In this document: piece by piece, positions 1 to 64,000 of the stretch
Numbering within the stretch: the stretch's first letter is position 1
How the letters are laid out: every line of letters begins with the position of its first letter
DNA from: an uncultured bacterium
Lineage (GTDB): Bacteria; Omnitrophota; Gorgyraeia; Zapsychrales; Aceulaceae
Assembly: GCA_937930175.1 (NCBI GenBank)
Contig: CALGLP010000004.1
Location: 2,163-66,162 of the forward strand
Direction of reading: 5' to 3'
DNA length: 64,000 nt
The notes under the pieces: model-generated
Database searches by the model: none
Seen by the model: only the letters and a program-made list of their open reading frames with translations
Told to the model about the DNA's origin: nothing
Made by a program: the position numbers and the translations under genes

Positions 1-750
1 ATCGACGCCTTAGCGCGCACAAGAACCTTGCCTCGACCTGTGTTATAGGCGTCGAGGAACCCTTGGCGTCCACAAATAATGCCTCCGGTTGGAAAATCCG
101 GGCCCTTCACGTGACGGCACAATTCTTTGATTTCAATATCAGGATTATCCACAACGCTTACAATGCCGTCGACAATCTCAGATAAATTATGAGGGGGCAT
201 ATTCGTGGCCATACCAACCGCGATGCCGCTTGAGCCGTTGATCAAAAGATTAGGAATCGCAGACGGAAGAACTTGAGGCTCTTCCAAAGAATTATCAAAG
301 TTGGGCGAAAAATCAACGGTCTTTTTTTCTAAATCCTTGAGGATTTCTTCCGCAATGGATTCCATGCGAACTTCGGTATAACGCATGGCCGCCGCGGAAT
401 CACCGTCAATGGATCCAAAGTTTCCCTGCCCATCCACCAAGGGATAACGCAAGGAAAATGTCTGCACCATGCGCACAATCGAATCATACACCGCCGTGTC
501 GCCATGGGGATGATATTTACCTAACACCTCACCGACGATACGCGCGCTTTTTTTATAAGATTTGTTATGCTCCATACCAAGCCCTTGCATCGCGTAAAGA
601 ATGCGCCGATGAACAGGCTTAAGCCCATCACGGACATCCGGCAAAGCACGGCTCACAATAACGCTCATCGAATAAGAAAGATAAGAGCTTTTCATTTCTT
701 CTTCGATATTAATCGGAAGTATTTTTTCCTTCGCTGTAAAGTCCTTCATA
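1..750 (-). CDS. gyrA: DNA gyrase subunit A, N-terminal ~250 aa (gene continues beyond window start)
   Basis: Minus-strand translation from ATG 748-750: [54 protein letters not shown]...[17 protein letters not shown], the canonical GyrA N-terminus; absent from ORF track because truncated by the window edge. Confidence 0.9.
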
Positions 751-891
751 TGTTTCTTATGCCTTTCTTAAAATAATCAATACCCAAGATACAAACACCA
801 AACTAGTTTCAAATCCCAATCAACAATAACCAAAATCCAATAAATATTATTTAGTTATTCGAGCTTGTTTATTCACTAATTATTCGTTGAC

Positions 892-3653
<2,762 letters not shown>

Positions 3654-3654
3654 A

Positions 3655-4746
3655 TTAAATACGCATTGGCAAGGCTAAATACAAATAATCCTGCAAACGA
3701 ATGACCCCCGGTTTATCAGGCCCAAGCAATTCAAGGTTAATTTGTTCCTCGACAATATTTTTCAATACCTCAATAAAAAACCCAGGATTGAAACCAACAA
3801 TGGTTTCCCCGCCGCCATACTCAATAGCCACTTCTTCCCGTGATTCTCCTACATCAGGTGTAATTTTCGAGACAACAAGCTTATCCTTAAAAACTTCAAA
3901 TTTCACAGCTTGAAAATCTGGTGTAGCAAGTAAATTGGCCCTTCGAATCGCCGAAAGAAATTCTTGAGTATTCATCTTAATCTTAATTTTTTGTTCCACA
4001 GGAATCACTTGATTATAATTAGGAAATTCTCCCTCAACAATTCGCGTGGCAATCAAAATATTATTAACATCAAATAAAATTTGATTAATTCCTATTAAAA
4101 AAGAGGTTGTTCCTTCATCTTTAAGATTACGCGTAATTTCATTAACCGCTTTAATTGGAATAATAATTTTCATTTCTTTTTTAAACGCATTTTCTAATGT
4201 GCGTTCAATCTTAGCAAGTCTGCGACCATCGGTTGCCACAATCCGTATAATATTTCCTTCTATTTCTAATAAAACACCATTTAAAACATATCTTGATTCT
4301 TCGTGTGAAACAGCAAAAGAAGTCATCCGTAACATTTCCTTTAAAACCGGTTGCTCCAGTGTGATCGCTTCTGTATTTTTAAACTCGGGAAATTTAGGAA
4401 ACTCTTCCTTAGGTAACCCATTTAGTTTAAATAAAAATTTTTCTCCTTGAATTTCGATTTGATTATTTTTTTTCGTTGAAATCATAATATCCCCTGTCGG
4501 CAATTCCTTGATAATATCGCTAAACTTTTTCGCAGGGATTGTAATTGCACCTTCTTCTAATATTTGTACAGGGATTTCACAAGAAATACCAATATCGAGA
4601 TCTGTTGCATAAAGTTTAATAGTAGAATTTTTTTTTGTTTCTACAAGCATATTTGCCAAAATTGGTAATGTAGCTTTTGGAGAAACAGCATTTTGAACCT
4701 TAAGGATGCCTTGGAGAAGATGTTCTTTAAAAATTTTTATTTTCAT
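3655..4746 (-). CDS. dnaN: DNA polymerase III beta sliding clamp
   Basis: 363 aa; three-domain clamp; directly downstream of dnaA. Confidence 0.9.
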   Translation of the reverse strand: MKIKIFKEHLLQGILKVQNAVSPKATLPILANMLVETKKNSTIKLYATDLDIGISCEIPVQILEEGAITIPAKKFSDIIKELPTGDIMISTKKNNQIEIQGEKFLFKLNGLPKEEFPKFPEFKNTEAITLEQPVLKEMLRMTSFAVSHEESRYVLNGVLLEIEGNIIRIVATDGRRLAKIERTLENAFKKEMKIIIPIKAVNEITRNLKDEGTTSFLIGINQILFDVNNILIATRIVEGEFPNYNQVIPVEQKIKIKMNTQEFLSAIRRANLLATPDFQAVKFEVFKDKLVVSKITPDVGESREEVAIEYGGGETIVGFNPGFFIEVLKNIVEEQINLELLGPDKPGVIRLQDYLYLALPMRI

Positions 4747-4894
4747 ATTTTTTATGCCTTCTTATATGGTAGTAAAATTAAAAATAGTTGTAGTATTATT
4801 AGGGTCTGTGGATAATATGAACAAGCATTAAACCTTATTAAAATAAACGAGTTATAAAAATATTATATGTGAAAAAACGGTGAATAAAATAAAA
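4747..4894. promoter_or_regulatory. AT-rich dnaA-dnaN intergenic region with a perfect DnaA box TGTGGATAA (4807-4815); candidate oriC segment
   Basis: Perfect 9-mer DnaA box in a very AT-rich spacer. Confidence 0.45.
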
Positions 4895-6226
4895 TTATGC
4901 TTTAATTTCAGTGGATAACTGTTCTAAAATATTTTTTAACTGATGATCTACTTCTATTTCTCTTTCAATTTTTTTACAAGAATGTAAAACTGTTGTATGA
5001 TCTTTTCCACCAAAAAAACCACCAATTTCCGGTAATGATAAATTAGTCAATGTTCGCGCAAGATACATGGCGATTTGCCTAGGCAAAACAACATTTTTGT
5101 TGCGTCGCGTGGCCTTGAGATCAAATAAGGAAATATTAAAGTGATTGGCAACGACTTTTTGGATCATATCAACATTAATAATTTTTGTTGTCTCACTTAC
5201 CATATCTTTTAAAATTGTTTTAGCCATGGCAAGGGAAATCGTTTTTTCTTCTAGTAAAGAATAGGCTAGGACACGGACGAGAGCCCCTTCAAGCTCGCGG
5301 ATATTTGTTTTAATCTGTGTCGCAATAAAAACAATGACATCGTCGGGTACCTTGGTGGGCTCACGTTCAATTTTTTTTCGTAAAATGGCAACGCGGGTTT
5401 CAAAATCTGGTGGCTGAATATCAGTGATTAGGCCCCACGCGAAGCGAGAGCGCAATCGCTCTTCCAGATTGGTAATACTTTTAGGAGGCTTATCCGAAGA
5501 AATGACGATTTGCTTGTGGTTTTCATGAAGCTCATTAAAGGTGTGAAAAAATTCTTCCTGTGTTGATTCTTTGCCGGCAATAAATTGGATATCATCGATC
5601 AAGAGAACGTCAACACTGCGAAAGCGTTGACGAAATTGAGTAGCGGAGCGATGGCGAATCGCGTCAATGAGGGCGTTGGTGAAGCTTTCTGATGAAAGGT
5701 AGCAGAATTTAGTTTTTGGATGCTTTGTTCTAATATGGTTGGCGATCGATTGCATAAGGTGTGTTTTTCCCAACCCTACTCCCCCGTAGATAAATAAAGG
5801 ATTATATGCTTTAGCTGGAGATTCTGCTACGGCGAGACTTGCGGCTTGTGCAAAGCGGTTCCCTGCGCCAATGACAAAATTGTCAAAGGTAAAGCGCGGT
5901 GCGATGACGGATGTTTCTTTTAGGATGGATAGGGGTTCTTCGTCTGCAAGAGTGTGTTTTTTTGGTTTATCGGAAGAAAGAGGCGCGTTGACTTCAAACT
6001 CAATATTGATATTTGTCGAGCAGAGAGTGCCAACGGTTGTTTCGATTATGTTGAGATAATGTTCAATAATCCAATTTTTAAAAAACTCATCCGGAGTTCC
6101 AATCACAAGTGTTTCAGGGTTTTTTTCTCGAACGCTTAGGGATGAAAACCATGTTTCGTAAGAGGTTTCTCCAATCTGTTCTCGAAGGGATTTTTGCGTT
6201 TTCTTCCAAACATCTAAGATCTGCAT
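4895..6226 (-). CDS. dnaA: Chromosomal replication initiator DnaA
   Basis: 443 aa; AAA+ Walker A GGVGLGKTHL; C-terminal DNA-binding domain. Confidence 0.95.
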   Translation of the reverse strand: MQILDVWKKTQKSLREQIGETSYETWFSSLSVREKNPETLVIGTPDEFFKNWIIEHYLNIIETTVGTLCSTNINIEFEVNAPLSSDKPKKHTLADEEPLSILKETSVIAPRFTFDNFVIGAGNRFAQAASLAVAESPAKAYNPLFIYGGVGLGKTHLMQSIANHIRTKHPKTKFCYLSSESFTNALIDAIRHRSATQFRQRFRSVDVLLIDDIQFIAGKESTQEEFFHTFNELHENHKQIVISSDKPPKSITNLEERLRSRFAWGLITDIQPPDFETRVAILRKKIEREPTKVPDDVIVFIATQIKTNIRELEGALVRVLAYSLLEEKTISLAMAKTILKDMVSETTKIINVDMIQKVVANHFNISLFDLKATRRNKNVVLPRQIAMYLARTLTNLSLPEIGGFFGGKDHTTVLHSCKKIEREIEVDHQLKNILEQLSTEIKA

Positions 6227-6621
6227 GGTGAGTCGTCAGAGTTTCTTTTTTAAAAAGTTATTAACAGTTCTTCCACATAATACACAGGTTTTCCACAGGC
6301 TAATAAGCAATCAAGCAGGAGCATTTTTTTATAAAACCTAAGCCTTGTAAAAAAGTGAACCTATTATAACAAAGGAAAAATGAATTTCAACAGAAAAACT
6401 TTTTATAACTAAAAAAGAGTTTTTATTTAATAAATATTTTGTTTTAAGCAAAAGAAAAAAATGTTCGTAAGGCTTTAATTATGAAAACTTTTTATCTTTC
6501 ATGAAATGAAAAAAACTTGACTAGAATAATGCGCGTGATATACTTAACCAAATATTTATGATTTTCTTTTTTATCGAACGCTGATAAACAGCGCTCGGCG
6601 GGTTAACGTTAAGGAAAGTAA
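6227..6621. promoter_or_regulatory. dnaA upstream AT-rich region with two DnaA-box-like 9-mers (TCTTCCACA 6269-6277, TTTTCCACA 6288-6296) and putative rpmH promoter (TTGACT 6517-6522, TATACT 6539-6544)
   Basis: AT-rich; DnaA-box near-matches; -35/-10 hexamers with a 16-nt spacer upstream of rpmH. Confidence 0.4.
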
Positions 6622-6759
6622 ATGAAAAAACATCTAAAGATACCAACAAAGATTAAAGGGAAAAAACGTCACGGTTTCCGTCGAAGAATGAAAACTGCTG
6701 ATGGGCGAAAAGTTTTGAAAAGACGACGTCAAAAAGGACGAAAAAAACTATCAGTTTAG
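6622..6759 (+). CDS. rpmH: 50S ribosomal protein L34
   Basis: 45 aa [45 protein letters not shown]; below the ORF-track size cutoff. Confidence 0.85.
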
Positions 6760-6782
6760 TGTGACCCTGGTAGACAAGCACT

Positions 6783-6995
6783 GTGATGATAAAAATTTTG
6801 TCTTTTATGATCGTTTTTTATCAGAGGATAAAGCACGCGGTGGTTCCATCAACGTGTCGTTTTTATCCCTCCTGCTCCGAATATAGCCTTTTAGCTTTAA
6901 AGAAATACGGGCTTTTTAAAGGAATGATATTGTCTGTAAAACGCATATTACGTTGCTCTCCCCTGTCTGCGGGAGGGTTTGATCCCCTAAAATAG
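6783..6995 (+). CDS. yidD: Membrane protein insertion efficiency factor YidD
   Basis: 70 aa with the CRFYPSCSEY motif. Confidence 0.75.
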   Translation: MMIKILSFMIVFYQRIKHAVVPSTCRFYPSCSEYSLLALKKYGLFKGMILSVKRILRCSPLSAGGFDPLK

Positions 6996-7008
6996 AAAAA
7001 GGAATATC

Positions 7009-8622
7009 ATGGAAAAAAGAACATTTTTAGCTATTATATTATCAATATTTGTATTATTTGGGTATCAAACTCTTTTTGTCAACAAAGTAGCGAAAAATGT
7101 TCAGCCTTCATTAATTGATTCACAAACTATTGCAAAAGAAGAGTTTACATCTGATTTAAAAATAGACAAAATACAGAAAAATGATATCGTAAAAAATATT
7201 CAGGAAAATATTGAAAAAAAAATAATAACAATTGAGACTAGCAAGCTTTTGCTTACTTTTTCGAATATCGGCGGAGCGATCGTTGGAATTGATATAAAAA
7301 ATCAGCAAGTCCTCCCTGTCACAAATATTTCGACATTAATCGAATATGCAGATCTACCATTTGAACTTTTAAGTAATCGTAATGGTGAGGTTGTTTATAG
7401 GCTTGTTTTTGGTGATTATGAGATTACAAAAATTTATAATATGTCCAATCAGGATTATTTAGTAAATACTGAAATTTTAATAAAAAATATATCTAAAATG
7501 TCCAATGTGAAGAACGTAGAAATTGGAGCTTTTCAAGTTGATACAAAGTTAATAAAAAATAAAAAAGATAATGAAAATGGTTTATATGAATATAGTATTG
7601 CAACAGGAACGAAAACTATTCGAAAATCAAATGCTTACAAGTTTTCAGTCAAGGAGTCTAAGAGTGAAAATCAGCCTGTAAGATGGCTGGGATTTCGCGA
7701 TAAATTTTATTGTTCAGTGTTTAAACCAGAATTTGATGCTATCGGTTATAAAATAGATCCAGAAATAGAAACAAAGCTTAATATTTCTGTTGAGTCAAAA
7801 ACAACAAGTCTAAATCCAGGAGATCAAGTATCATTAAAAAGTACATATTATTTTGGGCCTCAAGATCAAGACTTACTGAAAAGTTACGAACTTGGCGATT
7901 TCGTTGTTTTTAGCCAGTTTGGATTGCTTGACATGATATCAAAATTTGTTATAAATATTGTTAAATTTATGCACAAATTTGTTCCAAGTCTGGGTTTATG
8001 TTTAATTCTTGTAAGTATTATAATTTATGGAGCAATGTATCCATTGACCATGAGCGGTATGCTTTCTATGAGAAAAATGCAAGCTTTGCAACCAAAAATG
8101 GCAAAGTTAAAGGAGCAATATAAGAATAATCCTCAGAAATTGAATCAAGAAGTAATGAATTTATATAAAGAAAATTCAATAAATCCATTTGGTGGATGCT
8201 TACCTTTTTTATTACAAATGCCAGTTTTTATAGCTCTTTATCAAGCGCTGTGGAGATCTGTTATATTTCAAGGCCAAGGATTCTTGTGGATTAAAGATTT
8301 AGCACTTCCAGATAGGTTTTTTATTTTACCCAACAAACTGCCTATAATAGGGGACGAAATCAATCTTTTACCATTATTAATGATGGTTGCTATGTTTTTT
8401 CAACAAAGACTTTCAACAAAGAATATGCCTGTTACAGATCCTAGTCAAGCTATGCAGCAGAAGATGATGGCATGGTTTTTCCCTATATTCCTAGGAGTTT
8501 TGTTTTATAAGTTCGCAAGCGGACTCAATCTTTATTTCACTGTATTTTACACGCTTTCAACTCTTACGCAGTTAAGAATGTCCAAAATGAACACATGTTT
8601 GGTACCAGAATCAAGGTCTTAA
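7009..8622 (+). CDS. yidC: Membrane protein insertase YidC
   Basis: 537 aa; N-terminal TM, conserved 60-kDa insertase C-terminal core. Confidence 0.9.
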   Translation: MEKRTFLAIILSIFVLFGYQTLFVNKVAKNVQPSLIDSQTIAKEEFTSDLKIDKIQKNDIVKNIQENIEKKIITIETSKLLLTFSNIGGAIVGIDIKNQQVLPVTNISTLIEYADLPFELLSNRNGEVVYRLVFGDYEITKIYNMSNQDYLVNTEILIKNISKMSNVKNVEIGAFQVDTKLIKNKKDNENGLYEYSIATGTKTIRKSNAYKFSVKESKSENQPVRWLGFRDKFYCSVFKPEFDAIGYKIDPEIETKLNISVESKTTSLNPGDQVSLKSTYYFGPQDQDLLKSYELGDFVVFSQFGLLDMISKFVINIVKFMHKFVPSLGLCLILVSIIIYGAMYPLTMSGMLSMRKMQALQPKMAKLKEQYKNNPQKLNQEVMNLYKENSINPFGGCLPFLLQMPVFIALYQALWRSVIFQGQGFLWIKDLALPDRFFILPNKLPIIGDEINLLPLLMMVAMFFQQRLSTKNMPVTDPSQAMQQKMMAWFFPIFLGVLFYKFASGLNLYFTVFYTLSTLTQLRMSKMNTCLVPESRS

Positions 8623-8840
8623 AAACTGAGGATAAATTGAAGAAAGAAAATAGTGATAAAAAAGGTTTTGAATTTTACGGAAGAACAGTTGAAGAGTCAA
8701 TTCAAATGGCAATGAAAGAGTTCAATGTTCCACGTGAATCATTGGACATAAAGATAGTTTCTGAAGAGAAAAAAGGGCTTTTTGGTATGGATGGAGAAAA
8801 ACCAGCAAAAATTATTGCTTCTTTGAAGAAAAAGAAGTAA
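8595..8840 (+). CDS. Jag/KhpB N-terminal-domain protein
   Basis: 81 aa following yidC (conserved yidC-jag linkage); Jag_N-like sequence. Confidence 0.4.
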   Translation: MFGTRIKVLKTEDKLKKENSDKKGFEFYGRTVEESIQMAMKEFNVPRESLDIKIVSEEKKGLFGMDGEKPAKIIASLKKKK

Positions 8841-8867
8841 TATGGTTTTGTAGAGAATTTATAAAAG

Positions 8868-8884
8868 CTGTTCCACGTGGAACC
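8868..8884. promoter_or_regulatory. parS-like centromere palindrome cTGTTCCACGTGGAACc upstream of parA
   Basis: Perfect 14-bp palindrome GTTCCACGTGGAAC, close to the consensus parS TGTTTCACGTGAAACA; partial half-site GTGGAAC again near 8985. Confidence 0.5.
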
Positions 8885-9008
8885 CCGTTTGAGAATTTGA
8901 TTGGTTGTCAGAAAAATGTTGGTGGAATGAAGCCCAGCCGAGAATCGTAATTAAGATGCAATTAAGATTTGAGATTCTCTGACGGGGTGGAACCCAGAGG
9001 GTATTTAA

Positions 9009-9806
9009 ATGGGAAAAATAATAGCTTTCTGTAATCAAAAAGGTGGAACAGGGAAGACGACAACAGCTGTTAATTTATCAGCAGCTTTAAGTGAGAAGAA
9101 TAAAAAAATACTTCTTGTTGATATGGATCCGCAGGGAAACGCAACAAGCGGACTAGGTATAAACAAAAATCAAATACAAAGATCTATATACGATGTTCTT
9201 TTAAATAAATCAAAAGTTAGTGATATCTCTGTCCAATCTGAATTTAAAAATCTTTTTGTTGCTCCATGTAATATTAATTTAACTGGAGCAGAGATTGAAT
9301 TGGTTGGTTCTTTGTCTAGAGAAACAAGGCTTAAGAGAGGCCTTGAGGAGATAAAAAGCGAGTATGATTACATTTTTATTGATTCGCCGCCGTCATTAGG
9401 ACTGATTACGTTGAATTCATTGGTTGCAAGCGATTCGATCATTATTCCTATCCAATGTGAGTTTTATGCCCTCGAAGGAGTCTCGCAACTTTTAAATACG
9501 ATTAATTTAATTAGGGAAGGTCTTAACCCAACTCTTCATATTGAGGGCGTTTTGATGACAATGGCAGACTTCAGAACAAATTTGACATCTGAAGTTATTA
9601 ATGAAATTAAGACTTTTTTTAAGGATAAGGCCTACAAAACAGTTATTCCAAGAAACGTTAAATTAAGTGAAGCGCCAAGCTTTGGAAAGCCGATTTCTGT
9701 TTATGATCGTAATTCAATCGGCGCAAAGAAGTATGAGCAGTTTGCAAGAGAATTTCTCGGCGAGAAGATAGCAGAAGAGACTGAAAAGATTCTTCAGACA
9801 AATTAA
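9009..9806 (+). CDS. parA: Chromosome partitioning ATPase ParA/Soj
   Basis: 265 aa; deviant Walker A KGGTGKTT. Confidence 0.9.
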   Translation: MGKIIAFCNQKGGTGKTTTAVNLSAALSEKNKKILLVDMDPQGNATSGLGINKNQIQRSIYDVLLNKSKVSDISVQSEFKNLFVAPCNINLTGAEIELVGSLSRETRLKRGLEEIKSEYDYIFIDSPPSLGLITLNSLVASDSIIIPIQCEFYALEGVSQLLNTINLIREGLNPTLHIEGVLMTMADFRTNLTSEVINEIKTFFKDKAYKTVIPRNVKLSEAPSFGKPISVYDRNSIGAKKYEQFAREFLGEKIAEETEKILQTN

Positions 9807-9821
9807 CAAGGGGAAGAGAAA

Positions 9822-10673
9822 ATGGAAAAAAGTGCTTTAGGAAAAGGCCTGTCTGCTTTGATTCCCGAGAATTTTAAAAGTGATACCGATGAAAGTATTG
9901 CGTATGTCAATATTTCTCAAATTCAGAAGAATAACTTTCAGCCGCGTAAAGAATTTAAAGAAGAGAAATTATCTGACCTTGTTTCTTCTATCAAAGAAAA
10001 AGGAGTTCTTCAGCCGCTTTTGTTACGCAAAAAAGGTGATGGATATGAACTTATCGCAGGTGAGCGACGTTTGCGAGCTGCGCAGTCTTTAAATATTGAA
10101 AAAGTTCCAGCGATCATCAAATCAGCCACTGATGAAGAATCTTTAGTCTTGGCTTTAATTGAAAACATTCAGCGTGAAGATCTTAACCCAATTGACGAAG
10201 CAAAGGCTTATCGACGATTGGTTGAAGATTTTAGTTTTACACAAGACCATGTGGCACAATCAGTTGGGAAAGATAGGACAACCGTTACAAACATGTTGAG
10301 ATTATTGACTCTGCCTGAAGAAATTCAAAAAAGTATCGTAGACGGTGCTTTCTCTGTTGGTCATGCGCGAACAATTTTGTCGGTCAAAGATAGGATGCGA
10401 CAAACGTTTTTATGGAAGAAAACCATTGATAAAGGATTTTCCGTTCGTGAACTTGAGAATATTATCAAATCTGAAGAGAGTGCCCAAGAGGGGAAGCGAA
10501 AAGTTGGCGCTGAGAAAAAAGATCCTTATGTAGTTTCTGTGGAGGAGGACTTGCAACGCGCTTTAGGAACAAAGGTTCGTCTTGTGACAAAGAAAAAAAG
10601 AGGAACAATTGTTATTGAGTATTATTCGAATGACGACCTAGGCCGCATCATCAAGGCCATTGTTCGTTCTTAA
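9822..10673 (+). CDS. parB: Chromosome partitioning protein ParB/Spo0J
   Basis: 283 aa; ParB box GERRLRAA; HTH. Confidence 0.9.
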   Translation: MEKSALGKGLSALIPENFKSDTDESIAYVNISQIQKNNFQPRKEFKEEKLSDLVSSIKEKGVLQPLLLRKKGDGYELIAGERRLRAAQSLNIEKVPAIIKSATDEESLVLALIENIQREDLNPIDEAKAYRRLVEDFSFTQDHVAQSVGKDRTTVTNMLRLLTLPEEIQKSIVDGAFSVGHARTILSVKDRMRQTFLWKKTIDKGFSVRELENIIKSEESAQEGKRKVGAEKKDPYVVSVEEDLQRALGTKVRLVTKKKRGTIVIEYYSNDDLGRIIKAIVRS

Positions 10674-10688
10674 CAAAAAAGGAACATT

Positions 10689-11510
10689 ATGATCAAAAGT
10701 ATGACAGGGTTTAGTTCCGTCGAGATCTCGCTTGGAGCGATGAAAGCTGTTTTAGAGATACGCAGCGTTAATCATCGTTATTTGGATATTGCTTATTTTT
10801 TACCCCTAGGCTTTACATCGTGTGAAGATCGCTTGCGGCAAGTGATACAGAAAGCCATTGCTAGAGGACGCGTTACTATTTCGATGAAGATTGTTAAGAA
10901 GCAGGAGCCGATGATTACTTTTAATAAAAGCGTTGTCAGGGATTATCTTAAGCGCGAAAAAGAAATTAAAAAAGAATTTGGCTTGAAAGGTGTCTTGATG
11001 TTAAGCGACTTGATTCGGCTTCCTGGGGTTGTAGAAATTCAGGATGTTGAGCCTAGAGCAAGCACGCTTTTACCAGCAATCGAAAAGGCTACGACGAAGG
11101 CTTTAAATTTGTTGATTGTTATGCGCTTGCGAGAGGGTAAGAGCATTGTTTTGGATATTCTTAAGCAAACAAGTCGTATGTTATTGGAAATAAACACGAT
11201 ACGAGCGAAAGAAAAAGAAATTTTATCCTATAAAAAACAGAAATTGAGTACTGAAGAATTTGAGTCGTATCAAAAGGGAATTGATGTCAATGAGGAGCTT
11301 GCACGCCTTGCACACCATATTGATGAGGTGAGACATCTTTTAAAGGCCAAAGAGGCTGTTGGAAAGAAAATGGATTTTATTGCTCAAGAAATGCAGCGCG
11401 AAGCCAATACAATTGGGTCAAAGCTTCAAGACAAGGTTGTTTCAAGCTCTGTTATTTCTTTGAAAAGCAACATTGAGAAATTGCGTGAGCAAGCACAAAA
11501 TATTGAATAA
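10689..11510 (+). CDS. yicC: YicC-family stress-induced protein
   Basis: 273 aa; YicC N-terminal family sequence. Confidence 0.75.
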   Translation: MIKSMTGFSSVEISLGAMKAVLEIRSVNHRYLDIAYFLPLGFTSCEDRLRQVIQKAIARGRVTISMKIVKKQEPMITFNKSVVRDYLKREKEIKKEFGLKGVLMLSDLIRLPGVVEIQDVEPRASTLLPAIEKATTKALNLLIVMRLREGKSIVLDILKQTSRMLLEINTIRAKEKEILSYKKQKLSTEEFESYQKGIDVNEELARLAHHIDEVRHLLKAKEAVGKKMDFIAQEMQREANTIGSKLQDKVVSSSVISLKSNIEKLREQAQNIE

Positions 11511-11514
11511 GGAT

Positions 11515-12114
11515 ATGAAAAGGTTGCCGGGTCGTATTTTTGTCTTGTCAGGCCCGTCGGGTTCTGGCAAAACAACCTTGCATCACACATTGCTCCTTGA
11601 TAAAAAAATGAGATCCTGTTTGGTTAAAACGATCTCTGCAACGACGAGGAAAAAGCGCGTCGGAGAACGTCAAGGCAGAGACTATTTGTTTTTAACCAAA
11701 AAACAGTTTTTACGTCGCATCGAGACTGGATATTTCTTAGAATGGCAAAAAGTTTTTACCGATTATTATGGAACGCCTAAGGCTCAAGCAGAAAAAATAT
11801 TAAAAAAAGGTAAGAATATTTTGTTGTGTATTGATGTGCAGGGTGCGCGTATTGTGTTCAAAACGTTTAAAGATGCGGTGGGTATTTTTATTAAGGCGCC
11901 ATCGCTAGCGATCTTGAAAAAACGTCTTCAAAAGAGAGCAACAGAAACTCCCAAGGCTTTGGCGTTTAGACTTGCAGTTGCTAAGCGGGAAATGAAGGAG
12001 GTTAGGCGATATCACCATGTTGTTGTTAATGACAGCGTTTTAAGAGCAGTCCACAAACTTAAAAGAATTGTTAACCATGAACTAAAGAAGAAATTAAGAG
12101 GAGGCAAGGCATAA
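11515..12114 (+). CDS. gmk: Guanylate kinase
   Basis: P-loop GPSGSGKTT; conserved yicC-gmk-rpoZ order; start chosen at ATG 11515. Confidence 0.85.
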   Translation: MKRLPGRIFVLSGPSGSGKTTLHHTLLLDKKMRSCLVKTISATTRKKRVGERQGRDYLFLTKKQFLRRIETGYFLEWQKVFTDYYGTPKAQAEKILKKGKNILLCIDVQGARIVFKTFKDAVGIFIKAPSLAILKKRLQKRATETPKALAFRLAVAKREMKEVRRYHHVVVNDSVLRAVHKLKRIVNHELKKKLRGGKA

Positions 12115-12115
12115 A

Positions 12116-12385
12116 ATGAGTTATCAACCGTTAGAAAAATTATTACCAAGAGCTGGAAAAAGTATTTACCAGCTTGTTTTGCTAGCTTCCAAGCGCGCTA
12201 CAGAGCTTGCGGAAGGAATGCCAAAGCTTGTCGAGCGACCGCTCACAATTAAGACAACAACACTTGCTCTTGACGAGATTTTAGAAGGCATGGTGGTGAT
12301 GAAGGGTTACGAATCTCAGCTGCATCACAGGGAGCCTGTTACAGAAGGTGTAGAAGCGAAGGCTGATAAAAAACATAAGGAATAA
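12116..12385 (+). CDS. rpoZ: RNA polymerase omega subunit
   Basis: 89 aa; follows gmk. Confidence 0.8.
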   Translation: MSYQPLEKLLPRAGKSIYQLVLLASKRATELAEGMPKLVERPLTIKTTTLALDEILEGMVVMKGYESQLHHREPVTEGVEAKADKKHKE

Positions 12386-12390
12386 TAAAC

Positions 12391-12942
12391 ATGTCAAGAA
12401 ACAAGCATGTTGTGCTTGGTGTTACGGGGAGCATTGCAGCTTATAAAGCTTGTGAGATCATCCGTGCGCTGCAAAGGCAAGGCATAGACGTTTCTGTTGT
12501 TATGACCACAGAGGCCAAGCAATTTGTTACGCCACTAACTTTTGCGAGTCTTTCGCGAAATCGTGTTTATGGGGATATGTTTGTTAAGGATTGGGCTGAT
12601 TGGGATATTGAACATGTGAGCTTGGCAGAGCGCGCTGATCTTTTGCTTATTGCTCCGGCGACAGCAAATGTGATTGGTAAGATCGCTCAGGGATTGGCGG
12701 ATGATTTGCTTTCTTGTCTTGCCATGACAACGAAAGCGCCTATTATTATAGCTCCAGCGATGAATACAGGGATGTACATAAATAAAATTGTTCAAGAAAA
12801 TATTAAAAAGTTGCAAGCCCATGGTTTTCACATCATTTCTCCGGTGAAAGGTCTTTTGGCTTGCGGAACTGTTGGCGATGGACACCTAGCGGATATTGAG
12901 ACGATTGTAAAGAAAGTTTGCGCTCTTTTGAAAAATAAATAA
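12391..12942 (+). CDS. coaC: Phosphopantothenoylcysteine decarboxylase flavoprotein (CoaC half only)
   Basis: 183 aa; flavoprotein fold; conserved gmk-rpoZ-coaBC neighbourhood. Confidence 0.7.
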   Translation: MSRNKHVVLGVTGSIAAYKACEIIRALQRQGIDVSVVMTTEAKQFVTPLTFASLSRNRVYGDMFVKDWADWDIEHVSLAERADLLLIAPATANVIGKIAQGLADDLLSCLAMTTKAPIIIAPAMNTGMYINKIVQENIKKLQAHGFHIISPVKGLLACGTVGDGHLADIETIVKKVCALLKNK

Positions 12943-13065
12943 AATAGATGACGACGCCTCGCTTTATCTTTAAAACTATATAAAGGAAAAAGAAACGTAG
13001 TCAAGTCGAGGCAGAGTTCCTTTGGGAGATGAGGAATACGTTGTTATTTGGAATAAGGAGATTTT

Positions 13066-13340
13066 GGCGCGATAGCCAAGTGGGCCAGCTTTTCTTGAAA
13101 ACAATTAAGGAAGCTGGCATTCCGTTTCCGCTAAAAGTTTGGAGAAACGGAATAAGGTAGGACCCATAGTTCTTTGGAAAAATGTGTTTAAGCGCTCGAA
13201 ACAAGGTTTAGTCTTGGTGCGATAGCCAAGTGGTGCCGATGTTTTCGTGAAACAGTAAAAGCATCGGCGCTCAACTTCCTCTAGAAATTTAAGGAATGTT
13301 GAGCGAGGCAGCATCCTTGTTCTTTTGGAGATGTTTGTCG
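13066..13340 (+). repeat. Two tRNA-like degenerate elements (start GGCGCGATAGCCAAGTGG and GGTGCGATAGCCAAGTGG), each followed by two stem-loops
   Basis: Share the acceptor and D-arm motif of the downstream tRNA-Cys but lack a canonical T-arm. Confidence 0.3.
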
Positions 13341-13362
13341 TTCGTTTTAAAAGGTTTTTGCT

Positions 13363-13434
<72 letters not shown>

Positions 13435-13457
13435 TTAGTTTTTAAAACGAACGACAA

Positions 13458-13502
13458 AAGGTCTGCAAAACCTTTATCCGTCGGTTCGATTCCGACTCGC
13501 GC
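13458..13502 (+). repeat. Partial duplicate of the tRNA-Cys 3' half
   Basis: GGTCTGCAAAACCTTTATCCGTCGGTTCGATTCCGAC repeats the anticodon-to-T-arm portion 24 nt after the intact gene; inverted repeats GTCGTTCGTTTTAAAA/TTTTAAAACGAACGAC flank the intact tRNA. Confidence 0.6.
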
Positions 13503-13678
13503 CTTAAATGTCCTCATAGCTTGTGCGACAAAACGGAGCGTAAGCTATTTGAGCGAACTTACTCCAAGCGATAGCGAGGAGTAAACGATAATCTATTTGT
13601 CTGAATTGACTCCGATGATTTCCGGAGCAAGTGATTTTAAGTGATTCCGTTAAAAGCGGAGTTCAGTATTCTTTGGGC

Positions 13679-13696
13679 GGGCAAGTGGTGGAATGG
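13679..13696 (+). repeat. Partial duplicate of the tRNA-Leu 5' end (18-nt identity)
   Basis: GGGCAAGTGGTGGAATGG identical to 13829-13846. Confidence 0.5.
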
Positions 13697-13828
13697 TCCG
13701 ACTTCGTTCAAAAATATTCATGTTTGAACTACGTTGGACACATGGCTTTGGTGGCGCAGCGTGGCGAAGCTAAGCGCATACGTAATTTGGCAAAGACGGG
13801 CGAAAGCCCGGCGAAGTTTTACGAAGAC

Positions 13829-13911
13829 GGGCAAGTGGTGGAATGGCATACACGCAGGACTTAAAATCCTGTGGCTGAAAGGCTGTGAGGGTTCGACTCC
13901 CTCCTTGCCCA
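13829..13911 (+). tRNA. tRNA-Leu (TAA)
   Basis: Acceptor GGGCAAG/CTTGCCC, anticodon loop CTTAAAA, long variable arm, T-arm GAGGGTTCGACTCCCTC. Confidence 0.8.
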
Positions 13912-14196
13912 TAAAAATTCTGTTAGCAGAATTTTTATGGAGCAATTGAGCAATAGAGAAGCGAGCAATAGATATGCAACGGCCCAATTGCGATCAATTT
14001 TCAATTGTCGATTTTTGAAGTTTTCTTTTTTGATCTTTTAAGCTTAAATTATTTTTTGTGAGCTTATAGCTCTCCGACGTTTTGATTGATAACTAGAAGT
14101 CGGAGTCCCGATCCCTGCAAAGCAGGGCGTCGGGACAGTTTTCAGCTCAAGGCGTAATGGAGATAAAGCTGTATTAGCATAGAACAAAGCAGGTGT

Positions 14197-14273
14197 GGGC
14201 TTATAGCTCAGTTGGTTAGAGCGCTTCCTTGACATGGAAGAGGTCTGAGGTTCGAGTCCTCATAGGCCCACCA
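14197..14273 (+). tRNA. tRNA-Val (GAC)
   Basis: GGGCTTATAGCTCAGTTGGTTAGAGC...anticodon loop TTGACAT...GGTTCGAGTCC...CCA encoded. Confidence 0.85.
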
Positions 14274-14491
14274 GTTTTTAAATGAGTCCGCGATTTATGG
14301 AGCTTAAGCGACATAAATCGTATGGACGAATTTATTCCGCTTACCTGAGCGCAAGTGAAGGAAGCGGAGCTAAAAATACAGGGAATAAAGAATGGAAATC
14401 TCGCAGTCGTCCGTCAAAGAATTATTGGCGGACTCCTTGGGATAAATTCGGTTGGACGATTTGCGTTCCTCACTTCGTTCGTCTGTAAAAC

Positions 14492-16234
14492 GTGACCTCA
14501 TTTATGGATCAAAATTATTTAGATACTTTACGACATAGCTGTTCGCACATCATGGCCCAGGCTGTTAAAGAATTATGGCCTGAGGTCAAGGTGGCAATCG
14601 GTCCTTCGATTGAAAACGGATTTTATTATGATTTTGATAAAAAAGAGCCGTTTACTCCCGACGATCTCAAGGCCATCACCAAGCGTATGCGACAGATCAT
14701 TGAAAAAAAGCCTGAATTTAAACAGAGCCTTATGCCCAAAGACAAGGCCTTGGCTTTTTTTAAAGAACGCAATGAAAACTATAAAGTTGAAATCATTGAA
14801 GCGCTTTCGGATGAAAATGTTTCGATGTATCAAACAGGCGAAGGCTTTGTTGATTTATGCAAAGGTCCTCATGTTAAGCATGCTGGGGAGATCAAGGCCT
14901 TTGCGCTGTTGTCTACGGCTGGCGCATATTGGCGCGGGGATGAAAAGAACGCCATGCTCCAGCGCATTTATGGAACCTGTTTCCCGTCGGAAAAAGAACT
15001 TAAAGAGCATTTAAAGCTTTTAGAAGAAGCCCAAAAACGAGATCACCGCAAGCTTGGACCTCAACTTGATTTGTTTAATTTTTACCAGGATGAAGCTGGT
15101 GCCGGGCTTATTTTTTATCACCCCAATGGCGCCATGGTGCGCAGAATCATTGAAGACTACATCAAGGATGAAAACTTAAAGCGTGGTTATGAGCTTGTGA
15201 TGACACCGCATATGCTGAAGGGAAAACTTTGGGAAATTTCTGGGCACGCAGATCATTACCGAGAGAACATGTATTATTTTAAGGTCGATAGCGAAGAATA
15301 TGCGGTGAAGCCCATGAACTGTCCAGGGCACATTTTGATTTATAAGTCACGAATACACTCTTATCGCGAAATGCCGGTACGTTATTTTGAGTTGGGGACG
15401 GTTTATCGACAAGAGAAAGCCGGTGTGTTGCATGGACTTTTGCGTGTGCGTGGATTTACACAAGACGATGGACATATTTTCTGCCGCGAAGACCAAATTT
15501 GTGAGGAAGTCAAGAATGCTATTGATTTTGTCTTTGCCGTGATGAAAGATTTTGGATTTGAAAAAGCTGAAATTGAATTGAGTACGCAACCCGCCAAGTT
15601 TATCGGCTCCCAAGAAAACTGGGACACGGCGACGAAGGCTCTAGAGGATTCGCTCAAGGAAAAAAATATTGCGTATAAAATTAACCTTGGCGACGGTGCT
15701 TTTTATGGCCCCAAAATTGATATCAAGCTTAAAGATGCTCTTGGTCGTCTTTGGCAGTGTGCGACAATCCAATGCGATTTTGCCTTGCCAGAGCGTTTTC
15801 AAATGACCTATGTCAGCGAAGACGGCAAAGAGAAGCGACCGATCATGATTCATCGCGCGATTTTAGGAAGCTTTGAGCGATTTTTTGGTACGCTCGTTGA
15901 GCATTATGCCGGAGCTTTTCCTCTGTGGCTTGCGCCAGTTCAGATTTTGTTGATCCCTATTCGTGAAGAGCAGGTTCATTTTACAAAAGAAGTAAAAGAC
16001 ATTTTACAAAATCAAGGGTTTCGGGTTATAATGGACGCACGCAACGAGACCTTGGATAAACGGATTCGCGAAGGATCGTTAAAGAAAATCCCATACCTTG
16101 TGATTATTGGTGAAAAAGAAATGACACAGCGTACAGTGGCCCTTCGCAAGCGAGGCGTAGGCGATGGGGGTGTTTTATCTATCGACGATTTTGTTAAGCA
16201 ACTTCAACAAGAACAACACGATAAAACAGCATAA
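14492..16234 (+). CDS. thrS: Threonyl-tRNA synthetase (short form lacking the N-terminal TGS domain)
   Basis: 580 aa beginning at the editing-domain-like region; class II core. Confidence 0.9.
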   Translation: MTSFMDQNYLDTLRHSCSHIMAQAVKELWPEVKVAIGPSIENGFYYDFDKKEPFTPDDLKAITKRMRQIIEKKPEFKQSLMPKDKALAFFKERNENYKVEIIEALSDENVSMYQTGEGFVDLCKGPHVKHAGEIKAFALLSTAGAYWRGDEKNAMLQRIYGTCFPSEKELKEHLKLLEEAQKRDHRKLGPQLDLFNFYQDEAGAGLIFYHPNGAMVRRIIEDYIKDENLKRGYELVMTPHMLKGKLWEISGHADHYRENMYYFKVDSEEYAVKPMNCPGHILIYKSRIHSYREMPVRYFELGTVYRQEKAGVLHGLLRVRGFTQDDGHIFCREDQICEEVKNAIDFVFAVMKDFGFEKAEIELSTQPAKFIGSQENWDTATKALEDSLKEKNIAYKINLGDGAFYGPKIDIKLKDALGRLWQCATIQCDFALPERFQMTYVSEDGKEKRPIMIHRAILGSFERFFGTLVEHYAGAFPLWLAPVQILLIPIREEQVHFTKEVKDILQNQGFRVIMDARNETLDKRIREGSLKKIPYLVIIGEKEMTQRTVALRKRGVGDGGVLSIDDFVKQLQQEQHDKTA

Positions 16235-16249
16235 CACAATCAGAAAGGG

Positions 16250-16795
16250 GTGGTTTGTATTAATAAGTATATTCGCATCAATGAGTACATTCGAGTTCCT
16301 GAGGTTCGCGTGATTGGGCCTAATTCAGAACAGCTGGGGGTTTTGATGGTCAGACGCGCGGTGGAGCTTGCGAAAGAACACGGTTTAGATTTAGTGGAAG
16401 TGGCGCCTATGGCCAAGCCGCCGGTTTGTCGCATCATTGATTTTAGTAAATACAAATATGAACAAGAAAAGAAAGAGCGTAAAAGTAAGAAAAGCCAGCA
16501 TGTGACACGCTTAAAAGAAATTCGCGTTAAGCCCCATATTGATGAGCACGATTATCAAGTGAAGCTCAAGCAATCGGCTTCCTTTTTAGATAAGCATGAC
16601 AAGGTCAAGATCAATTTGTTTTTTCGTGGACGAGAAATGGCCTTTAAAAGCCAAGGACGGCAAGTGCTTGACCGATTTGTTGTTGACCTAGCTGAGCACG
16701 GACAGCTTGAAAAAGATTTAGGGGTGGAAGGGCGCGTGATGTCGATTGTCATGGCTCCAAAATCTGCTAAAAAACAAGAACTACCAAAAGGATAA
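16250..16795 (+). CDS. infC: Translation initiation factor IF-3
   Basis: 181 aa; [14 protein letters not shown]; non-ATG start likely. Confidence 0.85.
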
Positions 16796-16800
16796 TTCTA

Positions 16801-16997
16801 TGCCAAAGCTTAAAACAAACCGGTCCGCGCGAAAAAGATTTCGCATCACAAAATCCGGAAGACTTAAGAAACGAAGCGCCAATCGTGGCCATATGTTAGG
16901 AAAAAAGTCACGTAAGCGTAAACGCCAACTGCGCCATAGCACCTATACCACAGGAGCTGACGCTAAGAAGATCAGGAAAATTTTACCATACGGGTAA
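16801..16997 (+). CDS. rpmI: 50S ribosomal protein L35
   Basis: [20 protein letters not shown]...; start at ATG 16801. Confidence 0.85.
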
Positions 16998-17036
16998 AAA
17001 CAAAGATCATCAAGGAAGTAAGGAGGATGTTGTTCC

Positions 17037-17396
17037 ATGACACGAGTATCTCATGCGGTTGCGTCACGCCGACGAAAAAAAAGAGTTTTAAAACTTGCCA
17101 AGGGGCAGTTTGGGCACCGTAGCAAGCGGTATCAACAAGCGGATCGTTCTGTTCGTAAAGGACAGAAGTATTCTTATCGCGATCGCAAGGTTAAAAAACG
17201 CGAATTTCGCAATCTCTGGGTTACGCGCATCAATGCGGCTTGCCGCGAGGCAGAGATGACCTATAGCCGTTTTATCAGCGGCCTCAAGAAAGCCAAGATT
17301 GACATGAATCGTCAAATGTTATCTGAGCTTGCAGTGAGATCACCCGTAGCTTTTAAGAAGCTTGTGGATATCGCGAAAAAAGCAAATAGTAAGTAG
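17037..17396 (+). CDS. rplT: 50S ribosomal protein L20
   Basis: 119 aa L20 sequence. Confidence 0.9.
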   Translation: MTRVSHAVASRRRKKRVLKLAKGQFGHRSKRYQQADRSVRKGQKYSYRDRKVKKREFRNLWVTRINAACREAEMTYSRFISGLKKAKIDMNRQMLSELAVRSPVAFKKLVDIAKKANSK

Positions 17397-17435
17397 TTGT
17401 TTACAGTAGCGAATAATTAATAAAGAGAAAAAAAG

Positions 17436-17473
17436 AAAGGTGCGCCTGTTGGTATGACAACAGGCGCACCTTT
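17436..17473 (+). terminator. Hairpin AAAGGTGCGCCTGTTG-loop-CAACAGGCGCACCTTT after rplT
   Basis: 13-bp GC-rich stem; same stem sequence as the hairpin at 18758. Confidence 0.45.
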
Positions 17474-17586
17474 CTTATCTTGTTATTTTGTTTTGTGTCC
17501 CCGCTTTTGGTGAATATAACCCTACCTTGTCAATCTTTTTTTCTATGCTATCCTTATCTTAGGATACAGGTAAAAAAGGAGGAAAA

Positions 17587-18714
17587 ATGTTATTTCGAGG
17601 TTTATTAAAAAGTATGCTACGGCTGTGGTTGTTGGGGCTTTTTATTTTAAGTGTATGTCCTATTGTTTTAGCAAATACTCTTTTTGTGCCTAGCCAATAT
17701 GCGCAAATTCAGCAAGCGATTGATGTCGCGCAGGCCGGGGATACCGTTTTCGTAGAGGCAGGGGTCTACGATATTCTGGACAGCATTCACATGAAAGAAA
17801 AAGTTAACTTGGTCGGCGCTGGCAGTCAGGTTACTGTTTTAAATGGCATCGATGAGATGGAGGTTCTTGTTTATGGGGCGAGTCATAGCCTGCTCTCAGG
17901 ATTTAAGCTTAAAAAAGAAATTGCTTCAACTGGAGTGCCCACGTATGGCGTGGCCGTTTATCTTGACAATGTCCGGCAGATGGTGATTAAGGATAATGGT
18001 GTGGTCGGGCATATGGATATCGGCATCTATTTAAAATCTAGCCATTATAATGTTCTTGAAAACAATATTGTCAAATCCATCGAGGATGACAAGGTGATTA
18101 GCCATGCCCTTTCACTGAATGCCTCTTCTTATAACTACATTCTTGATAATTCTGTCGATGGGTTTTGGGCGGGAATTTTTTCCTATTATGGAAAGAATAA
18201 TAAAATAGAACACAATTTTGTGCGCAAGGTCGAATTCCTCTATGGGCAGTCAACAGGGGGAGCCATCCATCTTTTTACCGAGAAAGATACAACGCTATTA
18301 CATAACACATGCTTGAGCATGACGCAGAACGTGACTCCGGGAGGAGGCTTAACGCTAGAGTATCCTCTTAATGTTCAGGTTAATAATTGTTTAATTTATG
18401 GAAAAAAACATGGGCTTTATGTTTCGGGAGACCTACCGGCAGCAGTTTCGATTCAATATAGCGATATTAAAGGTGAGGAGCAAGATGTTGTGTTGAGTGG
18501 AAGCATTAATCCTGTTTACGGCAGCGGCGTTTTGTTTCTTCCGCCTAAGGTGAATTTGGGGAGTGGAGCGCTTTATGCCAACTCGCCTTGCCGCAACGCA
18601 GGGGACCCAGGAACGCCTCATGATCCTGATGGATCAATAGCGGATATAGGGGCTTTTTATTATGTTCTTCCGAGCAGTCCTCCTGTGCCTAATATTCGGC
18701 GTGATAACAAGTAG
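17587..18714 (+). CDS. Secreted right-handed parallel beta-helix repeat protein
   Basis: 375 aa; signal peptide; repeated beta-helix-like segments; inserted between rplT and pheS. Confidence 0.5.
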   Translation: MLFRGLLKSMLRLWLLGLFILSVCPIVLANTLFVPSQYAQIQQAIDVAQAGDTVFVEAGVYDILDSIHMKEKVNLVGAGSQVTVLNGIDEMEVLVYGASHSLLSGFKLKKEIASTGVPTYGVAVYLDNVRQMVIKDNGVVGHMDIGIYLKSSHYNVLENNIVKSIEDDKVISHALSLNASSYNYILDNSVDGFWAGIFSYYGKNNKIEHNFVRKVEFLYGQSTGGAIHLFTEKDTTLLHNTCLSMTQNVTPGGGLTLEYPLNVQVNNCLIYGKKHGLYVSGDLPAAVSIQYSDIKGEEQDVVLSGSINPVYGSGVLFLPPKVNLGSGALYANSPCRNAGDPGTPHDPDGSIADIGAFYYVLPSSPPVPNIRRDNK

Positions 18715-18757
18715 AGGTATTTTTTAGGGATAAGTATTTGGGATTGATATGTTTTTT

Positions 18758-18797
18758 GGTGCGCCTGTTGTTGTGACAACAGGCGCACTTCTTTTTT
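18758..18797 (+). terminator. Rho-independent terminator GGTGCGCCTGTTG-loop-CAACAGGCGCAC followed by a T-run
   Basis: Near-identical stem to 17436-17473, plus TTCTTTTTT. Confidence 0.6.
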
Positions 18798-18903
18798 AGT
18801 AAGATTATTAGGATTTTCGAAATGCTTTAGAAAAGATAGTTTTTTATTTCTTTTCTAGTATAATAAGCATAAGTTATTTTTATTAATATATTGCTTAGTC
18901 ACT

Positions 18904-19950
18904 ATGTCCTCTTGGAATTTTAACGAACTTACGTTAACCGCAGAACAAGAAATTCAATCTGTTGTTGATATTGAAGCCCTTGAGCTTTTGCGCGTCAAAT
19001 ACCTTGGCCGCAAAGGACTTGTAGCTCAGATCTATGATGGCTTGGCCCAAGCTTCACCTGAAGAAAAACCGTTGATTGGCAAGGGCGCCAACGAATTACG
19101 TAAGAAAGTCACTGAGCTTCTGGAATCAAAGCGCGTAACCCTTGTAGAGGGGAATCTTTCTCTACAAAGCTCCGCAGACACCCTTGATTTAACTCTGCCT
19201 GGCGTTGCCCCAGAGCTTGGTCGACGACATATTTTATCGCAAACGATCAATGATATCTGCAGCATTTTTGAACATTTAGGCTTTGCAGTTTTTGAAGGCC
19301 CGGAAATTGAAACTGAGTTTAATAATTTTACCGCGCTTAATATTCCCTTGGATCACCCTTCGCGTGATGCCTTTGATACATTTTATCTTAAAGAAAAAGA
19401 TCCTCAAAGTCCTGCGCGCCATTTGCTGTTGCGCAGCCATACGTCGCCGGCACAGATTCGCGTAATGCAAGCGCATAAGCCACCCTTGGCCGTGATTGTT
19501 CCAGGCAAGGTGTATCGACCTGATGCTATGGACGCGAGCCATTCCTACATGTTTCACCAAATTGAAGGACTCGTGATCGACGAGAACATTACATTTGCAG
19601 ATCTTAAGGGATTTCTGACTAATTTCTGTAAGAAATTTTTTGGCCCGGACATCAAGATGCGTTTTCGTCCGCATTTTTTCCCTTTTACAGAACCATCAGC
19701 TGAGGTCGATATTTCGTGTTATATTTGTGGTGGGCGGGGTTGTTCGGTGTGCGGTCGTAAAGGGTGGCTTGAGATCTTAGGTTGCGGCATGGTCCACCCG
19801 AAGGTGTTTGAGGCCGTAAAATATCCTAAGGGTCAATATGCCGGCCTGGCCTTTGGTATGGGTGTTGAACGCATTGCAATGCTTAAGCACGGCATCAACG
19901 ACATTCGCTTGTTCTATGAAAATGATTTAAGGTTTTTGAAACAGTTTTAA
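18904..19950 (+). CDS. pheS: Phenylalanyl-tRNA synthetase alpha subunit
   Basis: 348 aa; class II motifs. Confidence 0.9.
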   Translation: MSSWNFNELTLTAEQEIQSVVDIEALELLRVKYLGRKGLVAQIYDGLAQASPEEKPLIGKGANELRKKVTELLESKRVTLVEGNLSLQSSADTLDLTLPGVAPELGRRHILSQTINDICSIFEHLGFAVFEGPEIETEFNNFTALNIPLDHPSRDAFDTFYLKEKDPQSPARHLLLRSHTSPAQIRVMQAHKPPLAVIVPGKVYRPDAMDASHSYMFHQIEGLVIDENITFADLKGFLTNFCKKFFGPDIKMRFRPHFFPFTEPSAEVDISCYICGGRGCSVCGRKGWLEILGCGMVHPKVFEAVKYPKGQYAGLAFGMGVERIAMLKHGINDIRLFYENDLRFLKQF

Positions 19951-19971
19951 TGAAGGAAAGGAAAAGAAGGA

Positions 19972-21492
19972 ATGAAAAAAATCGTTTTTGGGATATTGTT
20001 TGGTGTTTGTTTTTGTTCTTTGACTTTTGCCGAGAGCTTGACGCTTACCACTTATTATCCAGCACCGTTTGGAATGTATAAAGAGATGCGGGTGATGGGG
20101 AAGTTGGGGGTTGGGATAACAGATCCAACACATAAGGTAGAGATTGTGCCAGATGCTGGTCAAGGAGCCCTTGTTACTGGAACAGGAAACACTGCGTCAG
20201 ATGGTTCCTCTGCTTTTGGCACAGGAAATTCAGTGAGTGGAACCAAATCTCTTGCTTCAGGAACTGGCAATACCGTTTCAGGGAATACATCTTTTGCTTC
20301 AGGAACCGGTAATACCGTCTCTAGTGCAACATCTTTTGCTTCAGGAGCTTCTAACACTGTTTCAGGAATTCAGGCTTTTGCTTCTGGGACAGGAAATGAT
20401 GTTTCTGGAGCTTTATCCTTTGCTTCCGGTGTATCCAACATTATCTCCGCAACAGGAAGTCAGTCTGCCGCCTTTGGCTGGGAAAATAACATAACGAAGC
20501 CTTCGAGCTTTGCCACAGGTTACGGCAATACGGTTAGCAGTCAGCAGTCTTTTGCTGGGGGTGAGCATGTAACAGCGCAAGCTGCAAATTCTTTTGTTTT
20601 TGGAAGATACAATGTTGTTTCTGGGAGTCCTGTGAGCTGGGTTCCAACCGAGCCTTTGTTTGTTCTTGGAAATGGAACAAGCGCCACTCCGTCTAACGCC
20701 ATGACTGTCTTAAAGAATGGTAAAGTTGGTGTTTCTACTGCGTTGCCGCAAGCAACTCTTCATGTTGGTGATGGCATAGGTATGCCACCTGTCGGATCTG
20801 CTGAAGCGTTGACTTTAATAGGAACGGTGGCGAATCAACCAGCCTTAATTGCTGTTTCTAGGCCTACAAGCGATCCTGATCCTGCGAGCATAGCAACAGG
20901 ACGCATGGCTGTTTATGCTGCAGGGCTTGACTATGGCATTTATTCTGCTCAAGGAGAAAATTATTTTGCAGATAGCGTAGGCATTGGAGCGCCATCGGGA
21001 ACACAAAAACTACATGTCTACAACGATACCTCTCCATACACCGCAACAATTACAAAGAATTCTGATAGCAATGGCGCTGCTTTGCAGATTTACTCTGGAA
21101 ATGGTGGAATGTCTTGGGTAGGGGGAAAAGCAGGCATATATATGAACAATGCCAACGGGCATTACGGCATTTTTCAGGCAACGAATTCTGGAGCGACAAA
21201 AAATTATTTTGGAGGCAACGTGGGCATCGGAGTTGTAGATCCCACGGTGTCTTTGGACGTTTCTGGTCAGGCGCGTATTCAAATTGCGGAAACTAATGGA
21301 TCATGTACGAGTGCGGCTGATGGAGGGAAACTAAATTTTACACCAGCAGTAACTTATATGTGTGGAGGGAGTTCATATACTACGTCAGTTTTGCGTCTTT
21401 GTTCCAGGGATCATGGTGGTACTTGGGCTTGGCGGCAGGTGCAAGGCGCGTGGTCTGGAGATCTTTGCGGATCGGCAGCTTTGCCGGATTAA
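19972..21492 (+). CDS. Secreted repeat protein with Hep_Hag/YadA-head-like 14-residue repeats (SFASGTGNTVSG) and VGIG motifs; paralog A
   Basis: 506 aa; signal peptide MKKIVFGILFGVCFCSLTFA; Gly/Ser/Thr-rich repeats. Confidence 0.5.
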   Translation: MKKIVFGILFGVCFCSLTFAESLTLTTYYPAPFGMYKEMRVMGKLGVGITDPTHKVEIVPDAGQGALVTGTGNTASDGSSAFGTGNSVSGTKSLASGTGNTVSGNTSFASGTGNTVSSATSFASGASNTVSGIQAFASGTGNDVSGALSFASGVSNIISATGSQSAAFGWENNITKPSSFATGYGNTVSSQQSFAGGEHVTAQAANSFVFGRYNVVSGSPVSWVPTEPLFVLGNGTSATPSNAMTVLKNGKVGVSTALPQATLHVGDGIGMPPVGSAEALTLIGTVANQPALIAVSRPTSDPDPASIATGRMAVYAAGLDYGIYSAQGENYFADSVGIGAPSGTQKLHVYNDTSPYTATITKNSDSNGAALQIYSGNGGMSWVGGKAGIYMNNANGHYGIFQATNSGATKNYFGGNVGIGVVDPTVSLDVSGQARIQIAETNGSCTSAADGGKLNFTPAVTYMCGGSSYTTSVLRLCSRDHGGTWAWRQVQGAWSGDLCGSAALPD

Positions 21493-21558
21493 AAGGATTC
21501 GTAAAAATTAAAGCTGTGCTATCGGTAATTTAATATTTTCTTAAAGGGAGGAAACGAA

Positions 21559-23046
21559 ATGAAAAAAATCTTTTTTGGGATATTGTTTAGTGTTTGTTTT
21601 TGTTCCCTGGCTTTTGCCGAGAGCTTAACGCTTACGACGTATTATCCAGCACCGTTTGGAATGTATAAAGAGATGCGTGTGATGGGGAAGTTGGGGGTTG
21701 GGACAACGGCGCCTGTAGCCAAAACTGAAATTGTAGCTTCTGGGGCAGAAGGAGCCCTTTTGGTTGGAACAGGAACAGTGACAAATTTATCCTCTGCTTT
21801 TGGTACAGCTAATACGGTGAGCGGAACTAAGTCTTTTGCTTCTGGAGCATCTCATAGCGTTACTGGCGATCAATCCGCTGCTTTTGGCTCAGCTAATCCG
21901 GTGGGAGGAGATAATTCTTTTGCGGCAGGAATAAATAATGATGTTTCTGGAGACAAATCTTTTGCTTCTGGAGAGTCCAATCTCGTGCCTGGGGCCAAGT
22001 CTTTTGCTGCTGGAAAATCAAATACAGCTTCCGGAGACCATGCTTTTGCTGCCGGGGAAGGCGTGACAGCGCAAGCTTACGATTCCTTTGTTTTTGGAAG
22101 GTGGAATATTATTGCAGGAACTTCAGACGCTTGGGTTGATGCTGACCCTTTGTTTGTTGTTGGAAACGGAAGAGATAATGCTGCCAACAGATCCAACGCT
22201 GTGACTGTCTTAAAGAATGGAAGCGTTGGGATCAACACTAGTGTTCCTGAGTATAGCATGAGCTATCTTGAAATCTTTGATGATGCGACTAATGGCGCAA
22301 ATGGCATGCAGATAACATCAGGGGCTTCTTCAGAGGATGATCCTAGAATTATCTTGAAGCGAAGGCATGGCATTCCAAACAATAATAATGATGGGTTTAG
22401 CATTGCCTATGATCGAAGCGCAGATTCGCTAGACACTTCTTATGTTAACGCTAATCTTACAGGAAATCCTCTTTTGACAATTAAACAAGCTGGCAACGTT
22501 GGCATAGGAACCACCGATCCTGCCTCTCGGCTTGATGTTGGCAACGGAACGATTACCCTGGGGTCTGGGAATATTTCTAATGCAGGAGATGCTGATCGAG
22601 GTATTTTTATTGATAGCGATGGTAATATTGGTCTAAACAAGACAGACCCGGACGTTCTTACTCATGTTGGAGCGTGCTCGGGAGGATCTTGCTGGGCCGA
22701 AGATGCAACGATTTTTAAAGTAGATGGGCGGGCTGACACAGGACATCTTGTTGTTGGGACCTATGCGGTTCCGCGAAATGCTTATGTTTACGGATATATT
22801 CGTCCTTCATGGTCTTCCGCTCCGTGTGATGTTGATCACATAGGTGCGATTCGAGTAGCACAATATGCAGCTGCAGGAAGTAATCGTTGCGCTTTAGAGG
22901 TTTGTTATCCTGGTCAATCGAAGTATTGGAATGGCATAGCGTGGACGGTTGTTCAGCCAACTAGCATGAGCTGGAAAGGAACATGTCATCTTATTGACGG
23001 AGGAGCAGTTGTACCTTATGAAACCACTCCTGCTATTACTGATTAA
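21559..23046 (+). CDS. Secreted repeat protein, paralog B (first ~48 aa nearly identical to paralog A, divergent C-terminus)
   Basis: 495 aa; 5' ~145 nt about 93% identical to the 19972 gene. Confidence 0.5.
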   Translation: MKKIFFGILFSVCFCSLAFAESLTLTTYYPAPFGMYKEMRVMGKLGVGTTAPVAKTEIVASGAEGALLVGTGTVTNLSSAFGTANTVSGTKSFASGASHSVTGDQSAAFGSANPVGGDNSFAAGINNDVSGDKSFASGESNLVPGAKSFAAGKSNTASGDHAFAAGEGVTAQAYDSFVFGRWNIIAGTSDAWVDADPLFVVGNGRDNAANRSNAVTVLKNGSVGINTSVPEYSMSYLEIFDDATNGANGMQITSGASSEDDPRIILKRRHGIPNNNNDGFSIAYDRSADSLDTSYVNANLTGNPLLTIKQAGNVGIGTTDPASRLDVGNGTITLGSGNISNAGDADRGIFIDSDGNIGLNKTDPDVLTHVGACSGGSCWAEDATIFKVDGRADTGHLVVGTYAVPRNAYVYGYIRPSWSSAPCDVDHIGAIRVAQYAAAGSNRCALEVCYPGQSKYWNGIAWTVVQPTSMSWKGTCHLIDGGAVVPYETTPAITD

Positions 23047-23083
23047 TTAGGCAGGATGAGTAGAAGAAAAATATTAATCTAGA

Positions 23084-25204
23084 ATGAAAATATCTTTAAA
23101 TTGGCTCAAAGAGTATATTAATTCTAAGCTTTCTGCAAAGGAGCTTGCGCATCGGCTGACACTTTCTGGACTGGAAGTCGAGAAAGAGGAGATTGTCTCC
23201 GTTGATTCGATTTATCTTGGTTTGAGCTCAGGGGAAATCGAGACGTCCCCGCGTTCTATAGGGTCAAAACCAAGGAAGCTAGGGGACGATACGGTTTTTG
23301 AACTAGAGATCACGCCTAACAGGCCGGATTGCTTGAGCTTGATCGGTATTGCGCGAGAGCTTTCCGCGATCCTTAACGTGCCGCTTAAGACGCCCAAAGT
23401 CGGCAAGATCAAGATTCCTTCCAAAAAGTGTTCGATTGTTATCGAGGATAAAAAAGATTGCGCAAGGTATATTGGTGCGATTTTGACAGATGTCAAAATC
23501 GCACCATCTTCGGTGCGCATACAAGCCTTCTTAAGCGCGATCGGGCTTCGTCCGGTTAACAATATTGTGGATATAACGAACTTTTGCTTGATGGAAACCG
23601 GACAGCCCATGCACGCCTTTGATTACGACAAGCTTTCCGGAGGAAAGATTGTTGTGCGCCGCGCCAAGCCTGGCGAGAAATTGATTGCCATCAACGACGT
23701 GGAATACACCCTTGATCCTTCTATTCTTGTGATTGCCGATGCCGAGCGCGCGGTCGCAATCGCAGGCATTATGGGTGGCAAGGCTACGGAAGTCACAGCG
23801 AAAACAAAAAATATTTTGCTTGAAAGTGCGTCTTTTGATCCGCTTTTGATCCGTCGAGCATCCCGCAAGCTTGGCCTTCGCAGTGATGCATCGTATCGTT
23901 TCGAACGCGGCGTGGATATGGACATGGTTTACAAAGGATGCCTTCGAGCCGTGAGCTTGATGCTTGAAATTGCCTCAGGAACCTTTACTTCTTTGGCTGA
24001 TGTGGCTCAAGGAAAATCTAAAAAGCAAAAGCCTGTTTCGATTGTTTTTGATATTAAAAAAGCAACGAAACTTTTGGGCACCGCAATTTCTTCTTCTCAG
24101 GCCAAGAATATTTTAACAAAGCTTGAGTGTAAGGTTAGCTCAGCAGCCAAGGGAGGACTCAAGGTTTCTCCGCCGTCATTTCGTGCGGATATTAAAACGG
24201 ACGTGGATGTCATTGAGGAGATTGGCCGTATTATTGGTTTTGATCGCTTGTCCTCTCGCCTTTGCGCCATTAATCCTTTGAACATCGCAACAGACAAAAA
24301 GCGTATGTTCAAAGAAAAGCTTGCCACGCTTCTTGTTTCCCAGGGTTGCAGCGAGATTGTTTCTTATACAACGCTAAGCACCGCAGACCTTGTCAAGGCC
24401 AAGGTGTCCCTGCAAGGTCTTGTGTACAATCAGAATTTTCTTAATGAAGACCAAGAAGTGATGCGGCCTTCGTGCTTGCCGAGCATGCTCAATGTCCTAG
24501 GACATAATGTGAAGAACGGGCAGAAGAATTTAAGGTTTTTTGAAATAGGTAAGATTTATTTGCCGTCGGGTGAGAAGGATGTCTTTGTGATTGGGCTTAC
24601 GGGAGTACCGGCTCATGACTGGCGTTCGCCACAGACAAGAAAGAATGATTTTTATGATATCAAGGGTATTGTTGCGAACGCGTTTGAATTTTTTAAGGCG
24701 CAAGGCCTTGTTTTTCGGTCAGGGCAACATGTGTCTTTGGATCCCCAGGAAACCATGGACATTATTTTTGCAGGGCAAGCCGTGGGTTTTCTCGGCAAGA
24801 TTAAAAAAAATATTCTCAGCGCTTGGGATATTAAACATCAGGATGTTTTTTTTGCGCAAATCTTCATTGACGGTTTATGTCAGCATGATGCCAAGCGGAT
24901 TGCCGCTTATGTGCCTTTAAATGCTTATCCAAGCATTGTGCGCGATGTTAGCCTTGCACTCAAGAAAGAGATCAGCTATCAAAGCATTAAAGAGGCTATT
25001 GTTCATCTCCGCGAGCCGCTTTTGAAAAGCATTGATTTTGTTGAGCAGTATCTCGGCGACAAGATTTCTCCTGGACAAAGGGGCATGACCATTTCTTTGG
25101 TTTATCAATCATCGAGCAAGACGCTCACTGAGCAAGAAGTTGAAGAGGCACACCAGCGCATTTGTAGCCACATTGTGAGCGCGTTTCAGGCTGTTAAAAG
25201 ATAG
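23084..25204 (+). CDS. pheT: Phenylalanyl-tRNA synthetase beta subunit (short, 706 aa)
   Basis: B3/4, B5 and FDX-ACB domain order. Confidence 0.9.
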   Translation: MKISLNWLKEYINSKLSAKELAHRLTLSGLEVEKEEIVSVDSIYLGLSSGEIETSPRSIGSKPRKLGDDTVFELEITPNRPDCLSLIGIARELSAILNVPLKTPKVGKIKIPSKKCSIVIEDKKDCARYIGAILTDVKIAPSSVRIQAFLSAIGLRPVNNIVDITNFCLMETGQPMHAFDYDKLSGGKIVVRRAKPGEKLIAINDVEYTLDPSILVIADAERAVAIAGIMGGKATEVTAKTKNILLESASFDPLLIRRASRKLGLRSDASYRFERGVDMDMVYKGCLRAVSLMLEIASGTFTSLADVAQGKSKKQKPVSIVFDIKKATKLLGTAISSSQAKNILTKLECKVSSAAKGGLKVSPPSFRADIKTDVDVIEEIGRIIGFDRLSSRLCAINPLNIATDKKRMFKEKLATLLVSQGCSEIVSYTTLSTADLVKAKVSLQGLVYNQNFLNEDQEVMRPSCLPSMLNVLGHNVKNGQKNLRFFEIGKIYLPSGEKDVFVIGLTGVPAHDWRSPQTRKNDFYDIKGIVANAFEFFKAQGLVFRSGQHVSLDPQETMDIIFAGQAVGFLGKIKKNILSAWDIKHQDVFFAQIFIDGLCQHDAKRIAAYVPLNAYPSIVRDVSLALKKEISYQSIKEAIVHLREPLLKSIDFVEQYLGDKISPGQRGMTISLVYQSSSKTLTEQEVEEAHQRICSHIVSAFQAVKR

Positions 25205-25394
25205 GATCTTAACGATCGAGCGCTTCTTGATCTTTCCCTGCAGTGTTCGTCGGAAGCCAAATATACTGAACCAATACAGTATATAAGGGAGCATTCGTTC
25301 TGTTAAATGTCTGCGGACATTTCAGAGAAGCACCCACTTGTAACGAACGGTTCATGTTACTAAGCTTCTGACGGCACAGGCGGGGTTCATTATT

Positions 25395-26753
25395 ATGCGG
25401 AAAAAATTTTCACCAGAAAATGATGATTTGTTGTTTGCTGAGCCTCTGAAGCCTGAGGAAGATTTAGCGATGATGGATCGCGATGCGCCTCTAAGCTTTC
25501 GCATGCGACCTGTGGCCCTTGAGGATTTTGTTGGGCAAAAACATATCTTGGGTGACGGCAAACTTTTGACTCGCGCCATCGAGGCGGATCGCTTAAGTTC
25601 TGTTATTTTTTACGGGCCCCCGGGCGCTGGCAAAACAACGCTCGCCCAGTGTATTAGTCGCAAGACTAAAAGTTATTTTGAAAGTGTTAACGCGGTTTGT
25701 TCTAACGTTGAAGAGCTGCGCAAGGTTTTGGCCGCGAGCCGCCAGCGCAAAAAGATCTCCGGACAGAAAACCATTCTTTTTATCGATGAAATTCATCGTT
25801 TCAATAAAGCTCAGCAAGATGTTTTGATGCCAGATTTAGAGCAGGGACACATTGTCCTTGTTGGCGCTACAGTGTTAAATCCTTTTTTTACGTTGATTGG
25901 GCCCCTGCTTTCGCGCTCCATGATTTTTGAACTCAAAAGCCATTCTCCAGAAGATATTTTAGTTATTCTTACAAGGGCGCTCAAAGATCCTGACAAGGGT
26001 TTGGGGCGATATAATGTCGAAATTGAAAAAGCGGCCCTTACCTTTTTATCGCAAACCTGCGATGGGGACGCCAGGCGAGCGCTCAATGCCTTGGAAATTG
26101 GTGTCCTGACAACCAAAGAAAATGAACGCGGTATTGTTTCGCTAACGCTTGCGATTGCGCAAGAATCCATTCAGAAGAAACAGCTTCTTTATGATCGCGA
26201 TGGCGACGCGCATTATGATACCGCGTCCGCCTTGATCAAGTCCATGCGTGGCTCTGATCCGGATGCCACGCTGTATTGGCTGGCTAAGATGATTTATGCT
26301 GGTGAAGACCCTCGTTTTATTGCTCGGCGTATTTGTATTTGTGCTTCTGAAGATGTAGGCAATGCGGATCCCCAGGCCTTAATTTTAGCCAATGCTGCTT
26401 TGCAGGCGTCAGAATTTATTGGTTTTCCTGAAGCGCGTATTCCGCTTGCGCAGGCTGCGGTCTATGTTGCGTGCGCGCCAAAATCCAACGCTGCGTATTT
26501 AGGAATTGAAAAAGCACTTAAAGAGGTTTCAGAGAAAAAACTTGAAGACGTTCCTGTGCACTTAAAAGATGCTTCGTATCCTAAGGCCTCTACGCTAGGC
26601 CACGGCGAAGGATACAAATACGCGCATGATTTTCCTCATCATTATGTTGTTCAGGAATATATGCCTTTAAAGAAAAAGTTTTATGAGCCTACCGATCAGG
26701 GCTTTGAAGAGCAGATCCAAAAACATTTAAAAAAGCTTCAAGACCTCTCCTAG
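25395..26753 (+). CDS. rarA: Replication-associated recombination protein A (AAA+ ATPase)
   Basis: Walker A GPPGAGKTT; MgsA family C-terminus. Confidence 0.85.
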   Translation: MRKKFSPENDDLLFAEPLKPEEDLAMMDRDAPLSFRMRPVALEDFVGQKHILGDGKLLTRAIEADRLSSVIFYGPPGAGKTTLAQCISRKTKSYFESVNAVCSNVEELRKVLAASRQRKKISGQKTILFIDEIHRFNKAQQDVLMPDLEQGHIVLVGATVLNPFFTLIGPLLSRSMIFELKSHSPEDILVILTRALKDPDKGLGRYNVEIEKAALTFLSQTCDGDARRALNALEIGVLTTKENERGIVSLTLAIAQESIQKKQLLYDRDGDAHYDTASALIKSMRGSDPDATLYWLAKMIYAGEDPRFIARRICICASEDVGNADPQALILANAALQASEFIGFPEARIPLAQAAVYVACAPKSNAAYLGIEKALKEVSEKKLEDVPVHLKDASYPKASTLGHGEGYKYAHDFPHHYVVQEYMPLKKKFYEPTDQGFEEQIQKHLKKLQDLS

Positions 26754-26883
26754 CTTCCTTTTGATTGTTGTCCATCCTGCGTTTTTAGCGTTTTGTGAGG
26801 TCGATAATGCGCAATCGCCAATTTTTGTAAGTTCTGACATCCACGAACTTTAAAGTTGTGTGGAAATAAGAAAAATGATAGAA

Positions 26884-27033
26884 TGAGCCCCGTTAGAAAA
26901 TAGTATTGCTCGTGTAAGGAATAATGGTGGAATTTTCGTTTACGGCAGCGCTAGAAGCTATGCATGAGGCATTATCAATAACAACGGGGATTTTTTGAAT
27001 CGCGCTCGTTGGTTTTCTAACGGGGTGAGCTCG
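26884..27033 (+). ncRNA. ssrS: Candidate 6S RNA (ssrS) directly upstream of the 5-formyltetrahydrofolate cyclo-ligase gene
   Basis: About 150-nt element closed by a 13-bp stem (CCCCGTTAGAAAA 26888-26900 pairs with TTTTCTAACGGGG 27013-27025); conserved ssrS-ygfA linkage. Confidence 0.4.
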
Positions 27034-27041
27034 AGTAAGAA

Positions 27042-27620
27042 TTGTGGCGGGGATTTATGGATCGCATGCAAAAACAAACTTTACGTCAAAAACTTTTAGG
27101 ACTACTTAAGAATCAGAAGGAGGAAATCCGACGACAGAAAAGTAGGCTTATTCAGAAGCGGTTGTTTACAACGCCGGCTTTCCAGGCGGCAAAAACCGTG
27201 ATGCTTTATTGTTCGTTTGATGGTGAAGTGGAAACTGGGGAAATGATCAAGCAGGCTAAAAAGATGGGCAAGAACGTTGCTGTTCCAGTAACTGTGCGTA
27301 CTGAAAAGAAAATCATACCTTCTCTTGTGAACAACATTGAAGAAGAATTAACCGATGGACCGTATGGGATTAAACAACCAAAACAAGAACGTCAGCATTT
27401 TGTGGACAACGACCGTTTAGACTTGGTCGTTGTGCCTGGCGTGGCTTTTGACCGTTGCAATAATCGCCTCGGTCGCGGTGAAGGTTATTATGATCGTTTC
27501 TTAAAACTCTTGCCTTCCACAACGCCCACCATCGGGTTGGCGTTTGATTTTCAGCTTGTTGATGCTCTTCCTGAGCTTGAAGCTCACGATATTCCCGTTT
27601 CTCTCGTCTTAACAGCATAA
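27042..27620 (+). CDS. ygfA: 5-formyltetrahydrofolate cyclo-ligase
   Basis: 192 aa; GVAFDRCNNRLGRGEGYYDRFL family motif. Confidence 0.75.
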   Translation: MWRGFMDRMQKQTLRQKLLGLLKNQKEEIRRQKSRLIQKRLFTTPAFQAAKTVMLYCSFDGEVETGEMIKQAKKMGKNVAVPVTVRTEKKIIPSLVNNIEEELTDGPYGIKQPKQERQHFVDNDRLDLVVVPGVAFDRCNNRLGRGEGYYDRFLKLLPSTTPTIGLAFDFQLVDALPELEAHDIPVSLVLTA

Positions 27621-27681
27621 TCAAGAAGTACGTGTTAAACACAGGCTCAATTGTTTTATCAAACAAGAGGGAGATGTTCTC

Positions 27682-29250
27682 ATGACGCAGGCTACACCAT
27701 TTTTGCATAACGCAGGGATTTTAGCCCTAGCGGTTTTTTTACCTTTATCGGGATATCTTGTAAGCCGTTTTTTTAGTGATAAGCGGTTGCAAAAAACGAG
27801 GCTCAAATCTAAAGAACTTTTGGATAAAGCCCAACATGAAGTGGAAAATAAGATCAAAGAAGCCGAGATCAAAAGCCGTGATCTCTTGATTCAGGTACGC
27901 GAAAATTTTGAGCGCGAAACCAAGGAGCGCCGCGAGGAAATCACGATCGCGGAAAAACGTATTTTACTTAAAGAAGAAAATGTCGAAAAGCGCTTAGAGC
28001 TTTTGGAGAAAAAAGAAAAAGATGTGGAAGCGCGTATTGCAAAAGTTCATCAAGAGGAAACGGGTCTTGAGGAGAAGCATAAGCAGCTTAATCATCTTGT
28101 GGAAGAAGAAAAGCAGCGTTTACAGAAGATTTCATCCATGACCGTGGAGGATGCGCGTCATCTTTTGCTTTCTCGCGTGGATGAAGACTTACTTGGAGAA
28201 AAAGCCTCGCGTCTTCGTGCGATGGAGGAAGAGATTAAAGAATCTGCAGATAAAAAGGCCAGGGAAATTCTTTCCGCTGCTATTCATCGCTGTGCCAGTG
28301 AGCATGCTGGAGAGACGACGGTAAGCGTTGTCCATCTTCCATCCGATGAAATGAAGGGACGTATTATTGGCCGTGAAGGCCGCAATATCCGCGCTTTTGA
28401 AACAGCTGCCGGGGTTGATGTCATTATTGATGATACCCCAGAAGCCGCAACGATTTCTTGTTTTGATATGATGCGACGAGAAATTGCCAAGATTGCTCTT
28501 GAGCGTTTGATTCAGGATGGGCGTATTCATCCAGGGCGTATTGAAGAAATTGTAGAAAAGGTTAAAAAAGAGATTGAAGTGAAGGTGAAAGAAGAAGGTG
28601 AGCAGGCAGCTTTTGATTTGGGCATTCATGGCATGCACCCAGAGCTTGTGAAGCTCGTTGGAAAATTAAAGTATCGTACAAGTTTTGGCCAGAATGCGCT
28701 CAATCATTCTAAAGAAGTTGCGTCTCTGATGGGGATTATGGCTTCACAGCTGAATGTTGATTTTAAGCTGGCGAGGCGTGCAGGGTTGTTGCATGATATC
28801 GGTAAGGTAGCTGGGCAGGATGTGGAAGGCCCACACGCCTTGGTCGGCGCAGAGTTGATTCGTAAGTATGGTGAACTGCCGGAGGTTGTCAAAGCAGTTC
28901 AGTGCCATCACGAAGAAGTCGAGATGTCTCTTTTGGGTGTTTTGGTTGCCGCGGCAGATGCTGTGAGTGCCGCACGTCCAGGGGCTCGCGCAGAAACTAT
29001 GGAAACCTATGTCAAACGTGTTGAATCGCTTGAAAAAATTGCCAATTCGTTTAAGGGCGTTGAGAAAGCGTTTGCTCTTCAAGCTGGACGCGAAGTGCGG
29101 GTGATGGTTAAGCCAAGCAAGATCACCGATGACGAAGCGCTGGTTATGTCGCGGGATCTAAAGAAAAAGATTGAGGCTGACATGGAATATCCTGGGCAAA
29201 TCAGGATTATTGTTATTCGGGAAACGCGCGCGATCGAGTTCGCGAAATAG
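27682..29250 (+). CDS. rny: Ribonuclease Y
   Basis: 522 aa; N-terminal TM, coiled coil, KH domain, HD domain (LLHDIGK). Confidence 0.9.
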   Translation: MTQATPFLHNAGILALAVFLPLSGYLVSRFFSDKRLQKTRLKSKELLDKAQHEVENKIKEAEIKSRDLLIQVRENFERETKERREEITIAEKRILLKEENVEKRLELLEKKEKDVEARIAKVHQEETGLEEKHKQLNHLVEEEKQRLQKISSMTVEDARHLLLSRVDEDLLGEKASRLRAMEEEIKESADKKAREILSAAIHRCASEHAGETTVSVVHLPSDEMKGRIIGREGRNIRAFETAAGVDVIIDDTPEAATISCFDMMRREIAKIALERLIQDGRIHPGRIEEIVEKVKKEIEVKVKEEGEQAAFDLGIHGMHPELVKLVGKLKYRTSFGQNALNHSKEVASLMGIMASQLNVDFKLARRAGLLHDIGKVAGQDVEGPHALVGAELIRKYGELPEVVKAVQCHHEEVEMSLLGVLVAAADAVSAARPGARAETMETYVKRVESLEKIANSFKGVEKAFALQAGREVRVMVKPSKITDDEALVMSRDLKKKIEADMEYPGQIRIIVIRETRAIEFAK

Positions 29251-29251
29251 T

Positions 29252-30034
29252 ATGAATATCCTTTGTATTGGAGACATTGTAGGAAGGCCTGGCCGCGACG
29301 CGGTGGCTGGCTTGTTGCCTAAACTCATCGCAGAGCATGATCTTGAGTTTGTTATTGCCAATGCGGAAAATGCCGCAGGTGGAGCAGGGATCATCCCCAA
29401 GATTGCCGATGAGCTTTTTTCTTATGGGTGCGATGTTTTAACTGCCGGTGATCATATTTGGGACAAAAAAGATATCTTGGATTATCTTGATCAGACCCCG
29501 CGATTGTTACGTCCTGCTAATTTTCCTGTGGACACACCAGGACATGGTTTTTTTGTGACGGAAACGAAGAAAGGCAAGAAAATCGGCGTGATAAATCTTT
29601 TAGGTCGTGTTTTTATACGCTATAATGTCCTTTGTCCGTTTGAGACGATGACCAAGGTTTTAAAAGAAATTTATCGCCAAACACGGATCGTGATCGTTGA
29701 TTTTCACGCAGAGGCCACGAGTGAAAAGATCGCCTTAGGGCATTTTGCGGATGGCAAGGTATCTGCTGTTTTCGGTACCCATACGCATGTCCAGACAGCG
29801 GATGAGAAGATCTTGCCTCTGGGGACGGGGTATTTGACCGATGTTGGCATGACAGGGCCTTTTGATTCTGTTATTGGGCAGAAAAAAGAGAATATTATTG
29901 AACGATTTTTGACGACGATCCCTTCGAAGTTTGAAGTGGCCACTGAGGATGTAGGCTTAAATGGTGTGGTCTTTACCATTGATGAAAAGACCGGACTGAC
30001 AACAAAGATTATAAGAATTCAAAGGAGGGTTTGA
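29252..30034 (+). CDS. ymdB: YmdB-like metallophosphoesterase (2',3'-cyclic nucleotide phosphodiesterase family)
   Basis: MNILCIGDIVGRPGR; conserved rny-ymdB pairing; real start ATG 29252 inside the listed ORF. Confidence 0.75.
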   Translation: MNILCIGDIVGRPGRDAVAGLLPKLIAEHDLEFVIANAENAAGGAGIIPKIADELFSYGCDVLTAGDHIWDKKDILDYLDQTPRLLRPANFPVDTPGHGFFVTETKKGKKIGVINLLGRVFIRYNVLCPFETMTKVLKEIYRQTRIVIVDFHAEATSEKIALGHFADGKVSAVFGTHTHVQTADEKILPLGTGYLTDVGMTGPFDSVIGQKKENIIERFLTTIPSKFEVATEDVGLNGVVFTIDEKTGLTTKIIRIQRRV

Positions 30035-30429
30035 TGAATCATTGGAACGGCTTGGAACGACGACAATTTCCCCGCGTTAACTATCCTTGTTTGATAACGA
30101 TCCGTTATGAGGCAAGCGGGTTGGATGCCTTTTTGACACATACGGAAAATATTGGAACAGGTGGAGTTTGTCTTCTTTTTAAGAAAGACATCAAGCTTTT
30201 TTCAGATGTCGAGCTAGAAATCGATTTATTGGACATGGAAAAAAATATACGATGCCGCGGCAAGGTCGTTTGGTCGGTGAAAGTGCAACCGGATAAACCC
30301 GCAAAGACACCTGTCTTTGATACGGGAGTTGAGTTTGTTGCTATTCTTCCTAAAGATCAAAAGCGTATTGCGGATGTTGTGAATCAGTTGATCAAAGAAG
30401 GTTTTGAGAAAACGCCTTACCGTGTTTAA
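30031..30429 (+). CDS. PilZ-domain protein (putative c-di-GMP receptor)
   Basis: RRQFPR (RxxxR) and NIGTGG motifs; start overlaps the ymdB stop. Confidence 0.55.
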   Translation: MMNHWNGLERRQFPRVNYPCLITIRYEASGLDAFLTHTENIGTGGVCLLFKKDIKLFSDVELEIDLLDMEKNIRCRGKVVWSVKVQPDKPAKTPVFDTGVEFVAILPKDQKRIADVVNQLIKEGFEKTPYRV

Positions 30430-30489
30430 GGTTTTTAAACATCGTGACCCATCAGCGCCTTCGAGTTTCTTATCGCAAAAGGAAAAAAG

Positions 30490-31764
30490 ATGAAAGTTAG
30501 ATTTGCTCCTAGTCCTACAGGATATCTCCACATCGGCGGCGCGCGGACGGCACTCTTTAATTGGATGTATGCCAAAAGCCAGGAGGGGAGTTTTCTTTTG
30601 CGCATTGAAGATACGGATCTTGAGCGTTCAAAGAAAGAATTTCTCGATGAGATTCTAGAAAGCATGAAATGGCTTGGGCTTGATTGGGATGAGTTATTTT
30701 TGCAAAGCGAGCGTTTTGATGTGTACCGTCAGCATGCCACGAAGCTTTTAGACGAAGGCAAGGCTTACAAAGACGGAGAGGCTGTTATTCTTAAAATCCC
30801 GCCGCAGCAGATTAAGCTTTATGATCTTATCCGCGGAGAAATTGTTTTTGATTCCGAGACGATCAAGGATCAGGTCTTGATAAAATCCGATGGATCGCCA
30901 ACCTATAGTTTTGCCTGTGTGGTGGATGATGCCTTAATGGAGATCACCCATGTTGTACGCGGGGAAGACCATATTTCTAATACCCCTAAGCAGATGATTA
31001 TTTATGAAGCCTTGGGTTTTAAGATACCCAAGTTTGCGCACTTACCGTTGATTATGGGTGAAGATGGCGGACGCCTCTCCAAGCGTACCGGCGCTGTGGC
31101 CGTGAGCGATTATCGCAAGATGGGTTTTGTACCCGAAGGTATTGTGAATTATTTGATGCTCTTGGGTTGGTCGCCTGGGCCCAATCAAGAAATTGTCAAT
31201 CTTGAAAAGGCGTGTCAAAATTTTTCTATAAAAAAAATTAACAAAACAGCAGCGATCTTTTCTATGGATAAGCTGCGATGGGTTAATGCCCAGCATATCA
31301 AGGCCATGGCCCTTGATCGATTGACGGATCTTTTGATTCCCTTGCTTAAAGAAAAAAAATATGTAACAGACACCTTTGATCGTAAAAGACTTGAAAGCAT
31401 TGTGAGTTTGTTTAAGGGGCGGTTATCGACGCTGGAGGATTTTCTTGACTGGGCAGATTTTGTTTTTGTTGATACGCTTAGCGTGCGCGAGGAAGATAAG
31501 CAAAAATATCTTACGCAAGATAGAAAAAAAGAATTTATGATGTTGGCACAAAAGTTAGAAGCGTTAAAGGAGTTTACGCCACAGGCAACAGAATCTTCTT
31601 TTCGGGACGTGGTTTCAGAGCTTGGCATAGCGTCATCTGATTTGGTACACCCGGTGCGTGTTGCCTTAACGGGAAAATCAGTCGGGCCAGGTCTTTTTGA
31701 GACGATGAGTCTTTTGGGAAAAGAAAAGACCGTGGAGCGACTTGAAAAAGCTTTCATTTTGTAA
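30490..31764 (+). CDS. gltX: Glutamyl-tRNA synthetase (short, 424 aa)
   Basis: HIGG motif (PTGYLHIGGARTA), KMSKS-like LSKRTG. Confidence 0.85.
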   Translation: MKVRFAPSPTGYLHIGGARTALFNWMYAKSQEGSFLLRIEDTDLERSKKEFLDEILESMKWLGLDWDELFLQSERFDVYRQHATKLLDEGKAYKDGEAVILKIPPQQIKLYDLIRGEIVFDSETIKDQVLIKSDGSPTYSFACVVDDALMEITHVVRGEDHISNTPKQMIIYEALGFKIPKFAHLPLIMGEDGGRLSKRTGAVAVSDYRKMGFVPEGIVNYLMLLGWSPGPNQEIVNLEKACQNFSIKKINKTAAIFSMDKLRWVNAQHIKAMALDRLTDLLIPLLKEKKYVTDTFDRKRLESIVSLFKGRLSTLEDFLDWADFVFVDTLSVREEDKQKYLTQDRKKEFMMLAQKLEALKEFTPQATESSFRDVVSELGIASSDLVHPVRVALTGKSVGPGLFETMSLLGKEKTVERLEKAFIL

Positions 31765-31791
31765 CGAGTAAAGAGGGGAAGGAGACTAAAG

Positions 31792-31965
31792 ATGTTGAAA
31801 AGATTGTCCGCTGTGATCCTCATTGTTCTGTTTTTTAGTGTTGTGGGATGCGAGACTTTTAAGGGGGCGGGACAAGGCTTTGCCAAGGATACGAGCAAAG
31901 GAGTACCTGCGCTATGGAAAGCTGTGAAAGATGCCGATACTTGGGTTAAAGAAAATCTTTGGTAG
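31792..31965 (+). CDS. Small lipoprotein, entericidin-like
   Basis: 57 aa MLKRLSAVILIVLFFSVVGCETFKGAGQGFAKDTSKG...; lipobox VVGC; RBS AGGGGAAGGAG; below ORF-track cutoff. Confidence 0.4.
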   Translation: MLKRLSAVILIVLFFSVVGCETFKGAGQGFAKDTSKGVPALWKAVKDADTWVKENLW

Positions 31966-32082
31966 GCTAGCGGGTGTGTTGTTGGATGGCATTTTTGATA
32001 GAAAAGTAAAATAAAAGAGCTGTTCTGATCTCAGGGTTGTTTGAGGCAGAAATTTTTTTTGAAAAAAAAGATAAATGTAATT

Positions 32083-32156
32083 TGCCCTGTCGTCTAATGG
32101 TAGGACTCAAGATTCTGGATCTTGCTATCATGGTTCGAGTCCATGCGGGGCAGCCA
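32083..32156 (+). tRNA. tRNA-Gln (CTG)
   Basis: Acceptor TGCCCTG/CGGGGCA, anticodon loop TTCTGGA, T-arm CATGGTTCGAGTCCATG, encoded CCA. Confidence 0.8.
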
Positions 32157-33833
32157 ACCTTGACGCTCAGGCGAACTTCGAGCGTTCGATACAGTAACAA
32201 GCGCCTTGCAGGCATCCCCTGCAGGGCGCTTGTCATTTTTAGGGGCTTTTTGGGTCTCCGGGGCGGGCAGGCTGCATGAAATGCTGTCAACGGTGGGCTG
32301 GTCTATATACATTTTGATTTCGATATAATCCTTGTAAACGACGATTTCCTTGATCATGGCTTGTATAAGGCTCTTCTGGGCTTCCGGAGGGGCCTTTTCG
32401 ATATATTGCATGGCAAACCTAAGGTTTGAGTGCAAGAATTGCCCCGAGCTTGCCGACATTTGAGCCACGTTCTTTTTAGCCTGCAGTTTTTCCAGCTCGT
32501 CTTCTAGCCTGACAATCTCCTCATCAAGCCTCGCCATCTTGTCCTTGTAAGTCTTCCCTTGCGATATCCTGTTGTCCATAGCCAGTTCAAGAAGCCTGTT
32601 CGCTTCCTGTTTGGTCTCTTCAAGTTTCTCCTGGAGAGGCTTCATCATTTTCTCAAGGGCCTCGAGTTTTATCTGGGAATCAAGGATTGCGTCTCCGATC
32701 GCCTTTACGATGATGTCCTGATCAGTAGATGCCCGCTTGAAATAATCGATAAGCGCCTCATCAAAGCCCCTGGCAGAGAACCTAGACACATCACAGCCTA
32801 ATTTCTGCTTGGACCTGCCGCATACATAATAAAAGAATTTCTCAGCTGCCTGGCCGTTGCCGCTTTCGCAGACATAGTGGCTTCCGCATTCGCCGCACTT
32901 AAGGAGCCCGGCTAAGAGGTAGATATACTCCGGGGTCTGTTTTATAAAGCGATGCCCGGGAAGTTTTGCGGTGAGGACCCGGTTTGCCTTTAACCATAAC
33001 TCTTCGTCCACAATAGCAGGATGAGTGCCTTTGTGGATCTCCTTGCCGTATTTTATATAACCCTTGTGAAATTGATTCTTTATAATCCAGGCAATGCTCT
33101 GCTTGCGCCAGACTTTACCCGTAGGAGTCTTTATGCCTCTGCGGATTAACTCCTGTCCGATATCATAAAGCGACTTGTTATTAGCGGCCATCTCCCAGAT
33201 AAAGCGCAGCTTATTTCCTGTTTCAGGATCGACAATAATTTTATGCGGCTGCCTGCCGTTTGGAAGAGGCGCGCCGTCTGGTATCAATTTATAACCGAAG
33301 GGCACGTTGCCACCAACCCACCTGCCTTGTCGCACCCTGGCAACGCAGGAGGCCTTCACGCGCTCGCCGATGAGCTCCCGCTCAAAAGCCGATAGAATAC
33401 CGAGTATGCCGATTACTACCCTGCCTATGGCAGTTGAGCTATCAAGGTTTTCGCGTACGGATACGAAAGCGATCTCTTTGGAGTTGAATAGATCAATAAG
33501 CCAGTAGAGGTCACGGGTATTGCGGGTTAAGCGGTCAAGACGGAAGAAGATTATTCCGTCAAACGCGGCAGTTTTTCTGCGCACGTGGTCAATAATCATC
33601 TGGATGCCGGGTCTGTTGAGATCCTTGCCGGAATAGCCGTCGTCTTTTACCACGCCTTTATTGCCTATATCGGCAAGCTCATGCCCGAACGCATCCAGCA
33701 GATTCCTGCAGTGGTAGGTCTGGGCATCCAGGGTAGTAAAATCTCCCTGGGCCTGGTCGTCGGTAGAGCAGCGCGTATATATAACGTAGCGTTTTTTCTT
33801 ACGGGTATTATCTGTTTTAACATTCATAGCCAT
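32094..33833 (-). CDS. Large serine recombinase (phage integrase)
   Basis: 579 aa; resolvase catalytic domain (YTRCSTDDQ), recombinase domain, Cys-rich zinc ribbon, coiled coil; 3' end overlaps tRNA-Gln. Confidence 0.85.
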   Translation of the reverse strand: MAMNVKTDNTRKKKRYVIYTRCSTDDQAQGDFTTLDAQTYHCRNLLDAFGHELADIGNKGVVKDDGYSGKDLNRPGIQMIIDHVRRKTAAFDGIIFFRLDRLTRNTRDLYWLIDLFNSKEIAFVSVRENLDSSTAIGRVVIGILGILSAFERELIGERVKASCVARVRQGRWVGGNVPFGYKLIPDGAPLPNGRQPHKIIVDPETGNKLRFIWEMAANNKSLYDIGQELIRRGIKTPTGKVWRKQSIAWIIKNQFHKGYIKYGKEIHKGTHPAIVDEELWLKANRVLTAKLPGHRFIKQTPEYIYLLAGLLKCGECGSHYVCESGNGQAAEKFFYYVCGRSKQKLGCDVSRFSARGFDEALIDYFKRASTDQDIIVKAIGDAILDSQIKLEALEKMMKPLQEKLEETKQEANRLLELAMDNRISQGKTYKDKMARLDEEIVRLEDELEKLQAKKNVAQMSASSGQFLHSNLRFAMQYIEKAPPEAQKSLIQAMIKEIVVYKDYIEIKMYIDQPTVDSISCSLPAPETQKAPKNDKRPAGDACKALVTVSNARSSPERQGWLPRMDSNHDSKIQNLESYH

Positions 33834-33906
33834 AAACTTTCCACCGCATTTAACTCAGGCACCCGCCAGGCAGAAGGCACTCTCCTGCCTGGCGTCGCTA
33901 AAACAG

Positions 33907-34251
33907 TTATGCCTGGGCTTTCTGCTTTTTGCCTTTGCCCCAGCCAGCCTTCCATCTGGTCACAGCCCCAGCCACAATAGCATCAACAGCTTTCTGGTCG
34001 CCGATGTTCTTGAGAACGTCGGTGAGTTCCTGCTTGTTAAGCACCCGAAAATTCTTAACTCCGCGCTGCTTAGCTGTCAGCATTAGCTCGTTGCGTGTGC
34101 TGCCTGCCGCTAAGACAATACCTTCCTTAGGCGACGGAGAATTATCAACCGACGCCTTGGCTTTTTGAGTTTTTGGTTTCTTCTTGCCGTAATGCTTGGC
34201 GTGAAGTTTGTGCAAAAACTCCCGGTCTTTCTTTTTCTGCTCTGCGGTCAT
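33907..34251 (-). CDS. Lysine-rich small protein with Rho_N-like helix-extended-helix motif
   Basis: 114 aa; ELMLTAKQRGVKNFRVLNKQELTDVL resembles the Rho N-terminal domain; cotranscribed upstream of the integrase. Confidence 0.35.
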   Translation of the reverse strand: MTAEQKKKDREFLHKLHAKHYGKKKPKTQKAKASVDNSPSPKEGIVLAAGSTRNELMLTAKQRGVKNFRVLNKQELTDVLKNIGDQKAVDAIVAGAVTRWKAGWGKGKKQKAQA

Positions 34252-34382
34252 GTGGTTTCACCCCCTTTCAGGTTTTTGGACACCCCAACCCTATAACAAA
34301 ACCCCTACAAGTCAAGAGGAATCGATGCATAGGCGCCCTATGTATATATCCCGTTTTTTTTCGCAAAATGTCCCATTTTTAT

Positions 34383-34414
34383 TGGGACAAATTGCAGAAA
34401 AAATCGGGATATGT
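34383..34414 (+). promoter_or_regulatory. Phage early promoter-like motif, copy 1 (TGGGACAAATTGCAGAAAAAATCGGGATATGT), preceded by palindrome GTCCCA-TTTTTAT-TGGGAC
   Basis: Near-identical copy at 35349-35380, each about 15 nt upstream of a start codon. Confidence 0.4.
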
Positions 34415-34429
34415 AAGTAGAGGTGGAAT

Positions 34430-34645
34430 ATGGGGCAGACCATAAAGAACAATTTCAATAAGCGATTCGGAGGTCGGATTCGGATTGTCTACGCGCAGAA
34501 AGTATCCGCGTTAGAAAGGCAAATCCTTAATGAGAGGCTCTGCAAGGCAATGATAGAAGTGCTTACCGGAATTTTAGGCAGAGAGCCGACCCAGCGGGAG
34601 TTGCTGGGCATCGATGACCTCGCGAAAGCAATAAAGCATAAATAG
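34430..34645 (+). CDS. Hypothetical early phage protein
   Basis: 71 aa; first plus-strand gene after the divergent region. Confidence 0.3.
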   Translation: MGQTIKNNFNKRFGGRIRIVYAQKVSALERQILNERLCKAMIEVLTGILGREPTQRELLGIDDLAKAIKHK

Positions 34646-34761
34646 AGATACCTCTGTATATATTTATGAGACCTCCGTGATTTACTTGGCCTCTCTAAAA
34701 GGCTAACGTTAGTAAGGGCTCATTTAAAGACACCTCAAGAAATAAAAAAAGGAGGTGTCTC

Positions 34762-35334
34762 ATGAGTCTCAATTACGGGAAGTTATTTGAGAGCTGGGAG
34801 CTTGCCACCGCGAAGTCAATAATCAATGAATACAGAGAGAAGTATAAATATTTAAGACAGGAAAGCTTTGATGATCTTTTGCAGGATTGTCTTATCTGCT
34901 GGCTGGACCTGCGGGAGCGATACGATCCTGGTCGCGAAGCGTCAAAGAAAACTTTTATGGCCGGGGTCATTAAGAAAGAGCTTGAGAAAATCGCCGAAAA
35001 GCTTAAGGCACATAAGCGAAAGACGATTTTTGAAGCAGTCTCTCTGGATGAGCCCCTTAATGATGACGAAGTCGAGTCCACCTTAAAAGATAAGATTCCC
35101 GAAGACAGGGACGCCCCGCCACAAACCGAAACGGACCTCAAGATAGAAATTTCCAAGGTATATCAAAAACTTACTCCCCAGCAAAAGAAGCTATGCAGAC
35201 TGTTGAGCGATGAAGACCTCAGCATAAAAGAGGTCTGCAAGCAGTTTGGCAAACAAAAGAGCAGTATATACAGAGAAATATCCCGAATTCGGGAGATCTT
35301 CGAGAGGGAAGGCCTTAAAGATTACCTGAAATAA
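34762..35334 (+). CDS. ECF-like sigma-70 family sigma factor (phage-encoded)
   Basis: Region 2-like FDDLLQDCLICWLDLRERYDP and region 4 HTH LSIKEVCKQFGKQKSSIYREISRIREIF. Confidence 0.5.
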   Translation: MSLNYGKLFESWELATAKSIINEYREKYKYLRQESFDDLLQDCLICWLDLRERYDPGREASKKTFMAGVIKKELEKIAEKLKAHKRKTIFEAVSLDEPLNDDEVESTLKDKIPEDRDAPPQTETDLKIEISKVYQKLTPQQKKLCRLLSDEDLSIKEVCKQFGKQKSSIYREISRIREIFEREGLKDYLK

Positions 35335-35348
35335 TTTTTCAAAAAGGG

Positions 35349-35380
35349 TGGGACATTTTCAGGAAAAAATCGGGATATGT
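35349..35380 (+). promoter_or_regulatory. Phage early promoter-like motif, copy 2 (TGGGACATTTTCAGGAAAAAATCGGGATATGT)
   Basis: Shares 17/17 nt AAAAAATCGGGATATGT with copy 1. Confidence 0.4.
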
Positions 35381-35397
35381 GTATGGAGGCAAATTAA

Positions 35398-35673
35398 ATG
35401 ACCGATGTGTGCAAATTCAAATTTCAGGAAAAGGTAGGCAAGAAGACGATTGATAAGCAGATCGCCCGTGCCATTGAGACCGCGGAATACACCTTCGGCC
35501 AGGCCAAGGTGCGGCTTCATGCCGGGTATCTGGCCACAGACGATAAGGCGGTCATTGATGTCTCAAGCGAAGTCGGTGAATACATCGCCCAGATATTTAT
35601 CGGCCTTATGACCCGGCAGCTCGGCGAGGACAAATTCACCGTGGAAAGAATAAGGAGGAGCGAAGAGCCATGA
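35398..35673 (+). CDS. Hypothetical phage protein
   Basis: 91 aa. Confidence 0.3.
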   Translation: MTDVCKFKFQEKVGKKTIDKQIARAIETAEYTFGQAKVRLHAGYLATDDKAVIDVSSEVGEYIAQIFIGLMTRQLGEDKFTVERIRRSEEP

Positions 35674-35852
35674 AAGTTATTCAGGGACTAAAGAAACTCT
35701 ATAAAAGCTTGAGTTGGTATAACCGCGATAGACTTGTCGAGGCAAACCGGCCGTTTGGCAAGGATCCAAAAGAATTCATAAGGATACTGATTTGGCTTTT
35801 TGCAATTTCATCGATCATTATCGGCATCCTTTTAATTATCGGAAGGCGGTAG
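35670..35852 (+). CDS. Small membrane protein
   Basis: 60 aa; one TM helix. Confidence 0.25.
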   Translation: MKVIQGLKKLYKSLSWYNRDRLVEANRPFGKDPKEFIRILIWLFAISSIIIGILLIIGRR

Positions 35853-35858
35853 AGAGCA

Positions 35859-36104
35859 ATGGATGATGGTCAAGGAGACTTATTCTTATCCAAGGAAAAG
35901 CAGCTCTTAAATTGGTGTAAGCAAAAGAGGGTTTTCTCTAAAGCTGAAGTCATCTCCTTTGGCACTAAGAATTATTATCTCCGGGCCGATAGGACAATAA
36001 GGGATTTTGTCCGCAGGGGCATAGTAAGAAAAATAAGCAAGGAAGAATGCATCCGGCGGAACCTCAAGGGCAAGATGGCCTGGTATGAGTTTGCATCTTC
36101 TTAA
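35859..36104 (+). CDS. Hypothetical phage protein
   Basis: 81 aa. Confidence 0.3.
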   Translation: MDDGQGDLFLSKEKQLLNWCKQKRVFSKAEVISFGTKNYYLRADRTIRDFVRRGIVRKISKEECIRRNLKGKMAWYEFASS

Positions 36105-36116
36105 AAGAGTATTTTT

Positions 36117-36542
36117 ATGGGAAGCGAAAAGATAGATATCAGGGATTTGCGCGACGGCAAATTCCTTTGGATAGATAAGGCAGCATTAAGACTCATTAGT
36201 GAGAATGCTGGGACAATGGGCGTAGCTGTTTACTCATGGCTTTGTTATTACGCTAATTTTAAGGCGCAGGACTGTTTTCCGTCTATTACTACACTGGCAT
36301 ATCACTGCGGAGTATCCAGGCGCACGATCATGCGGGCAGTGAAGCAGCTTGAGCGGCTAAAAGCTGTCTCAATTGAAAGGAAGAAGGGCAAGCCGAATAT
36401 TTATAAGCTGCTTAATATTTCCGCAGTCAAAAGTTATCCACAACCAAGTAGTGACATTGATGTCACCAGTGACAGGGCTGTCACTGGGGTAGTGACACAG
36501 GCGTCACCAGAGGTAGTGACTGGCGTGTCACACGAACAATAG
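36117..36542 (+). CDS. HTH replication-initiator-like protein
   Basis: 141 aa; winged-helix segment ITTLAYHCGVSRRTIMRAVKQLERL; iteron array embedded in its 3' end. Confidence 0.45.
   Translation: MGSEKIDIRDLRDGKFLWIDKAALRLISENAGTMGVAVYSWLCYYANFKAQDCFPSITTLAYHCGVSRRTIMRAVKQLERLKAVSIERKKGKPNIYKLLNISAVKSYPQPSSDIDVTSDRAVTGVVTQASPEVVTGVSHEQ
36450..36535. repeat. Iteron array: about 8 alternating GTGAC/GTCAC motifs; candidate phage replication origin
   Basis: AGTGACATTGATGTCACCAGTGACAGGGCTGTCACTGGGGTAGTGACACAGGCGTCACCAGAGGTAGTGACTGGCGTGTCACAC. Confidence 0.5.
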
Positions 36543-36805
36543 ATATATAACAAGAGATAACTATCAAAAGATAGTAGTAGAGGCTGTGAAATTGTGAATA
36601 ACTCTGGTTTGTTCTTAAAAGAAAGCTTGCGGGTCCTTCCAAGGGGGTGTGCGGCGCGGGTCGGGCGAGGCGCGGGCTTTCAGTGATTAGGGCTTAAAAA
36701 ATTGATGTCAATGTCAATGAAAATGGGTCCTACCCGAAAAGGGCGGAGGACTATCTTTTTCATTTAACTATATATCTATTAAAGGGTTAGAAAAAGGAGG
36801 ATAGA

Positions 36806-38113
36806 GTGGCAAAGATTAACATAAAGCCCGAAATTAGTGACATAAAGTTATCAGAAATAAAGCCCGCCCCATATAATCCGCGGGAGATTACGAATGAGGC
36901 GCTTTCGGGCCTGCGGCATAGCCTGGAAAAGTTTGGCTATGTAGACTTACTGGTAGTCAATAAGCGCAACATGCATATCATCTCAGGGCATCAGCGGTAT
37001 AGGATTTTGCAGGCAGAGGGCGTTGCGACCGCACCGGCTATCTTGGTCGACGTTGATGAAATTCAAGAACAGGCAATGAATGTTACGCTCAATAACCAAG
37101 AGATTGCTGGTCAATGGACGCAGGCGCTTATCCCGCTTTTAGAGAAGTTGCGCAATGAGGCGGCTGATGATTACCTTGCCTTAAGGCTTAAGAATTTACG
37201 GGACAGTGTCGGAGACATGGGAGTTGAGAATTTAGGAGACGGTAAGACGCTTCCGGATGATATTCCTGAACCGCCTAAAGAGGCGATTACTAAAAAAGGC
37301 GACCTTTGGATTATGGGCGAACACAGGCTTCTCTGCGGCGATTCTACAAACGAAAGCGATGTGGCGCGGCTTATGGATAATCAAAAGGCAAGCTTGTTTG
37401 CTACGGATCCGCCCTATTGCGTTGATTATACCGGAGCCGACAGGCCTACCGGCGGCCACGACTGGTCCGGAGTTTATCATGAAGTCGATATTCCGGATGC
37501 TAAGGAATTCATAAAGAAGTTTTATGTAGTGGGCCTTAAGCATATCAAAGAAAATACCGCACTCTATCTTTGGCATGCTTCAAAACGAAGAGGCATGATT
37601 GAGAATATCTGCGACGAGCTGGGCATTCTCCTTCACCAGCAGATTATATGGGTTAAGCCTTGCGCGGTATTAACATATTCGTTTTATTCTTGGCGCCATG
37701 AGCCCTGTCTTCTTATGTGGGTTAAAGGACAAAAACCACCCTATAAGCCAAAAGACAAATCTATCGGCAGCGTGTGGATGATTGATTTCTTGCGCTCAGG
37801 TGATCCTGCTCAAGCCGAATATCATACTGATGTCTGGGAGCTTGATTGGGAAGGCAAGAAACGCAACCCAGGTCTGCATCATCCAACAGTTAAACCTACG
37901 GAGGTATTCGCTATTCCTATGCGCGTGCATACGTCGCCCGGAGAAATCTGTTACGAGCCGTTTAGCGGGTCTGGTTCGCAGATCATTGCAGCTGAACGGT
38001 TAAATAGGCGCTGCTATGCGATGGAGATCGAGCCTATCTTTTGCGACGTGGCCGTCAAGAGATGGGAGGAATTTTCAGGAAGGAAGGCGCATAGAGAAGA
38101 TAGCAATGGATGA
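36806..38113 (+). CDS. ParB-like nuclease domain fused to a DNA methyltransferase (DPPY motif)
   Basis: N-terminal ParB/Srx-like domain; LFATDPPY (motif IV) and FSGSGS (motif I) in beta-class order; GTG start after RBS AAAAAGGAGG. Confidence 0.7.
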   Translation: MAKINIKPEISDIKLSEIKPAPYNPREITNEALSGLRHSLEKFGYVDLLVVNKRNMHIISGHQRYRILQAEGVATAPAILVDVDEIQEQAMNVTLNNQEIAGQWTQALIPLLEKLRNEAADDYLALRLKNLRDSVGDMGVENLGDGKTLPDDIPEPPKEAITKKGDLWIMGEHRLLCGDSTNESDVARLMDNQKASLFATDPPYCVDYTGADRPTGGHDWSGVYHEVDIPDAKEFIKKFYVVGLKHIKENTALYLWHASKRRGMIENICDELGILLHQQIIWVKPCAVLTYSFYSWRHEPCLLMWVKGQKPPYKPKDKSIGSVWMIDFLRSGDPAQAEYHTDVWELDWEGKKRNPGLHHPTVKPTEVFAIPMRVHTSPGEICYEPFSGSGSQIIAAERLNRRCYAMEIEPIFCDVAVKRWEEFSGRKAHREDSNG

Positions 38114-38732
38114 AAAAAGTCAGAACTTAATAGAGATTGCCCGCAAAAAACGCTACATCTCCCTCGTTGAGAAACTGCAGCGAGGAACGCTATCAGCCAA
38201 GGAGCTTAAGGAGCTCGAGGAGTTTGAAAGATCCGAGCACAAAAAAGAAAGTAATGTACTTGATGGGACGGTTGACCTCGGGACAATTTCAGTATTCTTA
38301 GAGAAATCTCCCCGCATGGTCCGGCGTTACATAAAGCAGGGACTGCCGGTTATCCGGGATTCACAGGGAGAAATCTATCGTTTTAAAGTCAGCGATGTCT
38401 TCAAGTGGTTTTATGCTTCGCAAAATCCCGAAGACGGCAGCAAAGATTATTGGGAAAATGAATACCGCAAGAACCGCGCCAAATTAAGCGAGCTTGAATT
38501 AAAGCAAAAAGAAGGCGAGCTTATTCCTTTCGCAGATCACGCTTCATTAATCAAAAATCAGATCAGGGGTATCAGGGCAGGTTTTTTGAGATTACCAAAA
38601 TACATTGCACCTAAGTTGTACCAGCAGGAGCCGAAGGTTATTTGCGAGATGCTGGACGCAGAGCTTCGCTATATCATCAATCAGTTTGCAGGAGTGAAAA
38701 GTGGGGATAAAGATAGCCAAAGCAATAGTTAA
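38106..38732 (+). CDS. Putative terminase small subunit
   Basis: 208 aa charged helical protein immediately upstream of and overlapping the large terminase; start ATG 38106. Confidence 0.45.
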   Translation: MDEKSQNLIEIARKKRYISLVEKLQRGTLSAKELKELEEFERSEHKKESNVLDGTVDLGTISVFLEKSPRMVRRYIKQGLPVIRDSQGEIYRFKVSDVFKWFYASQNPEDGSKDYWENEYRKNRAKLSELELKQKEGELIPFADHASLIKNQIRGIRAGFLRLPKYIAPKLYQQEPKVICEMLDAELRYIINQFAGVKSGDKDSQSNS

Positions 38733-40551
38733 TACTGTTTTGCCTTATGCGGCGGAGGAATGGGTTTTGCCTAATAAGATGACGGTGAGTGAATGGGCGG
38801 ATGCATTCAGGCGGCTCGACGTGAAAACTTCTGCAGAGCCAGGGCAATGGTCAACAACCAGGACGCCGTATTTAAAAGGGATTATGGATGCGTTCACGGA
38901 TCCGTTTGTTGACGAAATAACGGTTATGGCAGCATCTCAAGTTGGGAAGACTGAAGCGATGTATAACATGCTGGGCTATGTCATTGACCAGGATCCGGGG
39001 CCGACGCTTATGGTCTCACCCCGGGCCGATGACGCAAAGAGCGTTTCGTATAATAGAGTCCGTCCAATGATTGAAGTTTCCCCTATATTAAATAAATATC
39101 TTCCTGAGAATCTCGATGATATCACGAAACTCGAATATCATTTTGACCGCATGATTCTTTATTTTGCAGGATCCAACAGCCCGGCCGATCTTGCATCGCG
39201 GCCTATCCGTTATCTGTTTTTAGACGAGGTTGATAAATATCCGAAATTTTCGGGCCGCGAGGCAGACCCGATAAAACTTGCCTCAGAAAGGCAGAAAACC
39301 TTTTGGAATAAAAAGACGATCAAGGTTTCAACGCCGACTACGCGCGAAGGATATATCTTCAGGGAATATGAGAAATCAGACCAGAGGCGATTTTATGTAC
39401 CATGCCCTCATTGCGGCAAACTGCAGGTTTTGTTATTTGGCCAGATTAAATGGCCGAGAGAGGAATCTTCGCCCGAGAGGATTAAGAATGAACGACTAGC
39501 ATGGTATGAATGTTTTCATTGCGGCAAGAAGATAGAAGACTCGCAAAAGCAGAAGATTATGTTAAGCGGTGAATGGATTCCAGAGAAGAAAGAAAAAAGC
39601 AGAAACCGCGGGTTTTGGGTAAGTTCTCTTTATTCTCCCTGGCTTACATGGAGTGACATCGCCTCGGAGTTCTTAAAATCAAAAGACTATATCGAGCTTT
39701 TAATGAACTTCGTCAATTCCTGGCTGGCAGAGGTTTGGGAAGAGAAAATCGAAGAGACAACAGTAGATAAGGTGCGCAACCTTGCCCGTGACTATGATGA
39801 GGGAGTTGTGCCGGATGAAGTTTTGGTTTTAACTGCAGGCGTGGATGTGCAGAAGGATCACTTTTATTTTGTGATACGCGGCTGGGGATATTACGAAGAA
39901 TCGTGGCTTATCCGCGCAGGCAGAGCTGAATATTGGGATGATCTGGTAGAAACCCTATTTAAAACAGAATACAAAAGATTATCTTCAGACGAAACCCTAG
40001 GTATCTATATGTCATGTATTGATTCAGGATTTCGAACGGATGAAGTATATCGTTTTTGCCGGAGCTGGGCCGATAAGACAAAAGCGATAAAGGGAGTTGA
40101 AGAAATCAGCGGAGGCAGATTTTACCGCGCAAACAAAATAGATATCAATTCGCGCACCGGCGCAGTTATCCCATGCGGGCTTGTCTTATGGCATTTAAAC
40201 GTAACACAATATAAGGATAAAATTAACCGGCTTATTACTTCCCGGGATCCGGTCAAGTGGCACATCTTTAAAAACCCAAGCGAGGAGTATCTGACTCAGT
40301 TTGCTTCTGAGCATAAGATATTGATACGCAACCGCACGACCGGCCGGGCAAAGGAAGTTTGGCAGAAAAAGAAAGAAGCAGCGGCAAATCACTTCCTTGA
40401 CGCCGAGGTTTACGCTTTAGCTGCGGCGGATATTATCCGCGCCTTGAATATCCGCAAGGACGGCGCCGTGAGAGTTTACCAGCCGAAAGCTAAAGAGCAT
40501 GAGCATTCAAGGGAAGATTGGATCCGGAAAAGGGAAGGGTCTTGGCTTTAA
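38701..40551 (+). CDS. Terminase large subunit, lambda GpA family
   Basis: 616 aa; Walker A MAASQVGKTE; Cys-x2-Cys pairs; GpA-like nuclease C-terminus. Confidence 0.85.
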   Translation: MGIKIAKAIVNTVLPYAAEEWVLPNKMTVSEWADAFRRLDVKTSAEPGQWSTTRTPYLKGIMDAFTDPFVDEITVMAASQVGKTEAMYNMLGYVIDQDPGPTLMVSPRADDAKSVSYNRVRPMIEVSPILNKYLPENLDDITKLEYHFDRMILYFAGSNSPADLASRPIRYLFLDEVDKYPKFSGREADPIKLASERQKTFWNKKTIKVSTPTTREGYIFREYEKSDQRRFYVPCPHCGKLQVLLFGQIKWPREESSPERIKNERLAWYECFHCGKKIEDSQKQKIMLSGEWIPEKKEKSRNRGFWVSSLYSPWLTWSDIASEFLKSKDYIELLMNFVNSWLAEVWEEKIEETTVDKVRNLARDYDEGVVPDEVLVLTAGVDVQKDHFYFVIRGWGYYEESWLIRAGRAEYWDDLVETLFKTEYKRLSSDETLGIYMSCIDSGFRTDEVYRFCRSWADKTKAIKGVEEISGGRFYRANKIDINSRTGAVIPCGLVLWHLNVTQYKDKINRLITSRDPVKWHIFKNPSEEYLTQFASEHKILIRNRTTGRAKEVWQKKKEAAANHFLDAEVYALAAADIIRALNIRKDGAVRVYQPKAKEHEHSREDWIRKREGSWL

Positions 40552-40808
40552 TGGGGCGATGGCTTGAGAGAAAACCTAACTGGCTGAAAAATGTAGACCG
40601 TAATGATTCTGTTGAGCCGCAAAGAAATTTAGGCGGCAGGCCGCAGAATGAGTCAAAAGATTACGGAGTCAGATTTATTCCCTTAAAATGCCCCAAGTGT
40701 AAAAGCAAAGATATTAAATGTTATTCCAGCCATCCGCCGGTTAGATATCATATCTGCCAGAAATGCGGCCATAATTTCAAATCTGTTGAGGCTGAAGAGG
40801 ATGGATAG
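40518..40808 (+). CDS. Zinc-ribbon small protein
   Basis: CPKCKS...CQKCGH four-Cys ribbon. Confidence 0.3.
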   Translation: MDPEKGRVLALMGRWLERKPNWLKNVDRNDSVEPQRNLGGRPQNESKDYGVRFIPLKCPKCKSKDIKCYSSHPPVRYHICQKCGHNFKSVEAEEDG

Positions 40809-40928
40809 TTTTTACTAATTTGTAGTAACGACTATCTTGTCAATTACAGGGTTTCAAGTAATATAGAGTTAAAGAATATTTGCGCTAAAAGGTTGGCCGC
40901 CTTTATAAGCGCCCCAATAGTTTTATTA

Positions 40929-40966
40929 AGCCCGTTACCGTGCACGGCGGTGGCGGGCTTTTTTAT
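40929..40966 (+). terminator. GC-rich hairpin plus T-run between the packaging and head modules
   Basis: AAGCCCGTTACCGTGCACGGCGGTGGCGGGCTTTTTT. Confidence 0.45.
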
Positions 40967-40987
40967 TGGGTAAAATTGGAGGTTTAT

Positions 40988-41197
40988 GTGAGCGCGCCTA
41001 CAAAACAGGAAATGCTCGATGCTATTGAAACTGCTATCAACGGGTTAAGTTCAGGCGTGAAGTCATACACGATAAACGGCAGGACTATGACTTACCGCGA
41101 TATCGCAGACTTAAAACAAATGCGCGATCAGCTCAAGAAAGAAATGTCTCCCACATCAGATCGCACAACATACGCCTCTTTTAAGGATCCGTCATGA
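40988..41197 (+). CDS. Head-tail joining protein, gpW-like
   Basis: 69 aa from GTG 40988 after RBS GGAGG; lambda W size and position; YTINGRTMTYRDIADLKQMRDQL. Confidence 0.45.
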   Translation: MSAPTKQEMLDAIETAINGLSSGVKSYTINGRTMTYRDIADLKQMRDQLKKEMSPTSDRTTYASFKDPS

Positions 41198-42780
41198 AAA
41201 AAAGCATCGGCGAAAAACTGGCAGACAGACTAGATGATATTATTTCTTTTTTCTCGCCCAAAGCCGGTTTTAAGAGGCGCATGTTCCGGCAGGCTATCGG
41301 TATTTCAGAGTCGTTTAGTTCTTATAAAGGCGCTTCAAGGTCAAGGCTTAGATCTAGCTGGCTTCCCGGAGGCGGCTCGGCAGATGAGGATTTATTGCCG
41401 GAATTAAAAGATATCCGCGAGCGCAGCCGAGACTTAAACCGCAACGACGCGCATGCTTCAGGGATCACCGGCACCATGACTACAAATGTTGTCGGTTCCG
41501 GGATAAGGCCGCAATCAAGAATTGATAAGGAATTATTGGGCATCGATGACGCTACGGGGAGCAGTTTCCAAAAACAAGCTGAGAGGGTCTGGAAGGACTG
41601 GCTTCCTTTTGCTGATGCCGGAAACCGCATGGACTTTTATGAAATCCAGCAGCTGGTGGACAGACAGATTTTAGAAAACGGCGAAGCAATCATTATCCCG
41701 AAGATGCTTAAAGAGCCCGGCAGGCTTTATTCTTTGGCGCTGCAAATTATCGAATCTGACCGGCTCGATACTCCGCCCCGTATGCAGGGGGATAAATCTA
41801 TAAGGTCAGGCGTACGGATTGGTGAAAAAGGCGAGCCGATTTCGTATTTCATTCAGAAGACGCATCCCGGAGATATCAGGTTTACAAAAAGGGGAGAAAG
41901 AGAATTTATTGAGATACCTGTCAGGAACGAATACGGGCGCAGGAATATTTTCCACCTGTATTTTGTTTTACGCTCAGGCCAGACAAGGGGCGTTCCATTC
42001 TTTGCGCCGGTCCTGACTTATTTCAAGGATTTAGCAGAATATGCTGAGGCCGAGCTTGTAGCGGCAAGGATAGCAGCGTGCTTTTCTCTTTTTATTACTT
42101 CGGAAGCGTCAATGGATGTAGCAGTTAATTCCGCTTATGACAAAAATTCTTCTGGGCAGCTTATCGAGTCATTAGAGCCGGGGATGATCAAACATCTTCT
42201 GCCCGGAGAAAACATTACCTCGTTTAATCCACAAAGACCGGGAGCTACTTTTGAGCCGTTTGTGGAAAGGATATTAAAAGCGATCTCTGCCGCCCTGGGC
42301 CTGCCGTATGAGCTGGTGGCAAAGGATTTCTCAAAGACAAATTATTCAAGCGCCCGGGCGGCTCTACTTGAGGCGCGCAGGTATTTCAGGATGAGGCAGG
42401 AGTGGCTTAGCCGTAAACTCTGCCAGCCGGTTTGGGAAATGCTTTTAGAGGAAGCATATCTTAACCGTCAGATTACGGCCGAAACATTTTATGAGAATAA
42501 GCGTTACTGGACAAACGCCTCATGGATTGCGCCGGGATGGGAATGGGTTGATCCGCTAAAAGAAGCGCAGGCCGCAGAGGTTGGATTGAAGAACGGCATT
42601 GTCACCTACTCTGACCTTTACGCGCAGGAAGGCAAAGACTGGGAAGAAAGTTTTGAGCAGCGCAAGCGCGAAGCCACAAAAATGAAAGAATTGGATTTGG
42701 AGTTTCCAAGCGATGAAAAAGCAAAAGAACCAAAAGAAACCAAAGATTCAAGCGGCCAGGAAGATAACAATCGGCAGTAA
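41194..42780 (+). CDS. Portal protein (lambda gpB-like)
   Basis: 528 aa; position after W; acidic C-terminus. Confidence 0.7.
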   Translation: MKKSIGEKLADRLDDIISFFSPKAGFKRRMFRQAIGISESFSSYKGASRSRLRSSWLPGGGSADEDLLPELKDIRERSRDLNRNDAHASGITGTMTTNVVGSGIRPQSRIDKELLGIDDATGSSFQKQAERVWKDWLPFADAGNRMDFYEIQQLVDRQILENGEAIIIPKMLKEPGRLYSLALQIIESDRLDTPPRMQGDKSIRSGVRIGEKGEPISYFIQKTHPGDIRFTKRGEREFIEIPVRNEYGRRNIFHLYFVLRSGQTRGVPFFAPVLTYFKDLAEYAEAELVAARIAACFSLFITSEASMDVAVNSAYDKNSSGQLIESLEPGMIKHLLPGENITSFNPQRPGATFEPFVERILKAISAALGLPYELVAKDFSKTNYSSARAALLEARRYFRMRQEWLSRKLCQPVWEMLLEEAYLNRQITAETFYENKRYWTNASWIAPGWEWVDPLKEAQAAEVGLKNGIVTYSDLYAQEGKDWEESFEQRKREATKMKELDLEFPSDEKAKEPKETKDSSGQEDNNRQ

Positions 42781-42830
42781 AACCCAGATGGCCATGCCGA
42801 AGGAGCTTGATATTCGGATAGGAGAACAAG

Positions 42831-43964
42831 ATGCCCAATAAGGATATTCTTTTTCGCACGGACATAGCACGGGCCGGAGGTGTCCGGGTCAGCAGGAATA
42901 ATGAGGTGGTTGAAGGCTTTGCAGTTGTCACCAAAGGCGTCACACATGACGAAAGGGGGGAGTTTGATGATACAGCGTTAGACAAAATTGTTGAACTGGG
43001 GAATCAGCCAAAGATGGGGATCAAATCGAGGTTTGGCCATCCCAACATGAGTTCAACCGCCCTAGGTACGTTTCTGGGAAGGGTTAAGAATTTTAGGCGG
43101 GACGGCAGCATTGTTAGGGCGGATCTGCATATTGATCAAACCGCGCATAAGACGCCAGATGGAGACCTTGCGGGTTATACCATGGAGCTTGCGGAAAGCG
43201 ATCCCGACGCATTCGGTTCTTCCATGGTCATACATTGGGACGAGGAGTACCGGCAGGAAAAAGACGGGTCCTTGACAAAGGATGAGAAGGGCAATGCTTT
43301 GCCGCCGCTTATCCGTGTTAAGAAATTGATGTCGGTGGATATCGTTGACGATCCGGCAGCGAATAACGGCCTTTTCGGCATGCCGTTTTTATCTGAGTCT
43401 GTAAAGCCATCAGCAGAGATGACGGGGTTTCTGGACAGGTTCTTAGAGCAGCCGGATGCCGTTGAGCGGGTGATTGCATTTTTGGAGAGGTATCGAACGA
43501 ATAAAGATGAATTTCAAACTATCTTAAAAAAACAGGAGGTGAAAACCATGCTTGAAAATTTAACCGTAGAGCAGTTGAAAAAGGAGCGGGCAGATATTTT
43601 TGATTCCGTCTTCAAGTCAGGTCTTGATGAGGGAGTCAAAAAGGGCGGCGAGTACGGGCAGAAACAGGAAAGAGAGCGGGTTGTAGCGATCTTAAAGAAA
43701 GCGAAGGCTTTCAAAGATATGAATGACCTTGCTATTGCCGCGGTTGAGAACGGATTGTCTTTAGAGCAGGCAACAATCAGTTTTCAGGACAAACAGCTTG
43801 CTGGCCTTCAGCATGCCCAGGCGCCGGATGTCGGGCCTGATAACGACGAGGACAAAGGCAAGAAGCCGACGACTCATCTTGAAAGGGCGCATGCCTATAA
43901 ACAGGAGCATAACTGTAGCATGACCGAAGCGTTAAAGGCAACAGCAGAAAAAAGAAAGCAATAA
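42831..43964 (+). CDS. Head maturation protease / scaffold (gpC/Nu3-like)
   Basis: 377 aa; N-terminal globular region with coiled-coil C-terminal half; position between portal and decoration protein. Confidence 0.45.
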   Translation: MPNKDILFRTDIARAGGVRVSRNNEVVEGFAVVTKGVTHDERGEFDDTALDKIVELGNQPKMGIKSRFGHPNMSSTALGTFLGRVKNFRRDGSIVRADLHIDQTAHKTPDGDLAGYTMELAESDPDAFGSSMVIHWDEEYRQEKDGSLTKDEKGNALPPLIRVKKLMSVDIVDDPAANNGLFGMPFLSESVKPSAEMTGFLDRFLEQPDAVERVIAFLERYRTNKDEFQTILKKQEVKTMLENLTVEQLKKERADIFDSVFKSGLDEGVKKGGEYGQKQERERVVAILKKAKAFKDMNDLAIAAVENGLSLEQATISFQDKQLAGLQHAQAPDVGPDNDEDKGKKPTTHLERAHAYKQEHNCSMTEALKATAEKRKQ

Positions 43965-43983
43965 AAAACGAAGGAGGAGAAAG

Positions 43984-44337
43984 ATGTCACAGTTTAATAT
44001 CGGATCAAAAGCGTTTGTGGCGGGCGAGGCATTAGAAGCTTACCGCAGAGTAAAGTTAAGCGCAGGAAGCGGCACGCAGGTTGAATACGCAGATGCAGGC
44101 GAGGCCTTTATCGGGTTTACCGCGGCCAAGGCAGCGCTGGGCGAGATGGTCAGTGTAGATCTAAAGACCACGGGCCGGACATTTAAAGTTGAAGCTAACG
44201 GCGCGATTGCCGTCGGCGGAAATTTTTACGGCGCAAACGACGGAAAGGTAAGCGCTACGGTAAGCGGTTCGATTCAGGGCCGGGTGCTTGAAGCAGCTGC
44301 TTCAGACGGCGAGATTATCGAAGGATTATTGCTGTAA
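43984..44337 (+). CDS. Head decoration protein (gpD-like)
   Basis: 117 aa Gly/Ala-rich, immediately before the major capsid gene. Confidence 0.5.
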   Translation: MSQFNIGSKAFVAGEALEAYRRVKLSAGSGTQVEYADAGEAFIGFTAAKAALGEMVSVDLKTTGRTFKVEANGAIAVGGNFYGANDGKVSATVSGSIQGRVLEAAASDGEIIEGLLL

Positions 44338-44364
44338 ACAAATATTTAAAGACAGGAGGATACA

Positions 44365-45324
44365 ATGGGAGTTGATTATCAGGGTTCAAGGGCAGTACCG
44401 AGGTTAGAGCTGGGCGAAGCGGCTTTGGAATTTATCCAGCAGCAGGATGAGTTTATCGGGACGCAGGTGTTGCCGATATTCCCGACCAAGAAAAAGGCAA
44501 GCATATTCCCCGCAATAACCAGGGAAAGCATCACGCGCGAAGCAGATACCAAGAGGGCCCCGCGCGGCAACTATAACAGGGACGGGTTTCAGGCAAAGGA
44601 CAAGCAGTATAACTGCGAAGAATACGGCCTTGAAGGGCCTCTTGATGACAGTGAGAGGAGCCTTTATGCGACGGACTTTGATGCAGAGCTTACCACGGTG
44701 CAAATCATCACGCGGCGTGTTTTACAGGCTCAGGAAAGGCGTATCGCAGGGATTGTGTTCAACACAGCCACGTTTGCCGGGCCCGCGCTCTACACCGACA
44801 ATTCCGGCGCTCCTTGGGACAACCCAAGCTCTGATGTTCCGCTGCAGGTGCGCGCGGCAAGAGAAAGGGTAAGAGCCAATTGCGGGATTGATCCGAACGC
44901 TCTTATCTGCAGCAAGGCCAATATTGACCGCCTATTGGCTAATAACAGCATCAAGGACGCGATCAAGTATGTGGCCAGGCTTACTGAGGCAGAGATACTT
45001 AACGCCCTCGCAGATATCCTTGGCGTGCGCAGGATCCTTGTAGGCAAAGGAATCTACAACACAGCCAAAGAAGGCAAGCCGTTCGCCAGCGCGGATATCT
45101 GGAATGACGATTACGCGATGGTAGCAACTATCGGAGATTCGCAGCGGCTTTCCGATCCGAGCGTTGGAAGGGTGTTTTTGTGGAGCGCTGACAGCCCAGA
45201 GAACGCGACAGTCGAGCAGTACCGCGACGATGCGGCACGCAGCGATATCTTCCGCGTAAGGCAGCACGTGGATGAAATAATCATCGATCCGTTTTTTGCG
45301 CATTTGATGAAAGTCGACGCCTAA
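44365..45324 (+). CDS. Major capsid protein (lambda gpE-like)
   Basis: 319 aa; position and size. Confidence 0.6.
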   Translation: MGVDYQGSRAVPRLELGEAALEFIQQQDEFIGTQVLPIFPTKKKASIFPAITRESITREADTKRAPRGNYNRDGFQAKDKQYNCEEYGLEGPLDDSERSLYATDFDAELTTVQIITRRVLQAQERRIAGIVFNTATFAGPALYTDNSGAPWDNPSSDVPLQVRAARERVRANCGIDPNALICSKANIDRLLANNSIKDAIKYVARLTEAEILNALADILGVRRILVGKGIYNTAKEGKPFASADIWNDDYAMVATIGDSQRLSDPSVGRVFLWSADSPENATVEQYRDDAARSDIFRVRQHVDEIIIDPFFAHLMKVDA

Positions 45325-45396
45325 TTAAGCGTCTGAAACAAGCAATGTGCCGGGAGGCTTTAACAGCCTCCCGGCAAGGCTTGGAAAGCGGGGCCT

Positions 45397-45744
45397 ATGG
45401 CTTTCAAAGATAATTTAGCGCAAGATGCGGCAAAGATATTTTTAAACTCGGATGAGTTTGCCGAGGAAATTACCTACACGCCTAAAGGCGGCGCTGCGAA
45501 AGTTATTAAAGCGCTTGTGAACCGCAAGCGCATAGACCCTGCCTATGAGGATGCGGGCCGCGTCCTTTTAAACCAATTTGAGATATTTATTGCTAATGAC
45601 GAAACATCCGGCATCGCATCCATTAACAAAGGCGGGGATCTGGTTTCGCTTGCGGAGTTTATCGGCGGAGCTGCAATTGACTGGGTAGTGGCTGATATCT
45701 TAGGTCAAGACGAAGGGGTATGGCATTTGCTTTTGCAAAAATGA
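45397..45744 (+). CDS. Putative head completion/connector protein
   Basis: 115 aa after capsid gene. Confidence 0.3.
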   Translation: MAFKDNLAQDAAKIFLNSDEFAEEITYTPKGGAAKVIKALVNRKRIDPAYEDAGRVLLNQFEIFIANDETSGIASINKGGDLVSLAEFIGGAAIDWVVADILGQDEGVWHLLLQK

Positions 45745-46346
45745 GCGAACTAAGACTAGAGATTAATACAAAGAATTTAGAGCGGGCAATCAGGATTTTC
45801 CCTAAAGAGCTTAAATACGAAATTGCCGACGGGATGGATCATGCCACGAGGAAGTTCTTGAAAATCTTTAAACAAACCAGACTCCAGGGCCCGCCGGGAA
45901 TCAAAGGCAGGCCGCACGGGATATTTACTCATTTTCAAAGAGCAAGCTTTGTGTCGCAGGATATCGAGGGTATGGGTATGGTGATTTTCTCGGATTCGAA
46001 GATTGCCCGTATGCATGAGGAAGGCGCGATACTTAAGAATCCAGGCGGCGGGAAGCTTGCAGTGCCGCTTTCGGCAAGAAAAGAGCTTTTTACCTCTGAC
46101 GGCAGGCTTAAGAAGCAATACAAACAGCCCAGGCTGCTCAAGAATGTTATCCCTATCCAATTAAAAGGTAAAACATTCTTGGCCAAGGTTAAAAAGAAAC
46201 TGCGCGAGCTGATACCTATTTTTGTTTTAAAAAACAGCGTGCGCATACGCCCCCGACTTATGTTCTACAAAACCTGGGATGACATGCAGAATGAGCGGAT
46301 AGATATCTTAAACAAATCAATCGAAAAGGCGCTGAATAAAGTATGA
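45720..46346 (+). CDS. Putative virion morphogenesis / tail completion protein
   Basis: 208 aa. Confidence 0.3.
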   Translation: MAFAFAKMSELRLEINTKNLERAIRIFPKELKYEIADGMDHATRKFLKIFKQTRLQGPPGIKGRPHGIFTHFQRASFVSQDIEGMGMVIFSDSKIARMHEEGAILKNPGGGKLAVPLSARKELFTSDGRLKKQYKQPRLLKNVIPIQLKGKTFLAKVKKKLRELIPIFVLKNSVRIRPRLMFYKTWDDMQNERIDILNKSIEKALNKV

Positions 46347-46801
46347 CAGTCAGAGAAAGTATTTTGGAAAATTTAAAGATAACACTTGAGGCCATATCAA
46401 TTGCAAACGGCTATCACAATGACATTGCCAGCGTGCAAAGGTGGCGGCAGTCCGGCAATTCTCTTGTTTCAATTCCCTGCATTGTTATTAATGCCGGGCC
46501 CGAAGAAAAAGAGCCGGTGCCTAATCCTTTTACGACCTGTAAGCTTACCGTCTATCTCGATGTTTGGATGAGGCAGGCGCAGGATGATCCGCAGTCAACA
46601 GATACGCTCTTAAACAGTCTTTTAGGGGATATTGAAAAAGCGCTTATGGTTGACTACACGCGCGGAGGTTTTGCCAAGGATACAAATATTAAGTCCAATG
46701 TCCTTTTTGAAACTTTAGAAGGCCAGCCCCAGTCAGGCATAATCACAGAGCTTGAGATAATTTATCAGCACAAACAAAACGATCCCGAAGTGTCGGGATA
46801 G
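46343..46801 (+). CDS. Putative tail terminator (gpU-like)
   Basis: 152 aa directly before major tail gene. Confidence 0.35.
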   Translation: MTVRESILENLKITLEAISIANGYHNDIASVQRWRQSGNSLVSIPCIVINAGPEEKEPVPNPFTTCKLTVYLDVWMRQAQDDPQSTDTLLNSLLGDIEKALMVDYTRGGFAKDTNIKSNVLFETLEGQPQSGIITELEIIYQHKQNDPEVSG

Positions 46802-46814
46802 AGGAGGTTAAACC

Positions 46815-47957
46815 ATGCTTACGCGTAAAAGGCAGCTTGCTGCAAAGATAGAAGTGGCAGAAGGTGCTGCTGAAGCCTTGGCTGCGGCTGATGCCAGGCT
46901 TTTAGTCTACAACCCGAAGGTGAGTTTTGATATAGCTATGTTTGAACGCAACCCTGCGCGGCAGTCGTTCTCAAATATCGCCAAGCTTCCCGGCAAGCGG
47001 CCAGCAGGCCTGTCATATCGGCTGGAGTTAAGAGGCTCAGGCATTGCCGGTACCGTTCCTGAATGGGCGAAGATTTTACAAGCCTGCGGATTCGGAGTCA
47101 GCCAGCTTAAGTCAATGAATATAGGCGCAGTTACCAACGGGCCTTTTGAGCACGGAGAAACAATTACCGGAGGGACTTCCGGCGCAAAAGGCAGGGTGGT
47201 GGTTAATACTGCAAACGGCTCGCCGAATATTTACTTTGTATCTATCTCAGGGGCATTTGAGTCAGCCGAGACTATTACAGGCGGCACATCAGGTGCAACA
47301 GCAACTACTTCGTCTGCGCCGGTAACAGTGGGTAATGAGATTAAGCCTATCTCTGATAACATTCCCTCGCTTACCCAGGGCAGTTATGAAGACGGTGTGC
47401 GCAAGCTCTTAAAGGGCTGCCGGGGCAAGGTGAAGTTTAGTTTTAAGTCAGGCGAGCCGGTGCTTCTTGATTTTGATTTTCAGGGTGTAGAAGCGGGAGT
47501 GAGCGATTTATCTTTTCTTGCAGATGTCGCTTACGAGAATACAAAACCGCCGGTATTCTTAAGCGCGCTTTTCTCAGTGGATGCCTATTCGGCGAAGATA
47601 GGGGAGATGGATATCGATGTTGGTAATACCCTGGCGGTTCGCGATGACGTTAATGACCCAAGAGGGATTTTATCTTTTGCTGTCACGGGAAGGAGTGTTT
47701 CCGGCTCATTCAATCCGGAGATGGTTTCCTGCGCGGCGCACGATTTTCATTCCAAATGGTTTTCGGGAGCTGAGATGGTGATTGATTTTACTGTTGGCCA
47801 GACAGCCGGAAATAAGTTTAGGTTTTATGTGCCAAGGGCGCAGTATACCAAAGTCGACGATGAAGATAGAGACGGCCTGCAATTAGCCAAGAGCACTTTT
47901 GGTTTGAACGGATCGCTTTTATACGGCGATGACGAAGTATCAATCTTAGTATTTTAA
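46815..47957 (+). CDS. Major tail protein with C-terminal extension
   Basis: 380 aa; precedes the G/G-T chaperone pair. Confidence 0.45.
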   Translation: MLTRKRQLAAKIEVAEGAAEALAAADARLLVYNPKVSFDIAMFERNPARQSFSNIAKLPGKRPAGLSYRLELRGSGIAGTVPEWAKILQACGFGVSQLKSMNIGAVTNGPFEHGETITGGTSGAKGRVVVNTANGSPNIYFVSISGAFESAETITGGTSGATATTSSAPVTVGNEIKPISDNIPSLTQGSYEDGVRKLLKGCRGKVKFSFKSGEPVLLDFDFQGVEAGVSDLSFLADVAYENTKPPVFLSALFSVDAYSAKIGEMDIDVGNTLAVRDDVNDPRGILSFAVTGRSVSGSFNPEMVSCAAHDFHSKWFSGAEMVIDFTVGQTAGNKFRFYVPRAQYTKVDDEDRDGLQLAKSTFGLNGSLLYGDDEVSILVF

Positions 47958-47973
47958 CAAAAGGAGGAAAGCC

Positions 47974-48399
47974 ATGCTTACGGGAATTAATATTTACGAA
48001 ACCAAACCTTACAAGTCAAAACTGGATCTTGACAAAGATAACTCCACGGTTTTTCACGTCGGGCTTCTTGATTCTCATTCGAGGGCCTACATTGAGGATC
48101 AAACTACCTCTTTTGAATTCAGCTCCAAGAATCCGAAGGATCCGGCTAAGGCAAACATCAACGCCTCAAAGCGCAATCTCTTGGTGGTGAAGTTTGGGCT
48201 GAAAGGTTTCGACAACTTCCTGGATCCGCGCGACAGGAAGCCGCTCAAATTTGATACGGTCTCAACAGCTATAAACGGGAAGAATTATTCAGCAGTCGCA
48301 GATGAAATTATAGCGATGTTGCCTAAGGCTTTGATAGATGAGCTTTCGGAAGTGATTTTAGCCGAGAATTCTTTGAGCGAGGACGAAGAAAAAAACTAA
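47974..48399 (+). CDS. Tail assembly chaperone G
   Basis: 141 aa acidic protein ending EDEEKN before the tape measure. Confidence 0.55.
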   Translation: MLTGINIYETKPYKSKLDLDKDNSTVFHVGLLDSHSRAYIEDQTTSFEFSSKNPKDPAKANINASKRNLLVVKFGLKGFDNFLDPRDRKPLKFDTVSTAINGKNYSAVADEIIAMLPKALIDELSEVILAENSLSEDEEKN

Positions 48400-48707
48400 T
48401 CCTGGCGGTCGGGCTGCATAAGTTTAGGCTCGACTGCCAGGCGTGCTCAGACGCTTTAAAGGTAGAGCGCGGCTGCGAGGAAGATTCGCCGATTGAAGGC
48501 GTCTGGAAGTTAAAGGACTGGGAGTTTAGGCGGTGTCCAAGGAAACTTGTTGCTAGGGCGAGCATTGAATATTTGAACGCGTATCTTTTTTTCGAGAAAG
48601 GATATCTGCCTAATCCCGGCGGCTGGTTAGATCAGCCGCTTAAATTTATCCAGGCAATAAAGATAATTGAGCGCGAGATTGCCCTGGCAAAAGAGAAAGA
48701 GGATTAA
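47974..48707 (+). CDS. Tail assembly chaperone G-T, product of a -1 programmed frameshift at A_AAA_AAC (48390-48396)
   Basis: Slippery heptamer two codons before the G stop; -1 frame open from 48390 to TAA 48705 (..EEKKLILAVGLHKFRLD...AKEKED); its stop overlaps the tape measure ATG 48707. Confidence 0.55.
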
Positions 48708-50251
48708 TGCCTACAAACAGAGAACTCGAAATCATCATGAAATTAAAAGACGAGGTCTCAAAGCGCCTGCAGGGGATTGAAGGCAATCTGCAGAAGTTTG
48801 CTAATTCCTGCAAGCAGCTTGGCGATACGCTGCGTAACGTAGGCAGAGAGATTGCCCAGGTCGGCCAGAACCTTGTTTTTATGGGCGGCGCATTGACCGG
48901 GCCTCTTGCTCTTGCCTTTAAGTCTGCAGAGAAATATTCCCTTTCCGTCTCAAATGAACTAAAACGCCTTGATAATGCCTTTATCGGGCTTCGTGTAAGC
49001 ATTGCCGAGGCATTAGTGCCGGTTGCGCATAAATTGGCCAATGTCTTTGGCAATCTGCTTAATCTCTGGAATAGCCTGACCCCCACAACGCAGCAGATGA
49101 TTGTGCAGACTATTGCCGTCACCGGTATTTTTATGACACTCGGCGGTGTAGTAGTTGCCTTGATAGGGCGCTTGATACGATTAGGCGGGCTCATTATTGA
49201 TTTAGTCGGCAAGCTTGCCCTGTTTGCCTTAGCGCATCCCTGGATTGCCGGGATCGCTATCGCCGTGTCTATTCTTATCGTTGTTTTCCTTAAATTCAGA
49301 GATGTGGCAGTGCCGGTCCTTAACGTAGTTGAGATCGGCGCGCAGATGGTCTACATCGGCTTTGTAAAACTTATTAAGTATCTCTTGGTGGGTTTTGACA
49401 AATTAGCCCTTGGTTTAGAAAAGTTCTATGAGGTCTTAGGCAAACTTCCCGGCAAACTCGGCGAGCCTTACAGGGAAGCTTCAGAGCATATCAAACGTTT
49501 CCGCGATAACCTGCAGGGCTTAATTAAAGCCTCTGACGCGGAGATGGACCGGGTAGGCAATAAGATTTCAAATATATTAGTTACCGGAGAGGGCAGCCTC
49601 GTTAAAGGATATGACAAAGCAAAGAACGCGATAAATAGTTTTATCGATGCCCTTAAGAATTTAGGCAAGGATATCAAGATTGAAGAGGTTGCGCAGAAGT
49701 TTGACGCAATTCAGTCTATGGGAGAAGGCGTTGCCCGGTCGCTGGGGAGCGTATTCAAACACTTCTTTAGTGATGTTTTTAAAGGCCAAATGGATGATGC
49801 CAAAGATTATTTTGCAGAGTTTGGCAACATGATGCTGGAAGTCTTGGCTGAGGTTTTGGCCAAGATGATTCTTGTTAAGACCATTGGTTCTATTTTTCCG
49901 GGCATGATCCCCTTCTTCCACCAAGGCGGCATGATATATCACTCTGGCGGCCAGATTTTACCTGTAAGAGCGCATGCGGGCCTTGCGCCTGATGAGGTGC
50001 CGATTGTTGCGCAGACCGGGGAGGGGGTTTTATCCAGGCGCGGAATGCGCGCATTAGGCGGGCCGGATAGTTTGAAATCCTTAAATGAAGGAAAACCCGC
50101 CAAAGCAGGCATAACCATAAATGTTAACCAGGTCATCCAGGCTTGGGATGCGCAGGATGTCTGGCGTAACCGCAAGATGCTTTCCAATGCGATTGCAGAC
50201 GACATTTATAACAACGGCAAGATCCGTTCGGTAATCAGGAGTTACACATGA
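48707..50251 (+). CDS. Tail tape measure protein
   Basis: 514 aa; coiled coil and hydrophobic helices. Confidence 0.7.
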   Translation: MPTNRELEIIMKLKDEVSKRLQGIEGNLQKFANSCKQLGDTLRNVGREIAQVGQNLVFMGGALTGPLALAFKSAEKYSLSVSNELKRLDNAFIGLRVSIAEALVPVAHKLANVFGNLLNLWNSLTPTTQQMIVQTIAVTGIFMTLGGVVVALIGRLIRLGGLIIDLVGKLALFALAHPWIAGIAIAVSILIVVFLKFRDVAVPVLNVVEIGAQMVYIGFVKLIKYLLVGFDKLALGLEKFYEVLGKLPGKLGEPYREASEHIKRFRDNLQGLIKASDAEMDRVGNKISNILVTGEGSLVKGYDKAKNAINSFIDALKNLGKDIKIEEVAQKFDAIQSMGEGVARSLGSVFKHFFSDVFKGQMDDAKDYFAEFGNMMLEVLAEVLAKMILVKTIGSIFPGMIPFFHQGGMIYHSGGQILPVRAHAGLAPDEVPIVAQTGEGVLSRRGMRALGGPDSLKSLNEGKPAKAGITINVNQVIQAWDAQDVWRNRKMLSNAIADDIYNNGKIRSVIRSYT

Positions 50252-50586
50252 GCGATTTCACGTATTTGCCGGATTTTCTCATTGATGAGGCACTTGAATA
50301 TAAGACGATTGTTTCGGAGTTTGAAAACGGAGCAGAACAGAGGCGCCGTAAATGGGCAAACCCTCAGCGCAAATGGACGCTTAGGTTTAATAATAGGACT
50401 CATACAGAAATGACGGAGGTTTCAGACTTCTTTAAGAGCAAGTTTGGAGCATTCATGGCGTTTACCTGGACAAACCCGAATGATTTGGTTGAATACACCG
50501 TGCGTTTTGTTGAGGACAGCTTTCAGTTTAGCCGCAAGGCATACGGCGTGTATGATTTTGAATTTGAATTTATCGAGGTGAAATAA
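50248..50586 (+). CDS. Minor tail protein M-like
   Basis: 112 aa; lambda M size and position. Confidence 0.5.
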   Translation: MSDFTYLPDFLIDEALEYKTIVSEFENGAEQRRRKWANPQRKWTLRFNNRTHTEMTEVSDFFKSKFGAFMAFTWTNPNDLVEYTVRFVEDSFQFSRKAYGVYDFEFEFIEVK

Positions 50587-51197
50587 TGCCGCGAGAGACA
50601 GACAGCACATTTAAGCAAGAGAAAGCCAAGCGCCAGAATTCACCGATATTTTTGTATACGCTTGAAAAATATGACGGCGTAAATGACCTGCGCTTAGCGA
50701 GTTTTGACGAGGATGTAATTTATAACGGCGTTACTTATTCGCGGTTTCCTATAACCCATGAGTTTGTCGGCGAGAATAATCAAGGCCAGATTGACCAGGT
50801 TAAGGTGCGGCTTGCCAATGTCTCAAGGCTGATCCAGCTCTACTTAGAGCAATTTGATTTTAGGGGCAGGAAGGTAACTATTCGTATGGTCTGGCTGGAT
50901 CAGTTATCTGATCCGGATGCCTTTATGGATGATATTTTCTACATCGACAGTTATACGGCAGATCAAAATAACGTGGAGTTTACTCTGACAGGAAAGTTCG
51001 ATGTTCTCGGGGTAGATCTTCCGGCAAGGCGCTACTCGCGGAATTACTGCAGTTGGAAGTTTAAGTCGCCAGAGTGCGGATATTCAGGAGCTGAGCTTAC
51101 ATGCAACAAGACAAAACAGAGATGCAAACAGCTGGACAACTATCAGAGATTCGGGGCGTTTCCGTCGGTACCGGCAAGGCGCATCTACGTGATGTAG
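50586..51197 (+). CDS. Minor tail protein L-like with C-terminal cysteine cluster
   Basis: 203 aa; C-terminus CSWKFKSPECGYSGAELTCNKTKQRCKQ resembles the gpL Fe-S ligands. Confidence 0.55.
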   Translation: MPRETDSTFKQEKAKRQNSPIFLYTLEKYDGVNDLRLASFDEDVIYNGVTYSRFPITHEFVGENNQGQIDQVKVRLANVSRLIQLYLEQFDFRGRKVTIRMVWLDQLSDPDAFMDDIFYIDSYTADQNNVEFTLTGKFDVLGVDLPARRYSRNYCSWKFKSPECGYSGAELTCNKTKQRCKQLDNYQRFGAFPSVPARRIYVM

Positions 51198-51601
51198 AGC
51201 AATATATCATCGACAAGTATCTTGGGTTGCCGTATCGGCACAGGGGCCGGTCTTTAGAGGGGCTTGACTGCTGGGGTTTCCTAAAGTTTGTCTATGCTGA
51301 CTTAGGCGTGAGGCTGTTTGATATTGAAGAACTGGAATACAGCAAAATCTGGGGAGCGGAGGGAAAGGATTATTTTAAAGAGCATTACTTCCATGACTGG
51401 GCAAGCGTTAAGGCGCCCGAGATGCTTGACGGAGTACTGTTTGTTAATTCAAGAAGAATTGCCAATCACGCAGGAATAATCTTAAGCAGCGGAAGATTTA
51501 TTCATTGCGCAAGGCCGGGCGTGATTATCTCAAGGATAAATGATCTCTCCTGGCAGGCAAGGATAGAGGGATTTTACAGGTTAAAAGACAAGATATGCTG
51601 A
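51101..51601 (+). CDS. Tail assembly protein K-like, NlpC/P60 domain
   Basis: DCWGF (Cys) and NHAGI (His) of the NlpC/P60 fold; true start likely downstream of 51101. Confidence 0.55.
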   Translation: MQQDKTEMQTAGQLSEIRGVSVGTGKAHLRDVEQYIIDKYLGLPYRHRGRSLEGLDCWGFLKFVYADLGVRLFDIEELEYSKIWGAEGKDYFKEHYFHDWASVKAPEMLDGVLFVNSRRIANHAGIILSSGRFIHCARPGVIISRINDLSWQARIEGFYRLKDKIC

Positions 51602-54600
51602 CTATAAGGAACATAGACAATCCGTTTAAACTGGAAGAGGCTCAGGTTAAGGAGGTCCCTTACTCCCGTCATAAGACGCTTCAGGAAGTTTTAATTGAGT
51701 CCGGGTTTGATTACGAGAATAAGCGCATTATTGTCAGCGGCAAGCGCATCGAGAATTTATCAGCATATCTTGATAATGAAGACGAGGTTACTATTATCCC
51801 GGAAGTAAAAGCGCCGGTGGTTGCGATTATCTCTGCCATAGTATCGGCAGTATGGGCCGTGGCAGTGGCGCATCCGTTCTTATTTACTTTTTTCGTGCTC
51901 TCCATGGGTTATGCCATTTATCAGCATATGAACCAGCCTAAGATGCCGGATTTTAATTTAGGCTCGGCAACCGGCATGGATGAGGGGTCGCCTACCTACG
52001 GCTGGGATGGCGTGCAGACTATCCAGGAAGTAGGAGTGCCGGTGGCAGTTGTTTACGGAGAACACAGGATCGGCGGGAATATTATCAATCAATTCCTTTG
52101 GGAGGATGGAGATAGCCATTACTTAAATGTTCTGCTTGCGCTTTGCGAAGGAGAGATTGAGTCAATCGAGAGCATTGAAATAAATAACAATCCTATTGCT
52201 AACTTCGGAGGAGTGACGGTTTCAAAACGATACGGCGCAAACTTTCAGAGTCTTGTCAGCAACTTCGAAGACCTGCACAATCTTTATCCGGTTAATGCCA
52301 ATCTGGTTAAAAACAACCCTTATGTTTACACTACCGTGGATTTAGATGTGGAAGGGTTTGAGATTCACTTAAGGCTGAATAACGGGCTTTACCAGCAGAG
52401 CCAAGGATCCGGCGATATCCAAAGTTGGAGCGTAACTTACAAGGTTGAATACAAGCTCCATTCAGAAGGCACTTATATTAATTTAGGCGAGACGACCATT
52501 TCGGAAAAATCCCGCTCCACAGTGCGCAGGGTGTTTCGCAAAGTCGGTTTAGGGCCCGGGCAATACGATATCCGGATCACCCGCACCTCAGATGACAGTT
52601 CGCTTTCACCGCTTCGGCAGGGTGATTTAACCTTATTTCAGATAGATGAGCTTAAGACTGATGATCTAAGTTATCCAAACACAGCTTTATTGGGCCTGCA
52701 GCTTTTGGCCACAGACCAGCTTAACGGCGGAACCCCGAATGTTACAGCAGTTGTAAAGGGCAAGAAAGTTTTAGTGCCGGACATAAGAAACACCGGTGTG
52801 GCGGTTAGCTGGGAAGATTATTATTGGGATGGAGGCGACTATCGTCTTTTATGTGACGATACTTTGCTTGAATGGGACGGCATAACCTATGTCCAGAAAT
52901 TCTCAGCCAATCCGGTATGGTGCCTCAGGGATTTCATTGTCAACAATCGTTATGGGCTGGGCGAGTTTATTTTAACCTCGCATCTGGATAACGCCTCGCT
53001 ATTGGAAATGTCGCAGTATTGCGAAGAGAAAGTGGCTGACGGAAAAGGCGGCTTTGAGAAACGTTTCAGGCTCGATGTCGTGATTGACTCAAATAACAAG
53101 GCGCTCGATATTCTGATTCAGCTAAGTGCTGTGTTTAACGCTATGCCATTATACAGTGCAGGCGGGATATCGTTCAAAATAGATAAGCAAACGCTGCCGA
53201 CTCAGCTTTTCGGCATGGGAAATATCGTTAAAGATAGCTTTGTGCAGAGTTGGAAGACAATCAAAGAAGTGCCGAATGTGATTGAAGTGCAGTTTACAGA
53301 TAAAGAGAAAAATTACCGCCAGGAAACCATTGCTTACATCGATGAGGATGCATTGGCTAACGGCGAGCCGATGCGCAAGAGCCAGCTTCGCTTATTTACC
53401 ACTGGCGCAAGCTATGCTATCCGCGCAGCGCGCTATGCCTTAAAGGTTGCCAAATATATTAACCGCTCAATTGTTTTTAAGGCAGGCATTGACGCAGTTG
53501 CCTGCCAGGCGGGAGATATTATTTCTCTTTCGCATGATGTGCCGCAGTGGGGATTTTCGGGCAGGGTAAAGGACGACTCCACAACGATATTAATTAAGCT
53601 GGACCGGCCTATGATTATTGAAGACGGCAAGTCTTATAAGATACAAATCAGATTCTCTGATGATTCGATTGAGGAAAAATTAATAACCTCGCCAGCCGGG
53701 ACCTATACAGAAATCGCCTGCCAGGCATTCACAAATACGCCGCAGGATTTTGATGTCTATGCCATAGGCGAAACGAATAAGGTCAAAAAAGACTTTAGAG
53801 TTGTAGCGATTCAAAGAGAAGGCAAGAACGAGGTGCAGATTCAGGCCCTGGAATATAACGAAGCGGTTTATGACGATTCTGATATTATCCTGCCGCAGAA
53901 TAACTACTCTTCTTTATCAGGAGAAATTCCGCCCGTATCAAATCTTACGTTAACCGAATCCCTGGTTAAGAAGACTGACGGCACAATTGAAAACGCGATT
54001 GATGTTTGGTTTGACCGGCCGGTGTATGTCGACCACTATGTCAAGTCCTTTGCCAAGGCAAAAATATATTTAAGCGATGACGGCGGCTTAAGCTGGGGTG
54101 CAAGAGGCGAAACAACCGGCTCATATTTCCGCATTATCGGCGATATTGTTGACCGGCACACCTATAAGGTTAAAGTCACATCGCTTACAGATATGGATGA
54201 GGAAAGCTCTCTTGTGACAGCGCCTGAATCCTCAATTACTGTTGTGGGCAAATCTGCCCCGCCAAGCGATGTTTCGACTTTCTTGGTTAACCAGAACAGG
54301 GATCAAATTTATTTCGGCTGGAGCGAGATCCCGGATGTGGACGTTTGGGGATACGAAATCAGGCGCGGAGTAGACTGGGAAAGCGGAGAGGTAATAACAT
54401 TTCAGCAGGGAACACACTATCTTACTACGGGTCTTAAGAAAGGCATTGATCAGAAATTTTGGATCAAGGCAATTGATACTTCCGGTAACTATTCTGAAAA
54501 CCCTACAGAATCAGTCCTTACTGTAGGTGAGATCCCGTTTAGGAACGTAATTGCTGAATATCAGGAGCATCCATTATGGGAAGGCGTAAAGACAAATCTT

Positions 54601-55215
54601 GAGGTCAGTTTTGAGACGCTGGTAATTTCCGACGGATTCCTTTCCGGAGAATATGATACGCCTGTCCGGGATATCGGCTATGTGGCAGCTGCCTTTATTG
54701 AGATAGAGGCAATCGTTTCTCTGTCAACAGGCAGAAGGTTTAACAGCGACCCGGACGCACGGTTTAACGACAGCCTGTCTTACCGGTTTACCGGCCAAGA
54801 GACGCAGAATGTGGCCAATTTTAAGATACGGTTGTCCGAAGACAATATCAACTGGTCCGAGTGGGCAGATTATCAGCCGGGGGATTATTATTGTCGGTAC
54901 TTTCAGCTTAAGATGATTTTAACGCGCGCAAACCTGGGTGACTATGTGACGTGCTCAACCCTGCAATATCTTGCAGACCTTCCTGATGTGGATGATTTCG
55001 GAAGCGATGCAGTAGCGGACGCAAACGAGGGGAAAGAGGTATTTTTTACCAAAACTTATCACGAGGAGCCGAATGTGCATATTGAGATAACTTCCGGAGG
55101 AGGCGTTTATACGCAGTTTGTTGATAAGTCTACGACGAGTTTTAAGGTCAAGTTATTCAATGCTCAAGGTGCCGCGCAGACAGGTACTTTTGACTGGCAT
55201 AGCCATGGAGTTTAA
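51595..55215 (+). CDS. Host specificity / tail tip protein J-like
   Basis: 1206 aa; position after K. Confidence 0.7.
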   Translation: MLTIRNIDNPFKLEEAQVKEVPYSRHKTLQEVLIESGFDYENKRIIVSGKRIENLSAYLDNEDEVTIIPEVKAPVVAIISAIVSAVWAVAVAHPFLFTFFVLSMGYAIYQHMNQPKMPDFNLGSATGMDEGSPTYGWDGVQTIQEVGVPVAVVYGEHRIGGNIINQFLWEDGDSHYLNVLLALCEGEIESIESIEINNNPIANFGGVTVSKRYGANFQSLVSNFEDLHNLYPVNANLVKNNPYVYTTVDLDVEGFEIHLRLNNGLYQQSQGSGDIQSWSVTYKVEYKLHSEGTYINLGETTISEKSRSTVRRVFRKVGLGPGQYDIRITRTSDDSSLSPLRQGDLTLFQIDELKTDDLSYPNTALLGLQLLATDQLNGGTPNVTAVVKGKKVLVPDIRNTGVAVSWEDYYWDGGDYRLLCDDTLLEWDGITYVQKFSANPVWCLRDFIVNNRYGLGEFILTSHLDNASLLEMSQYCEEKVADGKGGFEKRFRLDVVIDSNNKALDILIQLSAVFNAMPLYSAGGISFKIDKQTLPTQLFGMGNIVKDSFVQSWKTIKEVPNVIEVQFTDKEKNYRQETIAYIDEDALANGEPMRKSQLRLFTTGASYAIRAARYALKVAKYINRSIVFKAGIDAVACQAGDIISLSHDVPQWGFSGRVKDDSTTILIKLDRPMIIEDGKSYKIQIRFSDDSIEEKLITSPAGTYTEIACQAFTNTPQDFDVYAIGETNKVKKDFRVVAIQREGKNEVQIQALEYNEAVYDDSDIILPQNNYSSLSGEIPPVSNLTLTESLVKKTDGTIENAIDVWFDRPVYVDHYVKSFAKAKIYLSDDGGLSWGARGETTGSYFRIIGDIVDRHTYKVKVTSLTDMDEESSLVTAPESSITVVGKSAPPSDVSTFLVNQNRDQIYFGWSEIPDVDVWGYEIRRGVDWESGEVITFQQGTHYLTTGLKKGIDQKFWIKAIDTSGNYSENPTESVLTVGEIPFRNVIAEYQEHPLWEGVKTNLEVSFETLVISDGFLSGEYDTPVRDIGYVAAAFIEIEAIVSLSTGRRFNSDPDARFNDSLSYRFTGQETQNVANFKIRLSEDNINWSEWADYQPGDYYCRYFQLKMILTRANLGDYVTCSTLQYLADLPDVDDFGSDAVADANEGKEVFFTKTYHEEPNVHIEITSGGGVYTQFVDKSTTSFKVKLFNAQGAAQTGTFDWHSHGV

Positions 55216-55217
55216 GA

Positions 55218-55433
55218 ATGGGTAAGAAACTGATACCGAGTAAAGTGATTATCGAGTTTGATAACGGCGCTTTTGTAAGCGGCGTTATTCTTTATAAAGT
55301 AAATGACAGCGGTGAAATAAGCCGGGTAAAAACAATCGGGATTAAGAATGCTGATTTCAGCAAACCGCTACTTAACGGGCTGCTACAAAAGTTTATTAAG
55401 CATGCGGAAAGCGCGGAAGGAACTCAAGAATGA
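55218..55433 (+). CDS. Hypothetical phage protein
   Basis: 71 aa. Confidence 0.3.
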   Translation: MGKKLIPSKVIIEFDNGAFVSGVILYKVNDSGEISRVKTIGIKNADFSKPLLNGLLQKFIKHAESAEGTQE

Positions 55434-55708
55434 TTTGCTCAAGATGCAAGCAAGAGATCCCCAAAGACATGGCCTATGTGCTGATAAGGGGAAGCATTAT
55501 TTTGCGTACTCCCAAAAAGCGGCCTTTAGTCTTTACCTGCATTGAGCAGGCATTTAATTACGCGCAAGCCTTATTTATGCACGATGTCTGCTGGATTGAG
55601 ACTTTGCGGGAGTACGGGTTAGAGCTTTATGACATGAATAAGGTCGCAGAACAATATAAGAATATGGAGGTGTCCGATGGCTTGGGACAAGACAAAGCCG
55701 GAAAATGA
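55430..55708 (+). CDS. Hypothetical Cys-containing phage protein
   Basis: 92 aa. Confidence 0.3.
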   Translation: MICSRCKQEIPKDMAYVLIRGSIILRTPKKRPLVFTCIEQAFNYAQALFMHDVCWIETLREYGLELYDMNKVAEQYKNMEVSDGLGQDKAGK

Positions 55709-56249
55709 CATGCTTTTAATTAACTTCCCGGCTGCCTGCAGGGCAAACTGGGAAGCCTTAGAGTTAGGCACGGACCCGAATCTTTTAATTACGAATGCCA
55801 AGGTAGCGCCCGGGGCCGGAATTGAAGACACAAAGCTGGCACAGATAGTCACGCCGAATAAGGTGAGCGGCGCAGCTTTGACCGGCCTGGCAAGCATACC
55901 TTCTGCAGCCGGGGTCCTGCCGGAGGCGAATTCTCCTAATAAGCTGAAAGCCGATGTCAGTGATACAACGCCGGAGTATTTAGACGGGCTTATCGATACT
56001 TTGGTGTTTCAGATTTCAGGAAGCGATAAGCTGCAGCTAAAAGACGGCGGAGTCGGCACTGAAAAGCTGGAAGGAGGCGCAGCTTCTCCGGGGAATAACA
56101 AATGTTACGGAACCAATGCAGGCGGTGCCAAGGGGTTTTATGAGACTATCCCTGTTCACCTTGATTCAGTTCAAGACGGCCAGGGATTAAGATATAGCAG
56201 CGCCAATTCAAGGTTTGAGAACGCGCCGCCCAGAGCGGTATACGCATAA
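55677..56249 (+). CDS. Putative tail fibre protein (proximal part)
   Basis: 190 aa Gly/Ala/Ser-rich with fibre-like low-complexity segments, downstream of J. Confidence 0.4.
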   Translation: MAWDKTKPENDMLLINFPAACRANWEALELGTDPNLLITNAKVAPGAGIEDTKLAQIVTPNKVSGAALTGLASIPSAAGVLPEANSPNKLKADVSDTTPEYLDGLIDTLVFQISGSDKLQLKDGGVGTEKLEGGAASPGNNKCYGTNAGGAKGFYETIPVHLDSVQDGQGLRYSSANSRFENAPPRAVYA

Positions 56250-56258
56250 AGGAAACAC

Positions 56259-56834
56259 ATGGGAAATTATACAAGCGGGCCCCCGAAAAGCTCCGGAGGA
56301 AATCCAGTACCTACAACATGGACGGACGATCCATTAGTTCAGGATGTTACGCCTATTAAAAAGACGCACATTGTAGAGCTACGGGCTTGTTTAGAAGCCT
56401 TAGACGGCCATTATCATGTATTCAATGGGAACAATTCAAACGCGGAAGTGCCGGATGTATCTGTGGCATGGGCAGAATCAAATGCGCAGCTTATTGTGGA
56501 TGAAACGCCGCCGAAGGCATCGCATACTAATGAGGTTATAAATTTTATCAAGGCCTTTAATGGTCACTACCATTATGTGCCAGCATACAGCATTAATTCC
56601 AACGCCTTTGCGCCCGGTTTTGCTTTTGAGGACGACCCGGTTACAGCGCTTGTTACATGGATCAAGGCATCGGCTCACGAACAATTAAGAAGCCATTTAG
56701 AAAGCTTGGCAGGGCATACGCATATAGTCTGCTGTGAATGCGAATGCACCTGCACTTGTACCTGCACGTGTACTTGTACCTGCACCTGCACCTGCCAGGA
56801 GCAGTGCTGCAGCGAATGCGATTGCGGAGATTAA
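56259..56834 (+). CDS. Putative tail-fibre tip / RiPP-precursor-like protein with three G-H-x-H motifs and a C-terminal Cys-rich (Cys-Thr)n tail
   Basis: 191 aa; LDGHYHVF, FNGHYHYV, LAGHTHIV; C-terminus CCECE(CT)8-9CQEQCCSECDCGD; stop one base before the radical SAM start. Confidence 0.5.
   Translation: MGNYTSGPPKSSGGNPVPTTWTDDPLVQDVTPIKKTHIVELRACLEALDGHYHVFNGNNSNAEVPDVSVAWAESNAQLIVDETPPKASHTNEVINFIKAFNGHYHYVPAYSINSNAFAPGFAFEDDPVTALVTWIKASAHEQLRSHLESLAGHTHIVCCECECTCTCTCTCTCTCTCTCQEQCCSECDCGD
56745..56795 (+). repeat. Hexanucleotide (TGYACN) tandem repeat encoding the (Cys-Thr)n run
   Basis: tgcacc tgcact tgtacc tgcacg tgtact tgtacc tgcacc tgcacc tgc. Confidence 0.85.
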
Positions 56835-56835
56835 A

Positions 56836-58122
56836 ATGAAGCCAAAATCTGCCTATATTTTTGTGACTAATAAATGCAACCTGCGCTGTAAATATTGCTA
56901 TGAAGAAAACCGCACCGGAGATATGACACCGGAAACTATGGTTGCGGCCATAGACTGGCTGGTAAGCCATTATGAAAAAGAAATGTTTGCCCGGCCTTTT
57001 GAAAGCCTGACCTTTACATTCTTTGGCGGAGAACCGCTTCTTAATTTTCCGACAGTCAGGGCTGGTATAGATTACCTGCGGGGCATATGCGATAAGCTTA
57101 ATTTTAAGGCAGGAATCCACATTTTATCAAACGGGACGGTATTTACAGATGAGATGACAGAGTATTTTAAGAACATTCGTCAATACAATAATTTCAACTG
57201 GCACTTTCAGGTGTCATTGGACGGCTGCGAGGAAACGCACAACGCTAACAGGGTATTTGCCAATGATGAGGGAAGCTATAAGGTTATTTCAGAAAACATA
57301 AAAAAGATCAGGGAAATTTTCAAAAGCGTAGGCGTGCGCATGACCGTTACGCCGGAGAATATAAAATCACTTTCAAAAGATTTTGAGGCTTTGCTTTCTT
57401 TTGGCACGCCTGTGACTAACCTTACGCCTATTGTAGAAGGCGACTGGAATGATGAGGTGATCGGCACATTCATAGATGAGCTTAAAAAATGCATTGAGCT
57501 GTATTACCGAAAAGGCCATAACCAGTATTTTAATTATCTGCACCATTCTTTGGAGAGGATAGTGGACAATTCATTTAACCGGCAGAAGGGCTGCAGGGCA
57601 GGGGAATTCTTGATAGGTATTTCAACTGAGGGCAAGATCTATCCTTGCCACAGATTTGTCGCCTATTCTAAGAAAGATGACTTTTGCCTGGGCGATGTCT
57701 GGAAAGGTATAGACGAAAACGGCGAGGCGTTTAAGAAAATAAAAGAAATGCGTCAGAGGGCAGTTAAGTGTTTAAACTGCAAGGTGTTTTCCTGTAACAG
57801 GTGTTTTGCAACAAATATGTACTTGAATCAGGATCCCGCGGCGATTCCCGACAACGGGTACTGCGAAATGAACGAAAAGATATCAAGCGCCTTGCGGCCG
57901 ATAATAAGGAGGTTGTTTGTGGAAGGAAAATTACCGCTTAAAGAAGGCGAAATGGCAGATCTAAAAGATAATGGTGTTATGTATAAGATAAGTAAAGACG
58001 AGCCTGCGGAGCTTGTAGAGGACAAGTTAGATGTAATGGCCCGCTGTATGATCCGCGTGGTGAAAGAACTGCAAGAGGTAAAGTCAGCGCTGTCTTTGCT
58101 TGCATCGAGGCATAAGGATTAA
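56836..58122 (+). CDS. Radical SAM enzyme with C-terminal SPASM domain
   Basis: CNLRCKYC (Cx3Cx2C) near the N-terminus; C-terminal cysteines including CLNCKVFSCNRC; real start ATG 56836 (the listed ORF from 56734 is alternate-frame read-through of the CT repeat). Confidence 0.8.
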   Translation: MKPKSAYIFVTNKCNLRCKYCYEENRTGDMTPETMVAAIDWLVSHYEKEMFARPFESLTFTFFGGEPLLNFPTVRAGIDYLRGICDKLNFKAGIHILSNGTVFTDEMTEYFKNIRQYNNFNWHFQVSLDGCEETHNANRVFANDEGSYKVISENIKKIREIFKSVGVRMTVTPENIKSLSKDFEALLSFGTPVTNLTPIVEGDWNDEVIGTFIDELKKCIELYYRKGHNQYFNYLHHSLERIVDNSFNRQKGCRAGEFLIGISTEGKIYPCHRFVAYSKKDDFCLGDVWKGIDENGEAFKKIKEMRQRAVKCLNCKVFSCNRCFATNMYLNQDPAAIPDNGYCEMNEKISSALRPIIRRLFVEGKLPLKEGEMADLKDNGVMYKISKDEPAELVEDKLDVMARCMIRVVKELQEVKSALSLLASRHKD

Positions 58123-58125
58123 GCT

Positions 58126-59478
58126 ATGAAGTATTTATGCATCGTTCCATATGAATATACCACTATAACGATGATGTACCGGAATTCTCCGGTCGGCATC
58201 TATAAGGTTGCCACAAAACTGCGCAGAGAAGGCCATACTGTAGAGCTTTTTAACATGTACCCTCTTTACCGCCCGAGAAAGTTTATGGAGAATAAGCCGG
58301 GCGCGATGTATTTCAAGGGCATACCTGTATCTCAATTTATCGGTTATAAGAAGTGCGGTAATTTCGAGAACGAGAAATTATGCAGGGAGTTTCACAGGCT
58401 GGGACTGCCAATATCAGAACTTACGAAAAAGTTAGAGGAGTTTCAGCCTGACAGGATATTTGTTGGCAATACCTTTACTTTTCTCTGGAGGGCAGTTTAT
58501 GAGATCGTAGCCGAATGCAAAAAGACGATGCCTAAGGTTCCGGTAAAGGTCGGCGGGCTATATGCTATTCTTTGTCCGGATCATGCTGCAGCATCGGGTG
58601 CCGACGAAGTCATGACCCTGGAAGAAAAGACTACGAGCGATAACTTTATCAAAATAGATACGGATTTATTCGGTGATAACCTTCCAGAGAGGATATTTTT
58701 AGGGACCTCGGTAGGCTGCCCCAATCATTGCTCATATTGCGCTGTTCATATTGTAGAGGGCTGCACAAAGGTAAACACCAGCCCGGATGAAGTAGTAAGC
58801 GAGCTTAAGTATTATAAATCAATGGGAATAAGCAGGTTTATTTTTCTCGACGCCAATATCCTCTATGGATACGAGAATCATTTTAAAGTTATTCTCGATA
58901 AGGTTATCCAGGAAAACTTAAATATAGAGCTTTATTCCTACGGAGGAGTAGAGGCGCGCCTATTGACCGATGATATTGCAGAAAAGATGGTTAGTGCCGG
59001 GTTTCGTTCGGTGAATATTCCTATTGAGAGCGCAAGCGACATTATTATTAAAGAATGGAAGAGGAATTGCTTTGTTGCCGACTGGGAACAGGCGATGAAT
59101 GTTGCTAAGAGGCATTTTCAGCGTCTGCGTTCTTTCCTGATTATCGGCGCGCCGAATCAGACCGCAGAAGATATTAAGTCAACCATTGACCTGATTAAAA
59201 GCTACGGTGCAGAGGCGGTAACTCTGCCGTATACGCCGATTCCAGGTACTCCTGATTACGAGAAGTATAAGCATATCGATTTGGAGGACCTTAACCCGGC
59301 CTTTTATCCCTGCGCGCATGAGCGGATGAAAGCAGCTGATTTAGAAAAGTTTTACTCTGAAAACCGGAATGTCAGGTTTTGCTTAAGAGATTGGGATGAT
59401 GCTCAACAGAAAATACCGCCGCCCACAAAGACGATATTTGAAAGCGGACCGGCAGTAAAAACTAAAGGAGGGGATTAG
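58126..59478 (+). CDS. B12-binding-domain radical SAM enzyme
   Basis: N-terminal Rossmann-like B12-binding region followed by CPNHCSYC (Cx3Cx2C). Confidence 0.65.
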   Translation: MKYLCIVPYEYTTITMMYRNSPVGIYKVATKLRREGHTVELFNMYPLYRPRKFMENKPGAMYFKGIPVSQFIGYKKCGNFENEKLCREFHRLGLPISELTKKLEEFQPDRIFVGNTFTFLWRAVYEIVAECKKTMPKVPVKVGGLYAILCPDHAAASGADEVMTLEEKTTSDNFIKIDTDLFGDNLPERIFLGTSVGCPNHCSYCAVHIVEGCTKVNTSPDEVVSELKYYKSMGISRFIFLDANILYGYENHFKVILDKVIQENLNIELYSYGGVEARLLTDDIAEKMVSAGFRSVNIPIESASDIIIKEWKRNCFVADWEQAMNVAKRHFQRLRSFLIIGAPNQTAEDIKSTIDLIKSYGAEAVTLPYTPIPGTPDYEKYKHIDLEDLNPAFYPCAHERMKAADLEKFYSENRNVRFCLRDWDDAQQKIPPPTKTIFESGPAVKTKGGD

Positions 59479-59480
59479 CT

Positions 59481-59771
59481 ATGGGAAAGGTCATCAATCA
59501 CGAGGAGATAATTGTTGACGATATTGTAAAGAGCTTAACACCGTCGGTTTACGACCCGGGCAGCGGTGTGCCAGCCTCTTTTGCGCTTATTCACGCGGAA
59601 GGCGGGCCGATGAGATATTTCGTTAACGGGCAAAATCCTGCGCCGTCGTCCGGGGCACTTTTAGAGGATGGAGATATTGTAGAGCTTCCGTCAATTTATC
59701 ACATAAAGGATTTTAGGGTGGTTAAATCCGGGGATGATTCAGGAAAAATTACAGTAACTTATGAAGCATAA
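59481..59771 (+). CDS. Hypothetical small protein adjacent to the radical SAM pair
   Basis: 96 aa. Confidence 0.3.
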   Translation: MGKVINHEEIIVDDIVKSLTPSVYDPGSGVPASFALIHAEGGPMRYFVNGQNPAPSSGALLEDGDIVELPSIYHIKDFRVVKSGDDSGKITVTYEA

Positions 59772-59785
59772 AGGAGGCGTTAAGA

Positions 59786-60340
59786 ATGCAGCTGCATCTT
59801 AAACATCGCAAAGCAAGCAGAATAATTAAGCGGGTTACAGAAATAACTACAGATGGCGGGCTTCCAAAGACAGGCCAGACTATGATTTATCAGCCTGGAG
59901 ATGACGGGTCCTATCAGATGGGGTATCCGATAGGCGGCGTTCAAAGGTTTATTGACAACGGCGACGGAACAATAATCGATATGGCGACAGGCCTTATGTG
60001 GATAAAAGATCCTCAGGCAGCAGGTTTAAGGTCCTCTATGTATTGGTATGACGCAATCAATGCCTGCGAGAATTTGGATTATGCAGGCCACGATGATTGG
60101 CGGATGCCGAACATTAACGAGCTCTTGTCAATTGTGGATCATTCAAGGTATGATCCGGCATTCGATCTGATGTATTTTATACCATTCCCGGATACATGGA
60201 CGCCTAATTGGTCGTCAACCGTTTGTGCGCCTTGGCTGGACGGGGCCTGGTGTATGTATCCGTATGATGGTTACAAAACAGTCTGGAGCAGAATTAGTGA
60301 TATGTGTTTTGTGCGGCCTGTCAGAGGCGGTCAATCTTAA
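59786..60340 (+). CDS. DUF1566 (Lcl C-terminal-like) domain protein, probable fibre or adhesin domain
   Basis: DWRMPNINELLSIV matches the DUF1566 signature WRLPTxxEL. Confidence 0.5.
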   Translation: MQLHLKHRKASRIIKRVTEITTDGGLPKTGQTMIYQPGDDGSYQMGYPIGGVQRFIDNGDGTIIDMATGLMWIKDPQAAGLRSSMYWYDAINACENLDYAGHDDWRMPNINELLSIVDHSRYDPAFDLMYFIPFPDTWTPNWSSTVCAPWLDGAWCMYPYDGYKTVWSRISDMCFVRPVRGGQS

Positions 60341-60354
60341 AAGGGGAGGCGAAA

Positions 60355-60537
60355 ATGGCAAAAGCTACAATTGAATATAAAAATGGAAAGAAAATCGTTA
60401 CCTATCCTAACGGCGAAAAGCAGGAACATTCCAAAGAAAGCCTTAAAACCGCGAAAGATATGTTTTTGCGGCATAGGCAGAAGATAGATGAGAATATCGC
60501 ATCAATCGATGACGATCTTGCAAAAATGACGGTGTAG
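60355..60537 (+). CDS. Hypothetical phage protein
   Basis: 60 aa from ATG 60355. Confidence 0.3.
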   Translation: MAKATIEYKNGKKIVTYPNGEKQEHSKESLKTAKDMFLRHRQKIDENIASIDDDLAKMTV

Positions 60538-60541
60538 TCAT

Positions 60542-60826
60542 ATGCATAATAATGGTAGCTGGACAAAATATATCACACCGGTTTTAGTGACGATTGCTAT
60601 TTTCATGCTCGGCACGATTATGGCACAGGTAAGCCGCATCGATGAGAAACTCTTTCAGCATTTGGCGAATGACCAGATACATATGCCGCGCAGTCAGTAT
60701 GTTTCAAAGGCAGAATTTGATCTGCACTGCAAATTCTTTGAAAAAGAAAACGAGCGGATCTTGAAGGCAATAGACGATTTAAGGAATGATTTAAAGGTAA
60801 GAAGCCGGGATGGAAGAAATAAGTAG
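60542..60826 (+). CDS. Single-TM membrane protein (holin-like candidate)
   Basis: 94 aa; one TM helix. Confidence 0.3.
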   Translation: MHNNGSWTKYITPVLVTIAIFMLGTIMAQVSRIDEKLFQHLANDQIHMPRSQYVSKAEFDLHCKFFEKENERILKAIDDLRNDLKVRSRDGRNK

Positions 60827-61016
60827 AGTAAGGATTGAGTTTGACCTGCATGAGTATCGGCGGCTTGCCTTGGTTATCCGGGATCACAAAAGTCTGCTCT
60901 ATAAATTAAAAATGAACGAGCTGATCAAACAGGGCCTTATAAAAGACATGAACATTATTATAGGCATATTGGAAAGAGCCGAGGTTAAACCACAAAAGGG
61001 GGAGGTGGAAACATGA
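60810..61016 (+). CDS. Hypothetical phage protein
   Basis: 68 aa. Confidence 0.25.
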   Translation: MEEISRVRIEFDLHEYRRLALVIRDHKSLLYKLKMNELIKQGLIKDMNIIIGILERAEVKPQKGEVET

Positions 61017-61124
61017 AGATGTTTATAGCTTTTACTTTGGGGAATATAGTCGGAGGCCTGGGAATGTTTTTTTATCTTTGGCTGAAAGGCAAGGTGCAGA
61101 GTGTCGGAAAGCGAAAAATTTAGT
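61014..61124 (+). CDS. 36-aa TM peptide MKMFIAFTLGNIVGGLGMFFYLWLKGKVQSVGKRKI
   Basis: Single hydrophobic helix plus basic tail. Confidence 0.25.
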
Positions 61125-61433
61125 CTGCTTAAATTTGCCGGGAGTTTTTTTCAATTCCTGCCGTGGGTGAAGACGCTGCGTTATGCAGCCGGTATTGCGC
61201 TTGTCGGTTTTATCGGCCTGACAATTTACAGGGCATTCTTTATGCCGACGCAGACCACCAAACAGGTCACGCATATCATCGCCCAGCCTGGAGCACAGGT
61301 AACGGTGGATCAGAAGAAAGAGGAAAGGAAGCCCGGCCTTGAGGTTAGTCCTTTCGTAGAAGGCTATGGGTTCGTGGAATCCGACGAGCGCAAGGGCGCA
61401 GGCGCCAAGGCCGGGGTTAGGATTGACTTTTAA
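61101..61433 (+). CDS. Membrane protein (spanin-like or holin-like candidate)
   Basis: 110 aa; one TM helix. Confidence 0.3.
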   Translation: MSESEKFSLLKFAGSFFQFLPWVKTLRYAAGIALVGFIGLTIYRAFFMPTQTTKQVTHIIAQPGAQVTVDQKKEERKPGLEVSPFVEGYGFVESDERKGAGAKAGVRIDF

Positions 61434-61471
61434 CATTCCTACGCACGCAGCCACAAACTTGGGAAATTACC

Positions 61472-61528
61472 TTGACAGAACAAAAATTGAATGGTATATT
61501 TTAATTGTGAACACCAGTTCACAAATTA
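61472..61528 (+). promoter_or_regulatory. tetR promoter-operator: TTGACA-17 nt-TGgTATATT followed by palindrome AATTGTGAACA-CCA-GTTCACAAATT
   Basis: -35 61472-61477, extended -10 61492-61500, inverted repeat 61503-61527. Confidence 0.55.
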
Positions 61529-61550
61529 GATGGTATTCATGGGGGTATAG

Positions 61551-62168
61551 ATGAGTGTATTAAACAGGAAAGAAAGAGATAGGCAGTTGCGCAGATCCGA
61601 TATTCTCAGGGCCGCAGAGCATATATTTGCTTTAAAAGGGTACCACAAAGCGACAATAAGAGATATCGCAAAGGAAGCCCAATATGGAACTGGCACGGTT
61701 TATCTGCATTTTAAGAATAAGCATGCTCTTTATTTTGCTTTACTTGAAGAAAAGTTAAAGCACTTATTATCTATAATTAAAGAGAAGACCGGGCAGGTGA
61801 AAGATGCAAGAAAGAAGCTGGAGATTTTTATACTGGAAGGATTGACTTTCTTCGAGGAGAATCAGGATTTCTTTCAGATATTTGCTTCGGACTCCGAGGG
61901 AAGTGAATTATATGCAGAAGCGAGAGTCTTTAAATCTCCCATAGGCTTACAATTGCAAGAATACACAGCGAGCGTGCTTAAGGAAGCGCAAAGCCAGGAG
62001 GTTATTAGTAGCAGTTTTGACTTGGAACAGCTCTGCGATGTGTTTACGTCTCTTTTAAAGACGATTACTCTCAAATGGTTACAAAGAAAGGAGGGGAAGG
62101 GCGAAAATTTAGTTGGCCTATCTGAGGTAGTTCTTAAGTTGTTTCTGTACGGTGCCGCAAATAAATAA
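61551..62168 (+). CDS. TetR/AcrR-family transcriptional regulator
   Basis: N-terminal HTH (TIRDIAKEAQYGTGTVYLHF). Confidence 0.8.
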   Translation: MSVLNRKERDRQLRRSDILRAAEHIFALKGYHKATIRDIAKEAQYGTGTVYLHFKNKHALYFALLEEKLKHLLSIIKEKTGQVKDARKKLEIFILEGLTFFEENQDFFQIFASDSEGSELYAEARVFKSPIGLQLQEYTASVLKEAQSQEVISSSFDLEQLCDVFTSLLKTITLKWLQRKEGKGENLVGLSEVVLKLFLYGAANK

Positions 62169-62211
62169 GCACTGGCCTAACATTCCCACCTAATATTCTT
62201 TAAAAATTATC

Positions 62212-62284
62212 TTGACAAAACCATTTGTGAATGGTATATTTTAATTGTGAACAGATGTTCAGATAGTGATGAAATGTTCACAAC
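62212..62284 (+). promoter_or_regulatory. Efflux operon promoter-operator: same TTGACA-17 nt-TGgTATATT core; half-sites TGTGAACA, GATGTTCAG, TGTTCACAA
   Basis: 62221-62246 identical to the tetR promoter over about 26 nt (GAATGGTATATTTTAATTGTGAACA). Confidence 0.5.
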
Positions 62285-62304
62285 AGACATAATTGAGGAA
62301 TAAA

Positions 62305-63627
62305 ATGAAAAGGGTAATATTTCTTATCAGTTTCAGTGTAGTTGCGCTATTTACCTATAATATAGCTTTGGCAGATAGCCCAGCGGAGGATTCTATTCTG
62401 CAAATAGGCCTTGATGAGACTATCAAACGGGCCCTGGATGCCAGTGAGGAATTAAAGATTAAGGATAGCGAGATTAAGAAAAGCAAAGGGGTTTACGGCG
62501 AAGTCCGCTCCGAGGCATTGCCGCATATTAGCGGCCAATCGATTTGGACTAACAATATGGATTACCCGGCTAAAGCCGTCGGCAAGTATTATGACCATTC
62601 ATTAGATAACGGCCTAAGCGCTTCGCAGCTTGTTTGGTCGTTTGGCAAAGTGATGTACGCAATAGATTCGGCCAAGAGTGCCGTCGAAGCGACTCGGTTG
62701 AACAAGGAAACGACTAGGCAGGAGGTTATTTTTGCCGCAAAATTAAGCTATTATAGCTGCCTGCTTGCTAAAAATAGCCTATCTATAGCCGAGAAATCAT
62801 ATGCGGACGTTCTTGAGAATAAAAAATTGCTCGGTCAGCGCTCTTACGGAGGCCGCAGCTCGAAATATGAGATCGTTAAAATAAATGCTGATGTCGCGGC
62901 TAGGATTCCGGCAGTCAATGAAGCCCGCACTCAATTTGATGCCGCCACCGAAACCTTAAGAAGGGTTATTGATGTTGATCTTAACCGCAAGATTGAGCTT
63001 GAGGGGAACTTTCAAGAACAATACGCCGATTTTAATTATGAAACGCTGGTGAATGCTATGTACGCATATGAGCCTTATTTGCAGGAGCTTGGCAAAACAA
63101 TCGACTCTACCGAGGCGAACGTAAAAAGCAAATATGCAAACTTTCTGCCTACGATTTCTGCGTTTGCCTCTATGAATTATAAAGGCGATTCCAATAAATC
63201 TAGTGTTTGGAGCGAGCTCGATAATTACTCTGCCGCCGGACTTAAAGTGAGTGTTCCGATTTGGGAAGGAGGAATAAAGGAGGCTCAGCTGAGCCAAGCC
63301 AAAGCGGTTAAAGAAATTGCTGTTCTCAGGAAAGAACAGGCAGAAAAAAATTTACTGTTAGAGCTTAAGAAAGCTTATTTAGAATATGAGCAGTATAAGG
63401 ATAATCTTAAAGCAAATATCGAAGCAGTGAGTCTTGCCGAAGAGGCCTTCAAGCAAACACAAGAGATGTTTTCTTCCGGACAGGTCAGTATCACCGATCT
63501 TAACATTGCAGAACTTTCTTTGACTAATCAAAGGCTCAATAAGGAAGCTACCCTTTACAATATAAATATAACACTGGCAAAAATTGAGAAGTTAGTAACC
63601 GAGAAATACGAAGATGAAAAACTTTAA
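62305..63627 (+). CDS. TolC-like outer membrane efflux protein
   Basis: Signal peptide; two repeated coiled-coil/beta-barrel halves. Confidence 0.7.
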   Translation: MKRVIFLISFSVVALFTYNIALADSPAEDSILQIGLDETIKRALDASEELKIKDSEIKKSKGVYGEVRSEALPHISGQSIWTNNMDYPAKAVGKYYDHSLDNGLSASQLVWSFGKVMYAIDSAKSAVEATRLNKETTRQEVIFAAKLSYYSCLLAKNSLSIAEKSYADVLENKKLLGQRSYGGRSSKYEIVKINADVAARIPAVNEARTQFDAATETLRRVIDVDLNRKIELEGNFQEQYADFNYETLVNAMYAYEPYLQELGKTIDSTEANVKSKYANFLPTISAFASMNYKGDSNKSSVWSELDNYSAAGLKVSVPIWEGGIKEAQLSQAKAVKEIAVLRKEQAEKNLLLELKKAYLEYEQYKDNLKANIEAVSLAEEAFKQTQEMFSSGQVSITDLNIAELSLTNQRLNKEATLYNINITLAKIEKLVTEKYEDEKL

Positions 63628-64000
63628 GCGAGAGACGGTATACTTAATAATTATTATCGTTAGTTTAGCCTCCGTCGCAATACGTATCCAGGCAGTCAAA
63701 GCGGCCCGCGGAAAGGCAATTATCAGTTTCTATGAGGAATGGAAGAAGGCCGGGAAGCCGGTAGAGGTTCAAGCGATAGAGGCTGAGGATATCCCTGTGT
63801 ACGCCCAGTTTACAGTCAGGATTGTTGACGGATGCCTTGCCCGTGGTTTTGTAACTGGCGAAGTAAGGAATGCGCTTCAGGAAGGTCAAGAAATATACGA
63901 TCCGTATGATACATCTGTTATTTGTGCCCGATTAAAAAGCGTAGGCGCGGAATTAGATATGAACGCCGGTATGTTTCCGGTAGAGGTAGAATTCGATAAG
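63614..64000 (+). CDS. Efflux periplasmic adaptor (HlyD-like), N-terminal part, runs off window
   Basis: Starts 14 nt before the TolC-like stop; N-terminal TM then adaptor-like sequence. Confidence 0.55.
   Translation, partial: MKNFKRETVYLIIIIVSLASVAIRIQAVKAARGKAIISFYEEWKKAGKPVEVQAIEAEDIPVYAQFTVRIVDGCLARGFVTGEVRNALQEGQEIYDPYDTSVICARLKSVGAELDMNAGMFPVEVEFDK

Follow-up and report, generated by a model that had tools for sequence, protein, structure and literature searches.

Phage integration into tRNA genes is usually carried out by tyrosine integrases, and the attP core of such elements duplicates tens of base pairs of the tRNA 3′ end. The characterised serine integrases (A118, TP901-1, SprA, Bxb1, phiC31, Ccr) have protein-coding genes or intergenic sites as targets. 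Their att sites span ~40-50 bp and show imperfect dyad symmetry about the central dinucleotide; long direct repeats at the prophage ends are lacking. In SSV1 int and in mycobacteriophages with BPs-type integration-dependent immunity, attP lies within a gene, and the 3′ end of the ORF is altered by integration. Shared cores of 25-76 bp have been reported for Int-Y tRNA sites (PMC8092301), and surveys report tRNA attB sites for Int-Y but not for Int-S (PMC10654092, PMC13626063). According to the portion of a preprint considered here, 27 of 937 Prochlorococcus tycheposons and cryptic elements carry a large serine recombinase instead of a tyrosine recombinase (bioRxiv 10.1101/2020.12.28.424599). 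Tycheposons are cargo- or PICI-like elements of cyanobacteria, and the same portion describes neither an integrase/tRNA overlap nor an att anatomy for those bearing a large serine recombinase.

The window, i.e. the whole stretch of 64,000 nucleotides analysed here, contains a ~29.3-kb prophage of a temperate siphovirus with lambda-type head and tail genes, located in a Candidatus Omnitrophota chromosome ~26 kb away from dnaA. As a prophage the element is ordinary; what is unusual about it is the integrase, a variation on a known kind. We consider it highly probable that the phage entered by means of its own serine integrase at an attB formed by the 3′ end of tRNA-Gln(CTG), with crossover within C71-C74 and attR at the motif GCAGCCA before the tetR promoter. 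The original prediction of a ~29-kb lambda-like prophage at tRNA-Gln was borne out by the presence of a terS-to-J module and a serine recombinase, with the tRNA on the left and the tetR promoter on the right. Its start, set at 32083, had to be moved to ~32151-32154, the tRNA body being host DNA. The sharp rise in GC content described after 32160 proved to be a modest step (46.5% in the prophage versus 44.2% and 41.5% in the flanks), with a local jump solely at the integrase end (41.5% to 51.5% in 200-nt windows).

Table 1. Features of the prophage and its flanks (positions in the window).
Feature	Position	Strand	Remarks
Host tRNA-Gln(CTG)	32083-32156	+	ARAGORN; body to ~nt 72 host, last ~4 nt (G73-CCA) at or beyond crossover
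attL core GCAGCCA	32150-32156	+	crossover probably within C71-C74 (32151-32154)
P′ half-site ACCTTGACGCTCAGGCGAACTTCG	32157-32180	+	embedded in integrase ORF 3′ end
Intrinsic terminator, phage-supplied	32197-32240	+	tRNA strand; 16-bp stem, then T run; inside integrase ORF
Large serine recombinase (LSR, integrase)	32094-33833	-	579 aa as integrated; PF00239, PF07508, PF13408
p114	33907-34251	-	Lys-rich small protein, weak Rho_N/SAP-like motif; upstream of integrase
Early region	34430-38113	+	p71, small ORFs and the next three genes
Sigma-70-like factor	34762-35334	+	
HTH_36 replication-initiator-like protein	36117-36542	+	
ParB-N/DNA methylase	36806-38113	+	
Packaging/head block	38016-45324	+	
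terS	38016-38732	+	
GpA terminase	38701-40551	+	PF05876 E 1e-78, PF20454 E 4e-66
Head-tail adaptor	40940-41197	+	
Lambda-family portal	41194-42780	+	PF05136 E 8e-107
377-aa ORF	42831-43964	+	no family
Scaffold-like protein, 117 aa	43984-44337	+	head-scaffolding PHROG
Major head protein, 319 aa	44365-45324	+	major-head PHROG 1005 only
Tail block	45397-55215	+	starts with head closure/attachment
Tail terminator	46343-46801	+	
Tail tube	46815-47957	+	
G	47974-48399	+	with -1 GT extension
Tape measure	48707-50251	+	then M, L, K (NlpC/P60)
J	51595-55215	+	
Host-recognition/cargo module	55218-60340	+	starts with two small ORFs
F190	55677-56249	+	
CT191	56259-56834	+	Cys-repeat protein
PapB-like radical SAM/SPASM enzyme	56836-58122	+	
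B12-binding radical SAM enzyme	58126-59478	+	then p96
Lcl_C/DUF1566 adhesin-like protein	59786-60340	+	
Small proteins	60355-61433	+	p94, p36 and TM110 with a single TM segment each
P arm and putative attR core	61434-61453	+	GCAGCCA 61447-61453; prophage end ~61448-61451
Host flank	61464-62168	+	tetR promoter/operator, TetR gene (61551-62168), then OEP/HlyD-type/AcrB efflux operon

The 579-aa ORF at the left end is a large serine recombinase with predicted recombination activity. Its catalytic domain was matched by PF00239 (residues 17-172, E 8.6e-30; visible motif YTRCSTDDQ) and, among PDB sequences, by that of TP901-1 (E 3.7e-22). With the Recombinase domain (PF07508, E 2e-17) and the zinc ribbon (Zn_ribbon_recom, PF13408, E 6e-11) also matched, the earlier assignment to the serine recombinases holds. 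PDB relatives are TP901-1, SPbeta SprA and A118, the SprA and A118 alignments covering residues 91-499 and 198-394. The order of domains (resolvase with the Ser nucleophile, recombinase, zinc ribbon with coiled coil) is that of A118 and TP901-1 Int, SPbeta SprA, Bxb1, phiC31 Int and CcrB/CcrC. The short att identity, the lack of long flanking repeats and the position of the integrase gene beside attP are likewise features of phage serine integrases. No phage record reaches 30% sequence identity to the LSR, and the NCBIfam cut-offs for Ccr and XisF were not reached. Unlike the characterised serine integrases, the LSR has a tRNA 3′ end as its target. Elements with tyrosine integrases such as P4, P22 and L5/mycobacteriophage likewise insert at tRNA 3′ ends and restore the gene with element sequence, but here the recombinase is of the serine family and the shared core measures 7 bp. 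A domain search of the prophage found no tyrosine integrase, and the tRNA end is repeated over at most 7 bp. This 7-bp identity at the prophage ends is accompanied by ~55-nt imperfect palindromes at related sites.

The LSR ORF runs antisense to tRNA-Gln and overlaps it by 63 nt, the last ~20 codons being antisense tRNA. Its stop codon had been correctly located inside the tRNA gene but assigned to the wrong arm: TAG (32094-32096) corresponds to tRNA nt 12-14 in the D arm, not to the T arm. The C-terminal tail extends ~70 aa past the structural core, and the other strand of this region encodes the P′ half-site and the tRNA terminator. The integrase ORF crosses the recombination point, since half-site, CCA and terminator are all contained, on the other strand, in the 3′ end of this gene. 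The protein, 579 aa long in the prophage with its C-terminus read antisense from the tRNA end, would comprise 563 aa in the free phage and end in ...QGWLRA. Integration would trade the last 2 residues of the free form for 18 residues of non-core tail. The crossover thus falls inside a phage ORF as in SSV1 int and BPs, but in the LSR it changes the non-core tail only.

The 63-nt overlap might be taken to mean that the tRNA-Gln gene is phage-borne and that the element begins upstream of 32083. Such an origin is extremely improbable. The YmdB-PilZ-GluRS-tRNA-Gln synteny is conserved where there is no integrase, and GluRS-tRNA-Gln is kept in ~60 integrase-free Omnitrophota MAGs, which marks this pair as a host arrangement, and the near-identical phages L001 and L002 reside at host tRNA-Gln genes that differ, with stem differences that covary. 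Moreover, two sister genomes, one occupied (L012) and one empty (L013), are collinear over 7.7 kb at 90.9% identity and part precisely behind tRNA nt 72, their homology ending after ...GGGGCA. Synteny, the tracking of the host by the tRNA and this break contradict a phage-borne gene, which was rejected. Judged by these comparisons, the body of tRNA-Gln is host DNA that tracks the host rather than the phage, and the break after nt 72 places the prophage start no more than 4-6 nt before the tRNA 3′ end. The palindromic P-core-P′ sites of relatives (~55 nt, imperfect) have their symmetry centre at C71|A72 or G73|C74, and strand exchange probably occurred within C71-C74. The T-arm/acceptor end of tRNA-Gln(CTG) would then serve as the bacterial left half-site, and the phage side of attL would provide the discriminator base, CCA, a conserved half-site of 20-24 nt and a strong tRNA terminator hairpin. 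In an empty host site the uninterrupted tRNA-Gln would be followed directly by GCCACAAACTTGGGAAATTACC. The phage attP would measure ~50 bp in the region of CATTCCTACGCACGCAGCCAACCTTGACGCTCAGGCGAAC, and its junction in the circular phage would read ..CCTACGCACGCAGCCAACCTTGACG...

An 8-bp identity near both ends, ACCTTGAC (32157-64 and 61469-76), would also permit a crossover downstream of the tRNA. The whole tRNA including CCA would then belong to the host, attB would be intergenic at the tetR -35 box, and the empty site in this host would read ...GCAGCCAACCTTGACAGAAC. We regard this as very improbable, given that the empty genome L013 lacks ACCTTGAC after its tRNA and loses homology with L012 at nt 72, and that the empty-site tRNA-Gln genes of nine MAGs lack CCAACCTTGAC. 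In addition, the right-hand 8-mer is part of a host promoter/operator of 58 nt, whose second copy at 62204-62261 has ATCTTGAC in its place; the 8-mer therefore represents the host -35 region. A crossover in ACCTTGAC was rejected on these three grounds.

Under the preferred reading, with crossover inside the tRNA 3′ end, attR would consist of the P arm, which directly follows the last phage gene, and of the host DNA preceding the tetR promoter, the two meeting at GCAGCCA. The boundary of about 61440 proposed originally lies no more than 10 nt from our estimate of 61448-61451. Likewise, the failure to find a repeat of the tRNA 3′ end that would mark attR is understandable: the longest shared identity is the 7-bp GCAGCCA (32150-56 and 61447-53), and the lack of a long repeat fits a serine integrase. 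The right end is bounded on its left by the TM110 stop codon, where homology to 11 relatives stops, and on its right by the duplicated tetR promoter, which marks host DNA by 61464 at the latest. GCAGCCA, present at both prophage ends, occurs four times in the 64-kb window, and its chance occurrence in the allowed 30-nt interval has p ~0.007. It is not kept in L119, the sole variant junction found.

In all 23 relatives readable past TM110, at least 1.1-1.8 kb of extra phage DNA follows this gene, namely a module of gX, a p114-like gene, p103 and defence cargo. As the window is without this module, the right end is possibly a deletion scar. The prophage would then be grounded, with a genuine attL, a scar at ~61434-61463 and excision lost, the deletion having taken the module along with the true attR. 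Searches for intact sites agree with such a history: the prophage junction was present in nine of nine contigs with an identical TetR, none of which had an empty tRNA-Gln/tetR junction; one metagenome scan gave no empty site, and no attP junction of this phage was found. A grounded prophage is nonetheless improbable. A random deletion is unlikely to leave GCAGCCA in the 30-nt interval (see the p value above), all structural ORFs are intact, and four other loci (L003, L012, L130 and L189) share the arrangement in which p114 neighbours the integrase, which indicates an established type of genome rather than a single rearrangement. A prophage with its attR at GCAGCCA might still be active today. 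No directionality factor (RDF), on which excision by serine integrases depends, was identified in the prophage; by its position p114 is, speculatively, a candidate, and its homolog in the 23 relatives is located after the last late gene, beside the other att end.

The first 19 nt of the P′ half-site are identical in eight loci whose LSRs are 73-93% identical, and an exact 22-mer of it was found in 115 public contigs. Gln, Asn and His types have in common the consensus CCA-N3-4-T(T/G)GACG..CAG..CGAAC at a fixed spacing from CCA. The terminator behind it folds stably (z = -4.15 for tRNA plus tail), and relatives have hairpins of different sequence at the equivalent place. In 10 of 10 IMG/VR relatives and in five MAG loci, the integrated element adjoins the 3′ end of a tRNA gene for Gln, Asn or His. 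Among 120 homologs, 55 end in W-x4-(D/E/G)(S/L)N, which is what CCA, acceptor and T arm encode when read in antisense, and in 42 the stop falls within nine residues after a Trp. This design, with TGG (Trp) opposite CCA, the half-site and a terminator, recurs in more than 200 related LSRs, at tRNAs for Gln, Asn, His and other amino acids. The LSR belongs to a large, apparently undescribed group inserting at the extreme 3′ end of tRNA genes.

At some related loci, elements have accreted in tandem at one tRNA. The 20-nt half-site is also found without any integrase gene at 37 tRNA-Gln genes in metagenomes and is thus not always tied to a resident LSR; in many genomes it is present on integrase-less cassettes arrayed from tRNA-Gln to tRNA-Leu. 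A broader proposal, which we put forward as rather doubtful, combines a tRNA-specialised clade of more than 200 LSRs hopping between isoacceptors, an antisense C-terminus switch and a cassette system served in trans. The clade (Omnitrophota, Elusimicrobia, Auribacterota) would use the conserved T-arm/acceptor end as bacterial half-site, which would permit isoacceptor hops. Integration would swap the LSR C-terminus and put the end of the gene on the strand opposite to a strongly transcribed tRNA, damping the integrase in the lysogen. The integrase-less cassettes would form an integron-like system served by a serine recombinase.

The morphogenesis genes are those of a lambda-like siphovirus, with GpA terminase, portal, G/GT, tape measure, M, L, K and J in the same order, in a genome of 29 kb versus 48.5 kb for lambda and in an Omnitrophota host. 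The canonical lambda order was therefore recovered for terminase, portal, G/GT, H, M, L, K and J, but not for the labels protease, D and E. The 'protease' (42831-43964) had no match in Pfam, PHROGs, NCBIfam or PDB sequences, and 'D' matched a head-scaffolding PHROG. 'E' stood as regards its major-head PHROG match but not as regards Pfam gpE; none of the S49 gpC protease, gpD and gpE families was matched among the prophage head ORFs. The -1 frameshift signal of G/GT is an A7 run (48389-48395), with the -1 frame open for ~105 codons to the tape-measure start. The absence of a recognisable repressor, endolysin or I-like gene was upheld by family searches of the prophage ORFs, among which no CI/Cro-type repressor, lambda Int/Xis or lysis enzyme was recognised; gpI is absent as a separate gene, and the J N-terminus has a weak ThiS-like match (E 0.13).

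PapB-type ranthipeptide clusters consist of a PapB-family maturase and a short precursor peptide with Cys/Asp repeats. The PapB-like enzyme of the cargo module scored 211 bits with NF047865 (cut-off 340) and 145 bits with TIGR04115 (cut-off 350). Its putative substrate CT191, which is 191 aa long, folded and ends in a (Cys-X)n tail, contrasts with the short peptide of such clusters, and the combination of CT191 with two radical-SAM enzymes in a tail-fibre region seems to be undescribed. The small TM proteins noted before at 60542-61433 were confirmed to have single TM segments. The small proteins of this region, possibly a lysis cassette, had no family matches and included no recognisable endolysin. 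TM110 is kept in 24 IMG/VR loci and in 147 proteins.

If the proposed mode of integration is true, the serine family has reached the tRNA 3′-end targeting typical of tyrosine integrases with a much shorter core, and half-site, CCA end, tRNA terminator and integrase C-terminus are packed on one stretch of DNA. Serine integrases serve as genome-engineering tools. A conserved T-arm half-site would offer many predictable natural targets, and the naturally occurring variants in specificity, among them those for Gln, Asn and His, would be useful for understanding how site choice is encoded. To our knowledge, there are no cultured phage-host systems for Omnitrophota, and the element described here represents a well-delimited temperate phage of this phylum.

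Gene content and junction evidence confirmed that the predicted lambda-like prophage with a serine recombinase at tRNA-Gln is real and had been read correctly in outline. At the sequence level its integrase qualifies as a large serine recombinase (LSR), and its nearest solved relatives are the integrases of TP901-1, SPbeta (SprA) and A118. Canonical lambda order had been proposed for the late genes: likeness to the lambda module was found in terminase, portal, G/GT, tape measure (H), M, L, K and J, but not in gpC, gpD, gpE or gpI. Gene G contains an A7 slippery run, and the open -1 frame extends to the start of the tape-measure gene. The 377-aa late protein had no match in any library searched. 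Family searches detected no repressor, endolysin or gpI family in the prophage, as had been predicted, and the small membrane proteins expected at its right end were found. The GC step is real, though modest rather than sharp (46.5% in the prophage versus 44.2% and 41.5% in the flanks). Two copies of a 41-nt repeat (78% identical; ..AAAAAATCGGGATATGT..GGAGG) lie directly upstream of the p71 and p91 start codons, with the phage sigma-like factor encoded nearby; the repeat may be a common promoter or operator for early genes. The prophage itself is ordinary, and the interest lies in its integrase system.

Features of the prophage and its chromosomal surroundings (window positions)
Feature	Position	Strand	Description
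Probable origin region	892-10673	gyrB, dnaN, dnaA on -	gyrB, dnaN, dnaA, AT-rich gap, yidC, parA, parB
AT-rich gap	6227-7008		between dnaA and yidC; GC about 0.29-0.34
tRNA-Gln(CTG)	32083-32156	+	ARAGORN
LSR	32094-33833	-	579 aa, directly after the tRNA; Resolvase, Recombinase, Zn_ribbon_recom domains
LSR stop codon (TAG)	32094-32096	-	tRNA positions 12-14
P'	32157-32180		conserved phage half-site just after CCA
Hairpin and T run	32197-32240		16-bp stem; inside LSR ORF
p114	33907-34251	-	small Lys-rich protein
41-nt repeat	34383-34423; 35349-35389		upstream of p71 and p91
Early region			after LSR: p114, sigma-70-like factor, HTH_36 initiator-like protein, ParB-N/methylase
Packaging and head genes			terS, GpA terminase, head-tail adaptor, lambda-family portal, 377-aa protein, scaffold-like, major head
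Tail genes			connector proteins, tail terminator, tube, G, tape measure, M, L, K (NlpC/P60), J
Region after J			host-recognition/cargo block, then five small proteins (one TM segment in each of three)
Conserved cassette at tail-fibre position	55677-59478		F190, CT191, PapB-like radical SAM/SPASM enzyme, B12-binding radical SAM enzyme
F190	55677-56249		upstream neighbour of CT191
CT191	56259-56834		191 aa, Cys-repeat protein
TM110	stop at 61433		last phage gene
Right junction interval	61434-61463
GCAGCCA	61447-61453		identical to last seven tRNA nt
tetR promoter/operator	61464-61521; 62204-62261		58 nt, two copies

Within the cargo, CT191 belongs to a small family (46 homologs; a search of 1.84 billion proteins gave 16 representatives at E <= 1e-30). 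It consists of three repeats, T.VKA.H..ELR..LE.L.GH.H, followed by an alternating Cys tail whose (Cys-X)n pattern is invariant (CCECECTCTCTCTC... / CCECECTCTCTCTCTCTCTCTC...). The AlphaFold (AF2) model has a confident fold for residues 1-160 (pLDDT 86) and a disordered tail, and the fold had no match in PDB or BFVD. The repeat module alone is present in 1,762 proteins, often C-terminally in long ones. The PapB-like enzyme encoded downstream, ahead of the B12-binding one, scored 211 bits, under the family cut-off. Distant CT191 homologs keep both radical SAM partners in unrelated tailed elements, behind a myovirus-type baseplate in locus L124 and behind a tail-collar protein in L126. Our reading is that CT191 is a putative radical-SAM-modified tail-fibre-tip protein; no paper linking radical SAM/SPASM enzymes to tail fibres was found in the literature. 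According to precomputed Pfam hits, the radical SAM gene beside the CT191 homolog in L126 (2197-4488) harbours an intein that has a LAGLIDADG domain.

The genes 5' of tRNA-Gln encode RNase Y, a YmdB-type phosphoesterase, a PilZ protein and glutamyl-tRNA synthetase (GluRS). A GluRS scan with one genome per species returned 80 loci (best identity 82%), the closer ones mostly belonging to MAGs of Candidatus Omnitrophota, some of them submitted with Planctomycetales labels. As the order YmdB-PilZ-GluRS-tRNA-Gln was kept without an integrase in about 60 of the 80, tRNA-Gln is a host gene. Further upstream, the layout of the dnaA region coincides with the cumulative GC-skew minimum (about 4-5 kb), which marks a probable chromosomal origin and places the prophage about 26 kb from it; with the origin taken there, the late genes are co-oriented with replication. 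At loci L004, L005 and L010, the complete tRNA-Asn is preceded on the host side by one to four tandem units, in each of which about 80 nt of adjoining sequence accompany the first 17-18 nt of the gene; the units may be scars of other integrations targeting the D-loop region.

The original prediction had placed the LSR stop codon in the T arm of the tRNA. It lies in the D arm instead, so that LSR and tRNA overlap by 63 nt. Despite this overlap the tRNA body is host DNA, as two comparisons revealed. Loci L001 and L002 carry essentially one phage, with the same percent identities to the window genes, but their tRNA-Gln genes differ at covarying stem positions, and identity between the loci runs only to ...AAGGTTGGCTGCCC. 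The sister genomes L012, occupied by a phage whose LSR is about 80% identical, and L013, which is empty, align collinearly for 7.7 kb at 90.9% identity and diverge immediately after tRNA nt 72, where L013 reads GGGGCA|ATTTTAAATTTG and L012 reads GGGGCA|GCCAACCTTGACGCTC. An encoded CCA is mostly absent from tRNA-Gln genes at empty sites; all occupied sites have ..GCCA or ..ACCA and then a TTGAC/TGGAC motif. The hairpin on the phage side of the junction is a predicted terminator on the tRNA strand, and hairpins of other sequence occupy the corresponding place within the integrase ORF of relatives.

At the right end, 11 relatives align with the window as far as the TM110 stop codon and none further. 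Host DNA has begun by the first nucleotide of the 58-nt tetR promoter/operator, because this element is duplicated farther on. The junction therefore falls within the 30 nt between, in agreement with the boundary of about 61440 proposed before. This interval contains GCAGCCA, which occurs four times in the whole window; a 30-nt interval taken at random would have a 7-mer in common with the crossover stretch with a probability of about 0.007. The promoter/operator (TTGACA-17-TATATT plus the palindrome TGTGAACA..TGTTCACA) precedes both tetR and an OEP/HlyD-type/AcrB efflux operon; lying immediately next to attR, these two look like a divergent-function pair under TetR control.

All 23 relatives readable beyond TM110 have additional genes at that place (gX, a p114 homolog and p103), often followed by restriction-modification or BREX-like genes. 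None of these follows TM110 in the window, where p114 adjoins the integrase, and neither an empty site nor attP of the window phage was found in metagenome and IMG/VR scans, as might be expected if the right end were a deletion scar. We regard such a deletion as unlikely, since the placement of p114 beside the integrase recurs in L003, L012, L130 and L189, which makes the window layout a genome type of its own. In the 23 relatives (L091-L114, about 6400-7100) the p114 homolog is found at the other end of the prophage, behind the last late gene; both positions flank attP on a circular map. Identity of these homologs over residues 34-99 is about 80-88% in the closest relatives and lower in others. 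GCAGCCA is absent after TM110 in L091-L114, whose ends lie further out because extra modules follow. A k-mer search for a tRNA-Asn core in L101 yielded just 10-mers at chance level, and the variant junction of L119 is uninformative because its host flank is itself mosaic. In relatives of the window phage, variable defence-type cargo occupies the att-proximal right end (L093 7184-9968, L134 9271-14781, L103 7586-10374, L099 7051-8281) and comprises (i) an RHH protein together with a type III R-M-like pair, an 839-aa methylase and ResIII helicase; (ii) apparent BREX-like brxA/brxB/brxC-type genes, recognized by eye; (iii) one more apparent DNA methylase, also by eye.

With the right junction in the 30-nt interval, attB would read ...GTCCATGCGGGGCA/GCCACAAACTTGGGAAATTACC and attP ...TTTTAACATTCCTACGCACGCA/GCCAACCTTGACGCTCAGGCGAAC, with predicted junction sequences CCTACGCACGCAGCCAACCTTGACGCTC (attP) and CATGCGGGGCAGCCACAAACTTGGGAAATTACC (attB). 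In attP the LSR ORF would end in ...QGWLRA-stop after 563 aa, compared to 579 aa when integrated. The central dinucleotide is predicted to fall in CAGC (tRNA nt 71-74). The exact 22-mer of CCA and P' was present in 115 metagenome contigs. Those with a non-tRNA left side have P-arm-like sequence there, forming with P' an imperfect palindrome of about 55 nt centred on C71|A72 or G73|C74 of the tRNA-like core; these palindromes support the att geometry independently. Three IMG/VR scans gave no match to attP of the window phage. Searches for the empty site gave none either, whether by exact-protein look-up of GluRS or by a metagenome scan for tRNA-Gln with the tetR promoter <=30 nt downstream, and contigs with identical TetR or TM110 all carry the prophage. 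An 8-mer near both ends, ACCTTGAC, was considered as crossover core and ruled out by the promoter duplication, the empty-site tRNA-Gln genes and the L012/L013 break.

The association with tRNA ends characterises the integrase clade and is no accident. Each of the ten IMG/VR relatives (54-93% identity) abuts a tRNA 3' end (Gln, Asn or His), and two remote LSRs (23-24% identity) also overlap tRNA-Gln, in the same frame. A large protein database contained 208 homologs at E <= 1e-30, with source names Omnitrophota, Elusimicrobiales and Auribacterota. Among the best 120 of these, 55 carry the C-terminal signature W-x4-(D/E/G)(S/L)N, the antisense translation of CCA, discriminator, acceptor strand and T arm, and a further 42 stop <=9 residues past a Trp; the TGG codon of this conserved Trp is complementary to the tRNA CCA. 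When aligned at CCA, phage half-sites of different tRNA types have CCA-N3-4-T(T/G)GACG..CAG..CGAAC in common. The inner TGGAC and outer CGAAC of P' resemble the reverse complement of the tRNA T stem/loop (GTCC...GTTCGA) at somewhat different spacing, from which we infer that the LSR probably uses the conserved T arm as bacterial left half-site. This agrees with known half-site recognition by LSRs. On the tRNA side 20 nt may suffice, because in L133, 190 nt past the complete tRNA-Asn gene, a copy of just its final 20 nt stands in front of the half-site. Homologs P0048, P0055 and P0060, whose unusual C-termini made them candidates for free-phage attP forms, were found integrated at tRNA-Gln (sites with other acceptor stems) or at a pseudo-site; P0137 (L132, contig ERZ27248448 k141_1561581), where the contig ends, is a possible attP form. 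The P0055 phage lies 103 nt downstream of tRNA-Gln, at the pseudo-site ..CAAAACAACCA. A short palindromic repeat (GTCCCTCGACTTCGCTCGGGAC; L128 9600-9704 and 9704-9808; L130 3720-3850) is inserted in frame in the C-terminal tail of P0055 (..CPERSRGT..) and also occurs in host intergenic DNA.

The unusual feature of the window integrase is its target, a tRNA 3' end. According to surveys of Mycobacterium prophages, 16 of the 23 systems with a tyrosine integrase use a tRNA or tmRNA attB site, and a PICI that encodes a serine integrase inserts elsewhere than at a tRNA (PMC10654092). For Int-Y tRNA sites the stated cores are 25-76 bp long (PMC8092301), and in a survey of 430,000 proviruses tyrosine integrases preferred RNA genes and used longer cores (PMC13626063). 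A large LSR discovery paper does not mention tRNA (PMC10083194), and no paper on serine integrases dedicated to tRNA ends was found in the literature. The closest precedent found is the LSR-bearing minority of Prochlorococcus tycheposons and cryptic elements, 27 of 937 (10.1101/2020.12.28.424599).

Half-sites were also found apart from integrase genes. In metagenome contigs the 20-nt half-site ACCTTGACGCTCAGGCGAAC follows tRNA-Gln without an integrase gene at 37 sites; at 40 further sites lacking an integrase tail the left side is non-tRNA and P-arm-like, and many of these are P-core-P' imperfect palindromes of about 55 nt before ORFs with their own RBS. Diverse ORFs (Fic-domain, lipoprotein-like) start about 20 nt after the integrase-less half-sites, which are present in many genomes; sometimes a second P-core-P' site comes next, and tRNA-Leu and tRNA-Glu lie beyond. 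Such arrays between tRNA-Gln and tRNA-Leu (for example L250 2404-5163, L232, L177, L173, L194 and L198) provide a lead: they may reflect accretion in tandem at the tRNA, perhaps of cassettes or satellites that lack an integrase and are mobilised in trans.

Follow-up and report, generated by a model that had tools for sequence, protein, structure and literature searches.

We identified, in the tail module of a lambda-like siphovirus prophage, a gene for a 191-aa protein with a Cys-rich C-terminal tail, followed directly by genes for two radical SAM enzymes. On balance, we favor the reading in which the 191-aa protein associates with the phage tail and is modified by its two neighboring enzymes before assembly, and we hold it to be somewhat probable. 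In this reading, the predicted chemistry is that the Cys tail would be thioether-stapled and probably methylated. Gene position and domain homology are what point to incorporation of the protein into the virion. Taken together, the data suggest that a tail protein is chemically stapled in some phages of anaerobes, something not described before.

A gene trio in phage tail modules

The prophage occupies ~32.1-61.4 kb of the window (the whole 64,000-nucleotide stretch of DNA analyzed; 32083..61414, forward strand), and its closest genome is Candidatus Velamenicoccus archaeovorus (Omnitrophota). It encodes terminase gpA, a lambda-family portal, the tube, the tape measure and the tail proteins L, K (NlpC/P60) and J, together with a tRNA-Gln (32083-32156) and a large serine recombinase (32094-33833, reverse strand). 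The right end was set at 61414, where the match to the LiM prophage of Ca. Velamenicoccus archaeovorus (86% nucleotide identity) ends; host genes (TetR and TolC-like) lie beyond it.

All genes downstream of this point in our description are on the forward strand. The gene for J, the central tail fiber or tip protein (1206 aa, 51595..55215; phrog_31, E 6.4e-150), is followed by two small ORFs of 71 aa (55218-55433) and 92 aa (55430-55708), which are kept in close relatives only and gave no match in family profile and PHROG searches. The next protein, of 190 aa (55677..56249), had been labeled fiber-like in the initial annotation. This label is unverified, as neither a family nor a phage record matched, and by position analogy its slot is that of collagen-like or Collar-domain fiber proteins in two other loci (L005 and L006). 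Then come the 191-aa gene (56259-56834, stop codon at 56832-56834) and, identified by family profile matches, the genes for a SPASM radical SAM enzyme of 428 aa without an RRE (56836..58122) and a B12-type radical SAM enzyme of 450 aa (58126..59478). A single base separates the stop codon of the 191-aa gene from the SPASM gene ATG at 56836, and the B12-type gene starts 3 bases past the SPASM gene stop. Within the late tail operon, the three genes are translationally coupled as one unit. Downstream are a 96-aa protein (59481..59771), which accompanies the Lcl_C gene across related prophages of Omnitrophota and lies outside the conserved trio, and the Lcl_C (DUF1566) domain protein itself (59786..60340; PF07603, E 2.9e-25), likely a fiber or adhesin component. 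The other sequence features in the initial annotation (the 191-aa ORF, three helix-G-H-x-H motifs, the Cys-Thr tail, the 1-base gap, J upstream and a DUF1566 gene nearby) were all found as described.

We found at least 50 homologues that share the design of repeat domain plus Cys tail. In every locus with enough flank, both enzymes lie within ~4 kb of the 191-aa-type gene; the SPASM enzyme is present in all of these (at least 17 non-redundant loci), and the B12 enzyme in all that reach further. The substrate-then-maturase layout proposed earlier therefore agrees with the co-occurrence of the trio. In one locus (L025), the order SPASM, target, B12 differs from that of the window, indicating that the linkage is functional and not merely inherited.

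At least five unrelated phages of sipho- and myo-type carry the trio in their tail or baseplate modules. These include lambda-like J/K/L modules of siphovirus type, a myovirus baseplate with V/PAAR/gp25/gp6/P2_I (L001) and Baseplate_J contexts (L003 and L025). The 191-aa gene thus sits downstream of J in the window, and its counterparts sit in baseplate or fiber modules in other phages. Fiber-like genes flank the cassette on both sides, with collagen or Collar fiber genes directly upstream in L006 and L005. The presumed tie to phages was borne out, since the cluster was found only in phage tail or baseplate modules. The family itself had no match in 50,697 sequenced phage records, and the 191-aa protein matched no PHROG structural family. 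Baseplate modules also hold, among their radical SAM genes, paralogues with different Cys-rich tails and their own SPASM enzymes.

Small proteins encoded after fiber genes are often fiber chaperones, and SPASM enzymes also make peptide-derived cofactors. The 191-aa protein might accordingly be a non-virion assembly factor (a fiber chaperone) or a cofactor precursor, as for PQQ and mycofactocin. We regard this as improbable: the neighboring fiber genes are unrelated between loci whereas the trio is constant, no cofactor-pathway genes lie nearby, and a chaperone role leaves the invariant, heavily enzyme-serviced Cys tail unexplained.

The repeat domain and the Cys-rich tail

The folded domain of the 191-aa protein (aa 1-157; 56259..56729) is modeled confidently (AF2 pLDDT 87-98 over aa 1-160) as a pseudo-threefold beta-alpha repeat. 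Internal repeat alignment gave three repeats of ~45 aa each (aa 15-58, 63-110 and 113-157), every one closing with G-H-x-H (HxH at nt 56409-56417, 56565-56573 and 56715-56723). The six residues H51, H53, H103, H105, H153 and H155 were invariant in an alignment of 38 sequences. The motifs had been read as a T4-type fiber tip. This comparison did not hold, since they lie in a single-chain, three-repeat beta-alpha domain and not in a trimeric beta-helix, and fold searches matched no phage fiber.

We found no Pfam, NCBIfam or PHROG family, solved fold or paper that covers the 191-aa protein, and no existing family or paper that covers the system, in line with the earlier view that it is undescribed. 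Membership of the YmaF family (PF12788) was rejected at 14.7 bits for the window protein against a gathering cut-off of 27; sub-threshold matches around the first HxH occurred in 18 of the 38 members (best E 3.9e-5). Three copies of the same repeat, there ~35 aa long, form the C-terminal end of long, fn3-rich, fiber-like proteins, and a long protein with this end (P0181) is the last gene before a holin in a prophage. Outside phages, surface proteins with LRR or subtilase domains contain the wider repeat domain as well, which counts against the favored reading.

The domain passes straight into the Cys-rich tail (aa 158-191 plus the stop codon; 56730..56834), the proposed substrate region. Its sequence is CCECEC(TC)8QEQCCSECDCGD, or, by residue, C158-C159-E-C-E-C163-(T-C)8-QEQCCSECDCGD, with 16 Cys among the last 34 residues and a CX3D-COOH terminus (nt 56817-56831). 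AF2 confidence is low here (pLDDT ~44-52). The repeat codons vary synonymously (TGC/TGT; ACC/ACT/ACG), and the CxCxC pattern is kept at the protein level across 52 homologues that are 31-82% identical, which together rule out a DNA microsatellite artefact. The X of CXC was T in 52%, E in 21%, Q in 10% and D in 6% of cases across the 52 tails, and 89% of the residues between Cys are T/E/Q/D. The CX3D-COOH terminus was found in 19/52 tails; the window protein has one CX3D, and the bulk of its tail is CXC. Thr is the CteB acceptor. Asp and Glu are documented acceptors of PapB (PMC12373016).

Alternatively, the Cys tail could be an unmodified metal-binding (metallothionein-like or Fe-S) appendage, with the radical SAM enzymes acting on another tail protein, a lipid or a sugar. 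The tail is disordered and ~40% Cys, and in this composition it resembles metallothioneins, which are Cys-rich with CXC motifs. The adjoining invariant HxH motifs hint at metal binding as well, and some loci carry extra enzymes (aldo-keto reductase, glycosyltransferase, methyltransferase). We nevertheless give this explanation only a small chance. Divergent phages all keep a SPASM enzyme of the peptide-maturase type next to the gene, whatever the gene order. Furthermore, the SPASM enzyme clade (~30 clusters) mirrors the substrate family, matching it in size and having contigs in common with it, and the paralogues with other Cys tails bring their own SPASM enzymes. The predominance of T/E/Q/D between the Cys also fits acceptors better than metal ligands.

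The two radical SAM enzymes

The SPASM enzyme has both features of the radical SAM/SPASM superfamily. The CX3CX2C motif lies at aa 14-21 (nt 56875-56898; C14, C18 and C21 conserved; PF04055 E 5e-14), and the seven-Cys motif for two auxiliary Fe-S clusters comprises C253, C271, C312, C315, C320, C323 and C343 (nt 57592-57864). These seven are conserved in the phage clade and in PapB, with a spacing of CX2CX4CX2C versus the canonical CX2CX5CX3C. In two loci (L003 and L005), an intein lies within the CX3CX2C motif; inteins typically sit at such sites in indispensable genes.

Judged by sequence, the enzyme comes nearest to PapB and CteB, two ranthipeptide maturases that form thioethers, within a PapB/CteB/QhpD neighborhood. 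Its best profile score was to PapB (211 bits), followed by the nif11-leader type (146), CXXX-repeat (145), QhpD (129), SCIFF maturase (127) and HxsB (96) profiles. It is ~30% identical to named PapB proteins and matched CteB (5WGG) at E 1e-24, in an alignment that begins at CteB residue 98. A QueE-like family was hit at E 1.6e-4 only (phrog_2076), and the earlier assumption that the maturase is not of QueE type therefore stands. All scores were below the curated family cut-offs. Thus, we rejected the PapB-family equivalog (NF047865, 211 vs 340 bits), the SCIFF maturase (TIGR03974, 127 vs 425 bits, with no SCIFF peptide in the window), the CXXX-repeat maturase (TIGR04115, 145 vs 350 bits, with no CXXX repeat in the window) and QhpD (TIGR03906, 129 vs 453 bits, with no qhp gene in the window).

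Peptide maturases bind leader peptides through an RRE domain. We found no N-terminal RRE in the phage SPASM clade, which starts at the radical SAM core, while PapB is ~100 residues longer N-terminally. The clade instead has a specific C-terminal extension (aa ~350-428).

These features bear on a further explanation, a phage-borne RiPP. Here the 157-residue domain would be an oversized leader or scaffold, and the Cys tail a core that is cross-linked, cleaved and freed at lysis as a bacteriocin-like or signaling compound, not as part of the virion. The gene order is the classic precursor-then-maturase one, and the nearest families of the SPASM enzyme, the nif11-leader type included, are all RiPP maturases. 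Long leader domains are known from proteusin and Nif11 systems, and non-structural 'moron' genes are also known, and frequent, in the region downstream of tail fibers. However, we consider this explanation unlikely. Protease, exporter and immunity genes were absent from all phage loci examined. No linker, double-Gly site or leader-cleavage motif separates the domain from the tail, which begins 2 residues after the invariant HxH. The missing RRE also argues against it, as do the occurrence of the 'leader' domain at the end of fiber-like proteins elsewhere and the structural genes on both sides of the cassette in the myovirus loci.

The second enzyme carries its CX3CX2C motif at C198/C202/C205 (nt 58717-58740; PF04055 Radical_SAM E 8e-21). 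The B12-binding domain (PF02310) scored 23.6 bits in the window copy, under the Pfam gathering score of 32.1; a 95%-identical protein (P0306) has PF02310 in its record, and its NCBI name is 'B12-binding domain-containing radical SAM protein'. No curated NCBIfam subfamily took in the enzyme, the best being the PhpK family (92 bits vs a cut-off of 600). The closest solved structure was MgmA/QCMT (9CCB, E 3e-10), to which only the radical SAM core aligns. MgmA acts on a folded protein, McrA, methylating one of its residues (PMC11796369), and B12 radical SAM enzymes also perform non-methylation chemistry, including thioether formation (PMC12931638). The best cellular relative (P0322, 35% identity) carries a second, fused radical SAM domain, and its cluster also holds an HxsD-domain protein and a HTHSHISHTSHGSHSSHGSHSS peptide.

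Proposed mechanism and comparison with known systems

For a modified tail protein, we propose the following mechanism. The SPASM enzyme would dock on the folded domain, perhaps via its C-terminal extension, and join the tail Cys to side-chain carbons of the Thr/Glu/Gln/Asp in between, giving thioether (ranthionine-type) links. One predicted link is a CX3D ring like that of PapB, formed at the very C-terminus. Methyl groups would be added by the B12 radical SAM enzyme, which might, less probably, form a further C-S bond. The six invariant His may form a putative metal site on the pseudo-threefold axis. The stapled protein, predicted to be insensitive to redox and proteases, would then take its place at the distal tail or fiber end, with thioether links replacing disulfides, which would be unworkable for virions released into reducing, anoxic habitats.

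A broader version of this proposal is that phages of anaerobes put a ladder of thioether staples and methyl groups in a virion tail-tip protein by RiPP-type radical SAM enzymes. No earlier case would then exist of a virus structural protein with enzyme-installed, covalent cross-links other than disulfides. The genes would make up a mobile cassette that passes between the tail modules of sipho- and myoviruses and has paralogous counterparts with 2-6 radical SAM genes. We advance this version tentatively, as it is rather less than an even bet. If true, it would carry radical SAM/RiPP chemistry beyond small secreted peptides and onto a folded structural protein of a virus, and it would imply an RRE-independent way of substrate recognition. 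It would also provide covalent stabilization without disulfides for virions released into sulfidic, reducing habitats, and establish a new type of tail-tip module, one widespread among uncultured phages. The naturally dense CXC substrate would be of interest for peptide-stapling biocatalysis, and the three genes are short and directly co-expressible.

Among known systems, PapB/PapA (freyrasin) and CteB/CteA (SCIFF, thermocellin) likewise pair a Cys-rich substrate with a SPASM radical SAM enzyme that has CX3CX2C and the seven Cys of the auxiliary clusters, and PapB and CteB are the best family and structure matches of the window enzyme. The CX3D motif of PapB (PMC12373016) closes many tails of the 191-aa family. 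In contrast to these systems, the window enzyme has no RRE and has a C-terminal extension of its own, and its proposed substrate consists of a folded domain of 157 residues and a tail, in place of a short leader-core peptide. The tail is CXC spaced and not built of CX3D repeats, a spacing far tighter than in any characterized ranthipeptide ring, and the context is a phage tail module without a protease or exporter gene. For the second enzyme, the nearest solved relative is MgmA/QCMT (9CCB), a class B B12-dependent radical SAM methylase.

The His-Xaa-Ser (Hxs) multi-radical-SAM system is linked through the P0322 cluster and the HxsB score of 96 bits, but the scores are under the cut-offs, and the window has neither HxsD nor HxS repeats. 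To our knowledge, the Hxs system is itself uncharacterized. The HxH sites of the T4 gp37 needle and gp12 share with the 191-aa protein the presence, in the product of a phage tail gene, of three HxH arranged with (pseudo) threefold symmetry. By analogy, we presume that its three HxH could give six-His metal coordination. Here, however, all three lie in one chain, after alpha-helices of beta-alpha repeats, and neither sequence nor fold searches matched the protein to any fiber structure, gp37 and gp12 included.

QhpD, also a SPASM enzyme, installs several Cys-to-Asp/Glu thioethers in QhpC, the gamma subunit of quinohemoprotein amine dehydrogenase. The window has no qhpA/B/G neighbors, and the fold and biology of the substrates differ. 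The presumed likeness is that a SPASM enzyme acts on a substrate kept in a larger assembly, as QhpC is, and not on a secreted peptide.

Gene organization of the prophage and related loci

The window contains a lambda-like prophage. On its left side are a tRNA-Gln gene (32083-32156) and a large serine recombinase gene on the minus strand (32094-33833), followed by genes for a gpA-type large terminase, a lambda-family portal, the tail tube, the tape measure, and tail proteins L, K (NlpC/P60) and J, the last ending at 55215. From J onward, all genes are oriented in the same direction and almost abut. They comprise ORFs of 71 aa (55218-55433), 92 aa (55430-55708) and 190 aa (55677-56249), the 191-aa protein (56259-56834), a SPASM radical SAM enzyme (56836-58122), a B12-type radical SAM enzyme (58126-59478), a 96-aa ORF (59481-59771), and an Lcl_C/DUF1566 protein (59786-60340). 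We found no convincing terminator between J and the cassette.

The tail half of the prophage (46260-61414) is 86% identical at the nucleotide level to a prophage (NZ_CP019384.1 1900649-1921221) of the completely sequenced Candidatus Velamenicoccus archaeovorus LiM (Omnitrophota), an ultramicrobacterium that preys on archaea. The identity then ends, and host TetR and TolC-like genes lie beyond 61414, behind a strong promoter-like site. Since the flanks of the two prophages are unlike, the window represents a related Omnitrophota genome or a different insertion site. An att-site direct repeat was not found around the prophage, as expected with a serine recombinase. The open-access papers found on Ca. 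Velamenicoccus do not mention the prophage. We also observed a ParB-N-terminal domain fused to an N6/N4 DNA methylase (36806-38113) in the prophage early region, and a sigma-70-like protein at 34762-35334. The host part carries a three-tRNA cluster (Cys-GCA, Leu-TAA, Val-GAC) at 13363-14273, and low-GC regions (0.29) lie at 4-5 kb and 7-8 kb.

The neighbourhoods of distant homologues (35-45% identity) were surveyed. On a 133-kb contig (L001), genes for baseplate V, PAAR, gp25, gp6-like and P2-I proteins precede the homologue; after it come the genes for the SPASM and B12 enzymes together with two additional radical SAM genes, and then those for large fibre-like proteins. At loci L003 and L005, a Baseplate_J or Collar-domain protein is located upstream, and the two enzymes are located downstream, followed by F5/8-type-C proteins. 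A 1430-aa protein and a collagen-like protein lie upstream at L006, and an Omnitrophota MAG (L011) has a tube, DUF2460, BR0599 and J-like module. A 114-kb viral contig (L025) encodes Baseplate_J and has the order SPASM enzyme, homologue, B12 enzyme. The initial annotation had proposed a metagenome search for the C-terminal Cys-Thr motif beside radical SAM genes in prophage tails. Such neighbours were indeed found, in each case within a tail module, and the phmmer survey of all fetched loci showed both enzymes wherever the contig reaches far enough. Within the tail operon, the three genes form an obligate unit. The SPASM clade (~30 clusters, on the same contigs as the substrate family) and the B12 clade (~24 clusters) match that family in their small size and isolation.

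The cassette theme extends beyond the HxH/CT family. L003 also carries a paralogous cassette, in which a 255-aa three-repeat protein with no HxH and another Cys-rich tail is followed by three radical SAM genes. The paralogue P0189 is flanked by three radical SAM genes, and six such genes lie near P0173, within the baseplate module of a myovirus. Paralogous cassettes were observed in phage baseplate modules at L003:5136-9275, L030:3221-6750 and L033:6070-11981, with a three-repeat 'WTD..ELR' protein bearing a different Cys-rich tail (for example QCLCDCHSHCCDCDGHCSCNCNGHCNCEGHWEW) and 3-6 radical SAM genes around it. We considered whether the presence of the B12 enzyme follows that of the HxH motifs. 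The enzyme is missing from two paralogue cassettes without HxH, yet also from the HxH-bearing L033, and the idea was rejected.

The 191-aa protein and its Cys-rich tail

The ORF carries the three helix-Gly-His-x-His motifs and the Cys-Thr C-terminus described in the initial annotation, the latter reading CCECEC(TC)8QEQCCSECDCGD. In an alignment of 38 family members, W21, R42, the six His of the three HxH motifs and R144 are invariant, as are C159, E162, C163, C165 and C167 in the Cys tail. An AlphaFold2 model built from the family alignment is confident for residues 1-160 (block pLDDT 87-98; mean 87.6, pTM 0.79), and gives the Cys tail low confidence. The domain consists of three mutually alignable strand-helix repeats of ~45 residues, and the disordered Cys tail begins two residues past the last HxH.

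A T4-type HxH fibre tip had been suggested, but the fold does not bear this out: Foldseek searches with the model gave no match with E < 1 against the PDB and a best E of 0.23 against BFVD. A profile search against PDB sequences gave nothing credible, and among 50,697 phage records tblastn detected no counterpart of the 191-aa, 190-aa or 96-aa protein. HMM searches had also been proposed for all three proteins. The enzymes match radical SAM families, but the 191-aa protein matches no family above threshold in Pfam, NCBIfam, PHROGs or PADLOC scans. Sub-threshold matches to YmaF were found near the first HxH in 18/38 members.

An exhaustive profile search over 1.84 billion representatives gave two tiers. 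The core family comprises 16 representatives at E < 1e-30. A second tier of 1,368 proteins (E <= 1e-3) carries a ~35-residue repeat, 'sWTD..i..g.T.IKa.HI.ELR.AI', typically present two or three times at the C-terminal end of long proteins that also have fn3, Ig-like or LRR domains. No Pfam match to this repeat was found in the ten such proteins scanned (from the hit list P0175-P0305), and it seems to be a widespread domain of surface proteins or fibre ends that had not been described. The gene for one repeat-bearing protein (P0181, 664 aa) lies directly upstream of a BhlA holin gene; the slot just before the holin is the usual place of a prophage's last tail fibre or receptor-binding gene. Another repeat-bearing protein matches PHROG virion or tail-fibre families. 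Since the repeat ends fibre-like proteins, the 191-aa protein looks like a free-standing fibre-end domain that has acquired HxH motifs together with a Cys tail. Its presence in the virion is, in our estimate, an even chance, and a role as an assembly factor or cofactor precursor seems highly improbable.

The 52 tails compared are 17-41 residues long and contain 6-17 Cys (median 13); Cys accounts for 40% of their residues. Between Cys, the residue is T in 52%, E in 21%, Q in 10% and D in 6% of cases. CX3D-COOH ends 19/52 tails, including the window's C187-D-C-G-D191, and C[DEY]xx[MI]-COOH ends 12/52. The repeat codons are mixed synonymous, and at the amino-acid level homologues of just 31-82% identity keep the Cys-Thr pattern, indicating that the repeat is a selected protein feature and not a microsatellite artefact. 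The copy number of (TGY ACN) (56763-56798) varies among close relatives (L020, L024), with (TC)8 versus (TC)6. Three IMG/VR contigs (L012, L014, L023) break within 4 bases of the gene's stop; contig ends at this point suggest assembly breaks or strain polymorphism at the repeat. The SPASM frame is open upstream through the Cys repeat (56734-58122, a 462-aa ORF from GTG). A frameshift fusion of substrate and enzyme was rejected, because this open frame merely results from the composition of the repeat and relatives do not conserve it. The ATG at 56836 is the start chosen by gene callers and used in relatives.

The Cys tail is probably the substrate of the adjoining enzymes. Its composition would also suit an unmodified metal-binding tail, with the enzymes acting elsewhere. 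However, such a tail does not account for the strict, order-independent linkage of the three genes, and we consider it very unlikely.

The radical SAM enzymes and the proposed maturation

The best curated match of the SPASM enzyme is the PapB ranthipeptide maturase (211 bits), followed by nif11-type, CXXX-repeat, QhpD and SCIFF maturases, all below cut-offs. Among solved structures, CteB (5WGG, E 1e-24) is the best match, with the alignment starting at CteB residue 98. Alignment with PapB-family proteins showed that CX3CX2C and all seven SPASM Cys are present, that the ~100-residue N-terminal RRE is absent, and that the enzyme has a clade-specific C-terminal extension of ~75 residues. Because of the sub-cut-off scores, the absent RRE and the missing cognate partners, the enzyme does not belong to the PapB, SCIFF, CXXX-repeat, QhpD or Hxs families. 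The acceptor of CteB is Thr, and those of QhpD are Asp/Glu. For PapB, Asp and Glu have been documented as acceptors (PMC12373016).

In two related phages (L003:10589-12880, L005:2197-4488), the SPASM gene holds a ~335-aa intein with a LAGLIDADG homing endonuclease, located just before the third Cys of CX3CX2C (N-extein ...CNLRCDY, C-extein CYESLREG...). Related SPASM genes in the isolated phages Campylobacter CP220/CP21, Erwinia phages and Phass-1 are < 30% identical, and the Phass-1 neighbourhood was uninformative.

The B12-type enzyme matches the radical SAM core (E 8e-21) and, weakly, a B12-binding domain. Its closest relative of solved structure is MgmA/QCMT (9CCB, E 3e-10), an enzyme that C-methylates a glutamine in folded McrA (PMC11796369). 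Its closest cellular relative (35% identity) is part of a fusion with a second radical SAM domain and belongs to an archaeal-looking His-Xaa-Ser-type cluster (L032:7595-16224, GCA_964640195.1). This cluster contains an HxsD-domain protein, an 87-aa peptide ending NHTHSHISHTSHGSHSSHGSHSSGGGGGGGGC, and five radical SAM genes, one of which encodes the 783-aa fusion whose B12-type half is that relative.

Taken together, we lean slightly towards a composite model. The SPASM enzyme would recognise the folded domain and staple the tail by multiple thioethers, the B12 enzyme would methylate the tail, the six His would hold a metal on the pseudo-threefold axis, and the mature protein would be mounted distally on the phage tail. 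One rationale for thioethers is that they would stay dependable in the reducing surroundings that virions of anaerobes enter, whereas disulfides do not. The same enzymology would fit a lysis-released RiPP with a giant leader. But no peptidase or exporter gene was found in any phage locus examined, no linker or double-Gly cleavage site separates the domain from the Cys tail, the RRE is missing, and the supposed leader is a fibre-end domain. We therefore regard a released RiPP as unlikely.

Comparison with known systems

The initial annotation suggested that such a system would be undescribed. This agrees with the open-access literature on radical SAM, SPASM, ranthipeptide or RiPP together with phage tail, baseplate or virion, in which no paper was found that describes a phage tail protein modified by radical SAM enzymes; this is an absence of reports and not proof. 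By analogy, the trio of tail protein and maturation enzymes would work like ranthipeptide or QhpD-type maturation systems. The enzyme classes are known, and the type of substrate and the biological setting would be new.
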